The translations under genes and the position numbers were made by a program. From Candidatus Hydrogenedentota bacterium (GTDB lineage Bacteria > Hydrogenedentota > Hydrogenedentia > Hydrogenedentales > SLHB01), in contig BTWA01000023.1 of assembly GCA_045863295.1 (NCBI GenBank), positions 35,519-99,518 of the forward strand: a stretch of 64,000 nt of DNA, written 5' to 3'. Below, in pieces: positions 1 through 64,000 of this stretch. Every line of letters starts with the position of its first letter. Position 1 is the first letter of the stretch. A model generated the notes under the pieces. That model was not told where the DNA came from. It did not search any database and worked only from the letters and a program-made list of their open reading frames with translations.

Positions 1-63
1 GGCGCCTCATCCACAATACGCATCGCGCCACGTTCGAAACAGGTCGCCAGTGCCGATGCACCA

Positions 64-474
64 ATGGAGAAGCGCATGGAAATTGCAAAAGTAGGATCAA
101 TCCCGACACAGCCTGGGCCCGCCGATTGGTTCACAGGCTCCGTGCGAATAGACCCGCTGTTTAGCGCCAAAGATCCGTCGCGGGTCGCCGGGGCTACAGT
201 CACATTCGCACCCGGTGCACGAACGGCATGGCACACCCACCCGCTCGGCCAACACATCGTCATTACCGCGGGCGTCGGCCGGGTGCAGCAGGATGGAGGC
301 CCAATACAGGAGGTAACGCCGGGAGACGTGGTCTGGTTTCCGCCCGGGGAAAAACACTGGCACGGCGCATCACCCACGACCGGGATGACGCACATCGCCA
401 TTCAGGAAACTCAGAACGGCAGTTCTGTGAACTGGTTGGAAAAAGTCACGGACGACCAATACAACGCGCTATAG
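64..474 (+). CDS. Cupin domain protein
   Basis: Cupin motifs WHTHPLGQ and [15 protein letters not shown]. Confidence 0.85.
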
Positions 475-523
475 TATTGGCCGAGACGTGTACCCGACGG
501 ATCCGGGGCCGTTCGATGGCGCA

Positions 524-988
524 TCATGCGCCGTCGGGGATCTCCGGTTCCACCAATTTCGCGAGTTGTGCGAGCGATTCCTGCCAGCCAAGGTAGCACA
601 TTTCCGCGGGAATCGCGGCCGGAATCCCTTCCTGCACGATGTTTACCTCGGTGCCGCACATTACTTTGCTGAACGTGTATGTCGTTCGCATTTCGCCTGG
701 CAGATTGGGATCGTCAAACACGTCCGTCGCAACAATGCGTTCGCCCGGAACCAACTCAACGTACTTGCCGCCGAAGGTGTGTCCATTTCCCGTGGAGAAA
801 TTGGTGAAGGACATTTTGTACGTGCCTCCCACCTTCGCTTCAAGATGGTGGACCGTGCAGGTAAAGCCGTACGGCGGAAGCCACTTGCAATTCGCCGCCG
901 GATCGAGCACCGCTTTGTAAATGCGTTCGGCGGGCGCTTTAAAGACACGGTGAAGCCGGACAGTGCCCGTATCTGCTTTGACAGTCAT
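524..988 (-). CDS. SRPBCC/AHSA1-like family protein
   Basis: APAERIY..., GGTYKMSF, YVELVPGERIV and C-terminal GWQESLAQL helix; RBS aaggag upstream. Confidence 0.85.
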   Translation of the reverse strand: MTVKADTGTVRLHRVFKAPAERIYKAVLDPAANCKWLPPYGFTCTVHHLEAKVGGTYKMSFTNFSTGNGHTFGGKYVELVPGERIVATDVFDDPNLPGEMRTTYTFSKVMCGTEVNIVQEGIPAAIPAEMCYLGWQESLAQLAKLVEPEIPDGA

Positions 989-1122
989 GGTTGTGCTCCT
1001 TAATAATTCGCAGCTGATGCGTTGTCATCGAACTTGTTTGATAGCGCGCCGCCGGGAGCGGACTTGCATTTGCCTTGCGTATGGAATAGTACAGGTTCTG
1101 GCCGGTGGGAGATCAAGTTGGG

Positions 1123-1479
1123 TCATGGAATCGGTTCGGCAATTTCCATGGAATTGCCATCGGGGTCGAGCAGCACGCAGTCTTGAAGACCCCAGGGCTG
1201 GTTTTTTAGAGGTTGTTTAAACAGTACGCCGTTTGCGGCAAGTGAGGTCACCTAGTTGGCGAGGTCCTCGACCATGATGTGGCAGTGGCCTTGGCCGGCG
1301 CGTTGTGGGTTGACAGCGAGGTGCACTTCCGCGGCGTCGCGCCGAACCACGGCGAAGACTGCCGGTTCTCTGTTGGTGTAAGCGATTTGAAATCCGAGCG
1401 GGCCGGCCCAGAATGTGAGGGCACGCGAATGATCCCTGATATAAAAAGTGGGTGCGACGCGGCCGAGTTTTGTGGGCAT
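1123..1479 (-). pseudogene. VOC/glyoxalase family gene interrupted by an in-frame TAG at 1252-1254
   Basis: 75-aa ORF continues in frame after TAG as VTSLAANGVLFKQPLKNQPWGLQDCVLLDPDGNSMEIAEPIP*, with the VOC PWG and DPDGN motifs. Confidence 0.75.
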
Positions 1480-1538
1480 GGGGGGATCCTCAGCGTTGGT
1501 GCAACGGTTGCTATTCTAACTTCGTCTGTTGTTCTCGT

Positions 1539-3071
1539 CTAACTTTCGTTCTTGATCAAATCCGCCGCCCGCTCGGCAAGCACTGTTATCACCGCTTGCG
1601 GATGGCCGCGCGGAACTTGCGGTATCACCGACGCGTCGACAATGCGCAGCTTTTCAATTCCATGCACACGCAAATCGCAATCCACAACCGACGCCGCATC
1701 CGTGCCCATTTTGCAGGTGCCCACGGGATGAAAGAGGGTCTCAGCGACGCCCCGGGCGTATCCGTCGGGATCGGTGATGGGATCCGGTGCTCCGTTCCAT
1801 TCGATGAAGCCGCCGGCAAATTGGGCGAGGGGAGGGGATTGCGCGAGCCTCAAGGCCATTTCTATTCCGGTACGCATTGCGCTGAGATCGGCGGCTTCGG
1901 TAAAGAAGCGGAGATCGATTTCGGGCGCGTCGTGCGGATCGTTGGTTGCGAGTTGTACGGTGCCCACGCTTTGTGGTGTCAGGTGGATCACGCCGATACT
2001 GAATCCGTGGTCCGTGCTGGTTTGCGAGGTGTCGAAGATTGCGGGGCAAAAGATAAGTTCGATATCGGAAGTGGGCATTTCCATGGTCGATTTGATGAAG
2101 GCGTAGACCTCCGCGAGGTTCGAGGTCATGGGCCCTCGGTGGAGTACGAGGAATTGGAGCAAGTTCGCGAGGGTCTCCGCCGATGCCATGGAAATGGGTT
2201 GCAGGGTGCGGTAGCGTAGCCCCACGACGGCATGGTCTTGATAGTTTCTGCCGACGCCTTCGAGCGCATGAACTATAGGGATGCCTTTGGATTTCAGGTG
2301 TTCGGCGGGCCCTATCCCCGACAGCATCAACAATTGGGGAGTATTGAATGCCCCGCCGCAAAGGATGACTTCGCGGGTTGCGCGGATTTCTTCCCGATTG
2401 GTGCCGCGCAGGACTGTTACGCCGGTCGCGATGCCGCGTTCCACGTGTATGTGTGTGACCAGCGCGTCGCATTCGACGGTCAGATTCGGGCGGTGCAGGA
2501 CGGGTTGAATGTAGGCGCGGGCGGCGCTACAGCGGCTCGCGCGTTTGTGCATAACCGGTACGGCCGCCACGCCGGCCATGTCCTCGGCTTCAATGCTGTC
2601 GCGCAGTTCGATGGCACAATGCGAACAGGCTTCGATAAACGCCTTCGAAAGCGGATGCAGGTAGGCACGGCGTTCGACCGAGAGTCCGTTGGGCCCTGTT
2701 GCGCGTTCGAAATAGGGTTTAAGCCGCGCATACGACCAATCGCTGTTGGGCCCCGCCCAAGCGTCGTAATCTTCGCGGGCACACCATTGAAACATCTGCG
2801 CGTTCATGGCGCTCGATCCGCCCAGCATTCGCCCTCGCGGCAGGTACACCTGCCGGCCGGCCAGCGACTCCTGCGGCACGGACATATAATTCCAGTCCCG
2901 ATCCGTGCGGAAGAGTTTTGGAAACGCCGCCGGAATCCGCACGTGCAGCGAATCCTTCGGTGGCCCGGCTTCGATCAAGATGACGCTTCGCGCCGGATCG
3001 GCGGAAAGGCGGTTTGCCAGGACGCAGCCGGCGGCGCCGCCTCCGACAATGACATAATCAAAGTGCCTCAT
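1539..3071 (-). CDS. GMC oxidoreductase (choline dehydrogenase-like)
   Basis: Start moved to MRHFDYVIVGGGAAG; GRMLGGSSAMN, FHPVGTCKMG, LRIVDAS motifs. Confidence 0.9.
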   Translation of the reverse strand: MRHFDYVIVGGGAAGCVLANRLSADPARSVILIEAGPPKDSLHVRIPAAFPKLFRTDRDWNYMSVPQESLAGRQVYLPRGRMLGGSSAMNAQMFQWCAREDYDAWAGPNSDWSYARLKPYFERATGPNGLSVERRAYLHPLSKAFIEACSHCAIELRDSIEAEDMAGVAAVPVMHKRASRCSAARAYIQPVLHRPNLTVECDALVTHIHVERGIATGVTVLRGTNREEIRATREVILCGGAFNTPQLLMLSGIGPAEHLKSKGIPIVHALEGVGRNYQDHAVVGLRYRTLQPISMASAETLANLLQFLVLHRGPMTSNLAEVYAFIKSTMEMPTSDIELIFCPAIFDTSQTSTDHGFSIGVIHLTPQSVGTVQLATNDPHDAPEIDLRFFTEAADLSAMRTGIEMALRLAQSPPLAQFAGGFIEWNGAPDPITDPDGYARGVAETLFHPVGTCKMGTDAASVVDCDLRVHGIEKLRIVDASVIPQVPRGHPQAVITVLAERAADLIKNES

Positions 3072-3276
3072 TAATCCGGCTCCTCTTGCACGCAGAAAAG
3101 CGGCCCCCCGGTCTGCGCGTTGCAGCGTATGAGAATACTTCGGAGTCACAGACCAAGACCAGCGATTTTTCACGGCCTCGAGACGCAATTGCGCCGATGC
3201 CCATCATGCACTCCACCCGCGACATGTGGCACACTGCCACCCAACACACCTGATACAAAGAGAGGAGGATGCCGCA

Positions 3277-4941
3277 GTGTCCGATCACAAACCGTTTCGC
3301 GTCCCCCGGCGTGGCTTCATGGGAACCGTGGCTGGCGGCGTCATGGCCGCCGCCACATCAAACAGCCTCGCACAGGAGTCCATTGGTGTAAGCCGTCCGC
3401 GCAAGCCGAATGTCCTGTTTGTCATGACCGATCAGCAACGCGCGGATACCATCGCCGCGCTGGGCAATCCGGACATCTATTCACCCAACTTCGACCGACT
3501 CGTTGCGCGGGGCGTCTCCTTCTCCAACGGGTACAGCGCGTGCCCCGTGTGCGTGCCGGCGCGCTACAACATCCGCACCGGCCGCGAAATGCCCACCACC
3601 GGCGTCTATCATAACGGCGCCCCGAATCTGGTGGAAGGCCAATCCGAAAACATGGAAGAACGATGCGGCCCGTACCTCGCACGCACCATGGCGGCCAACG
3701 GATATCGCACCTTCGGCGTGGGTAAATTTCACACGATGCCCCGGTTCGAAGATGTTGGCTACCACGTGCACCTCCACAGCGAAGAGATCTACGGCACGCC
3801 GGAAGACCGCGCCAACGACGCGTTCGCACAATACATCGCCCGCGTATGCCCGGCCTACGATTTTCAAGAAGGCCTCATGGGCGAGCGCACCGAGATGTAC
3901 TACATGCCGCAGATGAGCGCCATGCCCGCCGAACACACCGTCGAAGCATGGGCAGCGGCGCGCGCCGTCGAACAAATCCGGCGGCACGACGACGACCGCC
4001 CCTACTTCGGATTCGTATCATTCGTCGGACCCCATCCGCCCTTCGCGCCACCCATCCCGTTCAATCGCATGTACGACCCCGACCGCATGCCCAACCCCGT
4101 GCGCGGCGATCGCAATCTCGATCTCATGGATGAGCAACTCCGCTGGATGAACCACGCCATCTTCGCCGATGACATCAGCGATTCGCACGCGCGGGTGTGC
4201 CGCGCGCGGTACTACGGCGAGCTAACCTACATCGACCACTGCCTCGGAATGATCCTGGACGCGGTCGATGCGCGCGACGACGCCGACAACACGCTGATCT
4301 GCTTCTACTCCGACCACGGCGATCACCTTGGCGATCATCACGCATGGCAAAAGGAAAGTTACTTCCAGCAGTCCTGCAACGTGCCGTTCCTGCTGAGTTG
4401 GCCAGAGCGGTTGCCCGCGGGAACGCGCCGTGAGGACCTCGTCTCGCTGACCGACCTCTTCGGCATCGCCACCACCGCCGCGGGCGCACAAGAACTGCGC
4501 GACGGCGTGGACGTGATCGGCGCCATCGAAGGCAACGCGCAACCGCGCGAGCACCTCTTCGGATACTACGGCATCCCCGGCACCGCAAGGTTCAAAATCA
4601 TGGTGCGCAGCGGCGATTGGAAATACATCTTCATGGCCAACGGCGGCCAGGAACAGTTGTTCAACCTCGCCGAAGACCCGCAAGAACACAAACAACGCAT
4701 CCACGACGCGCCAGACATCGCCGAGCGCCTGCGCACCGCCGCCCGAAAAGCCCTCAATCAACCCAACGCCAACCGCGCCCTCACACCAGACGGCGATCTG
4801 TTACACCTCCCACAAGAAGACCGCCCCCTACGCCGCATCTACCAATTCGACGCCTCACGCGGCGTACGTGGCTTCCCGGAAAAACCAGAGCAAGTGGCAG
4901 GACTCGACACGCTTTGGTTCGACAAGATCAAAGGCGTGTGA
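3277..4941 (+). CDS. Tat-exported sulfatase
   Basis: GTG start after gaggagg; PRRGFM Tat motif, DQQR, CVPAR, SDHG. Confidence 0.9.
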   Translation: MSDHKPFRVPRRGFMGTVAGGVMAAATSNSLAQESIGVSRPRKPNVLFVMTDQQRADTIAALGNPDIYSPNFDRLVARGVSFSNGYSACPVCVPARYNIRTGREMPTTGVYHNGAPNLVEGQSENMEERCGPYLARTMAANGYRTFGVGKFHTMPRFEDVGYHVHLHSEEIYGTPEDRANDAFAQYIARVCPAYDFQEGLMGERTEMYYMPQMSAMPAEHTVEAWAAARAVEQIRRHDDDRPYFGFVSFVGPHPPFAPPIPFNRMYDPDRMPNPVRGDRNLDLMDEQLRWMNHAIFADDISDSHARVCRARYYGELTYIDHCLGMILDAVDARDDADNTLICFYSDHGDHLGDHHAWQKESYFQQSCNVPFLLSWPERLPAGTRREDLVSLTDLFGIATTAAGAQELRDGVDVIGAIEGNAQPREHLFGYYGIPGTARFKIMVRSGDWKYIFMANGGQEQLFNLAEDPQEHKQRIHDAPDIAERLRTAARKALNQPNANRALTPDGDLLHLPQEDRPLRRIYQFDASRGVRGFPEKPEQVAGLDTLWFDKIKGV

Positions 4942-5065
4942 GCGTCCAGTTCTTAAGGGGAGAGTGGGCGCAAGGAACTGCTAAAAATGGGTTGAGGTTG
5001 TAGCAGCTCGACTGCAAGCATTTTGGCCGGAAATTGGGCCCGTTTTGGATCCGCGAGATTACCCC

Positions 5066-8000
5066 CTAAGTGTTTGACTCTTGATTTGCTGGTGAACGGC
5101 ATTTCCTGAGATCAACACGAAATGTCCGTGCGTCGAGTGAATCGTCTGGAATTTCGCAATATCGAGTAATCGTAACTTCATTGGCATCGTCAGCCGATAG
5201 ATGTTCGACGTTCCACAATTCCCAGCGGTATGACCGCTTTTGGAGATACTCCTTGTACTGCCTGCTTGTAATCTCAACAATGGTCGCGCGGCCTGTGTGT
5301 GTTTTTACCTCTACGCGAAGTTCTTCGCCGTTCCCAAATGCCCGAAGGTCAAAGCCGGGATTCAATTGTGACATCTTTTCCACCGAATAGCCAAAGTCGT
5401 GCAGTGCTTTTTCGGCAAAACATCGGCCCGCTTCCTCCAACTCGGCTTTTTCCTGTTCCGTAAGCACAGATCCCTCATGTTCAGTTCGTGCACCTCCTGC
5501 GCCGCCGCTACCGAGCGAGGGTTGTGCCTCTTGATGATTCGCTAATTCGTATTGGGACGCGCTGGGATCCTTGAGCCGGAGAGGCCGCTTCGCAGACGAA
5601 CTCGGTCCAGTTGACCCACCAGGCCCGCCGTCATTTTGGCCTCGTACAGAGAATTCGTCTTGCGTAGGTTTCGTGCCACCACCGAAAAGTGGTTTTCCAA
5701 CATCATTGCTTGAATTCTTCTCGCTGTTCCCCTGCGCCTGCGAATGCGCTTGGGCGGCGTTACTGACTGAGGCCCCTCCGACTGATTCATCGCGTCCATC
5801 CTCATGATCTTCATCGAAGACGCGTCCGCCATAATCGCGGAGGCGGCTCTCCACCTCGGCGGCAGCAATGCCTTTACTTACAAGCTTCTCCATGCGCTGC
5901 GCGTCGCTGTTGCAGCGAAGGAGGTTCTCGTAAAAGTCAGCTTCCGACTTGGCGTCAACGAATTTCGCTACGGCTTGTCCCAATTCTACTTCGTTCGCAT
6001 GGTCTGCATGGATGTATATCTTATCTTCGTTTACATGCCAGCGTCGCGGGACCTCGCGCTGCGCGTTCTCCAGAGTCAATTTCGCGTTCAGCGTCGCCAC
6101 AACTACACCATTTAATTCCTGTAGGCGAGCCGATAGATTCTCAGTAATCTGCTTGCTCCGCGTTGACCTCCAGGCATATACGTACCCCAAGGACTCTCTT
6201 AATCGCACCTGCAACTCTTCCGGGAGGCTGGACTCCTGAACCTCCATATTAACTTGTTCTTCGACTGACTCAGCGAGAGACAAGACATCGAAGTACTTCT
6301 TAGCAGCAGAACGCGAGTTAGAACTGATATGGAAAAGCCATACGTCATGCGCAAATGCGTTTACTAATGTGTTGTCATCGTCAAGATATCGCCGTTCCTT
6401 TGCAACGTACTTCCATGAGTCTCCCTTGCGGCAAAGTAGTGGACACGATGCGAAAGCACCGGGTAAGAGGTTCTCATCATTGACTACCTCTTCGAGGCAC
6501 GCAGTATACCATTTTACTATTCTGTCACGGACTTGTTCGTCCGATGCAACGCGATCGATCGGGGCCATTTCCGGTATGCGATTCGACAGTATGGCTTTCC
6601 AATCATCTAGAGTTGTTTCACCGATTCGCTTACGAAGAGGGTGAGGAACGTCATTGCTAAGCCAGTTACGGACAACATTCTCGTCTTCGCCAAAAACACT
6701 AAGATCAATGACGGGAAGAAGATCCCCAATTGATTGCTGAGTTCGCTTGTCAGGAATCCAGTGTGAGGTGAGCGGAATGTGATCCCTACGGTCATCACGC
6801 CTCGGTATAGGAAGTCTCTCGCAGACATCCCACCACCACTTTGCATTGACTTGCCATTGCCTGTAGTTCTGCTCCCTGCCTTTAGACCCCTTAGCCTTGA
6901 TCTCTATATAGTTGCAATAGTACCTTGCCCAGTGCCTTGCTAGCAGACGGATTACCAATGTTGCCTTGCCCAGGTCGAGGCTAGCCAATGATAGCCTATC
7001 CAGATTGGTTACGCAGGCAACCCGGGCAACAAACCGCCCCTCATTGTCTTGCACAGTACTGAGGTAACTCTTCCACTCCCCGCAGTCCTCGGGTAACTGC
7101 CGAATGGCGGTCTCTTGGCGTTCCTCCACAACACGGGGATAGTCAGTGACGCCGAGCCAATTCAAGACTTGACGCTGCTGCTCCCTTTCATCTCCTAAAC
7201 CATCGAAAGCGACCCAAGCCATGCCCTCCACTTCAGCGTAAAGTCTCTCTAAGAGTTCGTTTTCCCAGTCACGCCCGAAGTAAGCCAATCTCGCCTCACA
7301 CCACATATTTTCTTCCACTAGCTGCGAAAGCGGGACGGGACATCGTTTTAGAGCCTCTGTCGCCTCCAATGTCTCATGCCAGTCCTGCTCAAGAATGAAA
7401 CGAAGAAACCGCCCCGGATCGCCACGTTTGTCTTTCCAGTACTGCACGATTGCCTGGCCGACAGCACGCTGTATAACATTGTCGTCCGGCCCGTCGATGC
7501 CCAACTCTTTACAGAGTTTCTTGACAGGATGGTCCAGCTCGGTCAAACTCCGGATTCTGTCTCGGAACCAGTCTTTCACGAAAACCAGCGGCAGCCAATC
7601 GGGTAGACAGTCCACCCCAGCTTTCGGTGTCCATGTCACAATACGACCTGCGAGATCTGCACCTTTCAGCAGCTTACCGTCGACAGGCACAACGGGTAAC
7701 TTTTTAACATCCGCCACGCGCTTCTTATGTTCATCTCCGTAAGGCCTTTCCGCGACCCAGGCACTAAGCCACTCCCAACAAGTCCAGATCCATTCTGGGT
7801 CATCGATGTGCGAGTTGGCATTCTTACCGATGGCTGTCAACAACTCCTGATCGGCGATACTCTTACAGCCCAACTCCCTGAGCGCCTCTCGTGCTTCTAT
7901 ATTCTCGTCAAAGGTGGAATGCAGCAATTCTCCTCGGGCATCGGTGGCATCGAGCAAGGTCCGCCCCAAGTCGGAGTGCACGCTAACCGAGATCAGTCTA

Positions 8001-9214
8001 GCTTTGTCAATGGACAGGTGCTGGTTGCCGTCGACGTCGGCGAGTCGGAGGTCCGTAATCGCCTTTTCTGCAATGCGTTGCCAGAGATCTCGGGCGACTG
8101 GGTGGGAGTCCCTGCCATCGAACGGAGCTAGAAGCGCCACATGACTACTCGGCGCTTCGGGGCGGTACATAGCGTTCACAAACTTGCAAACGTGGGAAGC
8201 AAGTCTGTCCGCAACCCATGCATTAAAGGGGCTGCCATCGAAGTGTATGAGGGCGGTTCGGTCACTCTTGACGAAGAATTCGGCATGAAGGAGCAGGCGT
8301 AACGGACCTTTCTGCTCCGTGGGGTAGAAAACGTGTATGGGAAGGTAGTCGGTTGTCGGTACAAAACTACCGTCCTCACGTGGTGTGGCAATAAGAAAGC
8401 TCACGCCACCCGAAGAGATGCCACTGCGCTCATCACCACTCAAATTCTTTAGCAGGTCGCCTGGTGGAATTTCAGCATATCTATAGACCTGCCACTCATT
8501 CGGAGTAACCCCTCGGGTGTCGCTTATCGACCATACCCCGTTTCCCTCAGTTAGGATAATCTCCAGTTCAGGTGCTTCTATTCGTCGTACGTTTCGAAAG
8601 GCAAAAAGAGAATGAGGGGGCCACTCTTTAAGTAGTTGCCCCGCAGCCCGCATCTTTTCCGCCTGAATGCCACGAAGGACAACAACTGTTTTGCAGCTGG
8701 AGAACGTCTCGAGATCGGAGTCGAGTTCTAGCGCCTTATCCCACAAGATAGGGAATGGAATCCATTGATAGGGTACATGCTCACCATCGAATCCATTCGA
8801 TTTCAGCCAGTCTTTGGCCTTACATACGTCGAACTCAATACCTTCTCCATTCACAGTGAGCACTTGGGGGTTGCGGGATACGTCGTAGACCGACTTAAAT
8901 CCCACGCCTTTACGACCGATCATTCCGGCAGACTTATCCGAATAGTCGGTGCCGCAAATGGCGCTCACAGCTGAAGGGCAAAGACCTACTCCACTATCCG
9001 CCACGTATATGGCGTTGTTATTGAAGTGTATTCGAACTTCCGTGGCCTTGGCGTCATCGCAATTCTGTAGAAGTTCGAACAACCATCGTCCTACGTGGTC
9101 TTTGGTCGCACGTTCTGCACTCCGCGCATCACGCACAATCTGCCCCGCATCGACCTTATAGACATCGAGGCGTTTCTCTCGGAAATATTCTATTGCGTCC
9201 CATATAGCACCCAT
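5066..9214 (-). CDS. Sacsin/NO-VEIN-like GHKL ATPase with C-terminal DUF3883-like PD-(D/E)xK nuclease
   Basis: ELLQNCDDA, DSGVG and GRKGVGFKSV GHKL boxes; C-terminal GFDL...RVEVKT. Confidence 0.8.
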   Translation of the reverse strand: MGAIWDAIEYFREKRLDVYKVDAGQIVRDARSAERATKDHVGRWLFELLQNCDDAKATEVRIHFNNNAIYVADSGVGLCPSAVSAICGTDYSDKSAGMIGRKGVGFKSVYDVSRNPQVLTVNGEGIEFDVCKAKDWLKSNGFDGEHVPYQWIPFPILWDKALELDSDLETFSSCKTVVVLRGIQAEKMRAAGQLLKEWPPHSLFAFRNVRRIEAPELEIILTEGNGVWSISDTRGVTPNEWQVYRYAEIPPGDLLKNLSGDERSGISSGGVSFLIATPREDGSFVPTTDYLPIHVFYPTEQKGPLRLLLHAEFFVKSDRTALIHFDGSPFNAWVADRLASHVCKFVNAMYRPEAPSSHVALLAPFDGRDSHPVARDLWQRIAEKAITDLRLADVDGNQHLSIDKARLISVSVHSDLGRTLLDATDARGELLHSTFDENIEAREALRELGCKSIADQELLTAIGKNANSHIDDPEWIWTCWEWLSAWVAERPYGDEHKKRVADVKKLPVVPVDGKLLKGADLAGRIVTWTPKAGVDCLPDWLPLVFVKDWFRDRIRSLTELDHPVKKLCKELGIDGPDDNVIQRAVGQAIVQYWKDKRGDPGRFLRFILEQDWHETLEATEALKRCPVPLSQLVEENMWCEARLAYFGRDWENELLERLYAEVEGMAWVAFDGLGDEREQQRQVLNWLGVTDYPRVVEERQETAIRQLPEDCGEWKSYLSTVQDNEGRFVARVACVTNLDRLSLASLDLGKATLVIRLLARHWARYYCNYIEIKAKGSKGREQNYRQWQVNAKWWWDVCERLPIPRRDDRRDHIPLTSHWIPDKRTQQSIGDLLPVIDLSVFGEDENVVRNWLSNDVPHPLRKRIGETTLDDWKAILSNRIPEMAPIDRVASDEQVRDRIVKWYTACLEEVVNDENLLPGAFASCPLLCRKGDSWKYVAKERRYLDDDNTLVNAFAHDVWLFHISSNSRSAAKKYFDVLSLAESVEEQVNMEVQESSLPEELQVRLRESLGYVYAWRSTRSKQITENLSARLQELNGVVVATLNAKLTLENAQREVPRRWHVNEDKIYIHADHANEVELGQAVAKFVDAKSEADFYENLLRCNSDAQRMEKLVSKGIAAAEVESRLRDYGGRVFDEDHEDGRDESVGGASVSNAAQAHSQAQGNSEKNSSNDVGKPLFGGGTKPTQDEFSVRGQNDGGPGGSTGPSSSAKRPLRLKDPSASQYELANHQEAQPSLGSGGAGGARTEHEGSVLTEQEKAELEEAGRCFAEKALHDFGYSVEKMSQLNPGFDLRAFGNGEELRVEVKTHTGRATIVEITSRQYKEYLQKRSYRWELWNVEHLSADDANEVTITRYCEIPDDSLDARTFRVDLRKCRSPANQESNT

Positions 9215-9713
9215 AATTAATCTCGTGCCCTCTTTGTCGCATCAACAGCGAAGCCACCACCCAGAATCAGCATCACATTATAAGTTCTCACCAACACTTG
9301 TGCATACTTCACCTGTCTCCTGGAAGTGAGACGCATCAAGGCAGATTATTTCTAAATAGATTCGTTACTTAAGCTGATGTGAGTATCTTAGCAAGAACAT
9401 CTATTTCCGATTCATCCTACCGCAAACGCGTGCCCTGAAGCGGATTTAAGTTAACGCTCGAAGTCCACCGCTTTGTCCTTGCATTGTCTCAAGTCTTGAG
9501 TCACGGTGAGGCAGAATTTGGACATGACGCAATTCCCCTTTTATTTTCGCCTCATTCTTCGCTCCCTTCTTCAACAAGGCTATTAAGGGCGGGAACCAAT
9601 TGGCCGATAATGAAGTAGGATACCGCCAGACATCCGGCGGGGTCCGGCCACCATGGTCATGCCAGTCGCCGATGGGAGAATGACCCCGGATACCTGGTAA
9701 CGAAAGGCGCCCC

Positions 9714-10487
9714 ATGCATCTTGAGCCCATTGGAACATTCCACTGCGAGGCGCAGTACCCTTACGACGCCGCGCGGCAGCCGGCTATGGCAGAGCCAACG
9801 GGTGGGCATATCGTGTTGGAAAAAGGCCACAACTACGAGCAAGCGTTGCAGGATATCGAGCGCTTCTCGCATATCTGGCTACTTTACGTCTTTCACCACA
9901 ACCCGCATTGGAAGCCCATGGTCCGGCCACCACGCGCGTCCAGCAAGGTGGGCGTCTTCGCCAGCTGCGCGCCCTACCGTCCCAACCCCCTTGGCCTCTC
10001 CTGCGTGGAACTGATCGCAGTCCAAGGCCTGATCTTAACTGTTGGTCCGCACGACCTCCTCGACGGTACGCCCATCCTTGACATAAAGCCCTACCTTCCC
10101 TATGCCGACAGTGTTCCCGAAGCGACGTGCGGCTGGGTCGAGGAGGTGGCAGAGGACGCGTGGGAAGTGTGTTTTGCCTTGGAAGCCGAGCGGCAACTCG
10201 CTTGGCTGGAACGAGCAGGGGTTCAGGCAATCCGCGCGTTCCTGCGTCAGCAACTCAGCGAACTCCCCTTCGACCAACAGCGCAAACGCATCCGGCCGCT
10301 AGCCGGCGCACAGTGGGAAATCGCGTACCGCACATGGCGGATCGAGTACGGCGTAGACGAAGCGGCGAGGAAGGTGGTGGTACAGCAGGTTCGCTCCGCA
10401 TACACCGAAGAGGACTTGCTGAGCGTGGAAGATAGATACCAGGACAAGGCGGCGCACCGGGCGTTTCGCAACGCATTTCGCACGTGA
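9714..10487 (+). CDS. trmO: tRNA t6A37 N6-methyltransferase TrmO (TsaA)
   Basis: FSHIWLLYVFH, GVFAS.APYRPNPLGLS, DLLDGTPILDIKPY. Confidence 0.88.
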   Translation: MHLEPIGTFHCEAQYPYDAARQPAMAEPTGGHIVLEKGHNYEQALQDIERFSHIWLLYVFHHNPHWKPMVRPPRASSKVGVFASCAPYRPNPLGLSCVELIAVQGLILTVGPHDLLDGTPILDIKPYLPYADSVPEATCGWVEEVAEDAWEVCFALEAERQLAWLERAGVQAIRAFLRQQLSELPFDQQRKRIRPLAGAQWEIAYRTWRIEYGVDEAARKVVVQQVRSAYTEEDLLSVEDRYQDKAAHRAFRNAFRT

Positions 10488-10488
10488 A

Positions 10489-10545
10489 CCCTTCTTCGCC
10501 GAGGCTTCGAAGGGCATGCCCTTCATAGCCTTGGCGAAGAAGGGC
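10489..10545. repeat. Inverted pair of ~27-bp REP-like palindromes
   Basis: cccttcttcgccgaggcttcgaagggc (10489-10515); 10518-10545 reverse-complements to gcccttcttcgccaaggctatgaagggc. Confidence 0.85.
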
Positions 10546-10555
10546 GTGCCTTTGC

Positions 10556-10798
10556 CTACCAAAGCCGCTTGTTCGCGAATGCATGCCCCGAACCGGATTT
10601 GAAGTAGCGCTCGAAGGCTACCGCCTTCTCCTTATCCGAAATGGCAACGTAAGTAATCAACTGCCATGGGATGTACTTTGAAGTGTGAGACGAGCGGCCA
10701 GCGTTATGGTCGATAATGCGTTGCTCAAGATTGTCCGTAACCCCGGCATATCGCTGCTTGGGATTGGATTCGCTGACGATGAGGTAGACGTAGGTCAT
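10556..10798 (-). CDS. Small stand-alone GIY-YIG nuclease
   Basis: MTYVYLI...RYAGVT..LEQRIIDHNAG...FERYFKSGSG; 80 aa. Confidence 0.88.
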   Translation of the reverse strand: MTYVYLIVSESNPKQRYAGVTDNLEQRIIDHNAGRSSHTSKYIPWQLITYVAISDKEKAVAFERYFKSGSGHAFANKRLW

Positions 10799-10822
10799 GT
10801 ATGATGTGGCCCCCCGATCATA

Positions 10823-11130
10823 CCCTACGTCGCCAAGGCTACATAGGGCATGAAGCTCGTTCACACAATAGACCGGCTCTTCTGCGCTCCCTTCTTCGCT
10901 GAAGCTACGAAGGGCGGGAATGCTATGAAGAGCACCACCATTCGGCTTACTCGCTACGCTCGAGCAAATCTAGCCTTCATCCTGCAAGAATTACCGGTTT
11001 GCCATCCGAAGCTCGTTCATACCAGCGACTGGCCCTTCTTCGCTCCCTTCTTCGCTTAAGCTACGAAGGGTGGGAAAGCTACGAAGGGCACCATCCTTCG
11101 CTTAACTCGCTACGCTCGAGCGAAGGATGG
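10823..11130. repeat. One single REP-like palindrome plus two ~114-bp direct repeats of nested palindromes
   Basis: Single unit 10823-10849; direct repeats 10852-10965 and 11008-11121, each with an inner cccttcttcgct..agctacgaaggg inside an outer copy. Confidence 0.85.
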
Positions 11131-11301
11131 TGGAGGCGGCCGCAATTGAGGCCTGTGGAGACTAGTTTTGCAGGTCATTGCACGCCTGCTATCTACAGTG
11201 CACCCAGTGATTCAACACGAATTGGGTTGGCCTCAGCTTTTATTACAATTTATCCGCAATTGCGCACGATTTTGCAGAAAATTACTCCCGTTTTGCTACC
11301 C
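11128..11301 (-). repeat. att-like repeat 1 (degenerate): tmRNA 3'-end core plus element arm
   Basis: tggtggaggcggc core, then diverged homology to 37902 and 57992, ending attactcccgttttgctaccc. Confidence 0.8.
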
Positions 11302-11595
11302 TGAAAGCAAGCGCTGACTGACGCGCAAAAGGCTTCCTCGCGAATTCTGATCCATGCAAACACGTTGACCCAAGCAATGTCCCGTTGGAACTTGGCCGGG
11401 TGGGGTAACGAGCACTCAGATTCAAGCCCCGTCCATTCCGTGCCCTAAGCGATGATCGCGAGTATCAGTAAACCAGGCGGCGCGCGCGACCTACTCGTTC
11501 TCTTCTCCCGATCCAGTTTCCGCGGGTTTCAAACAAAGGAGATTTGCCAACTGACCTGAATCCACTGTGGCGGCAATTGGATTTGTATGTTCAGA

Positions 11596-13053
11596 TCACT
11601 TCCCTTCCGCCGCCCAAGCCTTCATTTGGGCGATGTTCTCCTGGAAAATCCGGGTGCGTTCCGGTTCCCCTTTTCGTGATTCGAGGTAAAGCGCCATATC
11701 GGCGTCGTAGACTGCTTCGGCTTCCGGCGTTTGGCCCTTGTCACCCGTCGCTCGGATCCATGTATCGAGGATGCCGCGCATCTCGACAAGCGTTTCCACA
11801 TAGGCGGAATTATCGGCGAGATTATTCAGTTCCCAAGGGTCAGTCTTTCGGTCGTACAGCTCCTCCTTGGGCCGAGGTGTGACGAACATGCTCTCCGCCG
11901 GATGGCCTGCCAGCTTGCCCTGCGCATACAACTCGCGCAGGCGGATCAAGGTCTCCTTGTCATCCTTGTAGGCGTTTGGCTGGAGGTGGGGTCGGTGGGT
12001 ATAGAAATTCCGGATGTAGGTGTAGCGGCCTTTTCGGACGCTACGGAGGCGTTCCACCGTCTCGTCACATCTATCGCGCGCCGAGATCACGTAATCCCGG
12101 GGCCGGGCCTCCGGCCCGAAAAGTGGCCGGCTTTCCAAGTGCTTGGGGATCGGTATGCCGGCAAAATGCATGGACGTGGCGGCCATGTCGATGTGAGCCA
12201 CCAAATCATGGCGCGTCGTCCCGCCGGGGACGCGACCGGGAGCCCAGACAATGAAGGGGATTCGCACACCCTCTTCATAAACGAATTGCTTGCCCCGTGC
12301 GTGGGTGACACCGTGGTCGGTGATGAAGAGGACCACAGTGTTTTCCGCCAACCCCTCCATCTCCAAACGGGCCATAATCTCACCCACTTCTCGATCGACG
12401 TTCAGGACGGAATTCAGGTACCGTGCCCAATCCTCCCGCATGACCGGATCGTCCGGATAATATGGCGGCAACGTAACCGTCTCCGGGGAGACTGGATTCT
12501 CCACAATCGCCCCGCGCCTCTTGCCACCGCGCAACTGGAACTGCATGAAGAAGGGCTGGTCCGGGTCACGTCCCGACCAATTGCTCCCGTCGTAGAGGTC
12601 GTCCGGGTAGTTGAAGTTGTAATCCGTCTTGCCCGGTTCGTCAGCGTCCGGCCCGGCGCCATTGCAGACATAATAACCGGCCTCTTTAAAGTACTCGGGA
12701 ATCGTGCGCACGGGGGCGGGAAGGTCGTGCTTGATCTCCCCGCGGAAGCTTCGGTGGTTGTGCGCGCCGATGGTCGTCTGGTACATGCCAGTAATCAGGG
12801 CCGACCGGCACGGCGAGCACACCGGACAGGTCACGTAGGCCGAGTCAAAAACCACCCCTTCCCGGGCCAATCGATCCACGTTTGGCGTCTTTATGGTGGT
12901 TTCGCCCTGGTAGCTGAAATGGCAGGACATGTCTTCCGCCACGATCCAGACGATGTTCGGGCGCTGTTGTTCCGCGGCCGCCCCGCCGGTCGTGCTGCTG
13001 AACAGAGACAATGCCCCCGCGCCGCTCGCTTTCAGGAATGATCTTCTACGCAT
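11596..13053 (-). CDS. Tat-exported sulfatase
   Basis: MRRRSFLK start, [15 protein letters not shown]. Confidence 0.9.
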
Positions 13054-13082
13054 GGTCCTTTGTTTCTCCTTGGGAACTTGCG

Positions 13083-14519
13083 TCACGCTTGCTGCCAGTG
13101 AGACTTCCATTGCTCCACGAGAGCCGTTGCGGTTTGGTCCCCTGCCTTCGTCGCCCACACCGTCATTCGGGCTGCCAGGTCGCGTGCCGCTGCAATCGTT
13201 TCAGATTTTCCAAACACGTTGTGTGTATCGGGATCCGGACTCTGACGGTCGTAGAGTTCTGGCGGCCGTGTTGTATTCAGGATCAATTTCCATTCTTTGG
13301 TGACGACGCACCGCTCTCGCATGTCTGGGTCTTTTCCCTGCGGTTGTTTCTCACCTGAGCCTGTTTTGCCCGAGCCGGTATAGGGTAGGTTCTGGATGAG
13401 AGCGTCATCCCGCCATTGAGAGGCGTTCCCGGACAACAACGATTTCATCGTCTCTCCGTGGAGGCCGTCTGGGGGATTGATTCCGCATACGTCCAGAATG
13501 GTCGGACACAAATCGGCGATGCTGACCACGCTGTCTATGCGAACCCCCTCCGGGAGCGTCCCGGGCATGCTCATGAGGAGTGGCACATTAGCCGACTGAT
13601 CATAGCAGAGCCGCTTGTAGTGATCGTTCCAGCGAAAAGGGAAATTCTCGCCGTGATCCGACGTAAATACAACCAGGGTATTCTCGCGCAATTCCAATTC
13701 GTCAAGGAGCGCGAGGAGCCTTCCGATATTCCAGTCCAATCGGTTCACCATAGCGTGATAAACCGCTTGATCATCCGGCTCAATTACACCTCGGTAGATC
13801 GCGATGTTCTCTTCGGGAGCGTCTTTGGTGGTATGGGGGGGATAGAAAGAAAGCCAGCAAGCGAATTTGCGCTCTTTGTTCTTACGAATGAAGTCCAGGG
13901 CGTAATCGGTCTCCACATCGGGGCGGTACTTCCCGACGACGCTTTCCACTTCATTGGTCACGGTCGGATTGCCGGCGATTCGTTCCCTGAACTTGCTGTC
14001 CATCTCACCAGGCGCCGCGAAGAGGGGCTCTTCTTCAATCCAATGCGGCCAACCCGTGTGATACCCGCGCCACAGGTCAAAATAATCAGGGACCGGCTCG
14101 ACTCCCAAATGCCACTTGCCGATGTAGGCCGTCCTATATCCAGACTCACGCAGTGCGCGCGGCCACGCGAACAAGCCGGGCGGCAGCGGAATGTTGTTTT
14201 CCACCACAGTGGTCGCATTTGGGAACAGTCCGGTCACCATGCTGGATCGGCAAGGGGAACATACCGGCTGGGTCACGTAGCACGAGGTGAAGAGCGCACC
14301 CCGTTTGGCCAGCGCATCCAAGTGTGGTGTCTGAACGCGATTGTTGCCATAGCAGCCGAGCGTATCCGTTCTCTGCTGGTCCGTGTTGATAAACACTACA
14401 TTGGGCGCGGTGTCCGGCGTCTCGGGCTTTTCAAGTGCCTCTGCCTGCCGGCAAGATAGGCCCAGCAAAGTCGCGGTTGTTGACCCCAAGAAATAGCGCC
14501 TGTTCAATTGAACATCCAT
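13083..14519 (-). CDS. Tat-exported sulfatase
   Basis: NRRYFLG, DQQR, CSPCRSS..TG, GKWHLG, SDHG. Confidence 0.9.
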
Positions 14520-14725
14520 TGCTTCAATCCCTCCAAGCCCAATATTATCTATTCGCCCCTTAGCATGCATTTATTGCTCGAAAGTGCGTTGGACCAGCGG
14601 AAGACCGGCTGGTCTGATACGCGAAATGGTCTCGTCTGAGCATAGGAAAAGTGATGAGCATGCGAGGCATGAAAAACAATATCGCTTTGTCTTGCGCACG
14701 CAAAGCCATAACAAGGATAAACGAA

Positions 14726-16138
14726 ATGACGAACAAAGCTCTAACGCGTAGGGATTTCCTGGGGCTGTCCGCAGCGGCGGCCAATTTGGCCATTCCAACG
14801 CTTTATGGAGATGCCTCCGCCGGCTCAACAGGTGCGATTCAAAAACCAAATATCATATTCATCATGGCGGACGATTTGGGCTATGCGGATCTGGGCTGTT
14901 ATGGTCAGCCCAAAATAAAGACGCCGCATATCGACCGCCTGGCAGCCGAGGGGATGCGGTTCACGCATTGTTACGCGGGGGCGTCCGTGTGCGCGCCGAG
15001 CCGATCCGTGTTAATGACTGGTTTGCATGGCGGCCATACGACGGTACGCGACAATCATGGCGTAAACGCGCCCACACACGATGGGGAAGAGGGCCGGATC
15101 CCTCTGAAAGAGGACGATGTGACCGTGGCCGAGGTGCTTAAAGAGGCAGGGTATGCCACGGGCATCACGGGCAAGTGGGGCCTGGGCGAGCCTGGCTCTA
15201 CGGGCGTTCCAAATGATCAAGGATTTGATGAATGGTTCGGCTACCTGAATCAGTCTCATGCGGCCGACTATTTCACTGACCACCTCTGGCGAAACAAGAA
15301 CCTTCAAACCATTGAAGCAAACGAAGACGGGCGGCGCGGCGCTTATTCCTGCGATCTTTTTTCCGAATTCAGCCTGGACTTCATCCGAAAGAACCAGGCG
15401 AATCCATTCTTCTTGTATGTGGCCACTACCATTCCCCACAAGAAGCTCGAGGTTCCGGACTTGGAAATCTACACGGAGAAGCCCTGGCCCGATGAAGCGA
15501 AGGTATTTGCGGCGATGGTCACCCGGATGGACACTCATGTGGGGCAGATCATGGACTTGCTCAAGGAACTCGGCCTCGACGAGAAAACGATTGTCTTCTT
15601 CACCTCCGACAACGGTTCGGCCGAGGGCTGGGAGGGGATGTTCGATAGTAGCGGCCCGCTGCGCGATAAGAAGTTCTCCCTCTACGAAGGAGGCATCCGC
15701 TGCCCCATGATTGCACGATGGCCCGGACGGATCCCCGCCGGCGAGGTGAGCGATGCTGTATGGCACTTCGCGGATATCCTGCCGACCGCCGCCACTCTCG
15801 CGGGCGCCCGCGTGCCGAACCGCGTGGACGGCACTAACGTGGCGCCCATTCTCCTTGGCGAAACGGATTCGTTACCCAATAGATTCCTTTACTGGGAAAA
15901 GCATCGCGACGAACCTGTGCGGCTGGAACAGGCCGTACGCTGGGGCGATTGGAAGGGCATCCGGCTCGGCCTCGACAAGCCTCTGGAATTGTACAATCTG
16001 AAAGATGACATTGCTGAAGAGAACGATGTGTCGTCAAGGCATCCCGATATCGTGTCACATATCGAAAGCTACCTCAATACGGCCCGGACGCCGTCACCGT
16101 ATTGGCCTGTGCCGAACGAAACGAAGGAACATCCATGA
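14726..16138 (+). CDS. Tat-exported arylsulfatase
   Basis: TRRDFLG, ADDLGY, CAPSRSVLMTG, SDNG. Confidence 0.9.
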   Translation: MTNKALTRRDFLGLSAAAANLAIPTLYGDASAGSTGAIQKPNIIFIMADDLGYADLGCYGQPKIKTPHIDRLAAEGMRFTHCYAGASVCAPSRSVLMTGLHGGHTTVRDNHGVNAPTHDGEEGRIPLKEDDVTVAEVLKEAGYATGITGKWGLGEPGSTGVPNDQGFDEWFGYLNQSHAADYFTDHLWRNKNLQTIEANEDGRRGAYSCDLFSEFSLDFIRKNQANPFFLYVATTIPHKKLEVPDLEIYTEKPWPDEAKVFAAMVTRMDTHVGQIMDLLKELGLDEKTIVFFTSDNGSAEGWEGMFDSSGPLRDKKFSLYEGGIRCPMIARWPGRIPAGEVSDAVWHFADILPTAATLAGARVPNRVDGTNVAPILLGETDSLPNRFLYWEKHRDEPVRLEQAVRWGDWKGIRLGLDKPLELYNLKDDIAEENDVSSRHPDIVSHIESYLNTARTPSPYWPVPNETKEHP

Positions 16139-16350
16139 CGAACAACATGCGCAATTTCGTCTTCTTCTTCGGAGAGAATTTGGGCAGGTAAACGTTGCGG
16201 TTCACGAGATTTTCAGGCGTGAAAACACCCCAAGCTGAATAGAGGCTGCGTTACCGAACGAGGTATGCCATTCCGTCGTTGGGTGTAGAAATTATTGCAT
16301 AGAGCCAATCATCGCTTTTGGTGCACTCCACACCGCCGCCCTTCGCGATT

Positions 16351-17850
16351 TCATTCCGTGTCGAGGTCGGGATTTCGGACATCATCCAGCGCAATGGGAA
16401 CACGCTGATTGACACTGCGCGGGACCACGCGGAAACTGCGAACAACAAGACCGTCAACATGGCGCGCAAAAAGGGCGTACGCTGGCAAATCGCCAAAGTT
16501 GTTGAATTCGGGATAGCCGTCTTCAAGTTCAGGAATGGGCGATTGGATGTTGAGAACTTCCGGAGCTTCCCGGTAAGAGACATCAAAGTTCTCAAGACGC
16601 ACATTACGGATAAGAAGGCCGGGAATGCCGCTTACGATTGCAGGCGACTCCACGTTGTAGGCGGTAACATCCGATACAGTGATGTCTTCCAACTTGCCCA
16701 TTCTGTTTTTGGTGTCCCATCGGTTGCGATTTCCCAGGCGTATGAACAGGGGTGTCATGACGTTTCGGGCTTTGATTCCTTTGACAGTCACCTTGCTCAC
16801 GTGCGCGCCGTCGACACTCTCGATGGCTACGGCAGACAGCGACCAAGGCCAGACTTCCTCCGTGAAGAGTTCGCAGTCGGAGATATGAACATTGGAAATG
16901 TCTGCCCACGTTTCAGTGCCTATCTTTATGCCGTTTGCGGCACTTCGGATCGCACAATCACGCACCTGGACGTTTTCCATAGGCCGGCTCTTATCTCCAT
17001 TGAAACCGTTCTTGAGCACGATGCCATCGTCGCCTGTCGAAATGAAACAGTGGGAAACCAGCACGTTACTTGAAGCAACGATGTCAATGCCGTCCGTATT
17101 CTCGCCGTGGTAATTGTTGTTGATCACCACGTTTTCTACGTTGACCCGGTCGCACAAATGCAGCAAGAGCGTCCAACCAGGGGAGTTTTCGATAATCAAG
17201 TTATCCAGGCGAATATCCGCCGATTCCTGAAACCGGATCAATGGCGATATACGGTACTCCTTCTTCTTGCGTTTGGCATGGCCGTGCATACGCATCGTTT
17301 CGCTCAGATTGAAGGGCTCAGGCGGCGTCACAGGGGGGTGGGCGCGAGGGGGCTGCCACCAGCTGTGGCCATCCCCCGCAATCCTTCCGGGGCCCTTAAT
17401 TCGGACGTTGTGGGAGTCCTCGCAATAGATGAAATGCATTGGATCGTAATGCGCGCGGTCCTGGCTGGCTCTTAAAACGGCATTTTTCGCAATGTGCAGC
17501 GTGACATTACTCTTAAGGAGAACGGTGCCGCTGACAAAATCTCCCCCCGCAACGCTGACCGTGCCTCCCCCGGCGCGGTGCGCTGCAAGAATCGCATCAT
17601 TGATAGCTGTCGTATTGATGGACTTGCCATCACCGACCGCGCCAAAATCTCTAATGTCGTATACTTTGTCATGCAACGTATCGTCATCAAAGTCAATATA
17701 CAAATCGTAGGGAACATGGCTCAGAAACTCGCCGGGGGACGGGGTGAAAGGGGGCGTGACCTGGGCGTTGCTTTCTCGCCAAACGGAAATTGCAAGAAGA
17801 CATAGCATGGTAGCCATACAACGCCTCTGTATGAGAATAAGGCTTTGCAT
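16351..17850 (-). CDS. Secreted glycoside hydrolase family 28 (polygalacturonase-like)
   Basis: FGAVGDG, NTDGID, GDDGIVLK, GIKIGTE; signal peptide. Confidence 0.88.
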   Translation of the reverse strand: MQSLILIQRRCMATMLCLLAISVWRESNAQVTPPFTPSPGEFLSHVPYDLYIDFDDDTLHDKVYDIRDFGAVGDGKSINTTAINDAILAAHRAGGGTVSVAGGDFVSGTVLLKSNVTLHIAKNAVLRASQDRAHYDPMHFIYCEDSHNVRIKGPGRIAGDGHSWWQPPRAHPPVTPPEPFNLSETMRMHGHAKRKKKEYRISPLIRFQESADIRLDNLIIENSPGWTLLLHLCDRVNVENVVINNNYHGENTDGIDIVASSNVLVSHCFISTGDDGIVLKNGFNGDKSRPMENVQVRDCAIRSAANGIKIGTETWADISNVHISDCELFTEEVWPWSLSAVAIESVDGAHVSKVTVKGIKARNVMTPLFIRLGNRNRWDTKNRMGKLEDITVSDVTAYNVESPAIVSGIPGLLIRNVRLENFDVSYREAPEVLNIQSPIPELEDGYPEFNNFGDLPAYALFARHVDGLVVRSFRVVPRSVNQRVPIALDDVRNPDLDTE

Positions 17851-18109
17851 TGATATACCTTTCGAGAATTGTCCCCACTAGGATTTTTCGTACTCACTTC
17901 GCGGTCACGTTGGTCAATAATACATCGCTAAAGGCGGTCGATACATTATCGCGCCGTCGACAGAGGGTCTCGAAGTGGTTTAACACGGCCTAGAACAGAT
18001 CTTCGGCAATCCAAGCCGCCGGCCTCTTGTTTGCGTTTTTGGTCGCATTGTTGGTGGCAGGGTAGCGCAAATAGCGCTGAGCTGGGTTCGGTATACACAG
18101 ACGCCGCCG

Positions 18110-18330
18110 CCTACACTGCTCAATCCAACGCCAAGGGTTTAACAGGGCGGACAGAATGCGTCAGGGCCTCTCCCAGTTCGATGCCCACTACTCCAGGGAG
18201 CGCAATCATCAAGGTCTCGGAAATCGTCTCACTACACCGGGCGAGGAACTCGGCTGCACCGAAGGTCAAATCGCTTGCCGTAATCTCATCAGCGGTAGGC
18301 TCCGCTACTACTACCCGCAGGCACCATGCT
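18110..18330 (+). pseudogene. Remnant of an IS integrase-core (rve-type) transposase C-terminus; boundaries approximate
   Basis: HYSRERNHQGLGNRL...CRNLISGRLRYYY resembles the HY..ER.HQGLGN...R.RLGGLL.YY tail of this family. Confidence 0.7.
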
Positions 18331-18635
18331 CGCCCCTCCTCGCGCTTTCTGTTTCATAAGCGAACGATGCCTACGCCATGCGTCCAATGGCAGCGGCGCA
18401 AACGCACCAAATCACGATCGAGTAACAAGCCAACAATCGGCCTTAGGCGGTCCGTCTCACAAGGCTGTGATCATCGACTGAAATTACTTGCCATACATCT
18501 TGCTCAAACCACTCCAGAACGCGTACATTATTCTCTGCGGACGCTACACCTTTACACCCCCCCGCGTCACTTTTGGGCCGCTATTAACAGATTGACATCT
18601 CGTCGACGGGGTGCAACAACCAGAGGTCTCAGCCA

Positions 18636-20270
18636 GTGCATAAATCCTCAGCGCTCTCAAGAAGGCAATTCGTTGCGCTGGGCGCGGGACTCGCGGCGGG
18701 CGCCGTAACTACGGGCGCGAAAGAGCCTTCCCCACTGAAAACAGCCGACGTGTGCGTGTACGGCGCAACGGCAAGCGGAATTATGGCGGCCCTCGCGGCA
18801 TCGCGGGAAGGTTGCACGGTCATCGTGGTAGAGCCCAGCCGCTGGCTCGGCGGCATGACTGGGGGCGGCATCAGCAAGATTGACTGGGGACGCGAGGAGG
18901 CTGTCGGGGGCACAGCGCGCACCATTCTCGAGCATCAATACAACAACGCCCAGTACCGCGACGCATTTCAGGCGCTTGTGGCGGAGCACGGCATAGAGGT
19001 TGTCTTCGAGCACCGTCTCAATTCCGTTCGCCGCGACGGCGCGCGCATTACACAAATCACGTTCGATTATGCGCCTCCCGATAAGCTCGGCTGTCCCCCG
19101 CCGCTGCCGAAAGAACGCGAATCCGCTGTGGTGCAGGCATCCGTATTTATTGACTGCTCCTACGAAGGCGACGTGATGGCGGCGAGCGGGGTCGACTACA
19201 CATACGGGCGCGAGTCAGTTGAACAATATGGCGAATCCCTGGCGGGCGTGCGGCCGAATCTGTGGGTATACGACATCGATCCCTATGTGCGGCCGGGCGA
19301 GCCCGCGAGCGGCCTGCTGCCCTGTATTCAGGATCGCGAAATGCCCCCCCTTGGCGCCGCCGACAAACTCACCATGGGCTACTGCTTTCGCTACAAGCTT
19401 GACCTTTCAGGCAAAGGCTTGCCCATCGAGCCCACGGATACCTATGACCCTGCTCAGTTCGAGGTCTATCGCAGGGGGCTTGCGCAGGGCATGGATCTGC
19501 AGCGCTCGCGCAAGATGCCGCGCCTCGGCGAGATTGTCGAGGGCAATGGCCATGTCTACAGGGAGGGGCAGGGGAACACGTATCGGGCCTTGTTGACGAC
19601 TACGGTTTTCGGTAGCAATGCCGAGTATCCCGACGGGAATTGGGAGACGCGCGCGCGAATCTGGAAGTTTCACCAGGACTTCTTCCGGAACCTCACCCAA
19701 TTCCTGCGAACCGATCCAGTCGTGCCTGAAGCGCTGAAAGAGCTGGCTTTGCGCGCGTCGTTTCAACGCGGCATCTTCGACGATACGCAGGGCTGGCCGC
19801 ATCAGCTGTACGTGCGCGAGGCGCGGCGCATGGTTTCCGAATACGTTGTTGCGCAGAAGGACCTCGAAGGCAAAACCGACCCCGAGCGCTCAATCGGCCT
19901 GGCATCGTACGGCGTAGATGACTGGCCCTACGCAACCATCGCCGTCGACGGCAAGGTGGCCTTTAGCGGCGGCGAGTTTTCCATTCTCTATCTGGACGAG
20001 AAGCACAGGGGCATCTACAAGATTCCCTACGACGCGATCACGCCCCGGCGCGGTCAATGCGAAAACCTGCTTGTGCCTGTCTGCTGCTCCGCGAGCCATA
20101 TTGCGATGACTTCCCTGCGCATGGAACCGGTCTGGATGATTCTCGGTGAATCAGCGGGCGTGGCGGCGGCCCTTGCATCGCGCGAGCGCATGAGTGTGCA
20201 AGACGTTTCCTACAGCACGCTGCGCGAAAAGCTGCTCGCGCTGGGACAATGGCTCGAGCGTCCGGCGTAG
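18636..20270 (+). CDS. Tat-exported FAD-dependent oxidoreductase
   Basis: SRRQFV; VCVYGATASG, DCSYEGD, YVREARRM, SLRMEPVWM. Confidence 0.85.
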   Translation: MHKSSALSRRQFVALGAGLAAGAVTTGAKEPSPLKTADVCVYGATASGIMAALAASREGCTVIVVEPSRWLGGMTGGGISKIDWGREEAVGGTARTILEHQYNNAQYRDAFQALVAEHGIEVVFEHRLNSVRRDGARITQITFDYAPPDKLGCPPPLPKERESAVVQASVFIDCSYEGDVMAASGVDYTYGRESVEQYGESLAGVRPNLWVYDIDPYVRPGEPASGLLPCIQDREMPPLGAADKLTMGYCFRYKLDLSGKGLPIEPTDTYDPAQFEVYRRGLAQGMDLQRSRKMPRLGEIVEGNGHVYREGQGNTYRALLTTTVFGSNAEYPDGNWETRARIWKFHQDFFRNLTQFLRTDPVVPEALKELALRASFQRGIFDDTQGWPHQLYVREARRMVSEYVVAQKDLEGKTDPERSIGLASYGVDDWPYATIAVDGKVAFSGGEFSILYLDEKHRGIYKIPYDAITPRRGQCENLLVPVCCSASHIAMTSLRMEPVWMILGESAGVAAALASRERMSVQDVSYSTLREKLLALGQWLERPA

Positions 20271-20316
20271 AAAAGCAAGGATCCCATCCTGTGGCAGGAA
20301 ATTGAAAGGAGAAGCC

Positions 20317-21801
20317 GTGAGGAAAGTCCTCCTGCTGGCGACAACTGTGGCCGTGCTCGCTCTGCTTACGCAGCGTGCTCAAGCCCAGGCAAAAACAGGA
20401 ACAATTGAAGGGGACTTGCAGAGCAATCTTTCCCTTCTGAACCTTTTTGGAGAACAGCCGGAACCAGTACAGCAACTGTACTCGGCCGCGTACGCCGTGC
20501 TGGCTTCGAAACCACACGCGAACTTCGCGGACGTCGCGGGTGATCCGGAGGTCCGCCGCATTTGCGAAGAAAACGGCATCTTAAGCTTCGGCGGCCCCAT
20601 GCTTGGTTCGATTGCGCCGGACGGCGCAAAGATCTGGGTGCGGACCACAGCGCCGGCTAGGGTGGAGGTCCGGGTCATTGTAGATGGCGAGGAAAAGTCC
20701 TATGGACCCGTGATGTCATCGGATGAAACTGATTTGACGGCGGTTGTGCCCGTAACCGGCCTGGCGCCGGCCACCCGATACCCTTACGGCGTGCTGATTG
20801 ACGGTGCGCCCATCGACATTCCTGGGCACGCTGTCATCAGTACGGCCCCGGAGCCGTCCAAAACAGGCAAAGTACGGATCGCCTTCGGTAGCTGCTTTCA
20901 CCGTTGGGGATTGGGCAACAACGCCTTCGCCGACCGTATCCGCGGCCGCGATCCCGCCGCGCTGCTGCTGATGGGCGACATCGCCGTACAGGATAGAAAC
21001 AATCATCTCGGACTGCACCGGGCCGACTACCTGCTGCGGGATTTCCATCCGGCATGGCGGAGCCTCGTCGCCTCAGTCCCGGTGTACGCGACTTGGGACG
21101 ATCACGACTATTTCGACAACGACAAAGCCGGTATTCCTTCAGAATTCAGCGCAAAGGACCGGGACGACGTTCGCCGCGTGTTTGAGCAAGCCTGGAACAA
21201 CCCCACCTACGGATTCTCCGATGATCGGGGCGGCATCTTCCTCCGTACACGCATCGGCTCCTGCGATGTCATCATGCTCGACAACAGGTACTTCCGGACA
21301 GGGCAGAAGGGGTCCTTTCTGGGCGAGGAACAGATGCAATGGCTTGAAAAGCAACTGCTCGACTGCCAAGGCCCTTTTATCATACTGTCGTGCGGTACCA
21401 TGTGGAGCGACTATGTCTCCGGCGGCAAGGATTCCTGGGGGATTTGGGATCCGGACGGGCGCGAACGAATCTTCGGACTCATCGAGAAGAATCGCATTGG
21501 CGGAGTGTTGCTCATCTCCGGCGACCGGCATGGCGCGCGGGTTTTCACCATCCCGCGGCCTTCGGGCTACAAGTTTTATGAATTCGAGCCCGCAAGTCTG
21601 GGTGGCCGCGGCGACGGACCACCCGCTACCGATCCTGAGTGGAAGACACAACTCTCTGGTGTGATAGGCGAATATGCCTTTGGCGAGTTTACGCTTGATG
21701 CTACCGTCCCGGACCCCGTGGCCGTGTACCGGCTCGTCCGATATGACGGTGAGGTGCTCTATAGTATTGAACTTACCCGGAGCAAATTGACCCCTCCGTA
21801 G
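20317..21801 (+). CDS. PhoD-like alkaline phosphatase D family protein
   Basis: GTG start after aaggag; FGSC, MGD, WDDHD, LDNRYFR, SGDRH. Confidence 0.85.
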   Translation: MRKVLLLATTVAVLALLTQRAQAQAKTGTIEGDLQSNLSLLNLFGEQPEPVQQLYSAAYAVLASKPHANFADVAGDPEVRRICEENGILSFGGPMLGSIAPDGAKIWVRTTAPARVEVRVIVDGEEKSYGPVMSSDETDLTAVVPVTGLAPATRYPYGVLIDGAPIDIPGHAVISTAPEPSKTGKVRIAFGSCFHRWGLGNNAFADRIRGRDPAALLLMGDIAVQDRNNHLGLHRADYLLRDFHPAWRSLVASVPVYATWDDHDYFDNDKAGIPSEFSAKDRDDVRRVFEQAWNNPTYGFSDDRGGIFLRTRIGSCDVIMLDNRYFRTGQKGSFLGEEQMQWLEKQLLDCQGPFIILSCGTMWSDYVSGGKDSWGIWDPDGRERIFGLIEKNRIGGVLLISGDRHGARVFTIPRPSGYKFYEFEPASLGGRGDGPPATDPEWKTQLSGVIGEYAFGEFTLDATVPDPVAVYRLVRYDGEVLYSIELTRSKLTPP

Positions 21802-21915
21802 AGGGGGACCTGGCAAGGGCTGGATTCGAACCCGCGAAGTTCGGTACTTGCACAGCAAGGTCGAAAGCTATGAAGCAAGTACCTATCCGCGAATATATCA
21901 CCGGTCCGACGGTGG

Positions 21916-23439
21916 CTACCGGTAGTCGGCGCCGGTGAGGCTCTTCACAACGGACTGCTGCCAGTCTCGAAGTTCGCCTTCCAGCCTTTTGGCAACCTCA
22001 AGTTTCGCACCAATGATGTTTTTCTCCTCGGCCGGATCACTGCCCACATCGAAAAGTTCCTTGGTATCGCCATTCGTCGGCTGACCATCAACCACGAGCT
22101 TGTGACGTCCATCCAGAATGGCTCTGGGGCCGGCAAAGTCTTCCTCCGTGACGGTCGCGTGATGAAAGTTGCGGAAGCTGCGCGTTGAGCTGCCGCGCAT
22201 CAGTTTGACCAGCGGGGTGGTCCCTTGCTGAAGCGTAGGTTCGATATAGGGCTGTCCGTTCAGTGACTCACGTCCCGCTTCGAAGCTCCAGAAGCATATC
22301 GGTTTGGGTCGATCCGTCATACTGCCTTCGATCAGGGTTTTCAGGCTAATGCCGTCTAAAGGGCGGTCCGGGACGGGTTGTCCCGCCAAATCGCAAATGG
22401 TAGGAAGCATGTCGCTGGTGACGGTGTTCACGTCCGTCACGCGTGGTGTGGAAATCATCTCCGGCCATTCGATAATACCCGGAACTCGTATCCCGCCCTC
22501 ATATACGTGCGCTTTTTGGCCACGGAATGGTGTCGCCACAGTGGCTTCAGGGGGAACGCCATTGTCACCGCAGTACCAAAAGAGGGTGTTCCGTCGAAGG
22601 CCCTCGCTGTCAAGATGCTGCCGCAATCGTCCAATTGCGCGGTCCATGGCAGTGATCTCGGCGTAGCGCTCTTGCAGGACCTTGTGAAGGGGGCGCCGAA
22701 CAGTAAGTCCGGTGTCCATGGAAGTCACGTCCACAAAGCGCTCCTGGTACTCTTGGGGAAGCTTTTCATAGAGGGCCAGATCTTTATCCAAACCGCTGTA
22801 CGGCTCGTGAGGTGAGCCGAACCACACAACGGTAAAGAAACTTCGTCCACTTTGCTTTGCTTTGTCTATGAATCGAATCGTTTCTTCAATGACAATCTCT
22901 GAGCCTTCACCTCGAAACTGCTCAGGAGGGCCGCCGTTGCGCGAAAGATATGGGTTCATCTCGAAAAAGTTGTCGTGTGAAAGCCACTCGTCGAAACCCA
23001 TCGCACCCGGATTGGTGGGAGAGCCGGCTTTCACAGGCCCCAAGTGCCACTTGCCGAAGTGGCCACACGTGTAACCCGCTTTGCCCAGGATGTGGGCGAT
23101 GGTGGTCTCCTCTGGCCGAATGGACCAATTGGCGGAAAACGTTCCGTAACGGTTGGGGTGGCGGCCGGTGAGAACGCTGCCACGGGTGGGTGAACAGACC
23201 GGGGAAGCCGAGTAGAAACGGTTCAAGCGAAGGCCGCTGGCGGCCATCTCGTCAAGCACGGGTGTTCGCAGATAGGGGTGGCCATTGTAGGCCGTCTCAT
23301 CCCAGCCGTGATCATCACCCATGCAGAGGATGATATTGGGCGGCTGCTCGCCTTGCGCCGGGGCACTCGCCGCCGTGAGGGCACAAGAGAGCCCGCCGAC
23401 GCGCACCACGAATTGCCGCCGTGTTATCGATTGGCTCAT
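21916..23439 (-). CDS. Tat-exported sulfatase
   Basis: MSQSITRRQF start, GDDHGW, CSPTRGSVLTG, GKWHLG. Confidence 0.9.
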   Translation of the reverse strand: MSQSITRRQFVVRVGGLSCALTAASAPAQGEQPPNIILCMGDDHGWDETAYNGHPYLRTPVLDEMAASGLRLNRFYSASPVCSPTRGSVLTGRHPNRYGTFSANWSIRPEETTIAHILGKAGYTCGHFGKWHLGPVKAGSPTNPGAMGFDEWLSHDNFFEMNPYLSRNGGPPEQFRGEGSEIVIEETIRFIDKAKQSGRSFFTVVWFGSPHEPYSGLDKDLALYEKLPQEYQERFVDVTSMDTGLTVRRPLHKVLQERYAEITAMDRAIGRLRQHLDSEGLRRNTLFWYCGDNGVPPEATVATPFRGQKAHVYEGGIRVPGIIEWPEMISTPRVTDVNTVTSDMLPTICDLAGQPVPDRPLDGISLKTLIEGSMTDRPKPICFWSFEAGRESLNGQPYIEPTLQQGTTPLVKLMRGSSTRSFRNFHHATVTEEDFAGPRAILDGRHKLVVDGQPTNGDTKELFDVGSDPAEEKNIIGAKLEVAKRLEGELRDWQQSVVKSLTGADYR

Positions 23440-23938
23440 CGGCAATAACTCCTTAGTTCGAAAAAGAACATTTTCAAGGATGTGAGAGACCGTTTCCAGC
23501 ATCACGCAATCAAGACAGACATTGGTAATCCTGCAGAAAGGAACGACCTCCTGACGTCGCAGTATACTTTCGCTGACACGGGGTTTCGAGCGTCCACGTC
23601 TGTCGTTCGCGTTCATTTGTACGCGACGACGGTTTTCGGAAGCAATGCGGATGTATCCCGGCGGGAATTGGGACACGCGTTTTTCATTCCGTCTCAATGG
23701 TTTACAGTGCACGCCCCTAATCCCACATGAGTTGGATTTGACTCAGGGTTTATTACGATTCATCGCGAGGACGCAAGATTTTTTGGAGAGTTGCTTCCGC
23801 TTTGTTCCGCGAAAGTCGGCGCTGACAACGGGCAAATCGGACGTTCGCAGGTGATTCTCTTGGTCAGCGCGCTCACCGAAGTAACGTAGTATCGGGGTGC
23901 TGCTGGGCGGCGCAGGAACGATTCTGACTGAAGTAGCG

Positions 23939-24889
23939 TCAGACCATTTTCTCTGACCATTGACCGGAGTATTCTTCAACGATCATAGCGCACATTGCTT
24001 TCAATTGCGCAAGGTCCAACCCGATCACCTGGTGGTATAGCCTTTGGGCGATCGATAAAAATGTGCACAGGTACTGGGGATCAAAACTCTTGCCGTCTTC
24101 TTGTTGCATTACCTTGATCGCCTGCTCGAAAGGCATCGCATCTTTGTACGGCCGGGCGGACACGAGTGCGTCGAAAACATCCACTATCGAGAAAATGCGG
24201 GCCTCAACGGGAATGTCTGCCGACTTCAGGCCGTATGGATATCCAGAACCATCAAATTTCTCGTGATGAAATCCGATTACTCGCGTTGCTTCTTGAAGCC
24301 AAACGGAGTTTGTGAGGATATCAACTCCATGCAGTACGTGCTTCTGCATTTCCCCTCTTTCGTCATCCGTAAGTGAACCCGGCTTGAGCAAGATGTTGTC
24401 GGAGACACCAATTTTTCCTATGTCATGCAGAAAAGCACCCGTGAATTGACCCAGCATTGATTGGGCATCCAGTCTGGCTGCCTCAGCAAGCTGGACCGCC
24501 ATAATCGCGACCCGGAAATTGTGCTCTGCCGTGTCTTGGTCCCGCTTTGCAACAGTGTTTCCGAGGACAACCAATAGTTCCAAGTGTGCCATTTGAAGGT
24601 CGACCAGTAGGGCGAGCACATGCCGGACAGAAATAACGATTACGGGGCACAAGAGAAATGTAACGGCGAGGAAAATGGCGAAGGGCATTTCCGCAAAACG
24701 AGGGAGATAGAATTTAAGAGTTTCAAGCACCAAACACCCAGCTACTATGAATCCGAGAACTGCCACGCCAACCCGCCACAGAATTCGCTTCCAAAGTCTG
24801 CGGTTGAGCGACCGCGTGAGCGTCGTCTGGATTCTCCGGGCAAGATACTCCTCATGAGTTGAGGAGCGGATAAGCTGCGTCGAGTCCAT
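23939..24889 (-). CDS. Membrane-anchored HD-GYP phosphodiesterase
   Basis: Two TM segments; LHDIGK, HHEKFDGSGYP, VDVFDAL..RPYK. Confidence 0.88.
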   Translation of the reverse strand: MDSTQLIRSSTHEEYLARRIQTTLTRSLNRRLWKRILWRVGVAVLGFIVAGCLVLETLKFYLPRFAEMPFAIFLAVTFLLCPVIVISVRHVLALLVDLQMAHLELLVVLGNTVAKRDQDTAEHNFRVAIMAVQLAEAARLDAQSMLGQFTGAFLHDIGKIGVSDNILLKPGSLTDDERGEMQKHVLHGVDILTNSVWLQEATRVIGFHHEKFDGSGYPYGLKSADIPVEARIFSIVDVFDALVSARPYKDAMPFEQAIKVMQQEDGKSFDPQYLCTFLSIAQRLYHQVIGLDLAQLKAMCAMIVEEYSGQWSEKMV

Positions 24890-24901
24890 GATATACGGTC
24901 C

Positions 24902-25180
24902 TTATCGTATGGTGCGCCCGTGATGTGACCCTGCGTCTCGCGTGTCCGTGGCGCAAACAACCTCAGCTTGGCCGCAGCTCATGCCCAACTCGATACGTCC
25001 CCGGTCAGCAAGCCACGCAAGCGTTGCGGCGCAGTCTGCTCGGGACAATCCAAGGCATGAGCACAGGTCCACAGTCGAGGTCGCCCGGTGCTCTCGCAGG
25101 AATTGGTCAACTGTGATTGCCACTTCAAACAATGACTGTTCCACTGGTTGGCTCCTTGTTTCGAAAAGGTCACTGCACAT
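24902..25180 (-). CDS. Small winged-helix-like protein (DUF2582-like)
   Basis: Fills the operon gap; LGLS...TLAWLADRGRI pattern. Confidence 0.4.
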   Translation of the reverse strand: MCSDLFETRSQPVEQSLFEVAITVDQFLREHRATSTVDLCSCLGLSRADCAATLAWLADRGRIELGMSCGQAEVVCATDTRDAGSHHGRTIR

Positions 25181-25221
25181 TACAGACACGCAAATGAATT
25201 CTGATGTAAGCGGACCATGCC

Positions 25222-26790
25222 TTACTTGAGCTTGCTCTCCACTTCGGACGGTTGCGAATCCAATATCTTTCCCCAGTCCGTACGCAGCGCCATCTCCTCT
25301 TTTAGCGCGGAGGGGATGAAGTCGTTCCCAATCCTGATTGCCCAACCGCCGCCCAACGCCCTGTAAACGGCGACCAGGTTCGTGGCTACCGAGCCCGAAG
25401 TCGAGACAAAAGCATCTTGCGAGGAGGCCAATGCGCGCTGTGCGTCAAGAACGCGTTGATAGTCCACGAGGCCTTCCCGATATTGCACCAGAGAGATTCT
25501 TACAGAACGTTCAGCGGCGGAGACGGATTCACGGAAGAAATCCTTTGCGTCGCTGGCCTGTATAAACCCGGCCAGTCCGTCCTCAACCTCCTGAACGGCT
25601 CTTAGTACGGTGTTCTGATAGTTGAGCTCTGTCTGCTGAAAGCGAGCGTCTTCAACTCGAACTCGATTCTTGATACGTCCGTAGTTAAAGATGTCCCAAG
25701 TGAAGCTTGGCCCGGCAAACCACTGAATGCTGCCGGACTTGAAGAGGTCGCCTATATCGATTCCGCTTGGCCCGCCAGGGAGCAAAGACTTCGTGTCGCT
25801 TGTTCGCAGGCCTATCGACCCGAAAAGGGAGAAGTGAGGATACAGGTCCGCCTCCGCCACCCCGATGAGAGCGCATTGCGAAGCAGCCTGCCGCTCCGCA
25901 CGACGAATATCGGGCCGCCGGCGTAGCAGTTCGGCGGGAACACCGACGGCGACTTCCAAAGGGGCTGAAGGGATTGGCGCTGGCCCGCCGAGAAGCTCTT
26001 CCACCTGTTCCGGCAAGATACCCAGAAGCGTGGCGAGCGCGTTCTGCGACTGGCGGCGGCCAGCCTCGAGTGGCGGGATTGAGGCCTTCGAGGCGTACAA
26101 GAGATTTCTGGCCTGAAGCACATCGAGTTCAGTGACGAGACCGCCCTCAAACTGGGCCTCGGCAATTCGAAGGGTCTGCTCTTGCAAGTCCACGTTCGTG
26201 CGCGCCACATCAAGGCGGGCCTCGAACGTCCGGATGAGGGTGTACGCGCCCGCCACATTCGCCGTCAGGGAAACGAGGACATCGTCATAGTTGGCGATGG
26301 TGCCCTCGAACGCCGCATTACTCGCTTCAATGCCGCGCCGGAACTTCCCCCAGAGGTCGATCTCCCACGCCGCGCCGAAACTGGCGGTCATGTCGTTATA
26401 GCTGAAGTCCAACGCGGAAAACGTGTTTGCGGAGTTCTCACTCAAGTTGGTGCTTGTAAAGCTCCCGCTCAGATTCTGTACCTGCGGATACTGGTTTCCA
26501 ATGGCGATTGCCAATTGGGCGCGCGCCTCGAGGATGCGCATGCCTGCCATTTGAAGCGTCAGGTTTTGCTGGTAGGCCGTCTCGATGAGATTGTCCAATA
26601 CTGGATCGTTGAAGACTTTCCACCACGCGCTCAGGTCTGTGGTCTCGCTCTTGACACGCGGGTCTTTCTCGAGCCACTCCTCGGGTTCCTGCGCCTTTGG
26701 CTTGACAAAGTCGGGGCCCACGGTCGCACAGCCGCCCAGTAGGAGTAGCATGGCTCCCAGTGCAACGGTTTTATACTTGGTCTGCATCAT
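25222..26790 (-). CDS. Outer-membrane efflux lipoprotein (OprM/NodT family)
   Basis: Lipobox LGGC, WEIDLWG, LLRRRPDIRRAE, YRALGGGW. Confidence 0.9.
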   Translation of the reverse strand: MMQTKYKTVALGAMLLLLGGCATVGPDFVKPKAQEPEEWLEKDPRVKSETTDLSAWWKVFNDPVLDNLIETAYQQNLTLQMAGMRILEARAQLAIAIGNQYPQVQNLSGSFTSTNLSENSANTFSALDFSYNDMTASFGAAWEIDLWGKFRRGIEASNAAFEGTIANYDDVLVSLTANVAGAYTLIRTFEARLDVARTNVDLQEQTLRIAEAQFEGGLVTELDVLQARNLLYASKASIPPLEAGRRQSQNALATLLGILPEQVEELLGGPAPIPSAPLEVAVGVPAELLRRRPDIRRAERQAASQCALIGVAEADLYPHFSLFGSIGLRTSDTKSLLPGGPSGIDIGDLFKSGSIQWFAGPSFTWDIFNYGRIKNRVRVEDARFQQTELNYQNTVLRAVQEVEDGLAGFIQASDAKDFFRESVSAAERSVRISLVQYREGLVDYQRVLDAQRALASSQDAFVSTSGSVATNLVAVYRALGGGWAIRIGNDFIPSALKEEMALRTDWGKILDSQPSEVESKLK

Positions 26791-26822
26791 GACAGTATCC
26801 CTTTCGTTCTTGATCGCGGAAT

Positions 26823-29800
26823 TCATACCGGTTGAGCAGTAGTGCTTGTCTCTGCGGGGGTGCGAGGATTCGCAGGGAGATATGGGATACGAAACAAGAT
26901 TGAATAGAGCACAGGCACCACAACGAGTATCAGAACCGTTCCAAAGCCCAGGCCAAACACAATGGAGACAGCCATGCCAGCAAAGAAAGCGTCCGAGAAT
27001 AGCGGTATCATTCCCAGCATCGTGGTGGCGGAAGCCATGAGCACTGGCATAAAACGGCTCACACTCGAGTCCACTACGGCATGGAACGGGTGCTTCCCCG
27101 AAGAGAGCTGCGCGCCAATCTCGTCGATGAGCACGATGGCGCACTTGATTAACATGCCGGAGAGGCTAAGCAGCCCCAGGAGTGACATGAAGCCAAAGGG
27201 TTGATTGCACGCAACAAGGCCGACGGTCACTCCAATGATCGAGGTAGGTACAGTCAGCCAGATGGCAAGTGTCTTGCGGATCGAGCCGAACAACAAAATC
27301 GAGATGAAAATCATCATGCTCAAGACAGGTGGAAAGCCTGCTGCGAGGTTCGCCTGCGCGGTGGCCGAATCTTCCGCCTCGCCGCCCCAGGCCATGTAAT
27401 AGCCCGGCATATCTTTCAGGGGCAAAAGATAGTCTTCCTTAACCGGAATCGTTTTGAAGGTGTGCGTCGACGGCACCGTCCCCAGCGCCTGCGCTAAATC
27501 AACATTCAAAGCCTTCTCGACTTTAACTTTGACGTCCTGGAATAGCTCACTCGCGAGTCCAGATTTTGGATCGGCGAACACGGTGATCGTCTTCGACCGT
27601 TGCCTACGCCAGATGTAAGGATTCTCGAACTCTGTCGCGAACCCGGTTACGACTTGATCCATGGAAATCATTTGTTGGGCCGCCGGACTCCAGACCTGCA
27701 CGGATCCCAGATCGCCCAAGCTCAAGCGCTCGTCTTCCGGCGACCGTGCAATGATTGGCAGCAACTCGTCTTCTTCACGGTAAACGCCAGTAACAGTCCC
27801 TTCCACAGCCGCCTCGAACGCCCGGGCCACATCAAGCCGGTCGATTCCCAAGGTTCTTGCCTGAGACTCTGCCATTTGGGGCCGGAGTTCTTTCGTTTTG
27901 GTGCGCCAGTCAGTCCGCACCCCCTTTGCCCTTGGGCTCGCCGCCAAAATCGCCTCAGCCCGTCCAGCAAGTTCACGCAGAACCTCAGGGTCTGGTCCCG
28001 TGATTCGCACGCGTACCTTTCCTGGTCCGCCCGGTCCGAGCTTGAACATCTGGCCGGAGATGGTGGAATCGGGAAACAAGGTGCTTAATTCTTCTTGAGC
28101 TTCAGAGATCAGTGCAGGAATGTTGTGATAGTCGTCCACGTCGACCAGGCACTGCGCGTAGGTATCCCAAGGCTTTTCGGGCGTGTAGACCACCAGGAAG
28201 CGTGTATGCGGACCGCCCACCGAGGCCGCCACGCCGATCACCCCTTCCATCTGCCGTAGATATTTCTGTGCCTGTTCGAGGCGTTGGTTCGTTTCCTCGA
28301 GGCGCATCCCCTCGGGAAACCAGAAATCGACCATGAACTGAGCCCGAGTTGAATCTGGAAAGAAGCTCTGCTTGACTGTTGTGAAGCTGGCAAGGGACGC
28401 GAGTAACATCCCCACAACTACAGCCACGGTCACCCAACGGAAGCGGATGCAGATTATTAGGAATCCCCGGTATACCCGGTAGAGGATACCTCCATAGGGA
28501 TCCTTCTCTGCCTTGCCGGATTCGGGCATCGCTTTCTTCAGAAAGACTTTGCACAGCAACGGCGTCGTCGTGACCGCCGTGAACCAACTCAATGCCAAAG
28601 AGATTAGAACAACATAGAAAAGGGAACGGCAGTACTCGCCCGTGTTGTCTTTGGACAGACCGATGGGAGCAAAAGCCAGGATAGCGATGGCCGTGGCGCC
28701 CAAGAGCGGCATGGCCGTCTGACCAACGACGTCCTTGGCCGCGTCAAGGGCATTCTTTCCCATCTGGATGCGGACGCGCATTCCGTCGGTCACAACGATC
28801 GCATTGTCCACCAACATACCGAGGGCAATGATCAATCCTCCTAGCGAAACGCGCTCAAGAATGAGCCCTTTCATCTCCATGATGATGAACGATCCCATGA
28901 TCGTGATGAATAGGACGGCGCCGATGATAAGCCCGCTCCGGAGTCCCATGAACACCAGTAGGACCGCTATCACTATGAAGACGGCCTCGACGAGGCTAAT
29001 CATGAAGTTGTTGATTGCCGCGACCACAGTCTTGGACTGGTGGGATATAATTCCAAATTGGATTCCGAGTGGAATCTCAGGCAACAATTCGGCCATCCGC
29101 CTATCGATTCCTTCTCCCATCCGAACGACGTTGCCGCCCTGTACGGTGGAGATGCCCAGGAAGACGGCGGGTTTTCCGTCATAATGGACCACTTGCCTCG
29201 GCGGATCTTCGTAGCCCCGCACGATGTCAGCCACGTCACCCAAGTAAACGAGTGACGCATCATCGGGCCCGCGGCCACGGATAAGCAGGTCGCGAAATTG
29301 CGCTTCCGACGTAATTCCTCCCGTGGGATTCAATGGAATACGCTCATTCTCGACGACCGCCCTTCCCGCATCGCCTACCAGGTTCTTCGATGCGAGGGCG
29401 GTATAAATGTCCTGCGGAGAGATTCTAAGTTTCGCCATCTTCTCCCGCTGCATTTCAACATAAACGACCTCTTGCTGGTGGCCCAGGATATCGACGCGCT
29501 TTACGTCCGTAACGTGCAACAGTTCCCGCTGCAGGAACTTGGCGGTTTCGTACAGATCCCTGTATGTGTGTCCTTCACCGGTAAGTGCCAGATAAACGCC
29601 GTAAACGTCTCCGAAATCGTCATTCACCACAGACGGACCGGCGCCCGGGGGAAGATCGCGCTGATGGTCGCTCACCTTTCTGCGAAGCTCGTCCCAAATT
29701 TGGGGAAGGTCGCGCTTGTCGTACTCTTCCTTAATGACAACCTGTACGATCGACAGGCCGCGCGAGGAGCGGGACTCGACCCGCTTCACTTGCCCCAGTT

Positions 29801-30020
29801 GCTGGGCCGCTTTCTCCATAACGTCGGACACTTCCTCTTCCACCTCACTGGCCGACGCGCCTGGATACGGCGTGAGAATCAACGCTTCTTTAATCGTGAA
29901 CTCCGGATCCTCAAGGCGCGACAGCCTCTGAAATGAAGTGAAGCCGCCACCGAGCAAGACAATGACAACGACCCAGGTAACCACGCTGTTGCGAATGGAG
30001 TATTCCGCAAGGTTCATCAT
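26823..30020 (-). CDS. RND efflux permease (AcrB-like)
   Basis: 1065 aa; GMLVDNAIVV; R..PVLMASATT.LG. Confidence 0.92.
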   Translation of the reverse strand: MMNLAEYSIRNSVVTWVVVIVLLGGGFTSFQRLSRLEDPEFTIKEALILTPYPGASASEVEEEVSDVMEKAAQQLGQVKRVESRSSRGLSIVQVVIKEEYDKRDLPQIWDELRRKVSDHQRDLPPGAGPSVVNDDFGDVYGVYLALTGEGHTYRDLYETAKFLQRELLHVTDVKRVDILGHQQEVVYVEMQREKMAKLRISPQDIYTALASKNLVGDAGRAVVENERIPLNPTGGITSEAQFRDLLIRGRGPDDASLVYLGDVADIVRGYEDPPRQVVHYDGKPAVFLGISTVQGGNVVRMGEGIDRRMAELLPEIPLGIQFGIISHQSKTVVAAINNFMISLVEAVFIVIAVLLVFMGLRSGLIIGAVLFITIMGSFIIMEMKGLILERVSLGGLIIALGMLVDNAIVVTDGMRVRIQMGKNALDAAKDVVGQTAMPLLGATAIAILAFAPIGLSKDNTGEYCRSLFYVVLISLALSWFTAVTTTPLLCKVFLKKAMPESGKAEKDPYGGILYRVYRGFLIICIRFRWVTVAVVVGMLLASLASFTTVKQSFFPDSTRAQFMVDFWFPEGMRLEETNQRLEQAQKYLRQMEGVIGVAASVGGPHTRFLVVYTPEKPWDTYAQCLVDVDDYHNIPALISEAQEELSTLFPDSTISGQMFKLGPGGPGKVRVRITGPDPEVLRELAGRAEAILAASPRAKGVRTDWRTKTKELRPQMAESQARTLGIDRLDVARAFEAAVEGTVTGVYREEDELLPIIARSPEDERLSLGDLGSVQVWSPAAQQMISMDQVVTGFATEFENPYIWRRQRSKTITVFADPKSGLASELFQDVKVKVEKALNVDLAQALGTVPSTHTFKTIPVKEDYLLPLKDMPGYYMAWGGEAEDSATAQANLAAGFPPVLSMMIFISILLFGSIRKTLAIWLTVPTSIIGVTVGLVACNQPFGFMSLLGLLSLSGMLIKCAIVLIDEIGAQLSSGKHPFHAVVDSSVSRFMPVLMASATTMLGMIPLFSDAFFAGMAVSIVFGLGFGTVLILVVVPVLYSILFRIPYLPANPRTPAETSTTAQPV

Positions 30021-30039
30021 GACTTGTTTTTCCTTTGAC

Positions 30040-31272
30040 CTATTCCAGCTTCTGAATTTTCATGCCGTCACGGAGCTGGCTGACTGCGGTCACGGCGATC
30101 TCTTCGCCGCTTTGCAGTCCCTCCGTGATGGCCAGCCCATCAGTTCCAACCAGATCGCCGGTTGTTAACTCGCGACGATGGACGGTCATCTCCTCGGGAT
30201 CCACCACCCATACGTGTGGAGTTTGCCCCTGCCAGGCGAACACTGCGGCAGCCGGCACCACAATCCGCGGGACAGCGCCCTCTTGCGGTCGCGCCCACAC
30301 ATTGGCCGTCATCCCAGGAAGGACTTTGAAGCCTGTCGTCGGCTGCTCCATCACGGCCGTCACCCGATACGTGAGGGTTGTGGGGTCCGCCCGCACGGAG
30401 TACTCCTTCAGGGTCAGGGGGTACTTCTCTCCGGGTGCTGGCGCGAATTCCGCGTAGGCAACATGACTGCCTGGGCGCATGACCGGCCCAATAAGCGCTT
30501 CAGGAATATCGACGAGGACTTCAACCTTCGAAATGTCGTCCAACGTCATGACGGGCTGCTTCGCTAGAATCTCCTGAAAATTGTCTAGAACTCGCCTCGA
30601 GACCACGCCGGAAAAAGGAGCCTTTAGGCAGGTATAGCTCAACTGCAATTGGGCGAAATCACGGGCTGACTCGGCGGCTAAAAGGTCGGCATGCGCCATG
30701 GCTTGATGTTCTACCGCACGGTCAATCTGGCTCTGGGCGACGGCGCCTGGTTCCGCCTTCTTGACGCGTTCGAGACGCTCGTACTCGATTGTGGAGAGCC
30801 GCACCACAGCCTGAGCCCGTTGCACCTGGCTTGCAGCATTGCGCACGGCAATTTCGAGATCGCGTGGGTCAAGCTCTGCCAGGATCTCCCCCTCTTGTAC
30901 GAACTGCCCCTCTTGAACGGGCAACTCAATCAACCTGCCATTTATCTGGAACGCGAGTTCTACTCGCTTCGAAGCGCGCACCGTTCCAGGCAAATTGCGT
31001 CCCACGGTCTCGCCTCCCGAAGATACTGTCACCACCTTCACCTTGCGGACGCCGACTTGCTGTACCGGTGTTGCGTGCGTTTCGTTGTGGGAGACCGCGG
31101 CCGACGTTGGACGGCTTTCACGCCCCTTCAGTACCGCCCCCAGCGGAGGCAAGTAAAGCGACGACAACACCGCGACAACCAATGCTCCGGCGAGCGATGC
31201 GAGCATGAGTCGCGAAGGGACACGGCCTAAATGCCGTCTAGGATAATCAAGGGAGGAAACATTGCTGATCAT
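30040..31272 (-). CDS. RND periplasmic adaptor (MFP)
   Basis: LPVQEGQFVQEG, LKAPFSGVV, PGMTA. Confidence 0.88.
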   Translation of the reverse strand: MISNVSSLDYPRRHLGRVPSRLMLASLAGALVVAVLSSLYLPPLGAVLKGRESRPTSAAVSHNETHATPVQQVGVRKVKVVTVSSGGETVGRNLPGTVRASKRVELAFQINGRLIELPVQEGQFVQEGEILAELDPRDLEIAVRNAASQVQRAQAVVRLSTIEYERLERVKKAEPGAVAQSQIDRAVEHQAMAHADLLAAESARDFAQLQLSYTCLKAPFSGVVSRRVLDNFQEILAKQPVMTLDDISKVEVLVDIPEALIGPVMRPGSHVAYAEFAPAPGEKYPLTLKEYSVRADPTTLTYRVTAVMEQPTTGFKVLPGMTANVWARPQEGAVPRIVVPAAAVFAWQGQTPHVWVVDPEEMTVHRRELTTGDLVGTDGLAITEGLQSGEEIAVTAVSQLRDGMKIQKLE

Positions 31273-31276
31273 CGCG

Positions 31277-31633
31277 CTACTCTCCTGTGTTGTGTTGAGT
31301 GGAAGTGAGGGGTTCCAAACGGGACAAGATGGCGGCCTTTGTGGCCGTTCCGACGATTTTGCACTTGACATTGCCGGCTACAAAGTAGAGGAGTGTCGGG
31401 ACCGCATGGATGCCGTACCACAAGCCGAGATCGGGATTCTCGTCTGCGTTAATCCGGACAACTTTTAGCCTATCCGCGAACGAAGCAGCGATTTCTTCCA
31501 GCACCGAGTTGAGGACTTGGCACGGACGGCTCCACTGCGTCGCGAATGCGACGAGTACTGGCAACCGGGATTTGAGCACCGCCGAATCGAAATTCGCTCC
31601 GTCGATCTCCAGGTAATTTGTATTCGTGGTCAT
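31277..31633 (-). CDS. Thioredoxin-fold protein with WSRPC site
   Basis: PVLVAF..WSRPC, YGIHAVPTL. Confidence 0.85.
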   Translation of the reverse strand: MTTNTNYLEIDGANFDSAVLKSRLPVLVAFATQWSRPCQVLNSVLEEIAASFADRLKVVRINADENPDLGLWYGIHAVPTLLYFVAGNVKCKIVGTATKAAILSRLEPLTSTQHNTGE

Positions 31634-31708
31634 ACGTGTAATCCTTTACTGCGCAGTATCAAAAAAAGACGATTTGGCCTACTTGGAACAGGTTGTTGAA
31701 CGGAAGCG

Positions 31709-31963
31709 TCAGGCCATGTGGCCGCCCCTGACGACATCTCCCGGCAGGTTCGCTGGCGCGGGAGTGATTTGGACGTATTTGATGTTCGTGATGGGGATTA
31801 CGAACAGGTCTCCCTGCACCTCGATGGCAATCCTGTCCATCTCAAGCGCCTTGCGGACTTTCGAAACTCTCGCGTGGGGGTCTTCACCGCCTTGAAGAGG
31901 CCACGCGAGATTCACACTCGTTTGGTCCATGAAGTGAATTACCGCATGCACAATCTTGCTCAT
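31709..31963 (-). CDS. Hypothetical protein, first gene of the operon
   Basis: RBS gggagg; directly downstream of a sigma54-type promoter. Confidence 0.7.
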   Translation of the reverse strand: MSKIVHAVIHFMDQTSVNLAWPLQGGEDPHARVSKVRKALEMDRIAIEVQGDLFVIPITNIKYVQITPAPANLPGDVVRGGHMA

Positions 31964-32003
31964 GGCTACCTCCCTTTCAATGTTCGTAACTTGCCCTCAG
32001 AAA

Positions 32004-32020
32004 AGCATCCGCCATGCCAA
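32004..32020 (-). promoter_or_regulatory. sigma54 (-24/-12) promoter
   Basis: Minus strand TTGGCATGGCGGATGCT vs consensus YTGGCACGRNNNTTGCW; divergent from a bEBP gene. Confidence 0.7.
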
Positions 32021-32129
32021 GACACACTTGGAGGATCTAAGGTAAAGAATTCCAATTACTTACGCGTTAGATCGCCGATTGAGTGTTTGTATGAAATTAT
32101 GAACGTATGAAAATTCGCCTTGTGCAGGG

Positions 32130-33797
32130 TTGACGTTTCGTCTTGATGCGACTAAGATAGCGGGTATGGAAGTTCTCAGCGACAGCCGTTTTGACCCTTG
32201 GAGCGCAGCCGGTCTGCTTATTGACATTGCCAGTGAGCATTCGCTGGAAAGACTACTTTGGAAGTTTGTCGAGCGTGGCTCGCAAGGGCCGATAGCCGCC
32301 TGCGTCCAAGTCTGGCTGATTGACAAAGGTGACTTGTGCCCTACGTGCCCATACCGGCCGCAATGCCCCGACCAATCCCGTTGCCTGCACCTGGTCGCGG
32401 CAAAAGGGAAATCCGTCTTGGGCACCGGCGCCGGTCCGCTACCTTACGAAGATCTCTGTGCACGGGTGCCGCTGGGCGTAGGCCCCATCGGCGAATCTGC
32501 CGTGACGAATGAGCCTAAGCTGGTAAGCGTCTCAGACGATCCCCCGGCGTTGCTTCCAGGAGTGGAGTGGGTGATCGAAGAACAAGTTGGCGAATACTTG
32601 GTAGGTCCTATTCGGTACAAAGGCGAGGTTCTGGGTGTTTCAGCCGGCTACGTTCGTGGAAAATGGCCGGAGGAATTTCACCCATGGGGACAAGTATTCT
32701 CTGATCAGTTGGGTGCGTCGATTGCTAACGCGAGGGCATTCGAGGAAATTCAGCGCCTCAAAGTGCAACTGGAGCTGAAGAATTCCTATCTTGAAGAAGC
32801 CGTCATCGAAGCGAAAGCCTTTGGTGACCTCGTCGGCCAGAGCGCCCCGCTCAGGCACATCGTCAGCCAAATTGATCTGGTTGCACCCACAGAGGCCTCC
32901 GTACTTATTCTGGGCGAGACGGGCACCGGTAAAGAACTCGTAGCGCACGAAATCCACTGCCGTAGCGCACGCAAAGACGGGCCTCTCGTTCGCGTGAATT
33001 GCGCTTCGATTCCGCGGGAGTTATTTGAGAGTGAATTCTTTGGCCACACAAAGGGATCGTTTACCGGAGCGGTGAAGGACCGGGCGGGCCGTTTCGAAAC
33101 GGCCGAGGGCGGGACGATCTTCCTGGATGAAGTGGGTGAGATTCCGCTGGACGTTCAGAACAAACTCCTGCGTGTGCTTCAGGAAAAACGCTATGAACGT
33201 GTCGGAGAGGACCGCACGCGTTCCGCGGATGTGCGGATAGTCGCGGCCACCAATCGCGACATCAAGCAAGCCGTCGCAGCAGGCCGGTTCCGGGAAGACC
33301 TTTACTACCGTCTTAACGTCTTCCCGATCCAAGTTCCACCACTCCGTGAGCGTCTCGACGACATTCCAGCCTTGGCGAAACATTTCGTCGAACTCACCGC
33401 AAGAGACTTGAAGTGCCCTAAACCACGCTTGACGAGAACCGCAATTGTGAAACTGCAGAACTACGACTGGCCTGGAAACGTGCGCGAATTGCGCAACGTG
33501 ATCGAGCGCGCTGTCATTCTGGCCCACGGAGGCACAATGGATTTCGATTTGCCTGTGGCAAACCAACCAACGCAAGTGACTCGTTCAGCGCCACTGGCCG
33601 GCGATACAGACCACCCCGAGTTTCTCACCGAAGCAGAACTTCAACGCCGTGAGCGCGACAATCTCCGTATCATCCTCGAAAAGGCCAATTGGAAGATCAA
33701 AGGTCCGGACGGCGCCGCCGAACTTCTAGGGGTGAATCCTACGACCTTGCTCTCCCGCATGAAGAAATGGGGACTCAAGAAGCCCGAACACAAATAA
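32130..33797 (+). CDS. GAF-AAA+-HTH sigma54 activator (FhlA-like)
   Basis: GETGTGKE, GSFTGA, FLDEVGE, WPGNVREL, C-terminal HTH. Confidence 0.92.
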   Translation: MTFRLDATKIAGMEVLSDSRFDPWSAAGLLIDIASEHSLERLLWKFVERGSQGPIAACVQVWLIDKGDLCPTCPYRPQCPDQSRCLHLVAAKGKSVLGTGAGPLPYEDLCARVPLGVGPIGESAVTNEPKLVSVSDDPPALLPGVEWVIEEQVGEYLVGPIRYKGEVLGVSAGYVRGKWPEEFHPWGQVFSDQLGASIANARAFEEIQRLKVQLELKNSYLEEAVIEAKAFGDLVGQSAPLRHIVSQIDLVAPTEASVLILGETGTGKELVAHEIHCRSARKDGPLVRVNCASIPRELFESEFFGHTKGSFTGAVKDRAGRFETAEGGTIFLDEVGEIPLDVQNKLLRVLQEKRYERVGEDRTRSADVRIVAATNRDIKQAVAAGRFREDLYYRLNVFPIQVPPLRERLDDIPALAKHFVELTARDLKCPKPRLTRTAIVKLQNYDWPGNVRELRNVIERAVILAHGGTMDFDLPVANQPTQVTRSAPLAGDTDHPEFLTEAELQRRERDNLRIILEKANWKIKGPDGAAELLGVNPTTLLSRMKKWGLKKPEHK

Positions 33798-33841
33798 GGG
33801 TCGCCGTAGCCGAATCTTTGTACCGCGCTCGCCGTTTTATC

Positions 33842-33860
33842 TGCTCCCGTTTTGCTCCCG
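33842..33860. repeat. Isolated copy of the att-arm terminal motif
   Basis: tgctcccgttttgctcccg, a 19-bp exact match to the ends of att repeats 2 and 3, same orientation. Confidence 0.7.
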
Positions 33861-33931
33861 TGATATCGCCCTCTACTTGAGACTCATCAGGCACCGGCCA
33901 CTAGGCGCCAGCGGATATAACCTGAGCCGAA

Positions 33932-35230
33932 TCACTCCACGGAGACATTTTGCTGACGAACAACTCGGATCGTGACATCACCCAGGTGCGCCAACAGTCG
34001 TACCCGCATCGCCTCGGTAACGCTGGCGCCTTGTCTGGCGAGTAGGGAACCTTCTGTCGAGAAAAGGTCATGGGCCAACACGTCGCCTGGCGTGATGTGA
34101 CTGATTTTGCTTTGGGATTCGTGAATGTTCGATGCGTGCTCGATTAAAGCGTCGTACGCAGCGTCGACAATCCGCGGATCGAATGTACGGCCTCGTTCGC
34201 TGCGAAGATAAGCTGCTAGACTTTCCGCGGGCGTTCCACCTTTATGATACATCAGATAGGTGTCAGCGCCATCCGCCAGCCTAATGATGCGCGCGCCGAG
34301 GGGTATGTCGGTTCCCCTGAGATGGTTTGGAAACCCGGAACCGTCAAAACACTCGGCATGAGCCGACACAAGTCGGACGATTTCATCACATCCGGGCACT
34401 TCACTGAGGAGTGTCGCGCCAATTTCTGGATATTTCGTGAATGCTTCGCGCTGCGTTTCGGATAATTCCCAAGGCGGAAGCCCACGAACGGCATCCGGCA
34501 TGCCGAACTGGCCCAGATCGTGCAGGAGCGACGCTACCAGCACATCTCGAAGCGCATCTCCGGTCAGATTGACTTCCTTGCAGATGATGCGTACAAGCTT
34601 CTCGACGCGTCCCGCATGATTCGTGTCCGTGTCGTCAAATTGCCGTAATAGTTGTGTCAACAGCCTGACGGACCCGAGGAATCCCGCTTCCAGTTTTTCC
34701 TGCTTAGACTCTAAATCCTTTATGGTGTCTTCGAAGCTGGCAGATATCTCTTTCAGTTGCTTGCGCAACGTGTTCGTCGCTTCCGAGATCTTACTGGTAA
34801 CCAATTCTTCTTCCGACGGAACCGACAGTTGAGATTGAGAAGCCGTTTCCCGCTGCCGGTCGACCATCGCCTTCCACTTTGCAGCGCAGAAACCCGAATC
34901 AAATGGTTTCAGTACGACGTCGGCAACACCCCTCTTTAGCAGATCGGCAACGATCGCGAACTCTGTTACCGCCGTAATCACCACGATCATGGGCGGATGG
35001 ACCTGATCGAATACGTCAACGACTAGACGATGGCCATGCTTGTTTGGCATCCGCAGGTCCGTCACCAATAGCTCGATGGGCTGACGCACAATAGCCTGCA
35101 GACCTAATTCACCGTCGGGCGCGGTGTGACACGTGAATCCGACACGTTTTAAGGCGGACGCGAGTATCCGGCGCACTGCCGGTTCGTCATCGACGACTAG
35201 TGCGTGCATCGCGGAGTTCTGGTCAGGCAT
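33932..35230 (-). CDS. Response regulator with HD-GYP-like domain
   Basis: VVDDE, TDLRMP, KPF; LHDLG, DGSGFP. Confidence 0.85.
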   Translation of the reverse strand: MPDQNSAMHALVVDDEPAVRRILASALKRVGFTCHTAPDGELGLQAIVRQPIELLVTDLRMPNKHGHRLVVDVFDQVHPPMIVVITAVTEFAIVADLLKRGVADVVLKPFDSGFCAAKWKAMVDRQRETASQSQLSVPSEEELVTSKISEATNTLRKQLKEISASFEDTIKDLESKQEKLEAGFLGSVRLLTQLLRQFDDTDTNHAGRVEKLVRIICKEVNLTGDALRDVLVASLLHDLGQFGMPDAVRGLPPWELSETQREAFTKYPEIGATLLSEVPGCDEIVRLVSAHAECFDGSGFPNHLRGTDIPLGARIIRLADGADTYLMYHKGGTPAESLAAYLRSERGRTFDPRIVDAAYDALIEHASNIHESQSKISHITPGDVLAHDLFSTEGSLLARQGASVTEAMRVRLLAHLGDVTIRVVRQQNVSVE

Positions 35231-35313
35231 ATCGTAATTCCCCCATTGCGCTCCGACTCTGCAAGTGAATGATGACCTTTAGTTAGCATCCGTAATCGGT
35301 CGATAACCTCCTG

Positions 35314-37551
35314 TCAATTCTCAAGCACTTCCCGGACTCGGTGAGCCAGTGCGCTCGGCGAAAACGGCTTCTGCAAGAAGTTCACCTCCTCGTGGAGAAT
35401 GCCGTGCCGAACGACTGCATCATTGGTGTAGCCAGAAAGATACAGTACCTTCATCTCGGGATGGAGACTTAGCAACCGCTCGGCGAGGACCCGCCCCCCC
35501 ATTCCGGGCATCACGACATCTGTGATGAGTAACTGGATCGGCTTCCGGTGGTTCCCGGCGACCCGTAAGGCATCCTCGCCACGGCTCGCTTCCAGGACGG
35601 TGTAGCCGCACTGTTGCAGGGTGAAGCGGGTCAGTGCCCGAACAGCGTCCTCGTCCTCGACCAACAGCAAAGTTTCCGTCCCGCGAGGAGCGGGACCGAG
35701 GCCGGGCCAGGTCTTGCCAGTCGGCGCGGCCTGTTCCACGCGCGGGAGGTAGATCTTGAACGAGGTCCCCACGCCCGGTTCGCTGTATACCTCGATCGAG
35801 CCTTCGCTCTGCTTGACGATACCGTGAACCACCGCCAGTCCCAATCCAGTGCCCTTACCGGTCTCCTTGGTGGTGAAGAACGGTTCAAACAGGTGTCGTT
35901 TGACCTCCTCGGTCATGCCGACTCCCGTGTCCGAGACCGCCAACATTACGTACCGACCGGGCTGTACGTCCGCGTGGAACCGGGTGTAGTCCTCGCCAAG
36001 GATGACGTTGTTGGTTTCGATGGTGAGTTTACCGCCTTGCGGCATGGCGTCGCGGGCATTCACCGCCAGGTTGAGAAGAATTTGTTCCAGTTGTCCCGGA
36101 TCAGCTTTCACGCTTCCGAGTTCAGGGTGCAACACGGTTGCCAAGTCGATGTCCTCGCCGATGACGCGACAAAGCATTCTCTCGGTATCCCGGACCACGT
36201 CGTTCAGGTCCAATACCTCGGGGGCCAGAATCTGCTTCCGGCTGAGCGCCAACAACTGCCGAGTCAACGATGCCGACCGATACCCGGCCTTCCGGATCTC
36301 CTCCAGCAACTCCCGGTTGGGATCATCCTTGGGGATCGATTGAAGCAAGAGTTCGCTGTATCCGGTGATGATGGTCAGCAGGTTGTTGAAGTCGTGCGCG
36401 ACGCCGCCGGCCAATCGCCCGATGGCCTCCATCTTCTGCGCTTGCCGCAATTGCTCCTCGAGGTTTTTCCGATGGCTGACGTCAAGGAATGTCACCACCG
36501 CACCGATGATCTCCTTGTCCCGCCACATTGGGTAAGAGAAATACTCAGCGTCGAACTTCGTCCCGTCGGCACGCCAGAATACCTCGTCCTTTATATGAGC
36601 CCCTTGCCGTGTATGAATCGCTTTAACGATCGGGCATTCTTCCTCGGGGTACGGACGACCATCCGGATAATGGTGGTGGATCAGGGTGTGCATGTTCCGG
36701 CCATTCAGTTGCTCGGGTTCGGCATAGCCGAGGAGCCGGGCGCATGTCGGGTTCGCCAGCATACAGTTGCCGTGGAGGTCGATTCCGTAAATGGCCTCGG
36801 CCGTAGAATCAAGCAACAACTGGACGAGTTCTTCCCGCTCACGGGCCGTTTCCGTCGCCTGCTTGCGCTCCAACTCGCCCGCCATCGCCGCGCGCAGACG
36901 CTCGATCCACCAATCCAGCCGTTTCCGTTTGAACTCCGAAGTCGCCATCGGTTCGGGTCGGAGGACCAGTTCCGGCGGCAGGTAGTAGGGATTGGGACAA
37001 ACAAGATCGCCGATGGCCACCAACGGGTGAGTGACGAGCAGGTCATGGATAAGCGCGGGATCGAACCGCGACCGCAAGTAGTGGCACGCGATAACCGCCC
37101 GGTGTTTGGCCAGGAATTCGTTGAGCATGGCCTCATATTCGATGAGCCGATCGCCTTCCACGTTCGCGTCGAGCGCCCATGTCATCTCCCCCTGGAACCG
37201 CAAGCCAGCGTAGCCGTCGGCAACCGCCGCAGACTCGCACTCCGCCAAGTAGTCGAGCATCCTGCGGGCGTCGAACTTTCCCTCTCGCAGGTAGACGTCG
37301 CGTTTGGTCAGGATCTTGAGCGAGCCCTTTTCGGTTTCTTGGGCAACATTCATGCCCAAGGCAGCAAATCGCCGGACGAGTTCCTCGAACGGCGTATCGT
37401 TAGCGACATAGAGGCAGCGCTCGCCGCTCTGCAACCCGGCGACGATGAACGCCACGGCGCTGCTGGTCTGATCCATTAAGTTGTCGTGAACGGGGCAGAG
37501 GTGATCGCCTTTGCGAAGTTTCGCTAACTCGTGGTCCAGTTGAGTTGCCAT
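35314..37551 (-). CDS. MEDS-PAS hybrid histidine kinase with receiver domain
   Basis: GDHLC MEDS start, PAS, AHDFNNLL, NARDAM, GTGLGL, TDVVMP. Confidence 0.9.
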   Translation of the reverse strand: MATQLDHELAKLRKGDHLCPVHDNLMDQTSSAVAFIVAGLQSGERCLYVANDTPFEELVRRFAALGMNVAQETEKGSLKILTKRDVYLREGKFDARRMLDYLAECESAAVADGYAGLRFQGEMTWALDANVEGDRLIEYEAMLNEFLAKHRAVIACHYLRSRFDPALIHDLLVTHPLVAIGDLVCPNPYYLPPELVLRPEPMATSEFKRKRLDWWIERLRAAMAGELERKQATETAREREELVQLLLDSTAEAIYGIDLHGNCMLANPTCARLLGYAEPEQLNGRNMHTLIHHHYPDGRPYPEEECPIVKAIHTRQGAHIKDEVFWRADGTKFDAEYFSYPMWRDKEIIGAVVTFLDVSHRKNLEEQLRQAQKMEAIGRLAGGVAHDFNNLLTIITGYSELLLQSIPKDDPNRELLEEIRKAGYRSASLTRQLLALSRKQILAPEVLDLNDVVRDTERMLCRVIGEDIDLATVLHPELGSVKADPGQLEQILLNLAVNARDAMPQGGKLTIETNNVILGEDYTRFHADVQPGRYVMLAVSDTGVGMTEEVKRHLFEPFFTTKETGKGTGLGLAVVHGIVKQSEGSIEVYSEPGVGTSFKIYLPRVEQAAPTGKTWPGLGPAPRGTETLLLVEDEDAVRALTRFTLQQCGYTVLEASRGEDALRVAGNHRKPIQLLITDVVMPGMGGRVLAERLLSLHPEMKVLYLSGYTNDAVVRHGILHEEVNFLQKPFSPSALAHRVREVLEN

Positions 37552-37901
37552 GATCTCCTCCGTTGGTCACAACTGTAGCGGTCTACACGCCGGTGGGTTC
37601 GCATTGCTTGACAGTGCAGCAAAACCCTGCCGCCGAAGATGCACAGGGGACTATTCCTGCCGCTCCGCCAATCAGCGGCGGGGCGGGTGTCGTATTACTT
37701 GCGGAGCGGAGCGGATGGCGAAGTCGCCTGTTAGACTGATTCCCTTTGCCAGATCTGAGGGTAGTTCCTTGGGACCACAATCGACGTGATGCGCAACTTA
37801 GGCAGTCTACAGGTCAAGCGCAGGATTGGCAACCCAAATCGTCGATGCCGGGAGCGCGGCCTAGAGCCATACGGGCTTGGGCTGCATTACAACTTAAGTA
37901 T

Positions 37902-38078
37902 TGGTGGAGGCGGCGGGAATCGAAGCCTAGGCAGGCTAGTTTTGCAAGTCATTTTACGCCAGCCACTTACGACGCAACATTGTGATTCATAACGAGTTAG
38001 ATTGGTCTCAGCTTTTATCACAATTTATCGCGATTACGCACGCTTTTGTAGAAAATTGCTCCCGTTTTGCTCCCGCGA
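37902..38078 (-). repeat. att-like repeat 2: tmRNA 3'-end core plus element arm
   Basis: 37902-37924 reads TTCGATTCCCGCCGCCTCCACCA on the minus strand; colinear with repeat 3. Confidence 0.9.
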
Positions 38079-38133
38079 CACTTGTATGTGCATCTTGATG
38101 ATCAAGTTTGGTTGCCGACGAGACACCCCTCGC

Positions 38134-38733
38134 TCACAACCTGCAAGTGACTTCATTCGACGACTTACACAGCAACCAACCATAGTGATGTGGGGGCAGA
38201 TCTATTTCGTATTCTGTCTCACAAATAAAACCTGCTTCCTCAGCCCAAAACCGACTTTGTTCAGGACGGGGTCTGATCCCCATTGACGGTCCCCGGGGAG
38301 TTTTCGGGTCGTAGTTCCAATGGGTAATCGCAAGCCGACCGCCATCTCTGAGAACACGCCACGCTTCGCACAGTAATATTAGGGGCTCCTCTGTGTGAAG
38401 GATATTGAACATCATGACATAGTCCACGCTTTCCCCGTCCAGGCCTGTTCCATCCACGATCAAGTCGCGCAGATGGAATCGCACATTGTGTACACGCTCG
38501 TTCGCGGCACGACATTCGCATTCCGCAATCATCGCAGGCTCGATGTCAAAACCATGAAGCGTGCCCGATATCAGGCTCGCCGCAAACAAGGAGAATGTAC
38601 CATAGCCACAGCCGAAATCCACCGCATCGCCCACATTCTTGTTCAATCCCAACTTGGTCAACACAGTTTCGGCATCAAAGAATGTATGCCAAAGCGATTT
38701 CCCCGGCATATCACTTTCCCGAATCTTCGACAC
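38134..38733 (-). CDS. Class I SAM-dependent methyltransferase
   Basis: VDFGCGYG motif I; RVLRDGG. Confidence 0.85.
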   Translation of the reverse strand: MSKIRESDMPGKSLWHTFFDAETVLTKLGLNKNVGDAVDFGCGYGTFSLFAASLISGTLHGFDIEPAMIAECECRAANERVHNVRFHLRDLIVDGTGLDGESVDYVMMFNILHTEEPLILLCEAWRVLRDGGRLAITHWNYDPKTPRGPSMGIRPRPEQSRFWAEEAGFICETEYEIDLPPHHYGWLLCKSSNEVTCRL

Positions 38734-39354
38734 GCACAGTAACCTCTCGTTTAATCACTAGCCATTTCGACTCATTTATTGTAGACAGAATTACTCTGGG
38801 ACGAGAACGCTTCATTGGCAGGATACCTCCTCTGGATCTGGGGGGAACGATGAGGCATTTAGCGAAACGTGAAGTTTATTCATGCCTCACGCCGTGTACC
38901 GCAATGAGTAAATCTCTGATCTTTCAATGTTCATGCTCACGAAGATTCGTATGCCGTTCAGGGTGAGTCCGCTATAGCGAACGAAGACAGGTTGCGCAGT
39001 AACGCGATTTCACCGTACACGCGGACGAAGGCGAGGCGCGGATTCGCTGGGACAGAAAACCGACCGCTACTTTCGATACGGTCAAATTCCGGATGCGGTG
39101 AGCGACGGCTACAGTGCATGCCCAGTATAATGCATTACTCCTCTTGATTACCATATCATGGCAGCTTGTGCGGCCTGATTTCCGCTGCCTGCCTGAGATT
39201 CGGTCGTGGATTTCATTGCTGTACGGCTAAACCAAATGATATCATGGTAGCCAGTTTCCGCACGCCCGACTCGGAAACCATTGTTGCCGAAGAACTTCAT
39301 CACATGGATCAGTTGCTTTCAACCGAAACCAGCGGCAGCCGGTAGGACGAAGAG

Positions 39355-40500
39355 ATGATCAGACCCGAGAAGCTGCGAGCCACAGTGTACTCAGCTATTG
39401 TTACGGGATTTTTGACTTTGCTCATCGTAGTGGGTTCTCGAAACCTTGAGCATTTCGATGCACCGTTGGTGGCCTACACGTTCGCCACTCTTTTTGCGAC
39501 CTTTGGTATAACCTACCGGTATGCTATCTGGCTTCAACGGCCTCCGACCGCCGTTTTCTGGCGGCGAGGGTGGCAAGCCTTCTTGCAGCGCAATCATCGA
39601 TCATCCAACTTGAAACTATGGCTACAACGTGTTGGAGGGCAGTTTGCTCTCAATGATTTTATGTTCAAGCGCGGCGTGCTCCGCTGGCTCGCGCATATGC
39701 TCATCATGTGGGGATGCTTGCTCGCCGTAGCAATCACGTTTCCTCTCGTCTTCGGATGGATATATTTTGAGTCGTTGCCTGATCGGATAGATTGGTATCG
39801 TGTTGTGGTTTTCGGGTTCCCGACGGTTGCCATCCCCCACGATTCCTGGTTCGCGTTTCTGATTTTTCACGGGCTGGTGTGGGCTTCGTTGATGGTGATT
39901 CCTGGTGTCATGTTGGCTATGCGACGCCGCATGCGAGATGAGGGCGCAGCTGCACTTGAGACGTTTTCCGAGGATTTTCTTCCCTTAATTTTGCTCTTCG
40001 CCGTCAGTTTGAGCGGACTGCTGCTCACAGTTAGTTACACATGGCTCGAAGGATACGGCTACGATTTTCTCGCTTTGGCGCATGCGGTCACCGTGATTTT
40101 TACATTACTGTGGTTGCCCTTTGGAAAGTTTTTTCACGTTTTCCAGCGGCCCGCGCAACTAGGCGTCGAATTCTATAAGGACGTAGCGACGCGCGAACCA
40201 AGAGCGCGTTGCGCACGGTGCAACCACCCTTTTGCCTCCGAAATGCATGTACACGATCTGATTGAGACGGAAAGCGCTCTTGGATACCGTTACGATGTGG
40301 AAGACTGCGCGGCGTTGACTCATTACCAGTTCGTTTGCCCCCCATGTAGGCGGGTGATGTTCGCGCTCGCGCAGAGCCGAATCGCAGCAAGCGAATCGCA
40401 CATTTCCGGGTCTCTCCCTTTACCTCGGCCGGCCTATGCCAATCCTGGTCTATCCGAGGGCCCATTGGGTCGCGAAGACGCGGAAAACTTTCATCCTTAG
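39355..40500 (+). CDS. NarI/DsrM-like membrane cytochrome b with C-terminal CxxC...CxxC
   Basis: Multiple TM helices with His (HMLIMWG, HGLVW, HAVTV), [12 protein letters not shown] and CPPC. Confidence 0.65.
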
Positions 40501-40511
40501 GAGGTTCATGG

Positions 40512-42773
40512 ATGGCCACCCATTCTGCACCGGACAACGCTAGAGCGAACCGTTTCGGTCCACACCCCTCTGTTTCCACAGGTATTCGTCTGGATGCAGG
40601 AGCCACCCCGGACAGTTTTGTAAACACGCATTGTTGTTTCTGTGGTCAACAGTGCGGCGTGACGCTGCTCGTTAAGAACAATCAGGTTATCGGTTTTGAG
40701 CCCCGGTACGACTTTCCTTTCAATCAAGGAAAGCTTTGTCCCAAGGGCGTAAAGCGTTACTTGCAAGGCGCCCATCCGGATCGGTTATTGCATGCCTATG
40801 CGAGAGATTCGCAAGCCGCAGGCGGGTTCAAGGCCATCGGCTACGATGAGGCCATCGCTCGTGTCGCCTCTGAAATCGAGCGTATCCAGCAAGCGTACGG
40901 TCCCGGCGGATTCGGCCTACTCAGCGGCGCCAGTCTCACCACGGAAAAAACCTACCTCATGGGGAAGTTTGCCCGGGTATGCCTAAAAACACCGTATATC
41001 GATTATAACGGCCGCCTCTGTATGGTGAGCGCAGCTGCGGGAAACAAGAAATCCTTTGGAATAGACCGTGCCGCGAATCCTTGGAGCGACATTCCCAAAG
41101 CCGAGGTGATTTGGATCAGCGGGGCGAACGTGGCCGAGTGTGCCCCCATAACCACTGACTATATCTGGCAAGCCCGTGAAGCAGGCGCGCGAATTATCAC
41201 GGTTGATCCACGCATAACACCAGCAGGCCGCATGAGCGATCTCTTTATGCCGATAAAGCCGGGGCGTGATGTTGCCTTATTCAATGGCATTCTTCAGCTG
41301 ATGATCGAGAATGACTGGCTGGATCACGATTTCATCAATACGCATACCGTGGGATTCGATGATGTCGCCGCTCATGTCCGTGAGTGGACTCCAACACGCA
41401 CGGCCGAAGTTACGGGCATCGCTGAAAAAGCTATTCGTGAGGCCGCGGAATGGTGGGGAACGGCTGCCACAAGTTTTCTCCTTCATGCACGCGGCATTGA
41501 GCATCACTCTCATGGCGTACAAAACTGCTTGGGCGCGATCAATATTGTTCTCGCCTCAGGCCGTATAGGCCGCGAGGGTTGTGGCTATGCGACTATCACG
41601 GGCCAAGCCAATGGGCAGGGTGGGCGCGAGCACGGCCAGAAGGCAGACCAACTTCCTGGCGGCCGCGATTTGGCCAATCCGGAACACAGAGCCCATGTAG
41701 CAGGCGTGTGGGGAGTCGAACCGGATTCTCTGCCGCAGCCCGGCGTCGACGCTTACGAGATGTTTCGTAAAATCGACACAGGCGAAATACGTGGCCTGCT
41801 GTCGATTTGTTTTAATCCCGCTGTGTCACTTCCCGACAATGCATTTGTGCACCGAGCGCTTGAGAAACTTGAGTTCTATGTTGCCATTGACTTTTTCTTG
41901 AGCGAGAGTGCTGCATTTGCGGATATCGTTCTACCTGGTTCCTTGCAGGAAGAAGATGAGGGTACCGTTACGAGCGCGGAAGGGCGTGTAATCAAGATTA
42001 ACCCCGCGGTCGAATGTCCAGGTGATGCCAAACAAGACTGGCGAATCATCCAGGACATTGCAAAAGCGCTGAAGCGTGACCGTGGATTCACGTTTGCTTC
42101 ACCGGAGGAGATACTGGACGAACTACGTGCGGCCTCGAAGGGCGGTGTGGCGGACTATTCTGGCATTACGTATGAAAAAATAGAGCGTAACAACGGGATC
42201 TTTTGGCCGTGCCCATCCGACGAGCACCCTGGTACTCCGCGCCTTTTCGAGCCTGATTCGTGGAACCCTGTATCCCAAGGCGCAGGGCCATTTTATTTTC
42301 CCGATGGTAAGGCACGATTCAACGTATCGACATACACGCCTCCGGCGGAAGTTACCGATGACGAGTATCCGCTCATGTTGACTACGGGGCGTGTGATAAG
42401 CCACTTTCTTTCCGGAACACAAACCCGCCGGATTGGCCCGCTTGTCGATCATTGCCCTGATCCCTTTATTGAAGTTCACCCTAGGCTTGCGAAGAAGCTG
42501 GGAATCGAGGACAAAGACTGGGTGACGGCAGAGTCTCGCCGAGGTTCCTGCATTCTACGGGCGAAAGTTGTGAATACGATACGACCGGATACAATATTTA
42601 TTCCGTATCACTGGCCTGGACGCAAGAGCGCCAATCAACTAACCGTTTCCGCTCAGGATCCAATCTCTAAAATACCCGAGTACAAGGTGTGCGCCGTGCG
42701 GTTGCGCAAAGCGTCATCGAGTGAAGCTGAACTCGCCGCCGGCGCCGAGCGAAAACTCTTGGAGAAATCCTAA
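40512..42773 (+). CDS. Molybdopterin oxidoreductase catalytic subunit (Nas/Nap/Fdh clade)
   Basis: CCFCGQQC...LCPKG Fe-S motif, [31 protein letters not shown]; no Tat signal. Confidence 0.9.
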
Positions 42774-43423
42774 TGGCCGTCGCTGAGTCCCAAGAGTTTT
42801 TTGTTGACCAGAGCCGTTGTATTGGATGCAACGCTTGTGTACAAGCATGCTCTGAGTGTGATACGCACAAAGGCCAATCGATGATTCAACTCGACTATGT
42901 TGATCGAGCGACATCGACCCAAACGGCCCCCGTCGTGTGTATGCATTGCGATTCGCCGACCTGCGCGGAGGTTTGTCCAGCCGACGCCATCAAGCGCACG
43001 GAGGACGGTGTCGTTCAGTCAGCGCGAAAGCCCCGGTGTATAGCGTGCAACAATTGTGTGCTCGCATGCCCCTTCGGTGTTCCCAAGATGAATACCGGTA
43101 TGCATCTAATGATGAAGTGCGACATGTGCTATGATCGCACATCTACGGGTAAAAAGCCGATGTGCGCCTCTGTATGCCCAAGCCAGGCGCTCTTCTTCGG
43201 TACCCGCACGGAGATCGAACGCTTGCGGCCCAACTCGCGTCCTATCAATACTTTTCGATTCGGAAATCAAACCATTACCACAAAAGTGAATGTCCTTGTG
43301 CCCAGGCAAGCTTCACGCAACGACCTCGACGTGACTGCATCGCTAGGTGCGGCACCGTATGGGAATTCCATGGAGGATGACATGATGTTCGGCGCCATGA
43401 ACGAAGAGGAGGCCTCGACATGA
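42773..43423 (+). CDS. 4Fe-4S dicluster electron-transfer subunit
   Basis: [41 protein letters not shown]. Confidence 0.92.
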
Positions 43424-43968
43424 AAGAAACGTCACACCCGGCCAAAGGAACTCCACCGGGACAAGGCGAGTCTTGCGCCCAGCCTGCATGGCGAGAACAG
43501 TTTCCGATCGATGTTCCAGACGATGAATATCGATCGCGGCGTGACTTCACAAAATTAGTCGGCCTCACGAGCCTCGCCTTCGTGGCAGGCCAAGGTTATA
43601 TCGTTGTTGAAAGCGAGCGGCAAAAAGTGCGCGGACGTTTACCGGAATTGGAAATCGCCGGGGCGAACGAACTTGCAGTGGGTTCTTCGAAACTGTTTCA
43701 CTACCCGGACAAAGGTGATGCATGTGTACTTGTTCGCGTTTCCGAAGATCGTCACCTCGCATATGGCCAGAAGTGCACGCATCTCTCGTGCCCGGTTATT
43801 CCGGCGCCATCGGAAGGCAAATTCCTTTGCCCGTGCCATCATGGCTATTTTGATCTCTTTACAGGCGAACCGCTCGCGGGACCACCAAGGCGTGCATTGC
43901 CCGCCATCGAACTTAGTTTCCGAGATGAAAAAATATTTGCCGTCGGCATAAAGGAACGATCCGCGTGA
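43420..43968 (+). CDS. Rieske 2Fe-2S protein with Tat-like motif
   Basis: SRRDF, CTHLSC, CPCHHG. Confidence 0.9.
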
Positions 43969-44192
43969 AACGCACTCACTTCTCACGAAGCCAACGCATG
44001 ACCATCGTGACGGCGATTCTTTGCATAGTCTCGCTTATCGTCATTTTGCAGTTATGGCTTCTTACCGCGACCATGGAAGCCTTTCTCGGCGGCAACCAAA
44101 AGATCGTAATTCCGGCGGCGATAGCTAGCGCTGGCTGCTTCTTATTGAATTTCGGATTGCTCCACTTCTATCTTCGTAAATTGGAGGAGTGA
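43965..44192 (+). CDS. Small two-TM membrane protein
   Basis: GTGA overlap with the Rieske gene; two hydrophobic helices. Confidence 0.75.
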   Translation: MKRTHFSRSQRMTIVTAILCIVSLIVILQLWLLTATMEAFLGGNQKIVIPAAIASAGCFLLNFGLLHFYLRKLEE

Positions 44193-44487
44193 TTTTCTGG
44201 TAATGCACGGAGTGGCCTTTGCGGCAGGCTTTGTGCGCGATCGCGCAGGCCAAGAATGTCTTGCCCAAGTCGGTAGGCCCGACGAAGTTGCGGTAGTCGT
44301 GACGCGATACCCAGCATCAATCGCCAGGGACAGCACGAGCGTCTTGTCGAGTCCGAGGGGATGGCAGAATTCGATGTCTTCGATGAAAGCTTCTTGCCGC
44401 TGTTATCGGCATCGAGACGATCCGGACTCTCTCCACTTCCCGCTGAACCAAGACAGTTCAAGTTCCGTGATAGAAGCAAGTGAACAG

Positions 44488-44940
44488 TTAATGTTCTCCA
44501 GAGAGTTGCCGAATCAGCTTTTGTAGCTGCGGACCGAATCGTTGTAGTTCGGCGAAATGTGCTTCACTCAATGCTTCCAGCAATCGCTCGCCTTCGCTCG
44601 CGAGGCGAATGTTCACCTCCCTTCGATCGTCGCTACCGGTCTGTCGTTCTACCCAACCCCCTGCCACCATCCTATCGACGAGCCCTACGGCGCTATGATG
44701 CTTAATACAGAGTCTCTCGGCTAATTCTCTGATGGTAACGCAATCCTTGTTGGGATAACCCTTGATTGCAAGTAGCGCCTGATGTTGGGGAGCGGTTAGA
44801 CCGACTTCCCTTGCACACTTCTCGCTAAATGCCAGGAAACGCCGTAGCGCGTGCCGGAACTCAGCAAGTTTTTCGTAATCGTCTTTAGTAATTTGATGTG
44901 TCACAGGGGCCCCAGCGTCGTTAATTTTTCCCACACTCAT
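44488..44940 (-). CDS. MarR family regulator
   Basis: LAEFRHALRRF, ELAERL.IKHHSAVGLVDR, DRREV. Confidence 0.88.
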   Translation of the reverse strand: MSVGKINDAGAPVTHQITKDDYEKLAEFRHALRRFLAFSEKCAREVGLTAPQHQALLAIKGYPNKDCVTIRELAERLCIKHHSAVGLVDRMVAGGWVERQTGSDDRREVNIRLASEGERLLEALSEAHFAELQRFGPQLQKLIRQLSGEH

Positions 44941-44957
44941 CTTGCGGGACGAACGGC

Positions 44958-44986
44958 TTGCATTATATCGCACTGCGATATATAAT
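44958..44986 (+). promoter_or_regulatory. sigma70 promoter containing a perfect 9-1-9 inverted repeat (candidate MarR operator)
   Basis: TTGCAT-17-TATAAT; tatatcgca-c-tgcgatata at 44964-44982. Confidence 0.75.
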
Positions 44987-45040
44987 CTCTACGTTTTCCC
45001 CAAATTTTGGTCCCAATTCTATACTCGTGGAGTCCTTCGC

Positions 45041-46885
45041 GTGGCCCAAACCACTTATCAGCATCGTGAACGTTACAATCAGGGCGTCGGTAAACGCCGG
45101 CACTTCCTGCTAGCCGGCCTTTCTGTTCCTATTGGAATTGGCGCCGGTTTGGTTGCATATGCACTGTTTTGTCTCATCGGCCTTCTGTCCAATTTAATCT
45201 TCTTTCACACTGCGGGAGTTGAACTACGGCCTCTCCAAGAACACGTTATCGGCTATTGGGTCATAGTAACTCCTGCGCTGGGAGGGATCGTTGTAGGTCT
45301 GATGGCCAAGTTCGGAACCTCGAAGATACGGGGACATGGTATACCCGAGGCAATGGAAGCGGTCCTGACGAATCGAAGTCGAATTGCTCCACGCGTGGCA
45401 ATCCTAAAGCCGCTGTCTGCCGCCATCGCCATAGGCACGGGCGGTCCTTTTGGCGCGGAAGGTCCTATCATTCAAACCGGAGGCGCACTGGGATCCCTCG
45501 TGGGTCAGTTCATTCATACCACTGCCGCCGAGCGCAAGACACTGCTTGCGTGTGGGGCCGCAGCAGGAATGGCCGCGACATTCAGTACGCCAATAGCGGC
45601 CGTGATTCTAGCGATAGAGCTTCTCCTCTTCGAATTCCGTTCACGTTCGTTCATACCTCTGGTTATTTCCAGTACACTTGCAACAACCATCCATTGGATA
45701 CTGATCGGTCCGGGCCCAATGTTCACTGTCGAGAATGTTGACTTCGGAGTACCTTACGCCGTTCCATTCTACGCATTGCTGGGCGTGCTTTGTGGATTTG
45801 TTGCCGCCGCCTTCAGTCGCACCTTATATTGGGTCGAAGACCAATTTGAACGTTTGCCATTCGACGCAATGTGGTGGCCTGCTATTGGCGGACTTGGACT
45901 TGGAATCATCGGACTTTTCGTCCCTCGAGTCTTAGGCGTCGGCTACGATACGATCTCGGACATCCTTAACGGTAATCTTGCCATAGGCGTACTTGCTACT
46001 GTATTGGTGTTCAAGAGCCTCGCCCTCTTGGTTTCTCTTGGGTCTGGGACATCCGGTGGCCTGCTGGCGCCGATGTTTATGGCAGGCGCCGCCATGGGCG
46101 GTGCATTCGCAATCTCCTTGAATTCGGTATTCCCCGGCCTGCATCTCTCACCTGGAGCTTTCGCGTTGGTGGCCATGGCGGCGGTATTCGGTGCTGCGTC
46201 CAGGTCGACATTTGCATTCATCATTTTCGCGTTCGAACTCACCCGCAATTATGACGCAATTCTTCCGCTCATGATCGGTTGCGTGCTCGCGCAGGGAATT
46301 GCGCTGCTTCTGATGAAGAACTCCATCATGACGGAGAAACTCGCCCGTAGAGGTCTACGCGTGCACCAAGGTTATGAAGCCGATATATTCAACCAACTGA
46401 CCGTTGGGGAGGTCATGGACGCATCCATAGCCACGATCGCTGCCGATACGCCGGTCCACGAGCTAATTGCTCGCGTAGCGCAACACGAAATTCCGTTGAC
46501 GCGGCACCAGGCATATCCTTTGATAGATTCGAAACAGCAGCTCGTCGGCATTGTTACGCGTGGAGACTTACTCCGGCACACCGATTCTGTGGCGGAGCAG
46601 CCATTTACAGTCCTGTCAATCGCCAGCAAAGACCTCATCGTGACAAACCCTCAAGAACCGCTACATGATGCCGTAAGCCGCATGCTGGAAAACGATGTGG
46701 GACGCATACTCGTTGTTGACGATTCAAATCCGGCACGCCTCTTGGGGTATCTGGGCCGCGCGGAAGTTCTCAACGCGCGAAGGATCCGGCTTCAAGACGA
46801 GAAACAGAGGGAAGCGGGTTGGATCTCTCGCTTTTCCGGTGCGCCAGCATCAGACTCACGCGCCAAAGAAACGCACATCGTATAG
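45041..46885 (+). CDS. ClC chloride channel/transporter with CBS pair
   Basis: GHGIPE, GAEGP, GGLLAP; C-terminal CBS domains. Confidence 0.9.
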   Translation: MAQTTYQHRERYNQGVGKRRHFLLAGLSVPIGIGAGLVAYALFCLIGLLSNLIFFHTAGVELRPLQEHVIGYWVIVTPALGGIVVGLMAKFGTSKIRGHGIPEAMEAVLTNRSRIAPRVAILKPLSAAIAIGTGGPFGAEGPIIQTGGALGSLVGQFIHTTAAERKTLLACGAAAGMAATFSTPIAAVILAIELLLFEFRSRSFIPLVISSTLATTIHWILIGPGPMFTVENVDFGVPYAVPFYALLGVLCGFVAAAFSRTLYWVEDQFERLPFDAMWWPAIGGLGLGIIGLFVPRVLGVGYDTISDILNGNLAIGVLATVLVFKSLALLVSLGSGTSGGLLAPMFMAGAAMGGAFAISLNSVFPGLHLSPGAFALVAMAAVFGAASRSTFAFIIFAFELTRNYDAILPLMIGCVLAQGIALLLMKNSIMTEKLARRGLRVHQGYEADIFNQLTVGEVMDASIATIAADTPVHELIARVAQHEIPLTRHQAYPLIDSKQQLVGIVTRGDLLRHTDSVAEQPFTVLSIASKDLIVTNPQEPLHDAVSRMLENDVGRILVVDDSNPARLLGYLGRAEVLNARRIRLQDEKQREAGWISRFSGAPASDSRAKETHIV

Positions 46886-46915
46886 CGATATAGCTAGTTC
46901 CTGAACAGGCTAACC

Positions 46916-47269
46916 TCAATCGAGCAGTCGGCGCTCCAAATACGACTTCAACGCGGCCACGTTGTTGTGCTTCGTATCCTTGGAACTGAAAAGAAGAACA
47001 ATATTGCCATTGCTTGCAGCATCCATAAGTGGTTGCCAAGCTTGGGGATTAGCGTCTAATTCGGCCTCATACCGCTGCCGAAATTCGTCCCATTTCGCCG
47101 GATCATGTTTGAACCATTTTCGTAACTCGTGGCTCGGGGCTGCCTCCGGTAGCCATTCATCCAGGTTCAGGTCTTTCTTCTTAACACCCCTGGGCCACAA
47201 TCGTTCGACGAGGAACCGCTTGCCGGTCACCTTGACTGGACTATCGTAAACTCGATGAAGTCGAATCAT
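46916..47269 (-). CDS. DUF488 (YeaO-like) protein
   Basis: RVYD, RLWPRG, APS.ELRKWF.HD. Confidence 0.88.
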   Translation of the reverse strand: MIRLHRVYDSPVKVTGKRFLVERLWPRGVKKKDLNLDEWLPEAAPSHELRKWFKHDPAKWDEFRQRYEAELDANPQAWQPLMDAASNGNIVLLFSSKDTKHNNVAALKSYLERRLLD

Positions 47270-47380
47270 AAGGCCTCCAAGTCAAACTTCAAGTATTGAC
47301 CATTCGATAGTTCTGATTGTTAATCGTGAGGCATTGTCGGGATAAAGCCAAGCACAACTCGTGTTACACCGTCACAACGC

Positions 47381-47800
47381 CTAAAGGTCGTAGTCTCCTG
47401 ACGATTCCGGTTGATACAAGATTTCCTCCACGTGATAGCGTGCGGGACCTTTGGGTAATGTGACTTCAAATGCATCCCCTGCTTTGTAACCAAGCATCGA
47501 CGCACCCAGGGGCGCCAATACCGAAATACGACCTTCTTCTGGAGCGCGTTCTGTTGGATAAACCAGCGTGCATTCCAGTAGAGAATGAGAATTGGCGTCT
47601 CTCAAACGAACTCGAGAACGCATGGTAATCACGTCACTGGGAAGCAGAGAAGGATCATCAATCACAACTGCCCGAGCAAGTTCTCGATCCAAGTATTGAA
47701 TGTGCGGCAATTCACGTTTATCTGCAATTTCTTGTAAGCTCGCAAGGCAGTCCATTAGACGTTTTTTGTCCTGCGCCGTGACGTAGATTTGCCGTTCCAT
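47381..47800 (-). CDS. rnk: Rnk/GreA-family regulator
   Basis: DVITMRSRV, TLVYP, ISVLAPLG, ILYQPE. Confidence 0.82.
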   Translation of the reverse strand: MERQIYVTAQDKKRLMDCLASLQEIADKRELPHIQYLDRELARAVVIDDPSLLPSDVITMRSRVRLRDANSHSLLECTLVYPTERAPEEGRISVLAPLGASMLGYKAGDAFEVTLPKGPARYHVEEILYQPESSGDYDL

Positions 47801-48136
47801 CGATTTTATTCCCTTTCACTTAATAGACTGCACGATCCGCTGGGTTCAAAAGGAGCCCCTTTATGCCATAGGATATGCGTACATTCTTCGCCGCCGAAAG
47901 TTGTATCCGATTTCGCGCAATCTCTGCTGAAAGCCGACCCCAATGGCAGCCACGGTACACCAAATGCTCTTAGAGAGGGCCTATAAAGGTGTAACAGAAC
48001 TTGAAACCGCCGGTGAGTGGCGCTAGCATAACTGCGACGCTACACACGGCCTTTCCCAATCTGACTCCGTTGGCAAAGGTGGCTGCGTAATGATGTGACT
48101 CCACTGAAGTCCTCTAATTCATAAAGGATATATTTA

Positions 48137-49012
48137 ATGAACGCAAGAAGATCCGCATCATTTTTCTCGCTTTTCGTAGTGATAGCTCTATTCCCCGTTA
48201 TCGCGAATGCGCAAACTCCACGGGCGGAACACGTTTTTATCATCAGTTTCGATGGCGGCAAACCCGCGGTGATGAAAGAGAGTGATATGCCATTCACGAT
48301 GGATCGGGCCGCGCATGGCGCGGTGACCTGGAATGCTCAAACTGTCTTTCCCAGCATCACCCTCATATCTCACACGTCGATGCTCACAGGAGTGGGGCCG
48401 GAGAAACATGGAGTAAGGTGGAATAACTGGTCCCCCGACCTCGGGTTGATCGCTGTGCCGACAGCATTTGCCTTAGCCGAGAAGGCGGGGAAATCGACGG
48501 CATTGATTGCGGCAAAAGAAAAGTTCAATCACCTGAATAGGCCTGGAGAAATCAATGGATTTGCCGTGATAGAGGAGAAGGCCCCGATTGTGGCAGCGGT
48601 CGCCGCGGCTTACATCGAGAAAGCAAAACCCAATCTTTGCTTTATCCACTTCAAAGACTCAGACAGCGCTGGGCATCGCTACGGCTGGGGTTCGCCTGAA
48701 CAAATCCAGTCGTTTGCCGATGAGGACGCTGGGCTAAAGACAATCAACGATGCGATATTATCTGCGGGCATCGCCGATATGAGCGTAGTGATCGTCTCTG
48801 CGGACCATGGAGGCCATGACAAGACCCATGGCAGCGATTCTCCTGAAGACATGACTATCCCTTGGATTGTTTGGGGTAAGGGAGTGAAGAGTGGAACCAC
48901 CATTGAGGTGCCTGTAACCACCTACGATACTGCGGCCACGGCCCTTTGGCTCCTTGGGATCGCAATTCCCACCGAATGGGATGGCAAGCCAGTCGAAGCA
49001 GCATTTGAGTAG
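48137..49012 (+). CDS. Secreted alkaline phosphatase/nucleotide pyrophosphatase family protein
   Basis: Signal peptide; SFDG, TLISHTSMLTG, DSAGH, ADHGG. Confidence 0.85.
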   Translation: MNARRSASFFSLFVVIALFPVIANAQTPRAEHVFIISFDGGKPAVMKESDMPFTMDRAAHGAVTWNAQTVFPSITLISHTSMLTGVGPEKHGVRWNNWSPDLGLIAVPTAFALAEKAGKSTALIAAKEKFNHLNRPGEINGFAVIEEKAPIVAAVAAAYIEKAKPNLCFIHFKDSDSAGHRYGWGSPEQIQSFADEDAGLKTINDAILSAGIADMSVVIVSADHGGHDKTHGSDSPEDMTIPWIVWGKGVKSGTTIEVPVTTYDTAATALWLLGIAIPTEWDGKPVEAAFE

Positions 49013-49168
49013 ACGGTACGCTTTGTCGCGAGCATCCATGAGGCCCTGAGCCAACAGAGACCTACTGGCGTGGAATCGCGCGGGACACATGGCCTCGTCG
49101 TCCTTTAATCCTGATAAGGAACGGACCCAATTGCCGATTCTTGTGGAGTTTAACCGTGCAAGGTGTAG

Positions 49169-50326
49169 CTACTTTACACGCAACGGCAGAAACTTGAATC
49201 CGCTTGCTGGCGCAGTTGCACGGATGCCAGGTTTAGACTCGATCAATTCTATTTGTTTTGTACGCGCGAGCAGCTCTTCCAGGAATATGCGCAACTCCAA
49301 ACGTGCAAGGGGAGCTCCCGGGCATTCGTGAATCCCGGAACCGTACAACAGGTTTTGCTTCGGATCTCGATCGAGACGAAAACTCTCGGGTTGGTCCACT
49401 GAGCGTCCATCCCGATTCGCAGCGATCCAATTGATGCTGATACGCTCATTGGCTCCGATCTCGTGAATGCCCATTGTGACTGGACAAGTCGTCACTCGAC
49501 GGTTCGATATTAGCGGCCCGTCGATTCGCAGGATTTCATCCGCGACCACTGTCAGGTCCGTTGGATGGTGTCGGCATTGTTCCTGCACCATGGGGTACGC
49601 GGCCAAATAATGGGCAATAATCCCAACAGAGGCTGCGATAGTTCCAATTTCCCCGACCGTCCAGTTTCGCAAGATACTGCCGATCTCGCGATTGTTCAGA
49701 GGGCGCCCATCAACTTCTTGCTGTACCAAATCTGCCACGATATCCTCTGAGCCAGAGACTTCAGCCTGAGCACAGACCTCAATCTGCGCATCGATGAAGC
49801 CTTGAAACTCGTTCGCAACGGAGGTAATCGCGTCTCGATTTTTAGAACAGTTTGCTTCGCGACTCCTATCGACCCAGCGCAATAATTGACCGCGTACTTT
49901 CGAAGACCACCCCAAGAACGCACATTGGCAGTTGACAGCCAATGGTTCGGCCATATCAGCAATCCAATCGAGCTCGCGTTTGTCGAGAGCAATCTTCAAT
50001 AACTCGACAACGACCGCCCTGCATCTTGGCTCGAATTTGATCATGTACTCATCTGTAAAATATCGCTCAACGATGCGGCGATACTTTGTATGCTCAGGCG
50101 CATCCATACCATTGGGGACAGCAACATGCTCGGAAACGACGTTGCTGAACACATCGGGCGCATGGAGAATACGCATCACGTCCGCATGTCTAAAGACGGA
50201 CCATCCCCTAGTCTCGCTATAAGCGATTGGGCAACGCTCACGCATTTCGTCATACGCATTACGTTGATCCATCTGAACTTCTACGGAATCTGGATCCCAA
50301 TCCGAACGATGGTTCTTCTTGCTCAT
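49169..50326 (-). CDS. Cytochrome P450
   Basis: EILR (ExxR), AANRD, YGSGIHECPG heme-thiolate motif. Confidence 0.9.
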   Translation of the reverse strand: MSKKNHRSDWDPDSVEVQMDQRNAYDEMRERCPIAYSETRGWSVFRHADVMRILHAPDVFSNVVSEHVAVPNGMDAPEHTKYRRIVERYFTDEYMIKFEPRCRAVVVELLKIALDKRELDWIADMAEPLAVNCQCAFLGWSSKVRGQLLRWVDRSREANCSKNRDAITSVANEFQGFIDAQIEVCAQAEVSGSEDIVADLVQQEVDGRPLNNREIGSILRNWTVGEIGTIAASVGIIAHYLAAYPMVQEQCRHHPTDLTVVADEILRIDGPLISNRRVTTCPVTMGIHEIGANERISINWIAANRDGRSVDQPESFRLDRDPKQNLLYGSGIHECPGAPLARLELRIFLEELLARTKQIELIESKPGIRATAPASGFKFLPLRVK

Positions 50327-50444
50327 ACCTTCACCTGATTAATCAACACGCACATATCTTCGACTTGGCACTTGCGATTCGGAACGATGTGTCGACCACA
50401 GAAAAAGTAAGCCACCGAATACGCACATACCAGGAGACACGTCC

Positions 50445-51488
50445 TCACGTACTCTTCCGTTTCATCGGTCCAAGAAACTGGCTGTACAAGAATCCAAAAA
50501 AAGTAATGCTCCACGCGCCTATCGCCACATAGACGAAGTAAGTTGGTATCTCCGATACAATGGGCATTCCGAGTACATCGGATAAGTTCGCAGTGCATGC
50601 GGTATACATGCCGAGAGGGAACACAGCGCCCCAATAGAGCGGATCGTATCGAAGCGGGTAACGTTTATAAATGTGCCGCCAGATGCCCAATATCACCAAC
50701 ATGGGTATCCACCAGGTCGCAGTTGCCCAAAAGAACATGGTGAAGCCTTTCAAGAAAGGCAACAGCCCAAGTAGTAAAGGCGAATCGACGCTATTTCGGA
50801 TGAGGGCCGTTCCGGCAAGAGTCGAGATCGCCATGGCGCCCATATTGATCCAATATGGAGGCATTAGATCCGATGGTTGGAATTTGAAAAATGTGTAACG
50901 ATAGAAGATAAGAGAGATCACCCATACGTAGAGCATTCCCCCACTTAACCAAAGTGAAAGAGAAAGAAAGTGAACAAATTCACTCTCCGGAAAAACTTGC
51001 TGCCCTACCTGCTCCCCCAATACAGCGACGGATTGTGTTGCCACGACTGCAACAAGCCAACCCCCGTTTATGCCTTGCGCGAGTGGAGGTTTCTCTTCTT
51101 TCACCGTCAAGACGGTAAAGATGCCATAGTTCAACAATACCCATAGAGCAAACCCGATTGCCCACAAGCTACCCGCCCAGAGAGTACTCTGCAAGATGAG
51201 CATGCATTGGCTGCCGAGTACATTGGTACCAGCCACCATCGTGAAAAAACCAACACATCTGTTGTGATCCAGCATGTCTTCGGCCACTGCACGCGGGAAA
51301 CAGACGATACGTAGAGCTGTCATGCCGGCAAGCACCGCATATATAACGATGTTTAGGAAAAGCATTCCTTTGCCCAGCATGGAATAACCATGTTGGAAAG
51401 CGGCAATCGATACGATGCCCGTCGCCATTACCATCGCAAAATAGGCTGGATTCAAATTTCGAATCGAATCTGTTCGAATCGGCATCAC
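50445..51488 (-). CDS. TDT/SLAC1 family anion channel
   Basis: PAYFAMVMATGI, WINMGAMAIS, WGAVFPLGMY. Confidence 0.88.
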   Translation of the reverse strand: MMPIRTDSIRNLNPAYFAMVMATGIVSIAAFQHGYSMLGKGMLFLNIVIYAVLAGMTALRIVCFPRAVAEDMLDHNRCVGFFTMVAGTNVLGSQCMLILQSTLWAGSLWAIGFALWVLLNYGIFTVLTVKEEKPPLAQGINGGWLVAVVATQSVAVLGEQVGQQVFPESEFVHFLSLSLWLSGGMLYVWVISLIFYRYTFFKFQPSDLMPPYWINMGAMAISTLAGTALIRNSVDSPLLLGLLPFLKGFTMFFWATATWWIPMLVILGIWRHIYKRYPLRYDPLYWGAVFPLGMYTACTANLSDVLGMPIVSEIPTYFVYVAIGAWSITFFGFLYSQFLGPMKRKST

Positions 51489-51642
51489 TGACCATGTCCC
51501 TTATCCTGAATGCCCCCAGACGATATGCGCCATTTAGCAACTCTGGCCCCAATATCTCTCCGCAACCGGACACTGTGGCATGCAGGACCTATTCGCTGAG
51601 CACCCCTCATCGAGGCTAACAGGATTCTTGACCATGCACGAA

Positions 51643-51969
51643 TCAGGTTTCTTTTTTCGGCGTGAGGGCATCCCAACAAGCCGTCGCTCCAAGTAAGAAT
51701 TCCAGATTCTCTGACGTGGGTCTTTCACAAACTCTCGCGCTGGTCTCAGTTGCTATCGAGGCACATGCCGGCGAGAAGAACACATGCACTCGGCAATGTA
51801 GGCGTCCGTCCGTCTCGCGCTGGAGAAAAAGAGCCATGTCTTGCGGACATCCTCGCGCCTTGAAAGTACGAAGAAACGCGGTTTTTATTTGCTCGACCTC
51901 TTCTTCCGCCAGAATACCGTCGTCGAGGGTCTTTAGAAACCAATTCTCCGTTGTTTCCCGATTCAACAT
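51643..51969 (-). CDS. Hypothetical protein
   Basis: Co-oriented within the cluster; protein-like composition. Confidence 0.6.
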   Translation of the reverse strand: MLNRETTENWFLKTLDDGILAEEEVEQIKTAFLRTFKARGCPQDMALFLQRETDGRLHCRVHVFFSPACASIATETSARVCERPTSENLEFLLGATACWDALTPKKET

Positions 51970-52020
51970 CGCTACAATCGATCCTTATAGGAATCGACAT
52001 CGTTCGCCGGATAACGCAAC

Positions 52021-52362
52021 CTACTCTGGTTGACCACCGAGGAATACGATTGTCACCAGAAGCACGCAGTCGGACTTTGCTTCAATTGAATGCGTTTTGC
52101 CTCCTTCGAGATAGAGCCACATGCCCGGCACCACAGTCTTTGGTTCGGACTCCACGAAAAAGATCGCTTCACCGCGAAGGCACTGCACGGTAATCGGACC
52201 GTCCACTTTGTGCGGCGGAACCTTGGCGCCGGCCCGTGTAAATAATCGGACTGTTTCGAAATGCCTTGTTTTTACAAGCGCTACAGTGTGGGTATCAGTT
52301 CCGCCGGGGCCAAACGATTTCAGATCGACCGGTGTTCCAGTTGGCGCATGTTCGATTGCCAT
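52021..52362 (-). CDS. Cupin domain protein
   Basis: VPPHKVDGPITVQCLRG; HSIEA. Confidence 0.8.
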   Translation of the reverse strand: MAIEHAPTGTPVDLKSFGPGGTDTHTVALVKTRHFETVRLFTRAGAKVPPHKVDGPITVQCLRGEAIFFVESEPKTVVPGMWLYLEGGKTHSIEAKSDCVLLVTIVFLGGQPE

Positions 52363-52424
52363 CGGAATCCCTCCAAACCTTCACGATTGTTCTGTGTCAA
52401 CGTAACATAATGGAAGCGGCAAAC

Positions 52425-53141
52425 TCACCGAAGACTCGCTTCCTTCGCCAATGCACCCGGAAACAGGATGTTGTTTTCCTTATGAATGTGTTGATGTAGG
52501 TCCAGTTCCAACTCATGAAGGCCGTCCAGAAGCGCACGGTATGTATTGCAGGCCCAATCCGGAGGGCAGTGGGCATCAGTGAGGCGCCGTATTTCTTCTA
52601 GGGCCTTCCCGGAAATGTCATGTTCGGATTCCATCGCCTGAATCGGGTTCTTTAACGTACCAAATGGCATATGCGGCAGAGCGGTGGAGTGCGCCAACTC
52701 CCGTATTACGGGGAATAGCACCCGTTCTTCCTTCGCCATATGTGAGAGTAACTCTTCCGCTAGTTCTGCAACAACAGTCGCAAGCCGAATCAGCCGCGGA
52801 TCCGTATTTCCGTGCACCTTAGCTACTTTCGCTGCCATCGCTTGCAGCCGAGGCAATTCGCTAACCAGGTTGGCATGGTGTACGGCCACAATGTGCTCCG
52901 CAAGTGCGTCAAGAGTGAGTGAGGCGTAATCCGCCGTATCCTCTACGGCTCTCTCGGAATCGCTCTTGTTGATGGATTTTAGTACTTCATCGACGTCGTG
53001 GCCTTTCTTGGCACACGCTTCGGAGAGCGGCCTCTTCCCGCCGCAGCAATAATCGATGCCGAGTTCTTCGAAAATACGCGCCCGGGCTGGGCGTTCTCGG
53101 ACCAATTCCCCGACAGTTGTCGATGAATTCAGTGTAGTCAT
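52425..53141 (-). CDS. ric: Iron-sulfur cluster repair di-iron protein
   Basis: IDYCCGG, HH, HMAKEE..LFP, EHD, HIHKENNILFP. Confidence 0.92.
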   Translation of the reverse strand: MTTLNSSTTVGELVRERPARARIFEELGIDYCCGGKRPLSEACAKKGHDVDEVLKSINKSDSERAVEDTADYASLTLDALAEHIVAVHHANLVSELPRLQAMAAKVAKVHGNTDPRLIRLATVVAELAEELLSHMAKEERVLFPVIRELAHSTALPHMPFGTLKNPIQAMESEHDISGKALEEIRRLTDAHCPPDWACNTYRALLDGLHELELDLHQHIHKENNILFPGALAKEASLR

Positions 53142-55450
53142 TGTTGGTACTCCTTCGTGTTAAGTGCTTCATCATTGGTTAGCGGTTTTGTGTCAATATC
53201 CTGCTCATTCGTGACGGACCATCCGGTCTTGAGTCCGAGGACAAACCAGCCGAGAGCGAGGACGCCGACAGCGAAAATCGTATCGCCAATCACCCGTAGC
53301 CATCGCAATGTATCCATTAGGTCGGTTTGCATGAACTCGGCCGAACGCGCCATCCACATTCCGTCGTTAACGCTCGCCCACGCCTGCAGGATGCCTCGAG
53401 GTAAATCGCTCAACAGCACCATCAACGCCAATCCAATATTGATTGACCAAAAGGCGAAACTGAGCACGGAGGTCTTCCAAACGTTGCGCGCGGCCATCCC
53501 TTTAAGGCAGAACAACATCAGACCGATGGCGAGCATGCCATAGACTCCAAACAGGGCCGTGTGTCCATGAACGGCCGTTGTGTTCAAGCCTTGCATGTAA
53601 TAAAGAGCAATGGGTGGGTTGATGAGAAAACCGAATAGTCCGGCGCCTACCAGATTCCAGAAGGCCACCGCCACAAAGCAATAGACGGGCCATTTGTAGC
53701 CCGAGACCCATCCTTGCAATCGGCTGACGGATAAGTTGCCATAGGCTTCGAAACCGATGAGGACCAGCGGCACAACTTCGAGGGCGCTGAACACGGCGCC
53801 CAACGCGAGGACGGCAGTGGGTGTACCCGAGAAATACAGGTGGTGAAACGTTCCGATGATACCCCCTGAGAGAAAGATGCTGGTAGCAAACAGGACCGCC
53901 GCGGTCGCCGTACGTACCTTTACCAACTTCAATCGGGTAAAAAGGAATGCGATAACTACAGTCGTGAAGACTTCAAAGAACCCTTCGACCCAGAGGTGTA
54001 CCAACCACCAACGCCAGTATTCCGCCATAGCAAGATGTGTTTGCCGCCCCCACATGAGGCCTGCCCCATAAAACAAGGTAATAGCGACACAGGAAATGGA
54101 GAACAGTGCTAACAGATGACGGTTTGGCCCGGGTTGCTGCATGGCGGGCCACAATCCTCTGCCCATGAGAAACAACCAAATGAACAATCCAGCGAATAGG
54201 AACAGTTGCCAGAATCGCCCGAGGTCGACGTACTCATACCCCTGGTGACCGAACCAGAAGTTCATCTCGAGCCCCATTTCTTGTCGGGTACCGTACCAAG
54301 TGCCGAAAAGTGTCCCGATCACAATCAGCAGGAGCGCGCCAAATAGCGCGTTTACCCCCATACGCTGGAACTTCGGTTCTCTGCCCACGACCGCTGGTGC
54401 AAGAAAAAGCCCGGTCGCGAGGAATGCAGTCGCAATCCAAAAAATTGCCAGTTGCGTGTGCCACGTGCGCGTCACGGCATACGGCAAAATCTCGGCCAAG
54501 GGAATGCCGTAGAACCCAGATCCTTCCACAGCATAGTGGGCAGTGACGGCACCCATGCAAACCTGCGTCACAATCAGCGCCATGACAACCCAAAAGTATT
54601 TGAGCGTTGCTTTCATTGACGGTGTAGGGTCAAAAGCCAACAGCGGATCTCTGTCAGGAATCGGCGGCTCCTTTTCCTCGTGTGCTTTCTCCGCAACGTA
54701 ATACCAAGAGAGCGCACCAACCCCAGCGAGGAGCATGATAAAGCTCAGCACAGACCAGACAAGAATTGCAGGGGTGGGTGCATTGTCGATGAAGGGTTCT
54801 GGAGGCCAGTTGTTGGTGTAAGTAACATCAGTGCCTGGCCGATTCGTGCCGCAAGCCCAAGCCGCCCAAAAATAGAATGCAGCTAAGTCGTCACGCCTGC
54901 CTGCATCCGGCAAGACGTTTTTTGGAATGGCATAGGCCTCGCGGAGTTCATCTAGCGATTCATTTCCTCCGTAAAGTGATTTGTAATGCTCCGACACGGC
55001 TGCGATTGCTTGGGCGCGCACGTCGGAGACCATGAGATCGCCCGTTTCCGGGTCGTAAGTATTGGTACGAATCTCGTTCTTGAGTCGAGCCTTCAGAGCG
55101 GCCTGCTCTTCTAGATGGAGATCCTTATAAGCATCGGCGTCATATTCCGATTTGGCCCAGTGCGCCAGGAGCCATTCAGACTCCCGATGCAAAAAGTCTG
55201 CGGACCAATCGGGTGCAACATATGAACCGTGTCCCCAAATCGTTCCTACTTGCTGACCGCCAGTCGACTGCCAGACATTTTGACCATCCTTGATGTTTTG
55301 TCCTGTAAAAAGAACCGCCCCCGATTCCGTGACAACACGATCGGGAATGGGAGGCGCTTCCCGATAGATTTCGAGTCCGTAGTACCCGAGCACGGCGAAC
55401 GAACCGGCCATTACAACGAACAGCCCGATCCATAGTTTGCGGTAGTCCAT
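53138..55450 (-). CDS. norZ: Quinol-dependent nitric oxide reductase (qNor)
   Basis: WGHGSY.APDW, RTWH, HLWVEGFFE, GTFHH, HGH. Confidence 0.93.
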   Translation of the reverse strand: MDYRKLWIGLFVVMAGSFAVLGYYGLEIYREAPPIPDRVVTESGAVLFTGQNIKDGQNVWQSTGGQQVGTIWGHGSYVAPDWSADFLHRESEWLLAHWAKSEYDADAYKDLHLEEQAALKARLKNEIRTNTYDPETGDLMVSDVRAQAIAAVSEHYKSLYGGNESLDELREAYAIPKNVLPDAGRRDDLAAFYFWAAWACGTNRPGTDVTYTNNWPPEPFIDNAPTPAILVWSVLSFIMLLAGVGALSWYYVAEKAHEEKEPPIPDRDPLLAFDPTPSMKATLKYFWVVMALIVTQVCMGAVTAHYAVEGSGFYGIPLAEILPYAVTRTWHTQLAIFWIATAFLATGLFLAPAVVGREPKFQRMGVNALFGALLLIVIGTLFGTWYGTRQEMGLEMNFWFGHQGYEYVDLGRFWQLFLFAGLFIWLFLMGRGLWPAMQQPGPNRHLLALFSISCVAITLFYGAGLMWGRQTHLAMAEYWRWWLVHLWVEGFFEVFTTVVIAFLFTRLKLVKVRTATAAVLFATSIFLSGGIIGTFHHLYFSGTPTAVLALGAVFSALEVVPLVLIGFEAYGNLSVSRLQGWVSGYKWPVYCFVAVAFWNLVGAGLFGFLINPPIALYYMQGLNTTAVHGHTALFGVYGMLAIGLMLFCLKGMAARNVWKTSVLSFAFWSINIGLALMVLLSDLPRGILQAWASVNDGMWMARSAEFMQTDLMDTLRWLRVIGDTIFAVGVLALGWFVLGLKTGWSVTNEQDIDTKPLTNDEALNTKEYQQ

Positions 55451-55476
55451 TTCTCTGTCCAACTTTCTGGTTGCGC

Positions 55477-57348
55477 TTACGCGGATTGTATTTCGTTTGC
55501 AGCAAGTGTCGAACTCGCTTTGTCTATTTCACGTTCACGTGCGGCATTTAGGCCCGCCAGCAATGTTTCAAGTTCTACATCCAACCGCCGCGCGGCGCCG
55601 GATATGGACACTCTTTTCGCAAGAGTCTTGCGGAGTACAGGATTGGCAAGTGGTGTGAAACCGAAGCGGATGAATACCGGTAGCAGGTGTGGGTACGTGT
55701 CCAATACATCGCTCACACGGTTTCCAGGTACGATGGCTTCGCCGTTTGTTATAGGCGTAAATTGAACGTTCATTGCTTGTGAGGTGCTTTCCTTAGTCCA
55801 CCCATTCATGATCCGCCAAAGATGTACGCCCCAGATGCCCAGCGCTGTTACCTCAAGTACCCCGCTAATGCCGGCGAGGGGAAAGGCAATGTCCTGAAAG
55901 TCTGTGAGCACTTGGAACGAGACCCGAATCGCGCAACCGAGGTTTAGCAGGATGAATGGTATCCAGAGTCCTGGCAACCCTCGAATATCCAGTCCTTTCA
56001 GGGTAGGTACAACCTTTGCCGCCACCCCAACGATCATCATGCTGATGAATCCGACCGTTATGGCGTGACGAATGGCGCCGTAGTACGCGTGTGAAAATCC
56101 GATTTCCGCCGCATGGCTACTGGGCGCAAAGGTATGAAGTAGTCCAAACTGATAGACAGGAAGGAACACAGACATGGCCATTGAGATGAAGAGCCAGCAG
56201 TAGGCCGTTCTCAAGAATTTTAGGCTACGATCCGTTTCCTCGGGCTTCGTGTGCAATCGCCATCCCCAAACAAGCAGAACGAGAGAGGCCACCATCACAA
56301 GCACCGCTCCATACCAAAGAGCGGCCCAAGCATGGCCAAGGGTTCGCATGAGGACAAAGCCGATGGCCTCACCGGCGATGGACAGATTCAACAGAACCAG
56401 TACGGCGAGACCACGCCCAGGCCGTGGAGCGGGAAATCCGTAGAAATTATGGAACAGGCGCTGGCTTACCCCCAGGATCATCAACATGGCAAAGCCGTGA
56501 ATCTGTAGGTCGCGTAGGGGTGCTTGCCAGGTTGATACGAGCGATAGAAACACGTCTCGATTCGGAGCTGTCGTAATCAACGTGAAGTACACAGTCCCAT
56601 ACACGGCTTGGATCAGGAACCAACTTAGCGCACTGAATATGTAGTAATCGTAAAAGGCCAGCGGCTTTCCCGAGACGCGCATCGTCGTGCAAATAATCCA
56701 GACAAAGATGCCGATCGCAACGATTTCCAGGATGGATCCCACCACGCCCGCTACAAGTAGCCTCGGCTGGGCGTCGACGAAGGCCTGCGCCCCGGAACGT
56801 ATGACAATGCCGAGAAGCATCATCCAAAGTGTCGATAATGCAAGCCGTGGGTGAGCGAGCGAAGTGTGTTTGAATCGCGGAAAGGCCTGATACGCAAAGC
56901 CCATCACGAACAGACCGACCCATCCGAAAATCTGCGCATGGCCATGCGCATTGACCTCATTGAGGCTAACCGCCGTAAACGATTTGAGAAACCCGATACG
57001 AAGAAGCAGATACGCTCCCCAAGCTGCGCCCAATGTCAGAACAACCGCAATGCCCGCCTTAAAAAAAGGCTGATAGATGGTGTCTGCGATAGGGTCTGAC
57101 GTGGCGACAGGCGCCTTGGCTTCATCAGTGGTGCTTTGCGCGAGCCTCAGTTCCTCCAGCAGATTCTCGATGGGTACCTCGTGGGCACGAGAAAAGAAAT
57201 CCAGTGATTCCATGGGGCCGTCCTTCCCTCCACATCCACGCAAGCCGTAGCGATCAAGAACCGCTCTCAAGTGGGGAGTAGTACGAAGGAGGTCAGGGAT
57301 CATCGTACCGGGTTCGATAAGAGGTGGCTTAGAATTCGTGCTGCTCAT
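55477..57348 (-). CDS. NnrS-like polytopic membrane protein with N-terminal ScdA_N-like and C-terminal DUF1858-like domains
   Basis: GCGG N-domain; HGHAQIFGW, HGF, RHAITVGF; VSDVLDTYP...GF C-domain. Confidence 0.7.
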   Translation of the reverse strand: MSSTNSKPPLIEPGTMIPDLLRTTPHLRAVLDRYGLRGCGGKDGPMESLDFFSRAHEVPIENLLEELRLAQSTTDEAKAPVATSDPIADTIYQPFFKAGIAVVLTLGAAWGAYLLLRIGFLKSFTAVSLNEVNAHGHAQIFGWVGLFVMGFAYQAFPRFKHTSLAHPRLALSTLWMMLLGIVIRSGAQAFVDAQPRLLVAGVVGSILEIVAIGIFVWIICTTMRVSGKPLAFYDYYIFSALSWFLIQAVYGTVYFTLITTAPNRDVFLSLVSTWQAPLRDLQIHGFAMLMILGVSQRLFHNFYGFPAPRPGRGLAVLVLLNLSIAGEAIGFVLMRTLGHAWAALWYGAVLVMVASLVLLVWGWRLHTKPEETDRSLKFLRTAYCWLFISMAMSVFLPVYQFGLLHTFAPSSHAAEIGFSHAYYGAIRHAITVGFISMMIVGVAAKVVPTLKGLDIRGLPGLWIPFILLNLGCAIRVSFQVLTDFQDIAFPLAGISGVLEVTALGIWGVHLWRIMNGWTKESTSQAMNVQFTPITNGEAIVPGNRVSDVLDTYPHLLPVFIRFGFTPLANPVLRKTLAKRVSISGAARRLDVELETLLAGLNAAREREIDKASSTLAANEIQSA

Positions 57349-57405
57349 TGCCCAATCTTTCTTCTATAATCGCATGCTGTTCGAGGTTTATGTTCGAAAA
57401 AAAAC

Positions 57406-57822
57406 CTACAAGGTGCCTACCGGCACACGGTTCCCTACTATGTCGGCCAAGGTCGATTCCTTAAGCATTGCTAGGTAGTCGTTTCGAACTGCAACCCATC
57501 GGTGATGCATCGCGCACGGTTCGGCGGAGGAACAAGATTCTTTTCCCATAAAACACCCCTCCCATCGACTTACATGATCGACAGGCTCAACGACGTCGAA
57601 AAGGCTTATCTTTTCTGGCGGACGCGCAAGCTGGAACCCACCACCCTTTCCCTTTTGAGAGCAAACGATGCCAGAGTGAATCAATCCTTGGAGCAACTTT
57701 CCTAAGTAGTTTTGGGGCGCTCCAATCCGCTCCGCGATGCTTGAAGCACCCTGGAACTCACCGGGGCTCTCAGCGAGGACTGCCGTCGCTCTTATCGCGT
57801 GCAACGCGGTTTTGGAGATCAT
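57406..57822 (-). CDS. Rrf2 family Fe-S regulator
   Basis: YLGKLL, SQKGKGGGFQL, C-x6-C-x5-C. Confidence 0.9.
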   Translation of the reverse strand: MISKTALHAIRATAVLAESPGEFQGASSIAERIGAPQNYLGKLLQGLIHSGIVCSQKGKGGGFQLARPPEKISLFDVVEPVDHVSRWEGCFMGKESCSSAEPCAMHHRWVAVRNDYLAMLKESTLADIVGNRVPVGTL

Positions 57823-57834
57823 GATGTAAATCCT

Positions 57835-57876
57835 TAATCGCATGCGATTATATCAAAATTGAAGCCGTCTCGTCAA
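57835..57876 (-). promoter_or_regulatory. sigma70 promoter of the Rrf2 gene overlapped by a perfect 16-bp palindrome
   Basis: Minus strand TTGACG-18-TATAAT; taatcgcatgcgatta at 57835-57850. Confidence 0.7.
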
Positions 57877-57991
57877 TAGGCCTGGCATCGCCTACTCCGC
57901 GGTGGTATAGCCCGGAATTGGGCGCATTCTCACGAGTTTGCAGAAGTTGATCGGAGTCGGTAGTTGTAACATATTGAAAATAAATAACTTA

Positions 57992-58168
57992 TGGTGGAGG
58001 CGGCGGGAATCGAAGCCTACGCAGGCCAGTTTTGCAAGTCATTGTACGCCAATTATTTATGACGCAAGTGGCTGAATCAAAACGGGTTGGATCCGTCTCG
58101 CCTCTTATCACGATTTATCACGATTGCACACGTTTTTGTAGAAAATTGCTCCCGTTTTGCTCCCGCGA
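57992..58168 (-). repeat. att-like repeat 3: tmRNA 3'-end core plus element arm
   Basis: Same 23-bp core as 37902; about 150/177 identical to repeat 2 by manual count, no indels. Confidence 0.9.
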
Positions 58169-58331
58169 ACTCACATCGAATCTTGCCCATCCTTCCCACG
58201 CCTGGATCGCGCGCACAACAACGGATTCGTCCCCCAGATCGTGACAGAAAAAGAATAACGACCAGAAGCCGTGGAGCGTGAGTTCCGTAGCCTCTGGTCG
58301 CATTGGGTGTTCCCCAGCGCAGCAGTGCGAT

Positions 58332-58541
58332 CTAGTCTGAATCTAGCCAAAGCGTGGCACGGCCAGCTCGCTCTCGCTCCTCCAGCCAGGACTCAAGGGA
58401 ACTACGACTGAATCGGACGGCACCTCCGATCTTATGGTGAGGAATGAAGCCGATATGCACCCACCGATAGATCGTGGGCTTCGATACCCGGAGCAATTGA
58501 GCTGCTTCTTCAGGTGTCATCAGGACGTCATTGCTCACCAC
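58332..58541 (-). CDS. Excisionase/AlpA-like HTH protein
   Basis: LMTPEEAAQLLRVSKPTIYRW...IP..KIGGAVRF. Confidence 0.88.
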   Translation of the reverse strand: MVSNDVLMTPEEAAQLLRVSKPTIYRWVHIGFIPHHKIGGAVRFSRSSLESWLEERERAGRATLWLDSD

Positions 58542-58611
58542 GTTGAGAACTCCGAAGTAGTCTGCACTTGGATTAGGTTGCCGGCTTCCTCAGGCTAACC
58601 ACGCTGTCGCA

Positions 58612-59004
58612 CTAGAACGCGATGTCGTCGTCGCTGATGGGGGCGGCGGGCAGGACGTCGGCGACGTTGGCGCGCACGATGCCCTTAGAATCGGTCTTGT
58701 GCACGACGACGACGCGGCAGGGCTGGTTGAGAATGTCACTGTCATCAATGTTCTCGCCGAGTTCCGGTACGCGCCCGAGGAGTGCGGAAACCCAGCGGCC
58801 TTTCTTGGTGTTTTCCGCGAGGACCGTGCCGGTGAGACCACTGACGGTACGGCCGTCGTTGACCTTGTCGCTGTCGATGCGGAACTCGTAGCGGTTTGCG
58901 TCGCCGTACGGCATGGCGACGGTGTCAAACCCGGTGAGAACGGCGTCGTATTCGCCTTCGGGAACGGAGGTGATCGGCTCTTGCATGGTGCCAACGGATT
59001 TCAT
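58612..59004 (-). CDS. Putative ssDNA-binding protein (phage/plasmid type)
   Basis: PEGEY N-terminus, beta-rich body, acidic C-terminal tip DDDIAF; RBS aaggag. Confidence 0.6.
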   Translation of the reverse strand: MKSVGTMQEPITSVPEGEYDAVLTGFDTVAMPYGDANRYEFRIDSDKVNDGRTVSGLTGTVLAENTKKGRWVSALLGRVPELGENIDDSDILNQPCRVVVVHKTDSKGIVRANVADVLPAAPISDDDIAF

Positions 59005-59083
59005 GGTGATCTCCTTTTCGTTTGTTCGGTGCTCAGTCACCGCATTCTTTGAGCGGCAGATTCTGGCGGTTCGATTCAGCGGA

Positions 59084-60121
59084 CTATTCGGTAAGCGCGG
59101 CCCCGCGTCGCTGGGCCATGACGGCCGGATAGAGATGGCATGAGGATGAACAGTGGGGCGCTACTTCGGGCTCGTTGCAGCCGTAACCGCAGTACGCTTT
59201 GAGGTAGGCGTGCGCCACTTGGTTCTCGACTTCCTCTGCGGTGAGGATACGTTTACCGGATGTTGGGCGGTTGTTTTCACGCCATTTCAGGAGAGCCGCA
59301 ATGGCAATAGGAGCGGGTACACCCAGACGCCGGAAATGCGTGGCGAGGCGAAAGCACGAGAGGCGCTGAAAACCCGTCACCCCCTCGGAGAGCATCCGCA
59401 GGGCGCACGGAGGCAGACCGCGCGCGGCCTGCCAGGTACCTACCTCCGCTGAACTCGAGACCGCAGCGGATGGGCTTAGGGTGATCTCGTTGACTTCGAT
59501 GATTTCGTCGAGTTGCGCCTCCGTGGTAATTACGATGCTTTCCAGGAACTCCCATTGATTGGGATAGGGTTTCAATCCATTTGCATGGTCGACGAAGACG
59601 GTTTTGCCAAGAGGGACTGCGCGTCCGAAGAGCGGGGCATTGATGAAATTTCCGACATGCCCTGCGTCTACGTCGATGCGGTCTTGCTTGGGGAACACCT
59701 CGACGGTTCCACTCTCACTTTCGGCCAGGATATGCCGGACGACGGCCCGGGCTTTCACCGCGGGTACGCCCTTTGCAGGAAAGAACAGAAAAACGTGGTA
59801 ACCTTTGCTCTTGCTTGTCTCTAGATAGGCATGGAGGCCGTACCGTTGGCAGCCGTAGATGAAGGCAAGCGGAGGATTGGCGTCCTGTGCGTCGAAGTCC
59901 GCGACCACCGCACGCGTGACGTCTCCATTCAGCAAGTAAACGCCGTACGGCTCCCGCCCGGCGAGGTGCTTCGCGATGACCTCGTCGGTCAGCGGACGTT
60001 TGACCTGCCACGATTTGCCGTCGGCGGGATTGTAGGTGCCGTAAACGTGCTGAAGGCCGGAGAAGTAGCGCCGGAACAAGCCGATCTTCCATTCCAGACT
60101 TCGTAAATCTCGCGTCAGCAC
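59084..60121 (-). CDS. Archaeo-eukaryotic primase (AEP) with Cys-rich PriL-CTD-like C-terminus
   Basis: VVADFD, SKSKGYH, GNFINAP; LPPC...GYGC...HCSSSC. Confidence 0.75.
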   Translation of the reverse strand: MLTRDLRSLEWKIGLFRRYFSGLQHVYGTYNPADGKSWQVKRPLTDEVIAKHLAGREPYGVYLLNGDVTRAVVADFDAQDANPPLAFIYGCQRYGLHAYLETSKSKGYHVFLFFPAKGVPAVKARAVVRHILAESESGTVEVFPKQDRIDVDAGHVGNFINAPLFGRAVPLGKTVFVDHANGLKPYPNQWEFLESIVITTEAQLDEIIEVNEITLSPSAAVSSSAEVGTWQAARGLPPCALRMLSEGVTGFQRLSCFRLATHFRRLGVPAPIAIAALLKWRENNRPTSGKRILTAEEVENQVAHAYLKAYCGYGCNEPEVAPHCSSSCHLYPAVMAQRRGAALTE

Positions 60122-60480
60122 GGGTAGTCCTCCTTCGGCGGGGGACCGTAATACGGTTCTTCCTGGAAGTAATTCATGAAATCGCGGCTCGGTCCAGGCG
60201 GTTTCGCGTTGAAATCATCGTTGGTAATCACCCGATCCTCAAGCATGCCATTGAACGGGCGAGAGCCGCCCATCAGGTCGGTAATCGTGGATTCGAGGAC
60301 GAAGTCGACCTTGCAGTTGCCGCACAACTCATCGAAGGAATGCCAGTGCTCGCCCTTCTCGTCGCGAATATCCAACATGGCGTCACAGATTTCGCACATC
60401 TCGAAATCGTCCACACGGCCGTCGGTGCCGCGATCCACCCAGGCGCCGCGGTCGTGATCGAAATTGCGCCGGAAAATCAT
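60115..60480 (-). CDS. Hypothetical protein with two CxxC motifs
   Basis: CEIC and CGNC; overlaps the primase start. Confidence 0.6.
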   Translation of the reverse strand: MIFRRNFDHDRGAWVDRGTDGRVDDFEMCEICDAMLDIRDEKGEHWHSFDELCGNCKVDFVLESTITDLMGGSRPFNGMLEDRVITNDDFNAKPPGPSRDFMNYFQEEPYYGPPPKEDYPC

Positions 60481-60566
60481 GGTTCCTACTCCCGATGGAA
60501 GTGACTTGATTCGTAGCCTTCAAGAAATAAGCGGCGGGATGGGGCTGCGTGTTTCGAAAGAGGGTT

Positions 60567-61181
60567 TCAGTGCCCGCGCAGCATGTGCTGAATATCGTCC
60601 TGGCACTCCACGTAGTTCTCCAACATTTCGCGCAAGTAGGGCGCGTACCGCTCCGGGTACTTGAAAACTTCCTGCATCGCATCGGTCCCGTGTAGTTCCG
60701 CCAAACAGCGGACGGCCATGACGCGTTCTGGCCAGGACAGCGACTCGATCGCGGCCTCGTAGACCCAGCGGCGATGCGCTTGGATCTCCATGTGTTTGAG
60801 CGTATTTAGGAGGAAGGTGCAGATGTGGATTGGACCCGTTTCGCTCGATTCCGCGTATTCAACGAAGGCTGTTTGCACTGCGTGCTCAGGAGGCGCGGAA
60901 TAGGTTCGAAGGAGGCGTAGCGCCTCCCGCTCCGCTTGTTCCTTGGTGAGATCGCGGCGAATGCGCGTACCGTAACGAACTATGTTCTGCACGAACGCCG
61001 CTGCCATGCGCAGCATACCGGCTTCGGTAGGCGCCTTTTCGATGAAGGGCGCAATATCGAAGCTTGCGGCGGCCTGGTCAAGAGGACGCTCGATCGTCGA
61101 ACGCCGGTACTCGATACCGAGAAGTTCGATTGCGCCATCCAGGCACCGCTTAATCCTCTTTCGGAGCGCGTAGTCGATCAA
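60567..61181 (-). CDS. Hypothetical protein
   Basis: 204 aa, co-oriented, overlaps the end of the ATPase gene; RBS ggagg. Confidence 0.65.
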   Translation of the reverse strand: MIDYALRKRIKRCLDGAIELLGIEYRRSTIERPLDQAAASFDIAPFIEKAPTEAGMLRMAAAFVQNIVRYGTRIRRDLTKEQAEREALRLLRTYSAPPEHAVQTAFVEYAESSETGPIHICTFLLNTLKHMEIQAHRRWVYEAAIESLSWPERVMAVRCLAELHGTDAMQEVFKYPERYAPYLREMLENYVECQDDIQHMLRGH

Positions 61182-63615
61182 ACTGGTAATCCTCCGGGGT
61201 ACTAGTATCGGCGCGAGGTGGCCGCATATCTACCCAGACTTTCCGGCGGATCTTCCACTGCTGCACCAATTCATTGAACGGTGCGCAGTACTTCTTGCGG
61301 GATTCGGCAATGGCCTGATCACGAAGCGTAGACGAGAAATCCTTCCGTTCAGGCAGCGTCTTCAAGCGCGCCCAATCGTTACGAAGTCTGATGACGGCGT
61401 CTCCCCGCGCTAGCCGGGCGATGACAGATGGATTGATGTTTCCCCCAAGTGAATTCACCATATCTTTGGCGTCCGTATTACTCATACCAAACAAGAGTGT
61501 AAAGTCAACTTGCTTGAGCGCGGCGATCTGCTCCCGTTCCCACTGAGCAAGGTTCTGGTGCGCCAGGATGAGGGACACCCCATATTTGCGGGCCTGGTTC
61601 AATGTGGATTGTAGCGACCGTGCGACAAAAATATAGGCTTCGTCCGCGTAGACAGTGAAGGGGCGACGTTGGGAGATCTCAATAGAACTTCGGCCCACCG
61701 CGCTTGCAAAGGTCATGGTGAGGACTATCCGTCCCAGAATCGCCTGCTGATCCGGACTCAATCCCGATAGGTTAGCGACGAAGATATCCCCTGAATCCAT
61801 AATCTTCCTGAAGTCAATCGTGTTTTTCGGTTGCGATAACATCAGTGCCACCGAGTCCGAACTGAACAATTTTCCGATCTTGTTATGCACCGGTTGCATA
61901 TCGCTTTTCGAATATGAGGTACTCAGCAGCTCGCGCCAGAAGTGCTCAGTGACAGGATTAGTGATATGGGGCAGCACCCTCTGGATGAGACGTTTGCGGC
62001 TCTGGCCTTTAGAGCTCAACGCCATTTCCACATCTAGAAGCGTACTATTACCTAAGCGAATCAAGCCGCTGATAGTCTGCCGAAGTAAGTTCCCCAACCG
62101 GTCGCCAAAGCCATCACTAATTGCCTCGAAAACCATGACAAGTTCGTCTGCTAGCCGGCTTCCATCTTGGCCGGGGGGCAAATCGATCGGATTCCAGATC
62201 GTTACCCAGTCCGGGTCACCTGGGGCGAAGTAGACAACGCGGTGATGTTCCGACGGCGGTATAAGACCTAGTATCCTTGCCGACAAATCCCCGTGCGGGT
62301 CGATCACGGCGATTCCGCGCCCATGGACGATATCATGGGCAGCCATGTTCTCAAGCACCGTGGACTTACCTTTCCCCGTACCACCCATCAGATGCCCATG
62401 ACTCAAGAGGATGTCTTCGCTCAAGAAGACCGGTTCCTCACGACCAGCCCAAAGTCGATGGCCAATCAGCATGGTTGCTGAGTCCTCTACGGTCAACGGC
62501 GGTAGTCCATCGAGTACTTTGATGGGCGGTGCCGCGGGTGTTTCTGATACTGGCGGCAGGTGGACGAAACTGGTCAACTCCTGGGAGTTGAGGATGAAGC
62601 CGGGCCGGTAGGTGATTCCAAGTTCTATCATCTCCTTCACGGCTTCGAGTGAGTGCGCGCGGAGGAAGTCGGCTTCCGTGACACCGCAAAGAGGCCGGCC
62701 ACCATGCTGGATCCGGTAGAGGAAGCAAGACGCTGCGCAGACATCAGGACTTGTGTTAGCCAGTCCCTTGTGCAGCAAGAGCACCCGCGGGACAGCAGCG
62801 AGTATCGCTCTATCGTTGTGCGCCTTCTGGTCCGTATCCATTGCCATGCCTCGTAACTCGGCGCTGGGGAGTTGTTGAGCGTACCGGCTTGCAGGACCGG
62901 CCCCGGAAAGTGTCGATGCCCGGTATTCCAGATCCAGAAAAAGATTGATAAAACGATGCCAGTTGTTACGCCGATCGACTGGCTTGAACAGTACCTGGTA
63001 CAGCCCAATGGTTGAACTATCAAGGCTGCAAAGTGTATTGATGAAGAATCCAACCGGAGGCCGTACCAACTCCATGGGGCGAGTAAACAGATGCGTCAGG
63101 GGCGGCTCCGGAAAAACCTCCAGCATCTCGAGCCTTGCACACTCGGCAAGATGTTTCTCGGGGCCAGAACCAGGCGCGAGACAAAACGACGGGAACGCGC
63201 CTTGGAACGCAACATTGAGCATCCCCTCGTCTTGCCGGTGGCAGATGAAGCTCATGACGATCTCATCGCGGTTCCCCCAGACCTCGAACACGATGGGATG
63301 CGCGCACGCGACGAGTTGCTTGATGAAGTCCTCGGACGCGCGCCAGTCCATGTCCGTGGACGGAGCGACGTAGATCCTGTACCGGACAAGGTCTTCCGGA
63401 CAGGGCTTCGCCGCTGGAAGATAGGGCGCCTCCGTCTCGAAGCGTACCGAACGCTGACCGGAACTGAAGTTCGTGTAGGGCGGTTCCAGCTCAACGGGCA
63501 CCGGAGCGATGTCCGGAGTGCACCCTTTGGATAGTTCGCGCACCAGTAGATTCTGATGGCTCGCGCTGACGAGTCCCGCCTGCCACTTTGCGATTTGAGC
63601 GCCTTCGTAGGCCAT
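61150..63615 (-). CDS. VirD4/TraD-like (HerA/FtsK superfamily) ATPase
   Basis: GGTGKGKS, VIDPHGD, VYADEA, ARKYGVSLILAHQ. Confidence 0.85.
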   Translation of the reverse strand: MAYEGAQIAKWQAGLVSASHQNLLVRELSKGCTPDIAPVPVELEPPYTNFSSGQRSVRFETEAPYLPAAKPCPEDLVRYRIYVAPSTDMDWRASEDFIKQLVACAHPIVFEVWGNRDEIVMSFICHRQDEGMLNVAFQGAFPSFCLAPGSGPEKHLAECARLEMLEVFPEPPLTHLFTRPMELVRPPVGFFINTLCSLDSSTIGLYQVLFKPVDRRNNWHRFINLFLDLEYRASTLSGAGPASRYAQQLPSAELRGMAMDTDQKAHNDRAILAAVPRVLLLHKGLANTSPDVCAASCFLYRIQHGGRPLCGVTEADFLRAHSLEAVKEMIELGITYRPGFILNSQELTSFVHLPPVSETPAAPPIKVLDGLPPLTVEDSATMLIGHRLWAGREEPVFLSEDILLSHGHLMGGTGKGKSTVLENMAAHDIVHGRGIAVIDPHGDLSARILGLIPPSEHHRVVYFAPGDPDWVTIWNPIDLPPGQDGSRLADELVMVFEAISDGFGDRLGNLLRQTISGLIRLGNSTLLDVEMALSSKGQSRKRLIQRVLPHITNPVTEHFWRELLSTSYSKSDMQPVHNKIGKLFSSDSVALMLSQPKNTIDFRKIMDSGDIFVANLSGLSPDQQAILGRIVLTMTFASAVGRSSIEISQRRPFTVYADEAYIFVARSLQSTLNQARKYGVSLILAHQNLAQWEREQIAALKQVDFTLLFGMSNTDAKDMVNSLGGNINPSVIARLARGDAVIRLRNDWARLKTLPERKDFSSTLRDQAIAESRKKYCAPFNELVQQWKIRRKVWVDMRPPRADTSTPEDYQFDRLRAPKED

Positions 63616-63695
63616 CGCTGCTAATCCCTATCAAGATTCACAGTACCTCAAAGGGATAGCGGCAGGGGAAGGCGTCTCGTTTCACTGGCACTCGT

Positions 63696-63986
63696 CTACC
63701 GGATGCTTTGCCGAATGCCCCGGATGACCAGCAAATGTTTAGCCAGGAACTTCGGAAAGTAGGCACGAAGCCGGGGCGCTCCGCCATCAACCACGTCGTC
63801 GGACCACAAGTATCCATACTTCGCGACGTACTCCTCGGACACGGAAAACTTCTCCTCGAGACTCAAGCCATTCCACCAGACGCCGATACGACTCTCGATT
63901 TCCCGCAGGCTATACTCGGTGACCAATTCGTCCAGCAGAACGCGCAGGACGCGGTTCAGGCCGCCGTCTACGCCACGCATGGCCAT
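63696..63986 (-). CDS. Hypothetical protein, possibly truncated by the window edge
   Basis: Frame stays open to position 64000. Confidence 0.55.
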   Translation of the reverse strand: MAMRGVDGGLNRVLRVLLDELVTEYSLREIESRIGVWWNGLSLEEKFSVSEEYVAKYGYLWSDDVVDGGAPRLRAYFPKFLAKHLLVIRGIRQSIR

Positions 63987-64000
63987 GTTGCAGGCGACTT

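Follow-up and report, generated by a model that had tools for sequence, protein, structure and literature searches.

Direct repeats punctuate the 64,000-nucleotide stretch analysed here (the window, on contig C23 of genome G000), and their ends resemble the 3′ terminus of ssrA, the tmRNA gene, which raises the question of how the gene blocks between them came to lie there and whether these blocks can still move. A repeat search of the window returned one family of three direct copies of 184 nt each (11121–11304, 37895–38078, and 57985–58168), matching the reference copy at 63% and 84%, and pairwise BLAST alignments gave 84.7% over 177 nt for copies 2 and 3, 79.3% over 174 nt for copies 1 and 2, and 74.3% over 175 nt for copies 1 and 3. 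Every copy consists of a 23-nt core joined to a conserved arm of ∼150 nt, in agreement with the preliminary description of the locus, which had reported three direct repeats of ∼175 bp with a conserved non-coding arm. The core, TTCGATTCCCGCCGCCTCCACCA on the minus strand, has three exact matches in the 6.3-Mb assembly, two in the window (37902–37924 and 57992–58014) and one on contig C19, where it forms the 3′ end of ssrA; the reversed pattern, used as a control, had none in the same assembly. Copy 1 retains the 13 contiguous core bases previously noted and 19 of the 23 overall. To these we add a fourth, more decayed arm at ∼23659–23810. All cores in G000 lie on the minus strand (exact at 37902 and 57992, decayed at 11128 and ∼23.7 kb). 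The sequences to the left of the cores differ, as had been stated, except for ∼20 nt to the left of copy 3, which are found again to the left of a core in the related genome G008 (92.5% identity over 40 nt).

The most conserved block of the arm, at its far end, is an 11-nt-spaced tandem repeat (GGGAGCAAAAC GGGAGCA), an 18-nt motif, GGGAGCAAAACGGGAGCA, referred to here as motif M. Exact copies of motif M number four in 6.3 Mb, all in a single orientation: one in arm 2, one in arm 3, one just upstream of the integrase gene described below, and one orphan (33842–33859, minus strand) between convergent genes, with no core near it. Arm 1 holds the motif with two mismatches, and the genome-wide controls for the motif gave no match. 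The repeat units had no match in Rfam, no conserved RNA fold was found in the arms (1 of 15 pairs was compensatory), and no hairpin was conserved across 11 arms. We read the arm as a putative protein-binding site in DNA and not as an RNA.

The genome holds a single ssrA (C19:1531–1888, minus strand, 183 bits, full length), and because it ends in exactly this core, the proposal that the core is a tmRNA end holds. Core and gene coincide over 23 nt, from the T-loop to CCA, and the match ends inside the T-loop, as at integration crossovers. A tyrosine integrase beside a minus-strand ssrA had also been predicted: an intact 375-aa tyrosine recombinase is encoded in the predicted orientation at C19:315–1439, on the same strand as ssrA and 91 nt from its CCA end, but this contig is not that of the window. 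It matches PF00589 at 118 bits, its best matches are XerA/XerC-like, and the NCBIfam integron-integrase models, whose cut-offs are 265 and 435, match it weakly, at 66 and 37 bits. Because C23 runs into the collapsed two-copy contig C55 and C19 begins at the end of an insertion sequence, the window is linked to ssrA by synteny and shared motifs only, among them a 23-nt motif-containing stretch common to C19 and C23 (BLAST); the physical path would run from the window through C55 to ssrA on C19. The search for close relatives of the integrase came up empty: the top match was 35% in a set of 40 relatives and ∼30% across the species collection, and the cognate integrase was found in only one of the nine arm-bearing genomes. 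The other eight thus have arms without it, and the shared motif is what connects integrase and arm; motif M is a putative arm-type binding site of the ssrA-side integrase.

Comparison with relatives, all of which are outside the genus of G000, places the left chromosomal boundary of the array at the TrmO gene (9714–10487, plus strand; PF01980, E = 1.7e-38), which is conserved. In G008, whose TrmO ortholog is 82% identical, TrmO and ssrA lie 4 kb apart on one contig; therefore, everything from copy 1 rightwards is inserted DNA relative to G008. The flank to the left of copy 1 (11075–11149) is 80% identical to the flank downstream of ssrA in G008. Between TrmO and copy 1 lies a small GIY-YIG gene (10556–10864, minus strand; PF01541, E = 1.7e-14), which together with a hairpin-rich flank up to 11127 corresponds to the stretch directly downstream of ssrA in G008 (L079:10246–10560). 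This stretch thus adjoins ssrA in G008 and is farthest from it in G000, at opposite ends of the array. Local 156-nt tandem repeats (D2/D3) also occur within this stretch of G000. In two congeners of G008 (G057 and G058), ssrA is 96% identical to that of G008 and homology stops exactly at the CCA end. The blocks are therefore not syntenic core genome in these relatives, in line with what had been expected of them.

The spread of the arm is family-wide. An arm model, R1, identified arms in 9 of the 133 genomes from this order of Candidatus Hydrogenedentota, spread over three families, where the same arm marks integrase-less islands beside ssrA. In all four relatives with ssrA on the same contig (G008, G015, G016, and G069), the arms lie 0.7–13 kb downstream in the same orientation; in G069, a core-ended contig start was read as the ssrA 3′ end. 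Integrase-less blocks with both arms occur in G014, G015, G055, and G069. In G014, G015, and G069, the motif, exact or with one mismatch, is present on both sides of the cores around blocks and nowhere else in those genomes; in G055 it has three mismatches and was not found at one mismatch. The block at a given core differs between genomes that have a block in common (the rSAM/ParB-methylase block for G014 versus G015 and the AAA_14 block for G055 versus G069).

Within the window, the leftmost junction relic (11128–11304, minus strand; 136 bits with R1) is followed by block A1 (11305–23658), with Pfam matches to four sulfatases, a GH28 protein, an FAD oxidoreductase, and a PhoD-like phosphatase. 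The best matches of the FAD oxidoreductase, at 68–69%, are in distant genera, and near genera reach 36–43% only. The next relic (23659–23810, minus strand) is the decayed arm, with an unrecognisable core; R1 matches it at 91.6 bits (E = 9e-26), and it is 71.5% identical to copy 1 over 137 nt. The spacing of copies 1 and 2 had suggested a single block of 26.6 kb, and because of this fourth arm, the interval consists of at least two. Block A2 (23811–37901), which houses the orphan motif M and is itself possibly two blocks, has Pfam matches to an HD protein, an RND efflux trio (OEP, AcrB-type, and HlyD-type), a sigma-54 activator, a REC-HD protein, and a MEDS-PAS histidine kinase; among the matches listed from 54 family genomes, none was a full-length ortholog of this kinase, and the longest covered residues 30–744 at 39%. 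Junction 2 (37902–38078, minus strand) has the exact core and an arm with exact motif M, and one contig of the probable source run bridges its core (36382–38073). Block B (38079–57991) has a GC content of 0.527 compared with 0.565 for the genome and encodes, by Pfam, a methyltransferase, a Mo-oxidoreductase with 4Fe-4S and Rieske proteins, MarR, CLC and SLAC1/TehA anion channels, DUF488, Rnk, and P450-like proteins, and a nitric-oxide stress cluster (ScdA, quinol NorB, NnrS-DUF1858, and Rrf2). This cluster is collinear in G008, on its own 5.3-kb contig (72–90% amino-acid identity), and in G005, on a contig other than that of ssrA (65–83%), with no core or motif M near it in the stretches fetched; given these identities, that part of the cargo is clade-typical rather than foreign. 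Junction 3 (57992–58168, minus strand), the youngest in the window on our reading, again combines an exact core with an arm carrying exact motif M.

The claim that the blocks lack integrase, relaxase, and replication genes was borne out: none of the 38 long ORFs between the repeats had a recombinase, relaxase, or replication match in Pfam, and genome-wide scans placed no PF00589 or PF00239 match on C23, the nine PF00589 and three PF00239 matches of the genome lying on other contigs (the three serine recombinases on C16 and C65). The element to the right of copy 3, which had been called ICE-like and credited with mobility genes, fits that description weakly. It begins in the window (58613–64000), continues into C55, and extends over at least 31 kb, with an AEP primase and an 821-aa ATPase (Pfam and NCBIfam) whose TraD/TrwB/VirB4-like matches (E = 4e-7 to 3e-4) are far below cut-offs. 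No relaxase was found among the ORFs of the window end, C55, and the start of C17, and Pfam gave no match at E = 1e-4 or better for 20 of the 25 ORFs scanned in the last two of these. Both C23 and C17 overlap C55 by 55 nt; the element is thus present twice, and its C17 copy is 88% identical over 5.4 kb. Because this second copy has neither arm nor core, arm 3 may not be the element's own end.

We consider it very probable that the region from 11.1 to 58.2 kb is built of at least four gene blocks, acquired horizontally or exchanged, that were stacked in tandem as they accreted one by one at the 3′ end of ssrA. An incoming element would carry an attP in which a 23-nt copy of the ssrA end, from T-loop to CCA, has an arm on either side; its integration would restore ssrA and leave a ∼150-nt arm and a displaced core at the far end of the element, and the repeats would be the junctions left by this site-specific recombination. 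The blocks in G000 have a core at both ends and an arm with motif M at the far end only. Because new elements would enter at ssrA, older ones would be pushed towards TrmO, so that copy 1 and the 23.7-kb relic would be old and decayed and copies 2 and 3 young and intact. With distance from ssrA, the first two cores retain 23/23 of their bases each, the next is unrecognisable, and the last retains 19/23, and tetranucleotide composition comes closer to that of the genome, its distance dropping from the 99.4th percentile through the 96.6th (block B) and 90th (block A2) to the 43rd (block A1). Core decay and base composition together suggest serial accretion with the oldest block farthest from ssrA, although the gradient could stem partly from differences between the incoming elements, and the position of the GIY-YIG stretch fits a strict oldest-is-farthest order only if that stretch is a block of its own or was inherited differently.

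How far the stack is still mobile is a separate matter. Because the blocks in G000 have neither an integrase nor the integrase-side arm, they would not move independently, and we take the distal blocks to be fixed. We think it less likely than not that the resident integrase can still recombine its site beside ssrA with copy 3 or copy 2 and so take block B out in cis. The strongest rival to serial accretion goes further and sees a live platform from which the ssrA-side integrase still excises, reshuffles, and exchanges blocks, as cis- or trans-mobilisable units, singly or as nested composites, in the manner of a very large integron. With their perfect cores and motifs, copies 2 and 3 could plausibly take part in nested excision or in shuffling like that of cassettes, and the two-armed integrase-less blocks of four relatives, the changing neighbours at their cores, the GIY-YIG stretch at opposite array ends, and one contig of the probable source run in which the core-2 side, at 37893, is joined to sequence that the assembly does not contain all point the same way. 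Against it, the integrase-side arm is missing from the G000 blocks, the cognate integrase was found in only one of the nine arm-bearing genomes, junction decay and the composition gradient speak for long residence, and the blocks, each a multi-operon unit that brings regulators along, are not promoterless cassettes. Moreover, no core–core joint was among the joints listed and no circle or deletion junction was seen in the assembled contigs, where rare forms are invisible. We therefore regard a live platform as unlikely. The nested circles proposed earlier accordingly went unseen, and the term cassette array was an overstatement for blocks without an integrase-side arm whose two oldest junctions are decayed. 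Extended to the order, the same idea would make the tmRNA gene a shared docking platform at which a trans-acting Xer-like integrase swaps integrase-less blocks of 0.7–20 kb; the rare integrase could reside on a helper element, and blocks framed by two GGGAGCAAAAC-GGGAGCA arms could be swapped between genomes and array positions. This proposal is likewise improbable; if true, it would describe a "macro-integron" whose gene sets serve polysaccharide degradation, efflux, nitrosative-stress responses, and defence against phages.

The possibility that the blocks were never inserted, the ∼180-nt units in native chromosome being regulatory elements, RNAs, or REP-like repeats with a tmRNA-like end by chance, draws on the clade-typical identity of part of the block B cargo in related genera and on the genome-typical composition of block A1, but it is largely refuted, and we give it very little credence: the core and the ssrA end are identical over 23 nt with a match ending inside the T-loop, the units are restricted, across nine genomes, to ssrA-linked arrays and a single orientation, they match no RNA family or fold, and G008 has no such blocks between TrmO and ssrA. 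An assembly artefact, in which core and arm served to join contigs from different strains or organisms, or C19 is foreign to the bin, might be suspected because the genome is a metagenome bin (88 contigs, 2.24% contamination) and because Logan contigs of the source run break inside arm 2, at a 31-nt stretch shared with arm 3, but is just as hard to credit, because at 28 and 31 nt the longest exact stretches common to the copies fall short of the assembly's contig overlaps of 55 nt, a source-run contig spans core 2, similar arrays lie on single contigs in four other genomes, and the shared 23-nt stretch ties C19 to C23.

Serial accretion at ssrA has its closest precedent in the ssrA islands of Dehalococcoides, which lie in tandem downstream of a single-copy ssrA, are inserted at the T-loop, and carry metabolic cargo; 15 of them have no integration module and are discussed as possible cis-mobilisable elements via accretion or as fixed remnants (McMurdie et al. 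2011, PMC3146451). As described there, the recombinase of those islands is the serine integrase DsiB, within a six-gene module, and the conserved flank is 15 bp, whereas here the recombinase at ssrA is tyrosine-type and Xer-like, with a ∼150-nt arm and a tandem motif. The cargo (reductive dehalogenases there; sulfatases, efflux, and nitric-oxide stress genes here) and the phylum differ as well.

Tandem accretion with ICESt1-type elements in Streptococcus (Pavlovic and colleagues, 2004) is another related system. Cis-mobilisable elements (CIMEs) are blocks without integrase or transfer genes that are flanked by the att sites of a neighbouring helper with an integrase, and the composite can in principle excise from the outer sites; their cis-mobilisation has reportedly been shown by experiment. 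The G000 blocks likewise have no recombination or transfer genes of their own. CIMEs, however, keep both helper att sites, whereas the G000 blocks keep the far-side arm only; the two-armed blocks of the relatives fit better. Like integrons, the array has one recombinase gene heading recombinase-less units between repeated sites, but it has neither an attI/Pc platform nor imperfect palindromes of the attC type (no conserved hairpin in 11 arms, IntI scores far below cut-off), the units are 12–20-kb multi-operon blocks, and the sites derive from ssrA. In the Islander survey, tmRNA is the most enriched target, attP measures ∼250 bp, the crossover falls in the T-stem/loop region, and arrays, for which each island needs its own integrase, number 125 tandems of at least two and four of at least three among 3919 islands (Hudson et al. 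2015, PMC4383910). The present locus resembles such arrays in its intact target gene with displaced 3′ fragments in the same orientation, given the probable contig link, and in presence or absence with breakpoints at the core (the 4-kb spacing in G008 and the divergence at CCA among G057, G058, and G008). Only the element next to ssrA has an integrase, however, and because arrays are counted there only with an integrase per island, the integrase-less blocks here would be missed by rule.

Overall, the idea of a stack built on tmRNA-derived att sites stands as a structural reading, whereas its functional claims, excision and a cassette array, are so far unsupported. It is a known way of genome growth, seen here in a little-studied phylum; because tandem accretion at ssrA, including integrase-less blocks, has been published for Dehalococcoides, the advance is one of breadth and detail and not of kind. 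At one chromosomal site of an uncultured wastewater (sludge) bacterium, ∼47 kb or more of accessory metabolism has been gathered: sulfatases with a pectin-type hydrolase, RND efflux with regulators, and nitric-oxide defence. For a phylum without genetic tools, the locus supplies a candidate integrase together with an att site defined by its core, arm, and 18-nt tandem motif, and the arm model R1 offers a practical marker for integrase-less islands that integrase-based finders skip.

An array of junctions, whose cores repeat the 3′ end of the tmRNA gene ssrA, is probably inserted between TrmO (9714–10487, plus strand) and ssrA in this genome (G000), and the arm that follows its cores recurs in three families of the order. 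The window occupies the right-hand end (64 kb) of contig C23, in an assembly that is a metagenome bin of 88 contigs. The preliminary description had three direct repeats of ∼175 bp, and a repeat search of the window recovered one family of three direct copies, each of 184 nt (11121–11304, 37895–38078 and 57985–58168; copies 1 to 3). Their alignment bore out that the copies have in common a 23-nt core and, next to it in plus-strand direction, a conserved arm of ∼150 nt, whereas their left flanks are unlike one another. Copies 2 and 3 are 84.7% identical over 177 nt, and copy 1 is 79.3% identical to copy 2 and 74.3% to copy 3. Copies 2 and 3 carry the exact core; copy 1 keeps the 13 contiguous bases originally noted, and 19 of 23 overall. 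Further, a decayed fourth arm was detected at ∼23659–23810, scoring 91.6 bits with R1, a model of the arm built from sequence alone. This fourth arm splits the 26.6-kb interval described between copies 1 and 2 into at least two blocks, A1 (11305–23658) and A2 (23811–37901), which are followed by block B (38079–57991). Hairpin-rich local repeats (9555–9595 and 10814–11124; a 117-nt unit twice in tandem and a 41-nt unit four times) surround a GIY-YIG gene and abut copy 1, and since their 20-nt kernel has only five copies genome-wide, they are not a genome-wide REP family.

The core had been proposed to fit the end of a tmRNA, and the single tmRNA gene of the assembly (C19:1531–1888, minus strand; 183 bits, full length) does end in the exact 23-nt core. 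The exact core was found in ssrA, copy 2 and copy 3 only, and a control pattern gave no match in the assembly. The match to ssrA breaks inside the T-loop: after …AATCGAA, the gene reads CCCGCG and the copies read GCCTA, which is the pattern of an integration crossover and not that of a gene duplicate. ARAGORN and Rfam searches of the window returned no tRNA, tmRNA or other family, and the arm showed no likeness to the tmRNA body and no Rfam match. A reading of the arm as an RNA was rejected because 11 arms gave no conserved fold (consensus fold −9.5 kcal/mol, covariation term +0.22, compensatory pairs 1 of 15).

The preliminary description had also pointed to an ssrA with an adjacent tyrosine integrase beyond the right end of the window. 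Such a pair exists, and the integrase is an intact 375-aa tyrosine recombinase that starts 91 nt past the CCA end on the same strand as ssrA, but it lies on C19, which was not reached rightward from C23. It matches XerA/XerC-type models and structures best, and its matches to integron-integrase models fall far under the cut-off. Directly upstream of its start codon stands TCGCGGGAGCAAAACGGGAGCAA, a 23-nt sequence with which arms 2 and 3 also terminate at their far ends. Its 18-nt kernel, motif M, comprises two GGGAGCA units 11 nt apart and occurs exactly four times in 6.3 Mb, always in ssrA orientation: in the integrase upstream region, in arm 2, in arm 3 and as an orphan at 33842–33859; arm 1 has it with two mismatches. 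We infer that motif M is a putative arm-type binding site for the integrase and that it flanks the attP core on either side. The orphan copy (minus strand of the window) stands where the sigma-54 activator and REC-HD genes converge, and no core is recognizable in its vicinity. It may be the trace of another junction, now fully decayed, that splits block A2; as a junction with a decayed core it was unconvincing. The motif as a sigma-54 promoter was ruled out, on inspection, by its spacing.

The blocks themselves are integrase-less, as first described. Recombinase, relaxase and replication domains were absent from all 38 long ORFs that lie between the repeats, and a Pfam scan of the genome placed all nine PF00589 and all three PF00239 matches outside C23 and two further contigs of the assembly, C55 and C17. 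Searches for close relatives of the C19 integrase reached at best ∼30% among 20 loci of the species collection and 35% among 40 relatives; tblastn searches of the metagenome loci and of the loci from G057, G032 and G119 gave a single 51-residue match (in L071), and by BLASTP the ORF adjoining ssrA in G016 was unlike the C19 integrase.

We compared the TrmO–ssrA interval with that of relatives. G008 belongs to another genus than G000 (TrmO 82% identical) and carries TrmO and ssrA on a single contig, 4 kb apart and in the same relative orientation. Directly downstream of ssrA, G008 has sequence that matches the 50 nt to the left of copy 1 and the small GIY-YIG gene adjoining them. It also has a small array of its own, in which one core, followed by a homologous arm, stands 0.7 kb from ssrA and another, with an arm of a second type, adjoins TrmO. 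In G057 and G058, from the genus of G008, ssrA is 96% identical and the downstream sequence differs from G008 from the first base past the CCA, and on the other side homology stops ∼10 nt past the TrmO stop. The comparison thus reveals a hypervariable TrmO–ssrA interval with breakpoints at the core, where the preliminary description had expected relatives to break. In G043 (TrmO 74%), ssrA is on a separate contig with no arm near it, and the 4.5 kb downstream of ssrA in G057 hold no arm and no integrase.

On the scale of the order, a search with R1 found the arm in 7 of 54 family genomes and 9 of 133 order genomes, from three families, and the arms form arrays downstream of ssrA wherever the contig permits. 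Cores lie 6.5 and 12.4 kb past ssrA in G015, at 5.1 and 12.8 kb in G069 and, singly, at 6 kb in G016. The blocks of these relatives carry fucosidase/apiosidase genes, a radical-SAM/ParB-methylase set, AAA_14-DUF4143 and TOTE-type defence genes, and are without integrase except for one unrelated integrase gene in G015, directly before a core with a third arm type (L082:17405–17427). Behind the same ssrA core, a second, different arm family is found in two genera (L079:6807–6960 in G008 and L086:18578–18740 in G055). The ssrA site is the object of competition among several element families. In G014, G015, G055 and G069, the sequence directly past the core is also conserved, and motif M recurs on this near side ∼90 nt from the CCA (with three mismatches in G055), so that their blocks keep both arms; the near-side arm is absent from the G000 blocks. 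Motif M is confined to these arm sites in G014, G015, G016 and G069, and was not found in G055 at ≤1 mismatch. The bases past the motif in G014 and G015 give a hint of a decayed integrase start.

An exact 20-mer of the arm motif gave two matches in genome contigs, both by chance; the true relatives escaped it, as their motif has GCAT at its end in place of GCAA. A gapped pattern gave six loci, of which four were relatives already found and two (L101 and L102) were chance matches, and none of the 30 loci from a 19-mer search of metagenome contigs had arm homology. Among the latter, soil metagenome contigs (L052, L053, L056–L058, L061, L063, L064, L068, L070, L072–L074 and L078) share a conserved context round the 19-mer (…GGTCAG-motif-ACACCA…). 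This context bears no relation to the arm, lies near no tRNA or integrase and forms a separate conserved element. Two arm-bearing contigs from the family of G000, L098 (G016) and L103 (G069), are in records titled 'uncultured Nitrospiraceae bacterium', labels that look wrong; two others of the family are titled Candidatus Hydrogenedentota.

The block cargo is accessory, yet not alien. For the FAD oxidoreductase of A1, the best matches (68–69%) come from distant genera and near genera give only 36–43%; for the MEDS kinase of A2, the matches listed from 54 genomes include no full-length ortholog (386 weaker ones lie outside these). Block B shares its ScdA-NorB-NnrS-Rrf2 cluster, in collinear order and at 65–90% identity, with G008 and G005; the cluster is located on a non-ssrA contig in G005 and on its own 5.3-kb contig in G008, and the stretches examined round it in both genomes contain no core and no motif M. 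The upstream region of the NsrR-like Rrf2 gene, with the palindrome ATCGCATGCGAT, is conserved in three genera (window 57844–57905, L104:4990–5060 and L105:15337–15400), and this homology stops ∼90 nt short of core 3. Block B further encodes, in 39355–43968 and 44942–51488, a molybdopterin oxidoreductase, a 4Fe-4S dicluster protein, a small Rieske protein, two anion channels (CLC-CBS and SLAC1/TehA) and a short P450-like protein. Just left of TrmO, a lower-GC stretch (∼0.52) at 5066–9214 (minus strand) encodes a 1382-aa protein with a sacsin-type/HATPase N terminus and a NOV_C domain, which may be a defence or conflict gene.

To the right of copy 3, the window from 58613 to 64000 is 88% identical over 5.4 kb to the end of C17 (C17:1–5381), and both C23 and C17 enter C55 (25.5 kb) through 55-nt overlaps, indicating a two-copy element of at least 31 kb whose copies collapse into the shared contig. 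Its genes include an AEP primase, two large ATPases, a Ser/Thr kinase and a SUFU-like protein, and most are without a Pfam match. The earlier label of an ICE-like element fits it weakly: the ATPases have weak TraD/VirB4/CedD-like matches, but the scanned ORFs include no relaxase, and the C17 copy has neither arm nor core, so that arm 3 may not mark the end of this element. Suffix–prefix overlaps from C23 lead solely into C55, which has no onward edge, and the join of C23 to C19 failed. C19 begins 314 nt past the integrase stop, at an insertion-sequence end common to six contig ends. The ∼50-nt terminal sequence, probably that insertion-sequence end, is found at C19:1–54, at the far end of C19 and on C3, C22, C36 and C63, one copy lying 260 nt past the integrase gene; pairing the six ends by target-site duplication failed on inspection.

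Public sequencing runs were also searched. Part of 33000–42999 is contained in 22 of 24 listed runs from 14 studies of sludge, wastewater and bioreactor samples, and one run, which may be the source, contains 99% of the words sampled from it. All runs are assembled contigs, so rare forms are invisible in them. Among the contigs aligned to 23000–42999, one from the source run spans core 2 (36382–38073), and no core-to-core joint is listed, contigs being blind to rare forms. The joints listed at 35.5–36.4 kb are conserved kinase-domain cross-matches from other organisms. Contigs of run X6 cover the block-B side from 37969 on and none of A2, although gaps in contig cover are uninformative. In one contig of X1, the probable source run, 70 different letters that are absent from the assembly stand before 37893, joined to the core-2 side; they finish with a hairpin resembling a terminator, 9 nt from the core. 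This single contig may come from a co-resident strain in which the same arm stands at another junction.

Ordered by increasing distance from ssrA, the cores retain 23/23 and 23/23 bases, then become unrecognizable, then retain 19/23. The tetranucleotide distance to the genome falls from the 99.4th percentile in the element right of copy 3 to the 96.6th in B (GC 0.527 versus 0.565), the 90th in A2 and the 43rd in A1. Core decay and this composition gradient fit entry at ssrA, with older blocks pushed outward and ameliorating. Elements whose attP has the ssrA end between two M-bearing arms would integrate serially, and older ones would then lose the integrase side, or blocks would arrive never having had one. 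The cores and motifs of copies 3 and 2 are perfect, which makes these two copies plausible partners of the ssrA-side site, and the resident integrase could excise the proximal element alone or with block B, a capacity that we consider possible though somewhat doubtful; the distal junctions look dead. Overall, the structural interpretation in the preliminary description is supported, and live cassette behaviour of the array is unproven.

Tandem accretion at ssrA is known already. In Dehalococcoides (PMC3146451), tandem ssrA islands with metabolic cargo have at their boundaries a 20-bp repeat of the ssrA end and a conserved flank, insertion being in the T-loop, and 15 islands without an integration module are discussed as cis-mobilisable or fixed. 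The Islander description (PMC4383910) gives a general island signature and counts tandem arrays only if each island has its own integrase. Compared with these cases, the G000 array has a tyrosine, Xer-like recombinase, a long arm with a tandem motif, other cargo and a host from another phylum.
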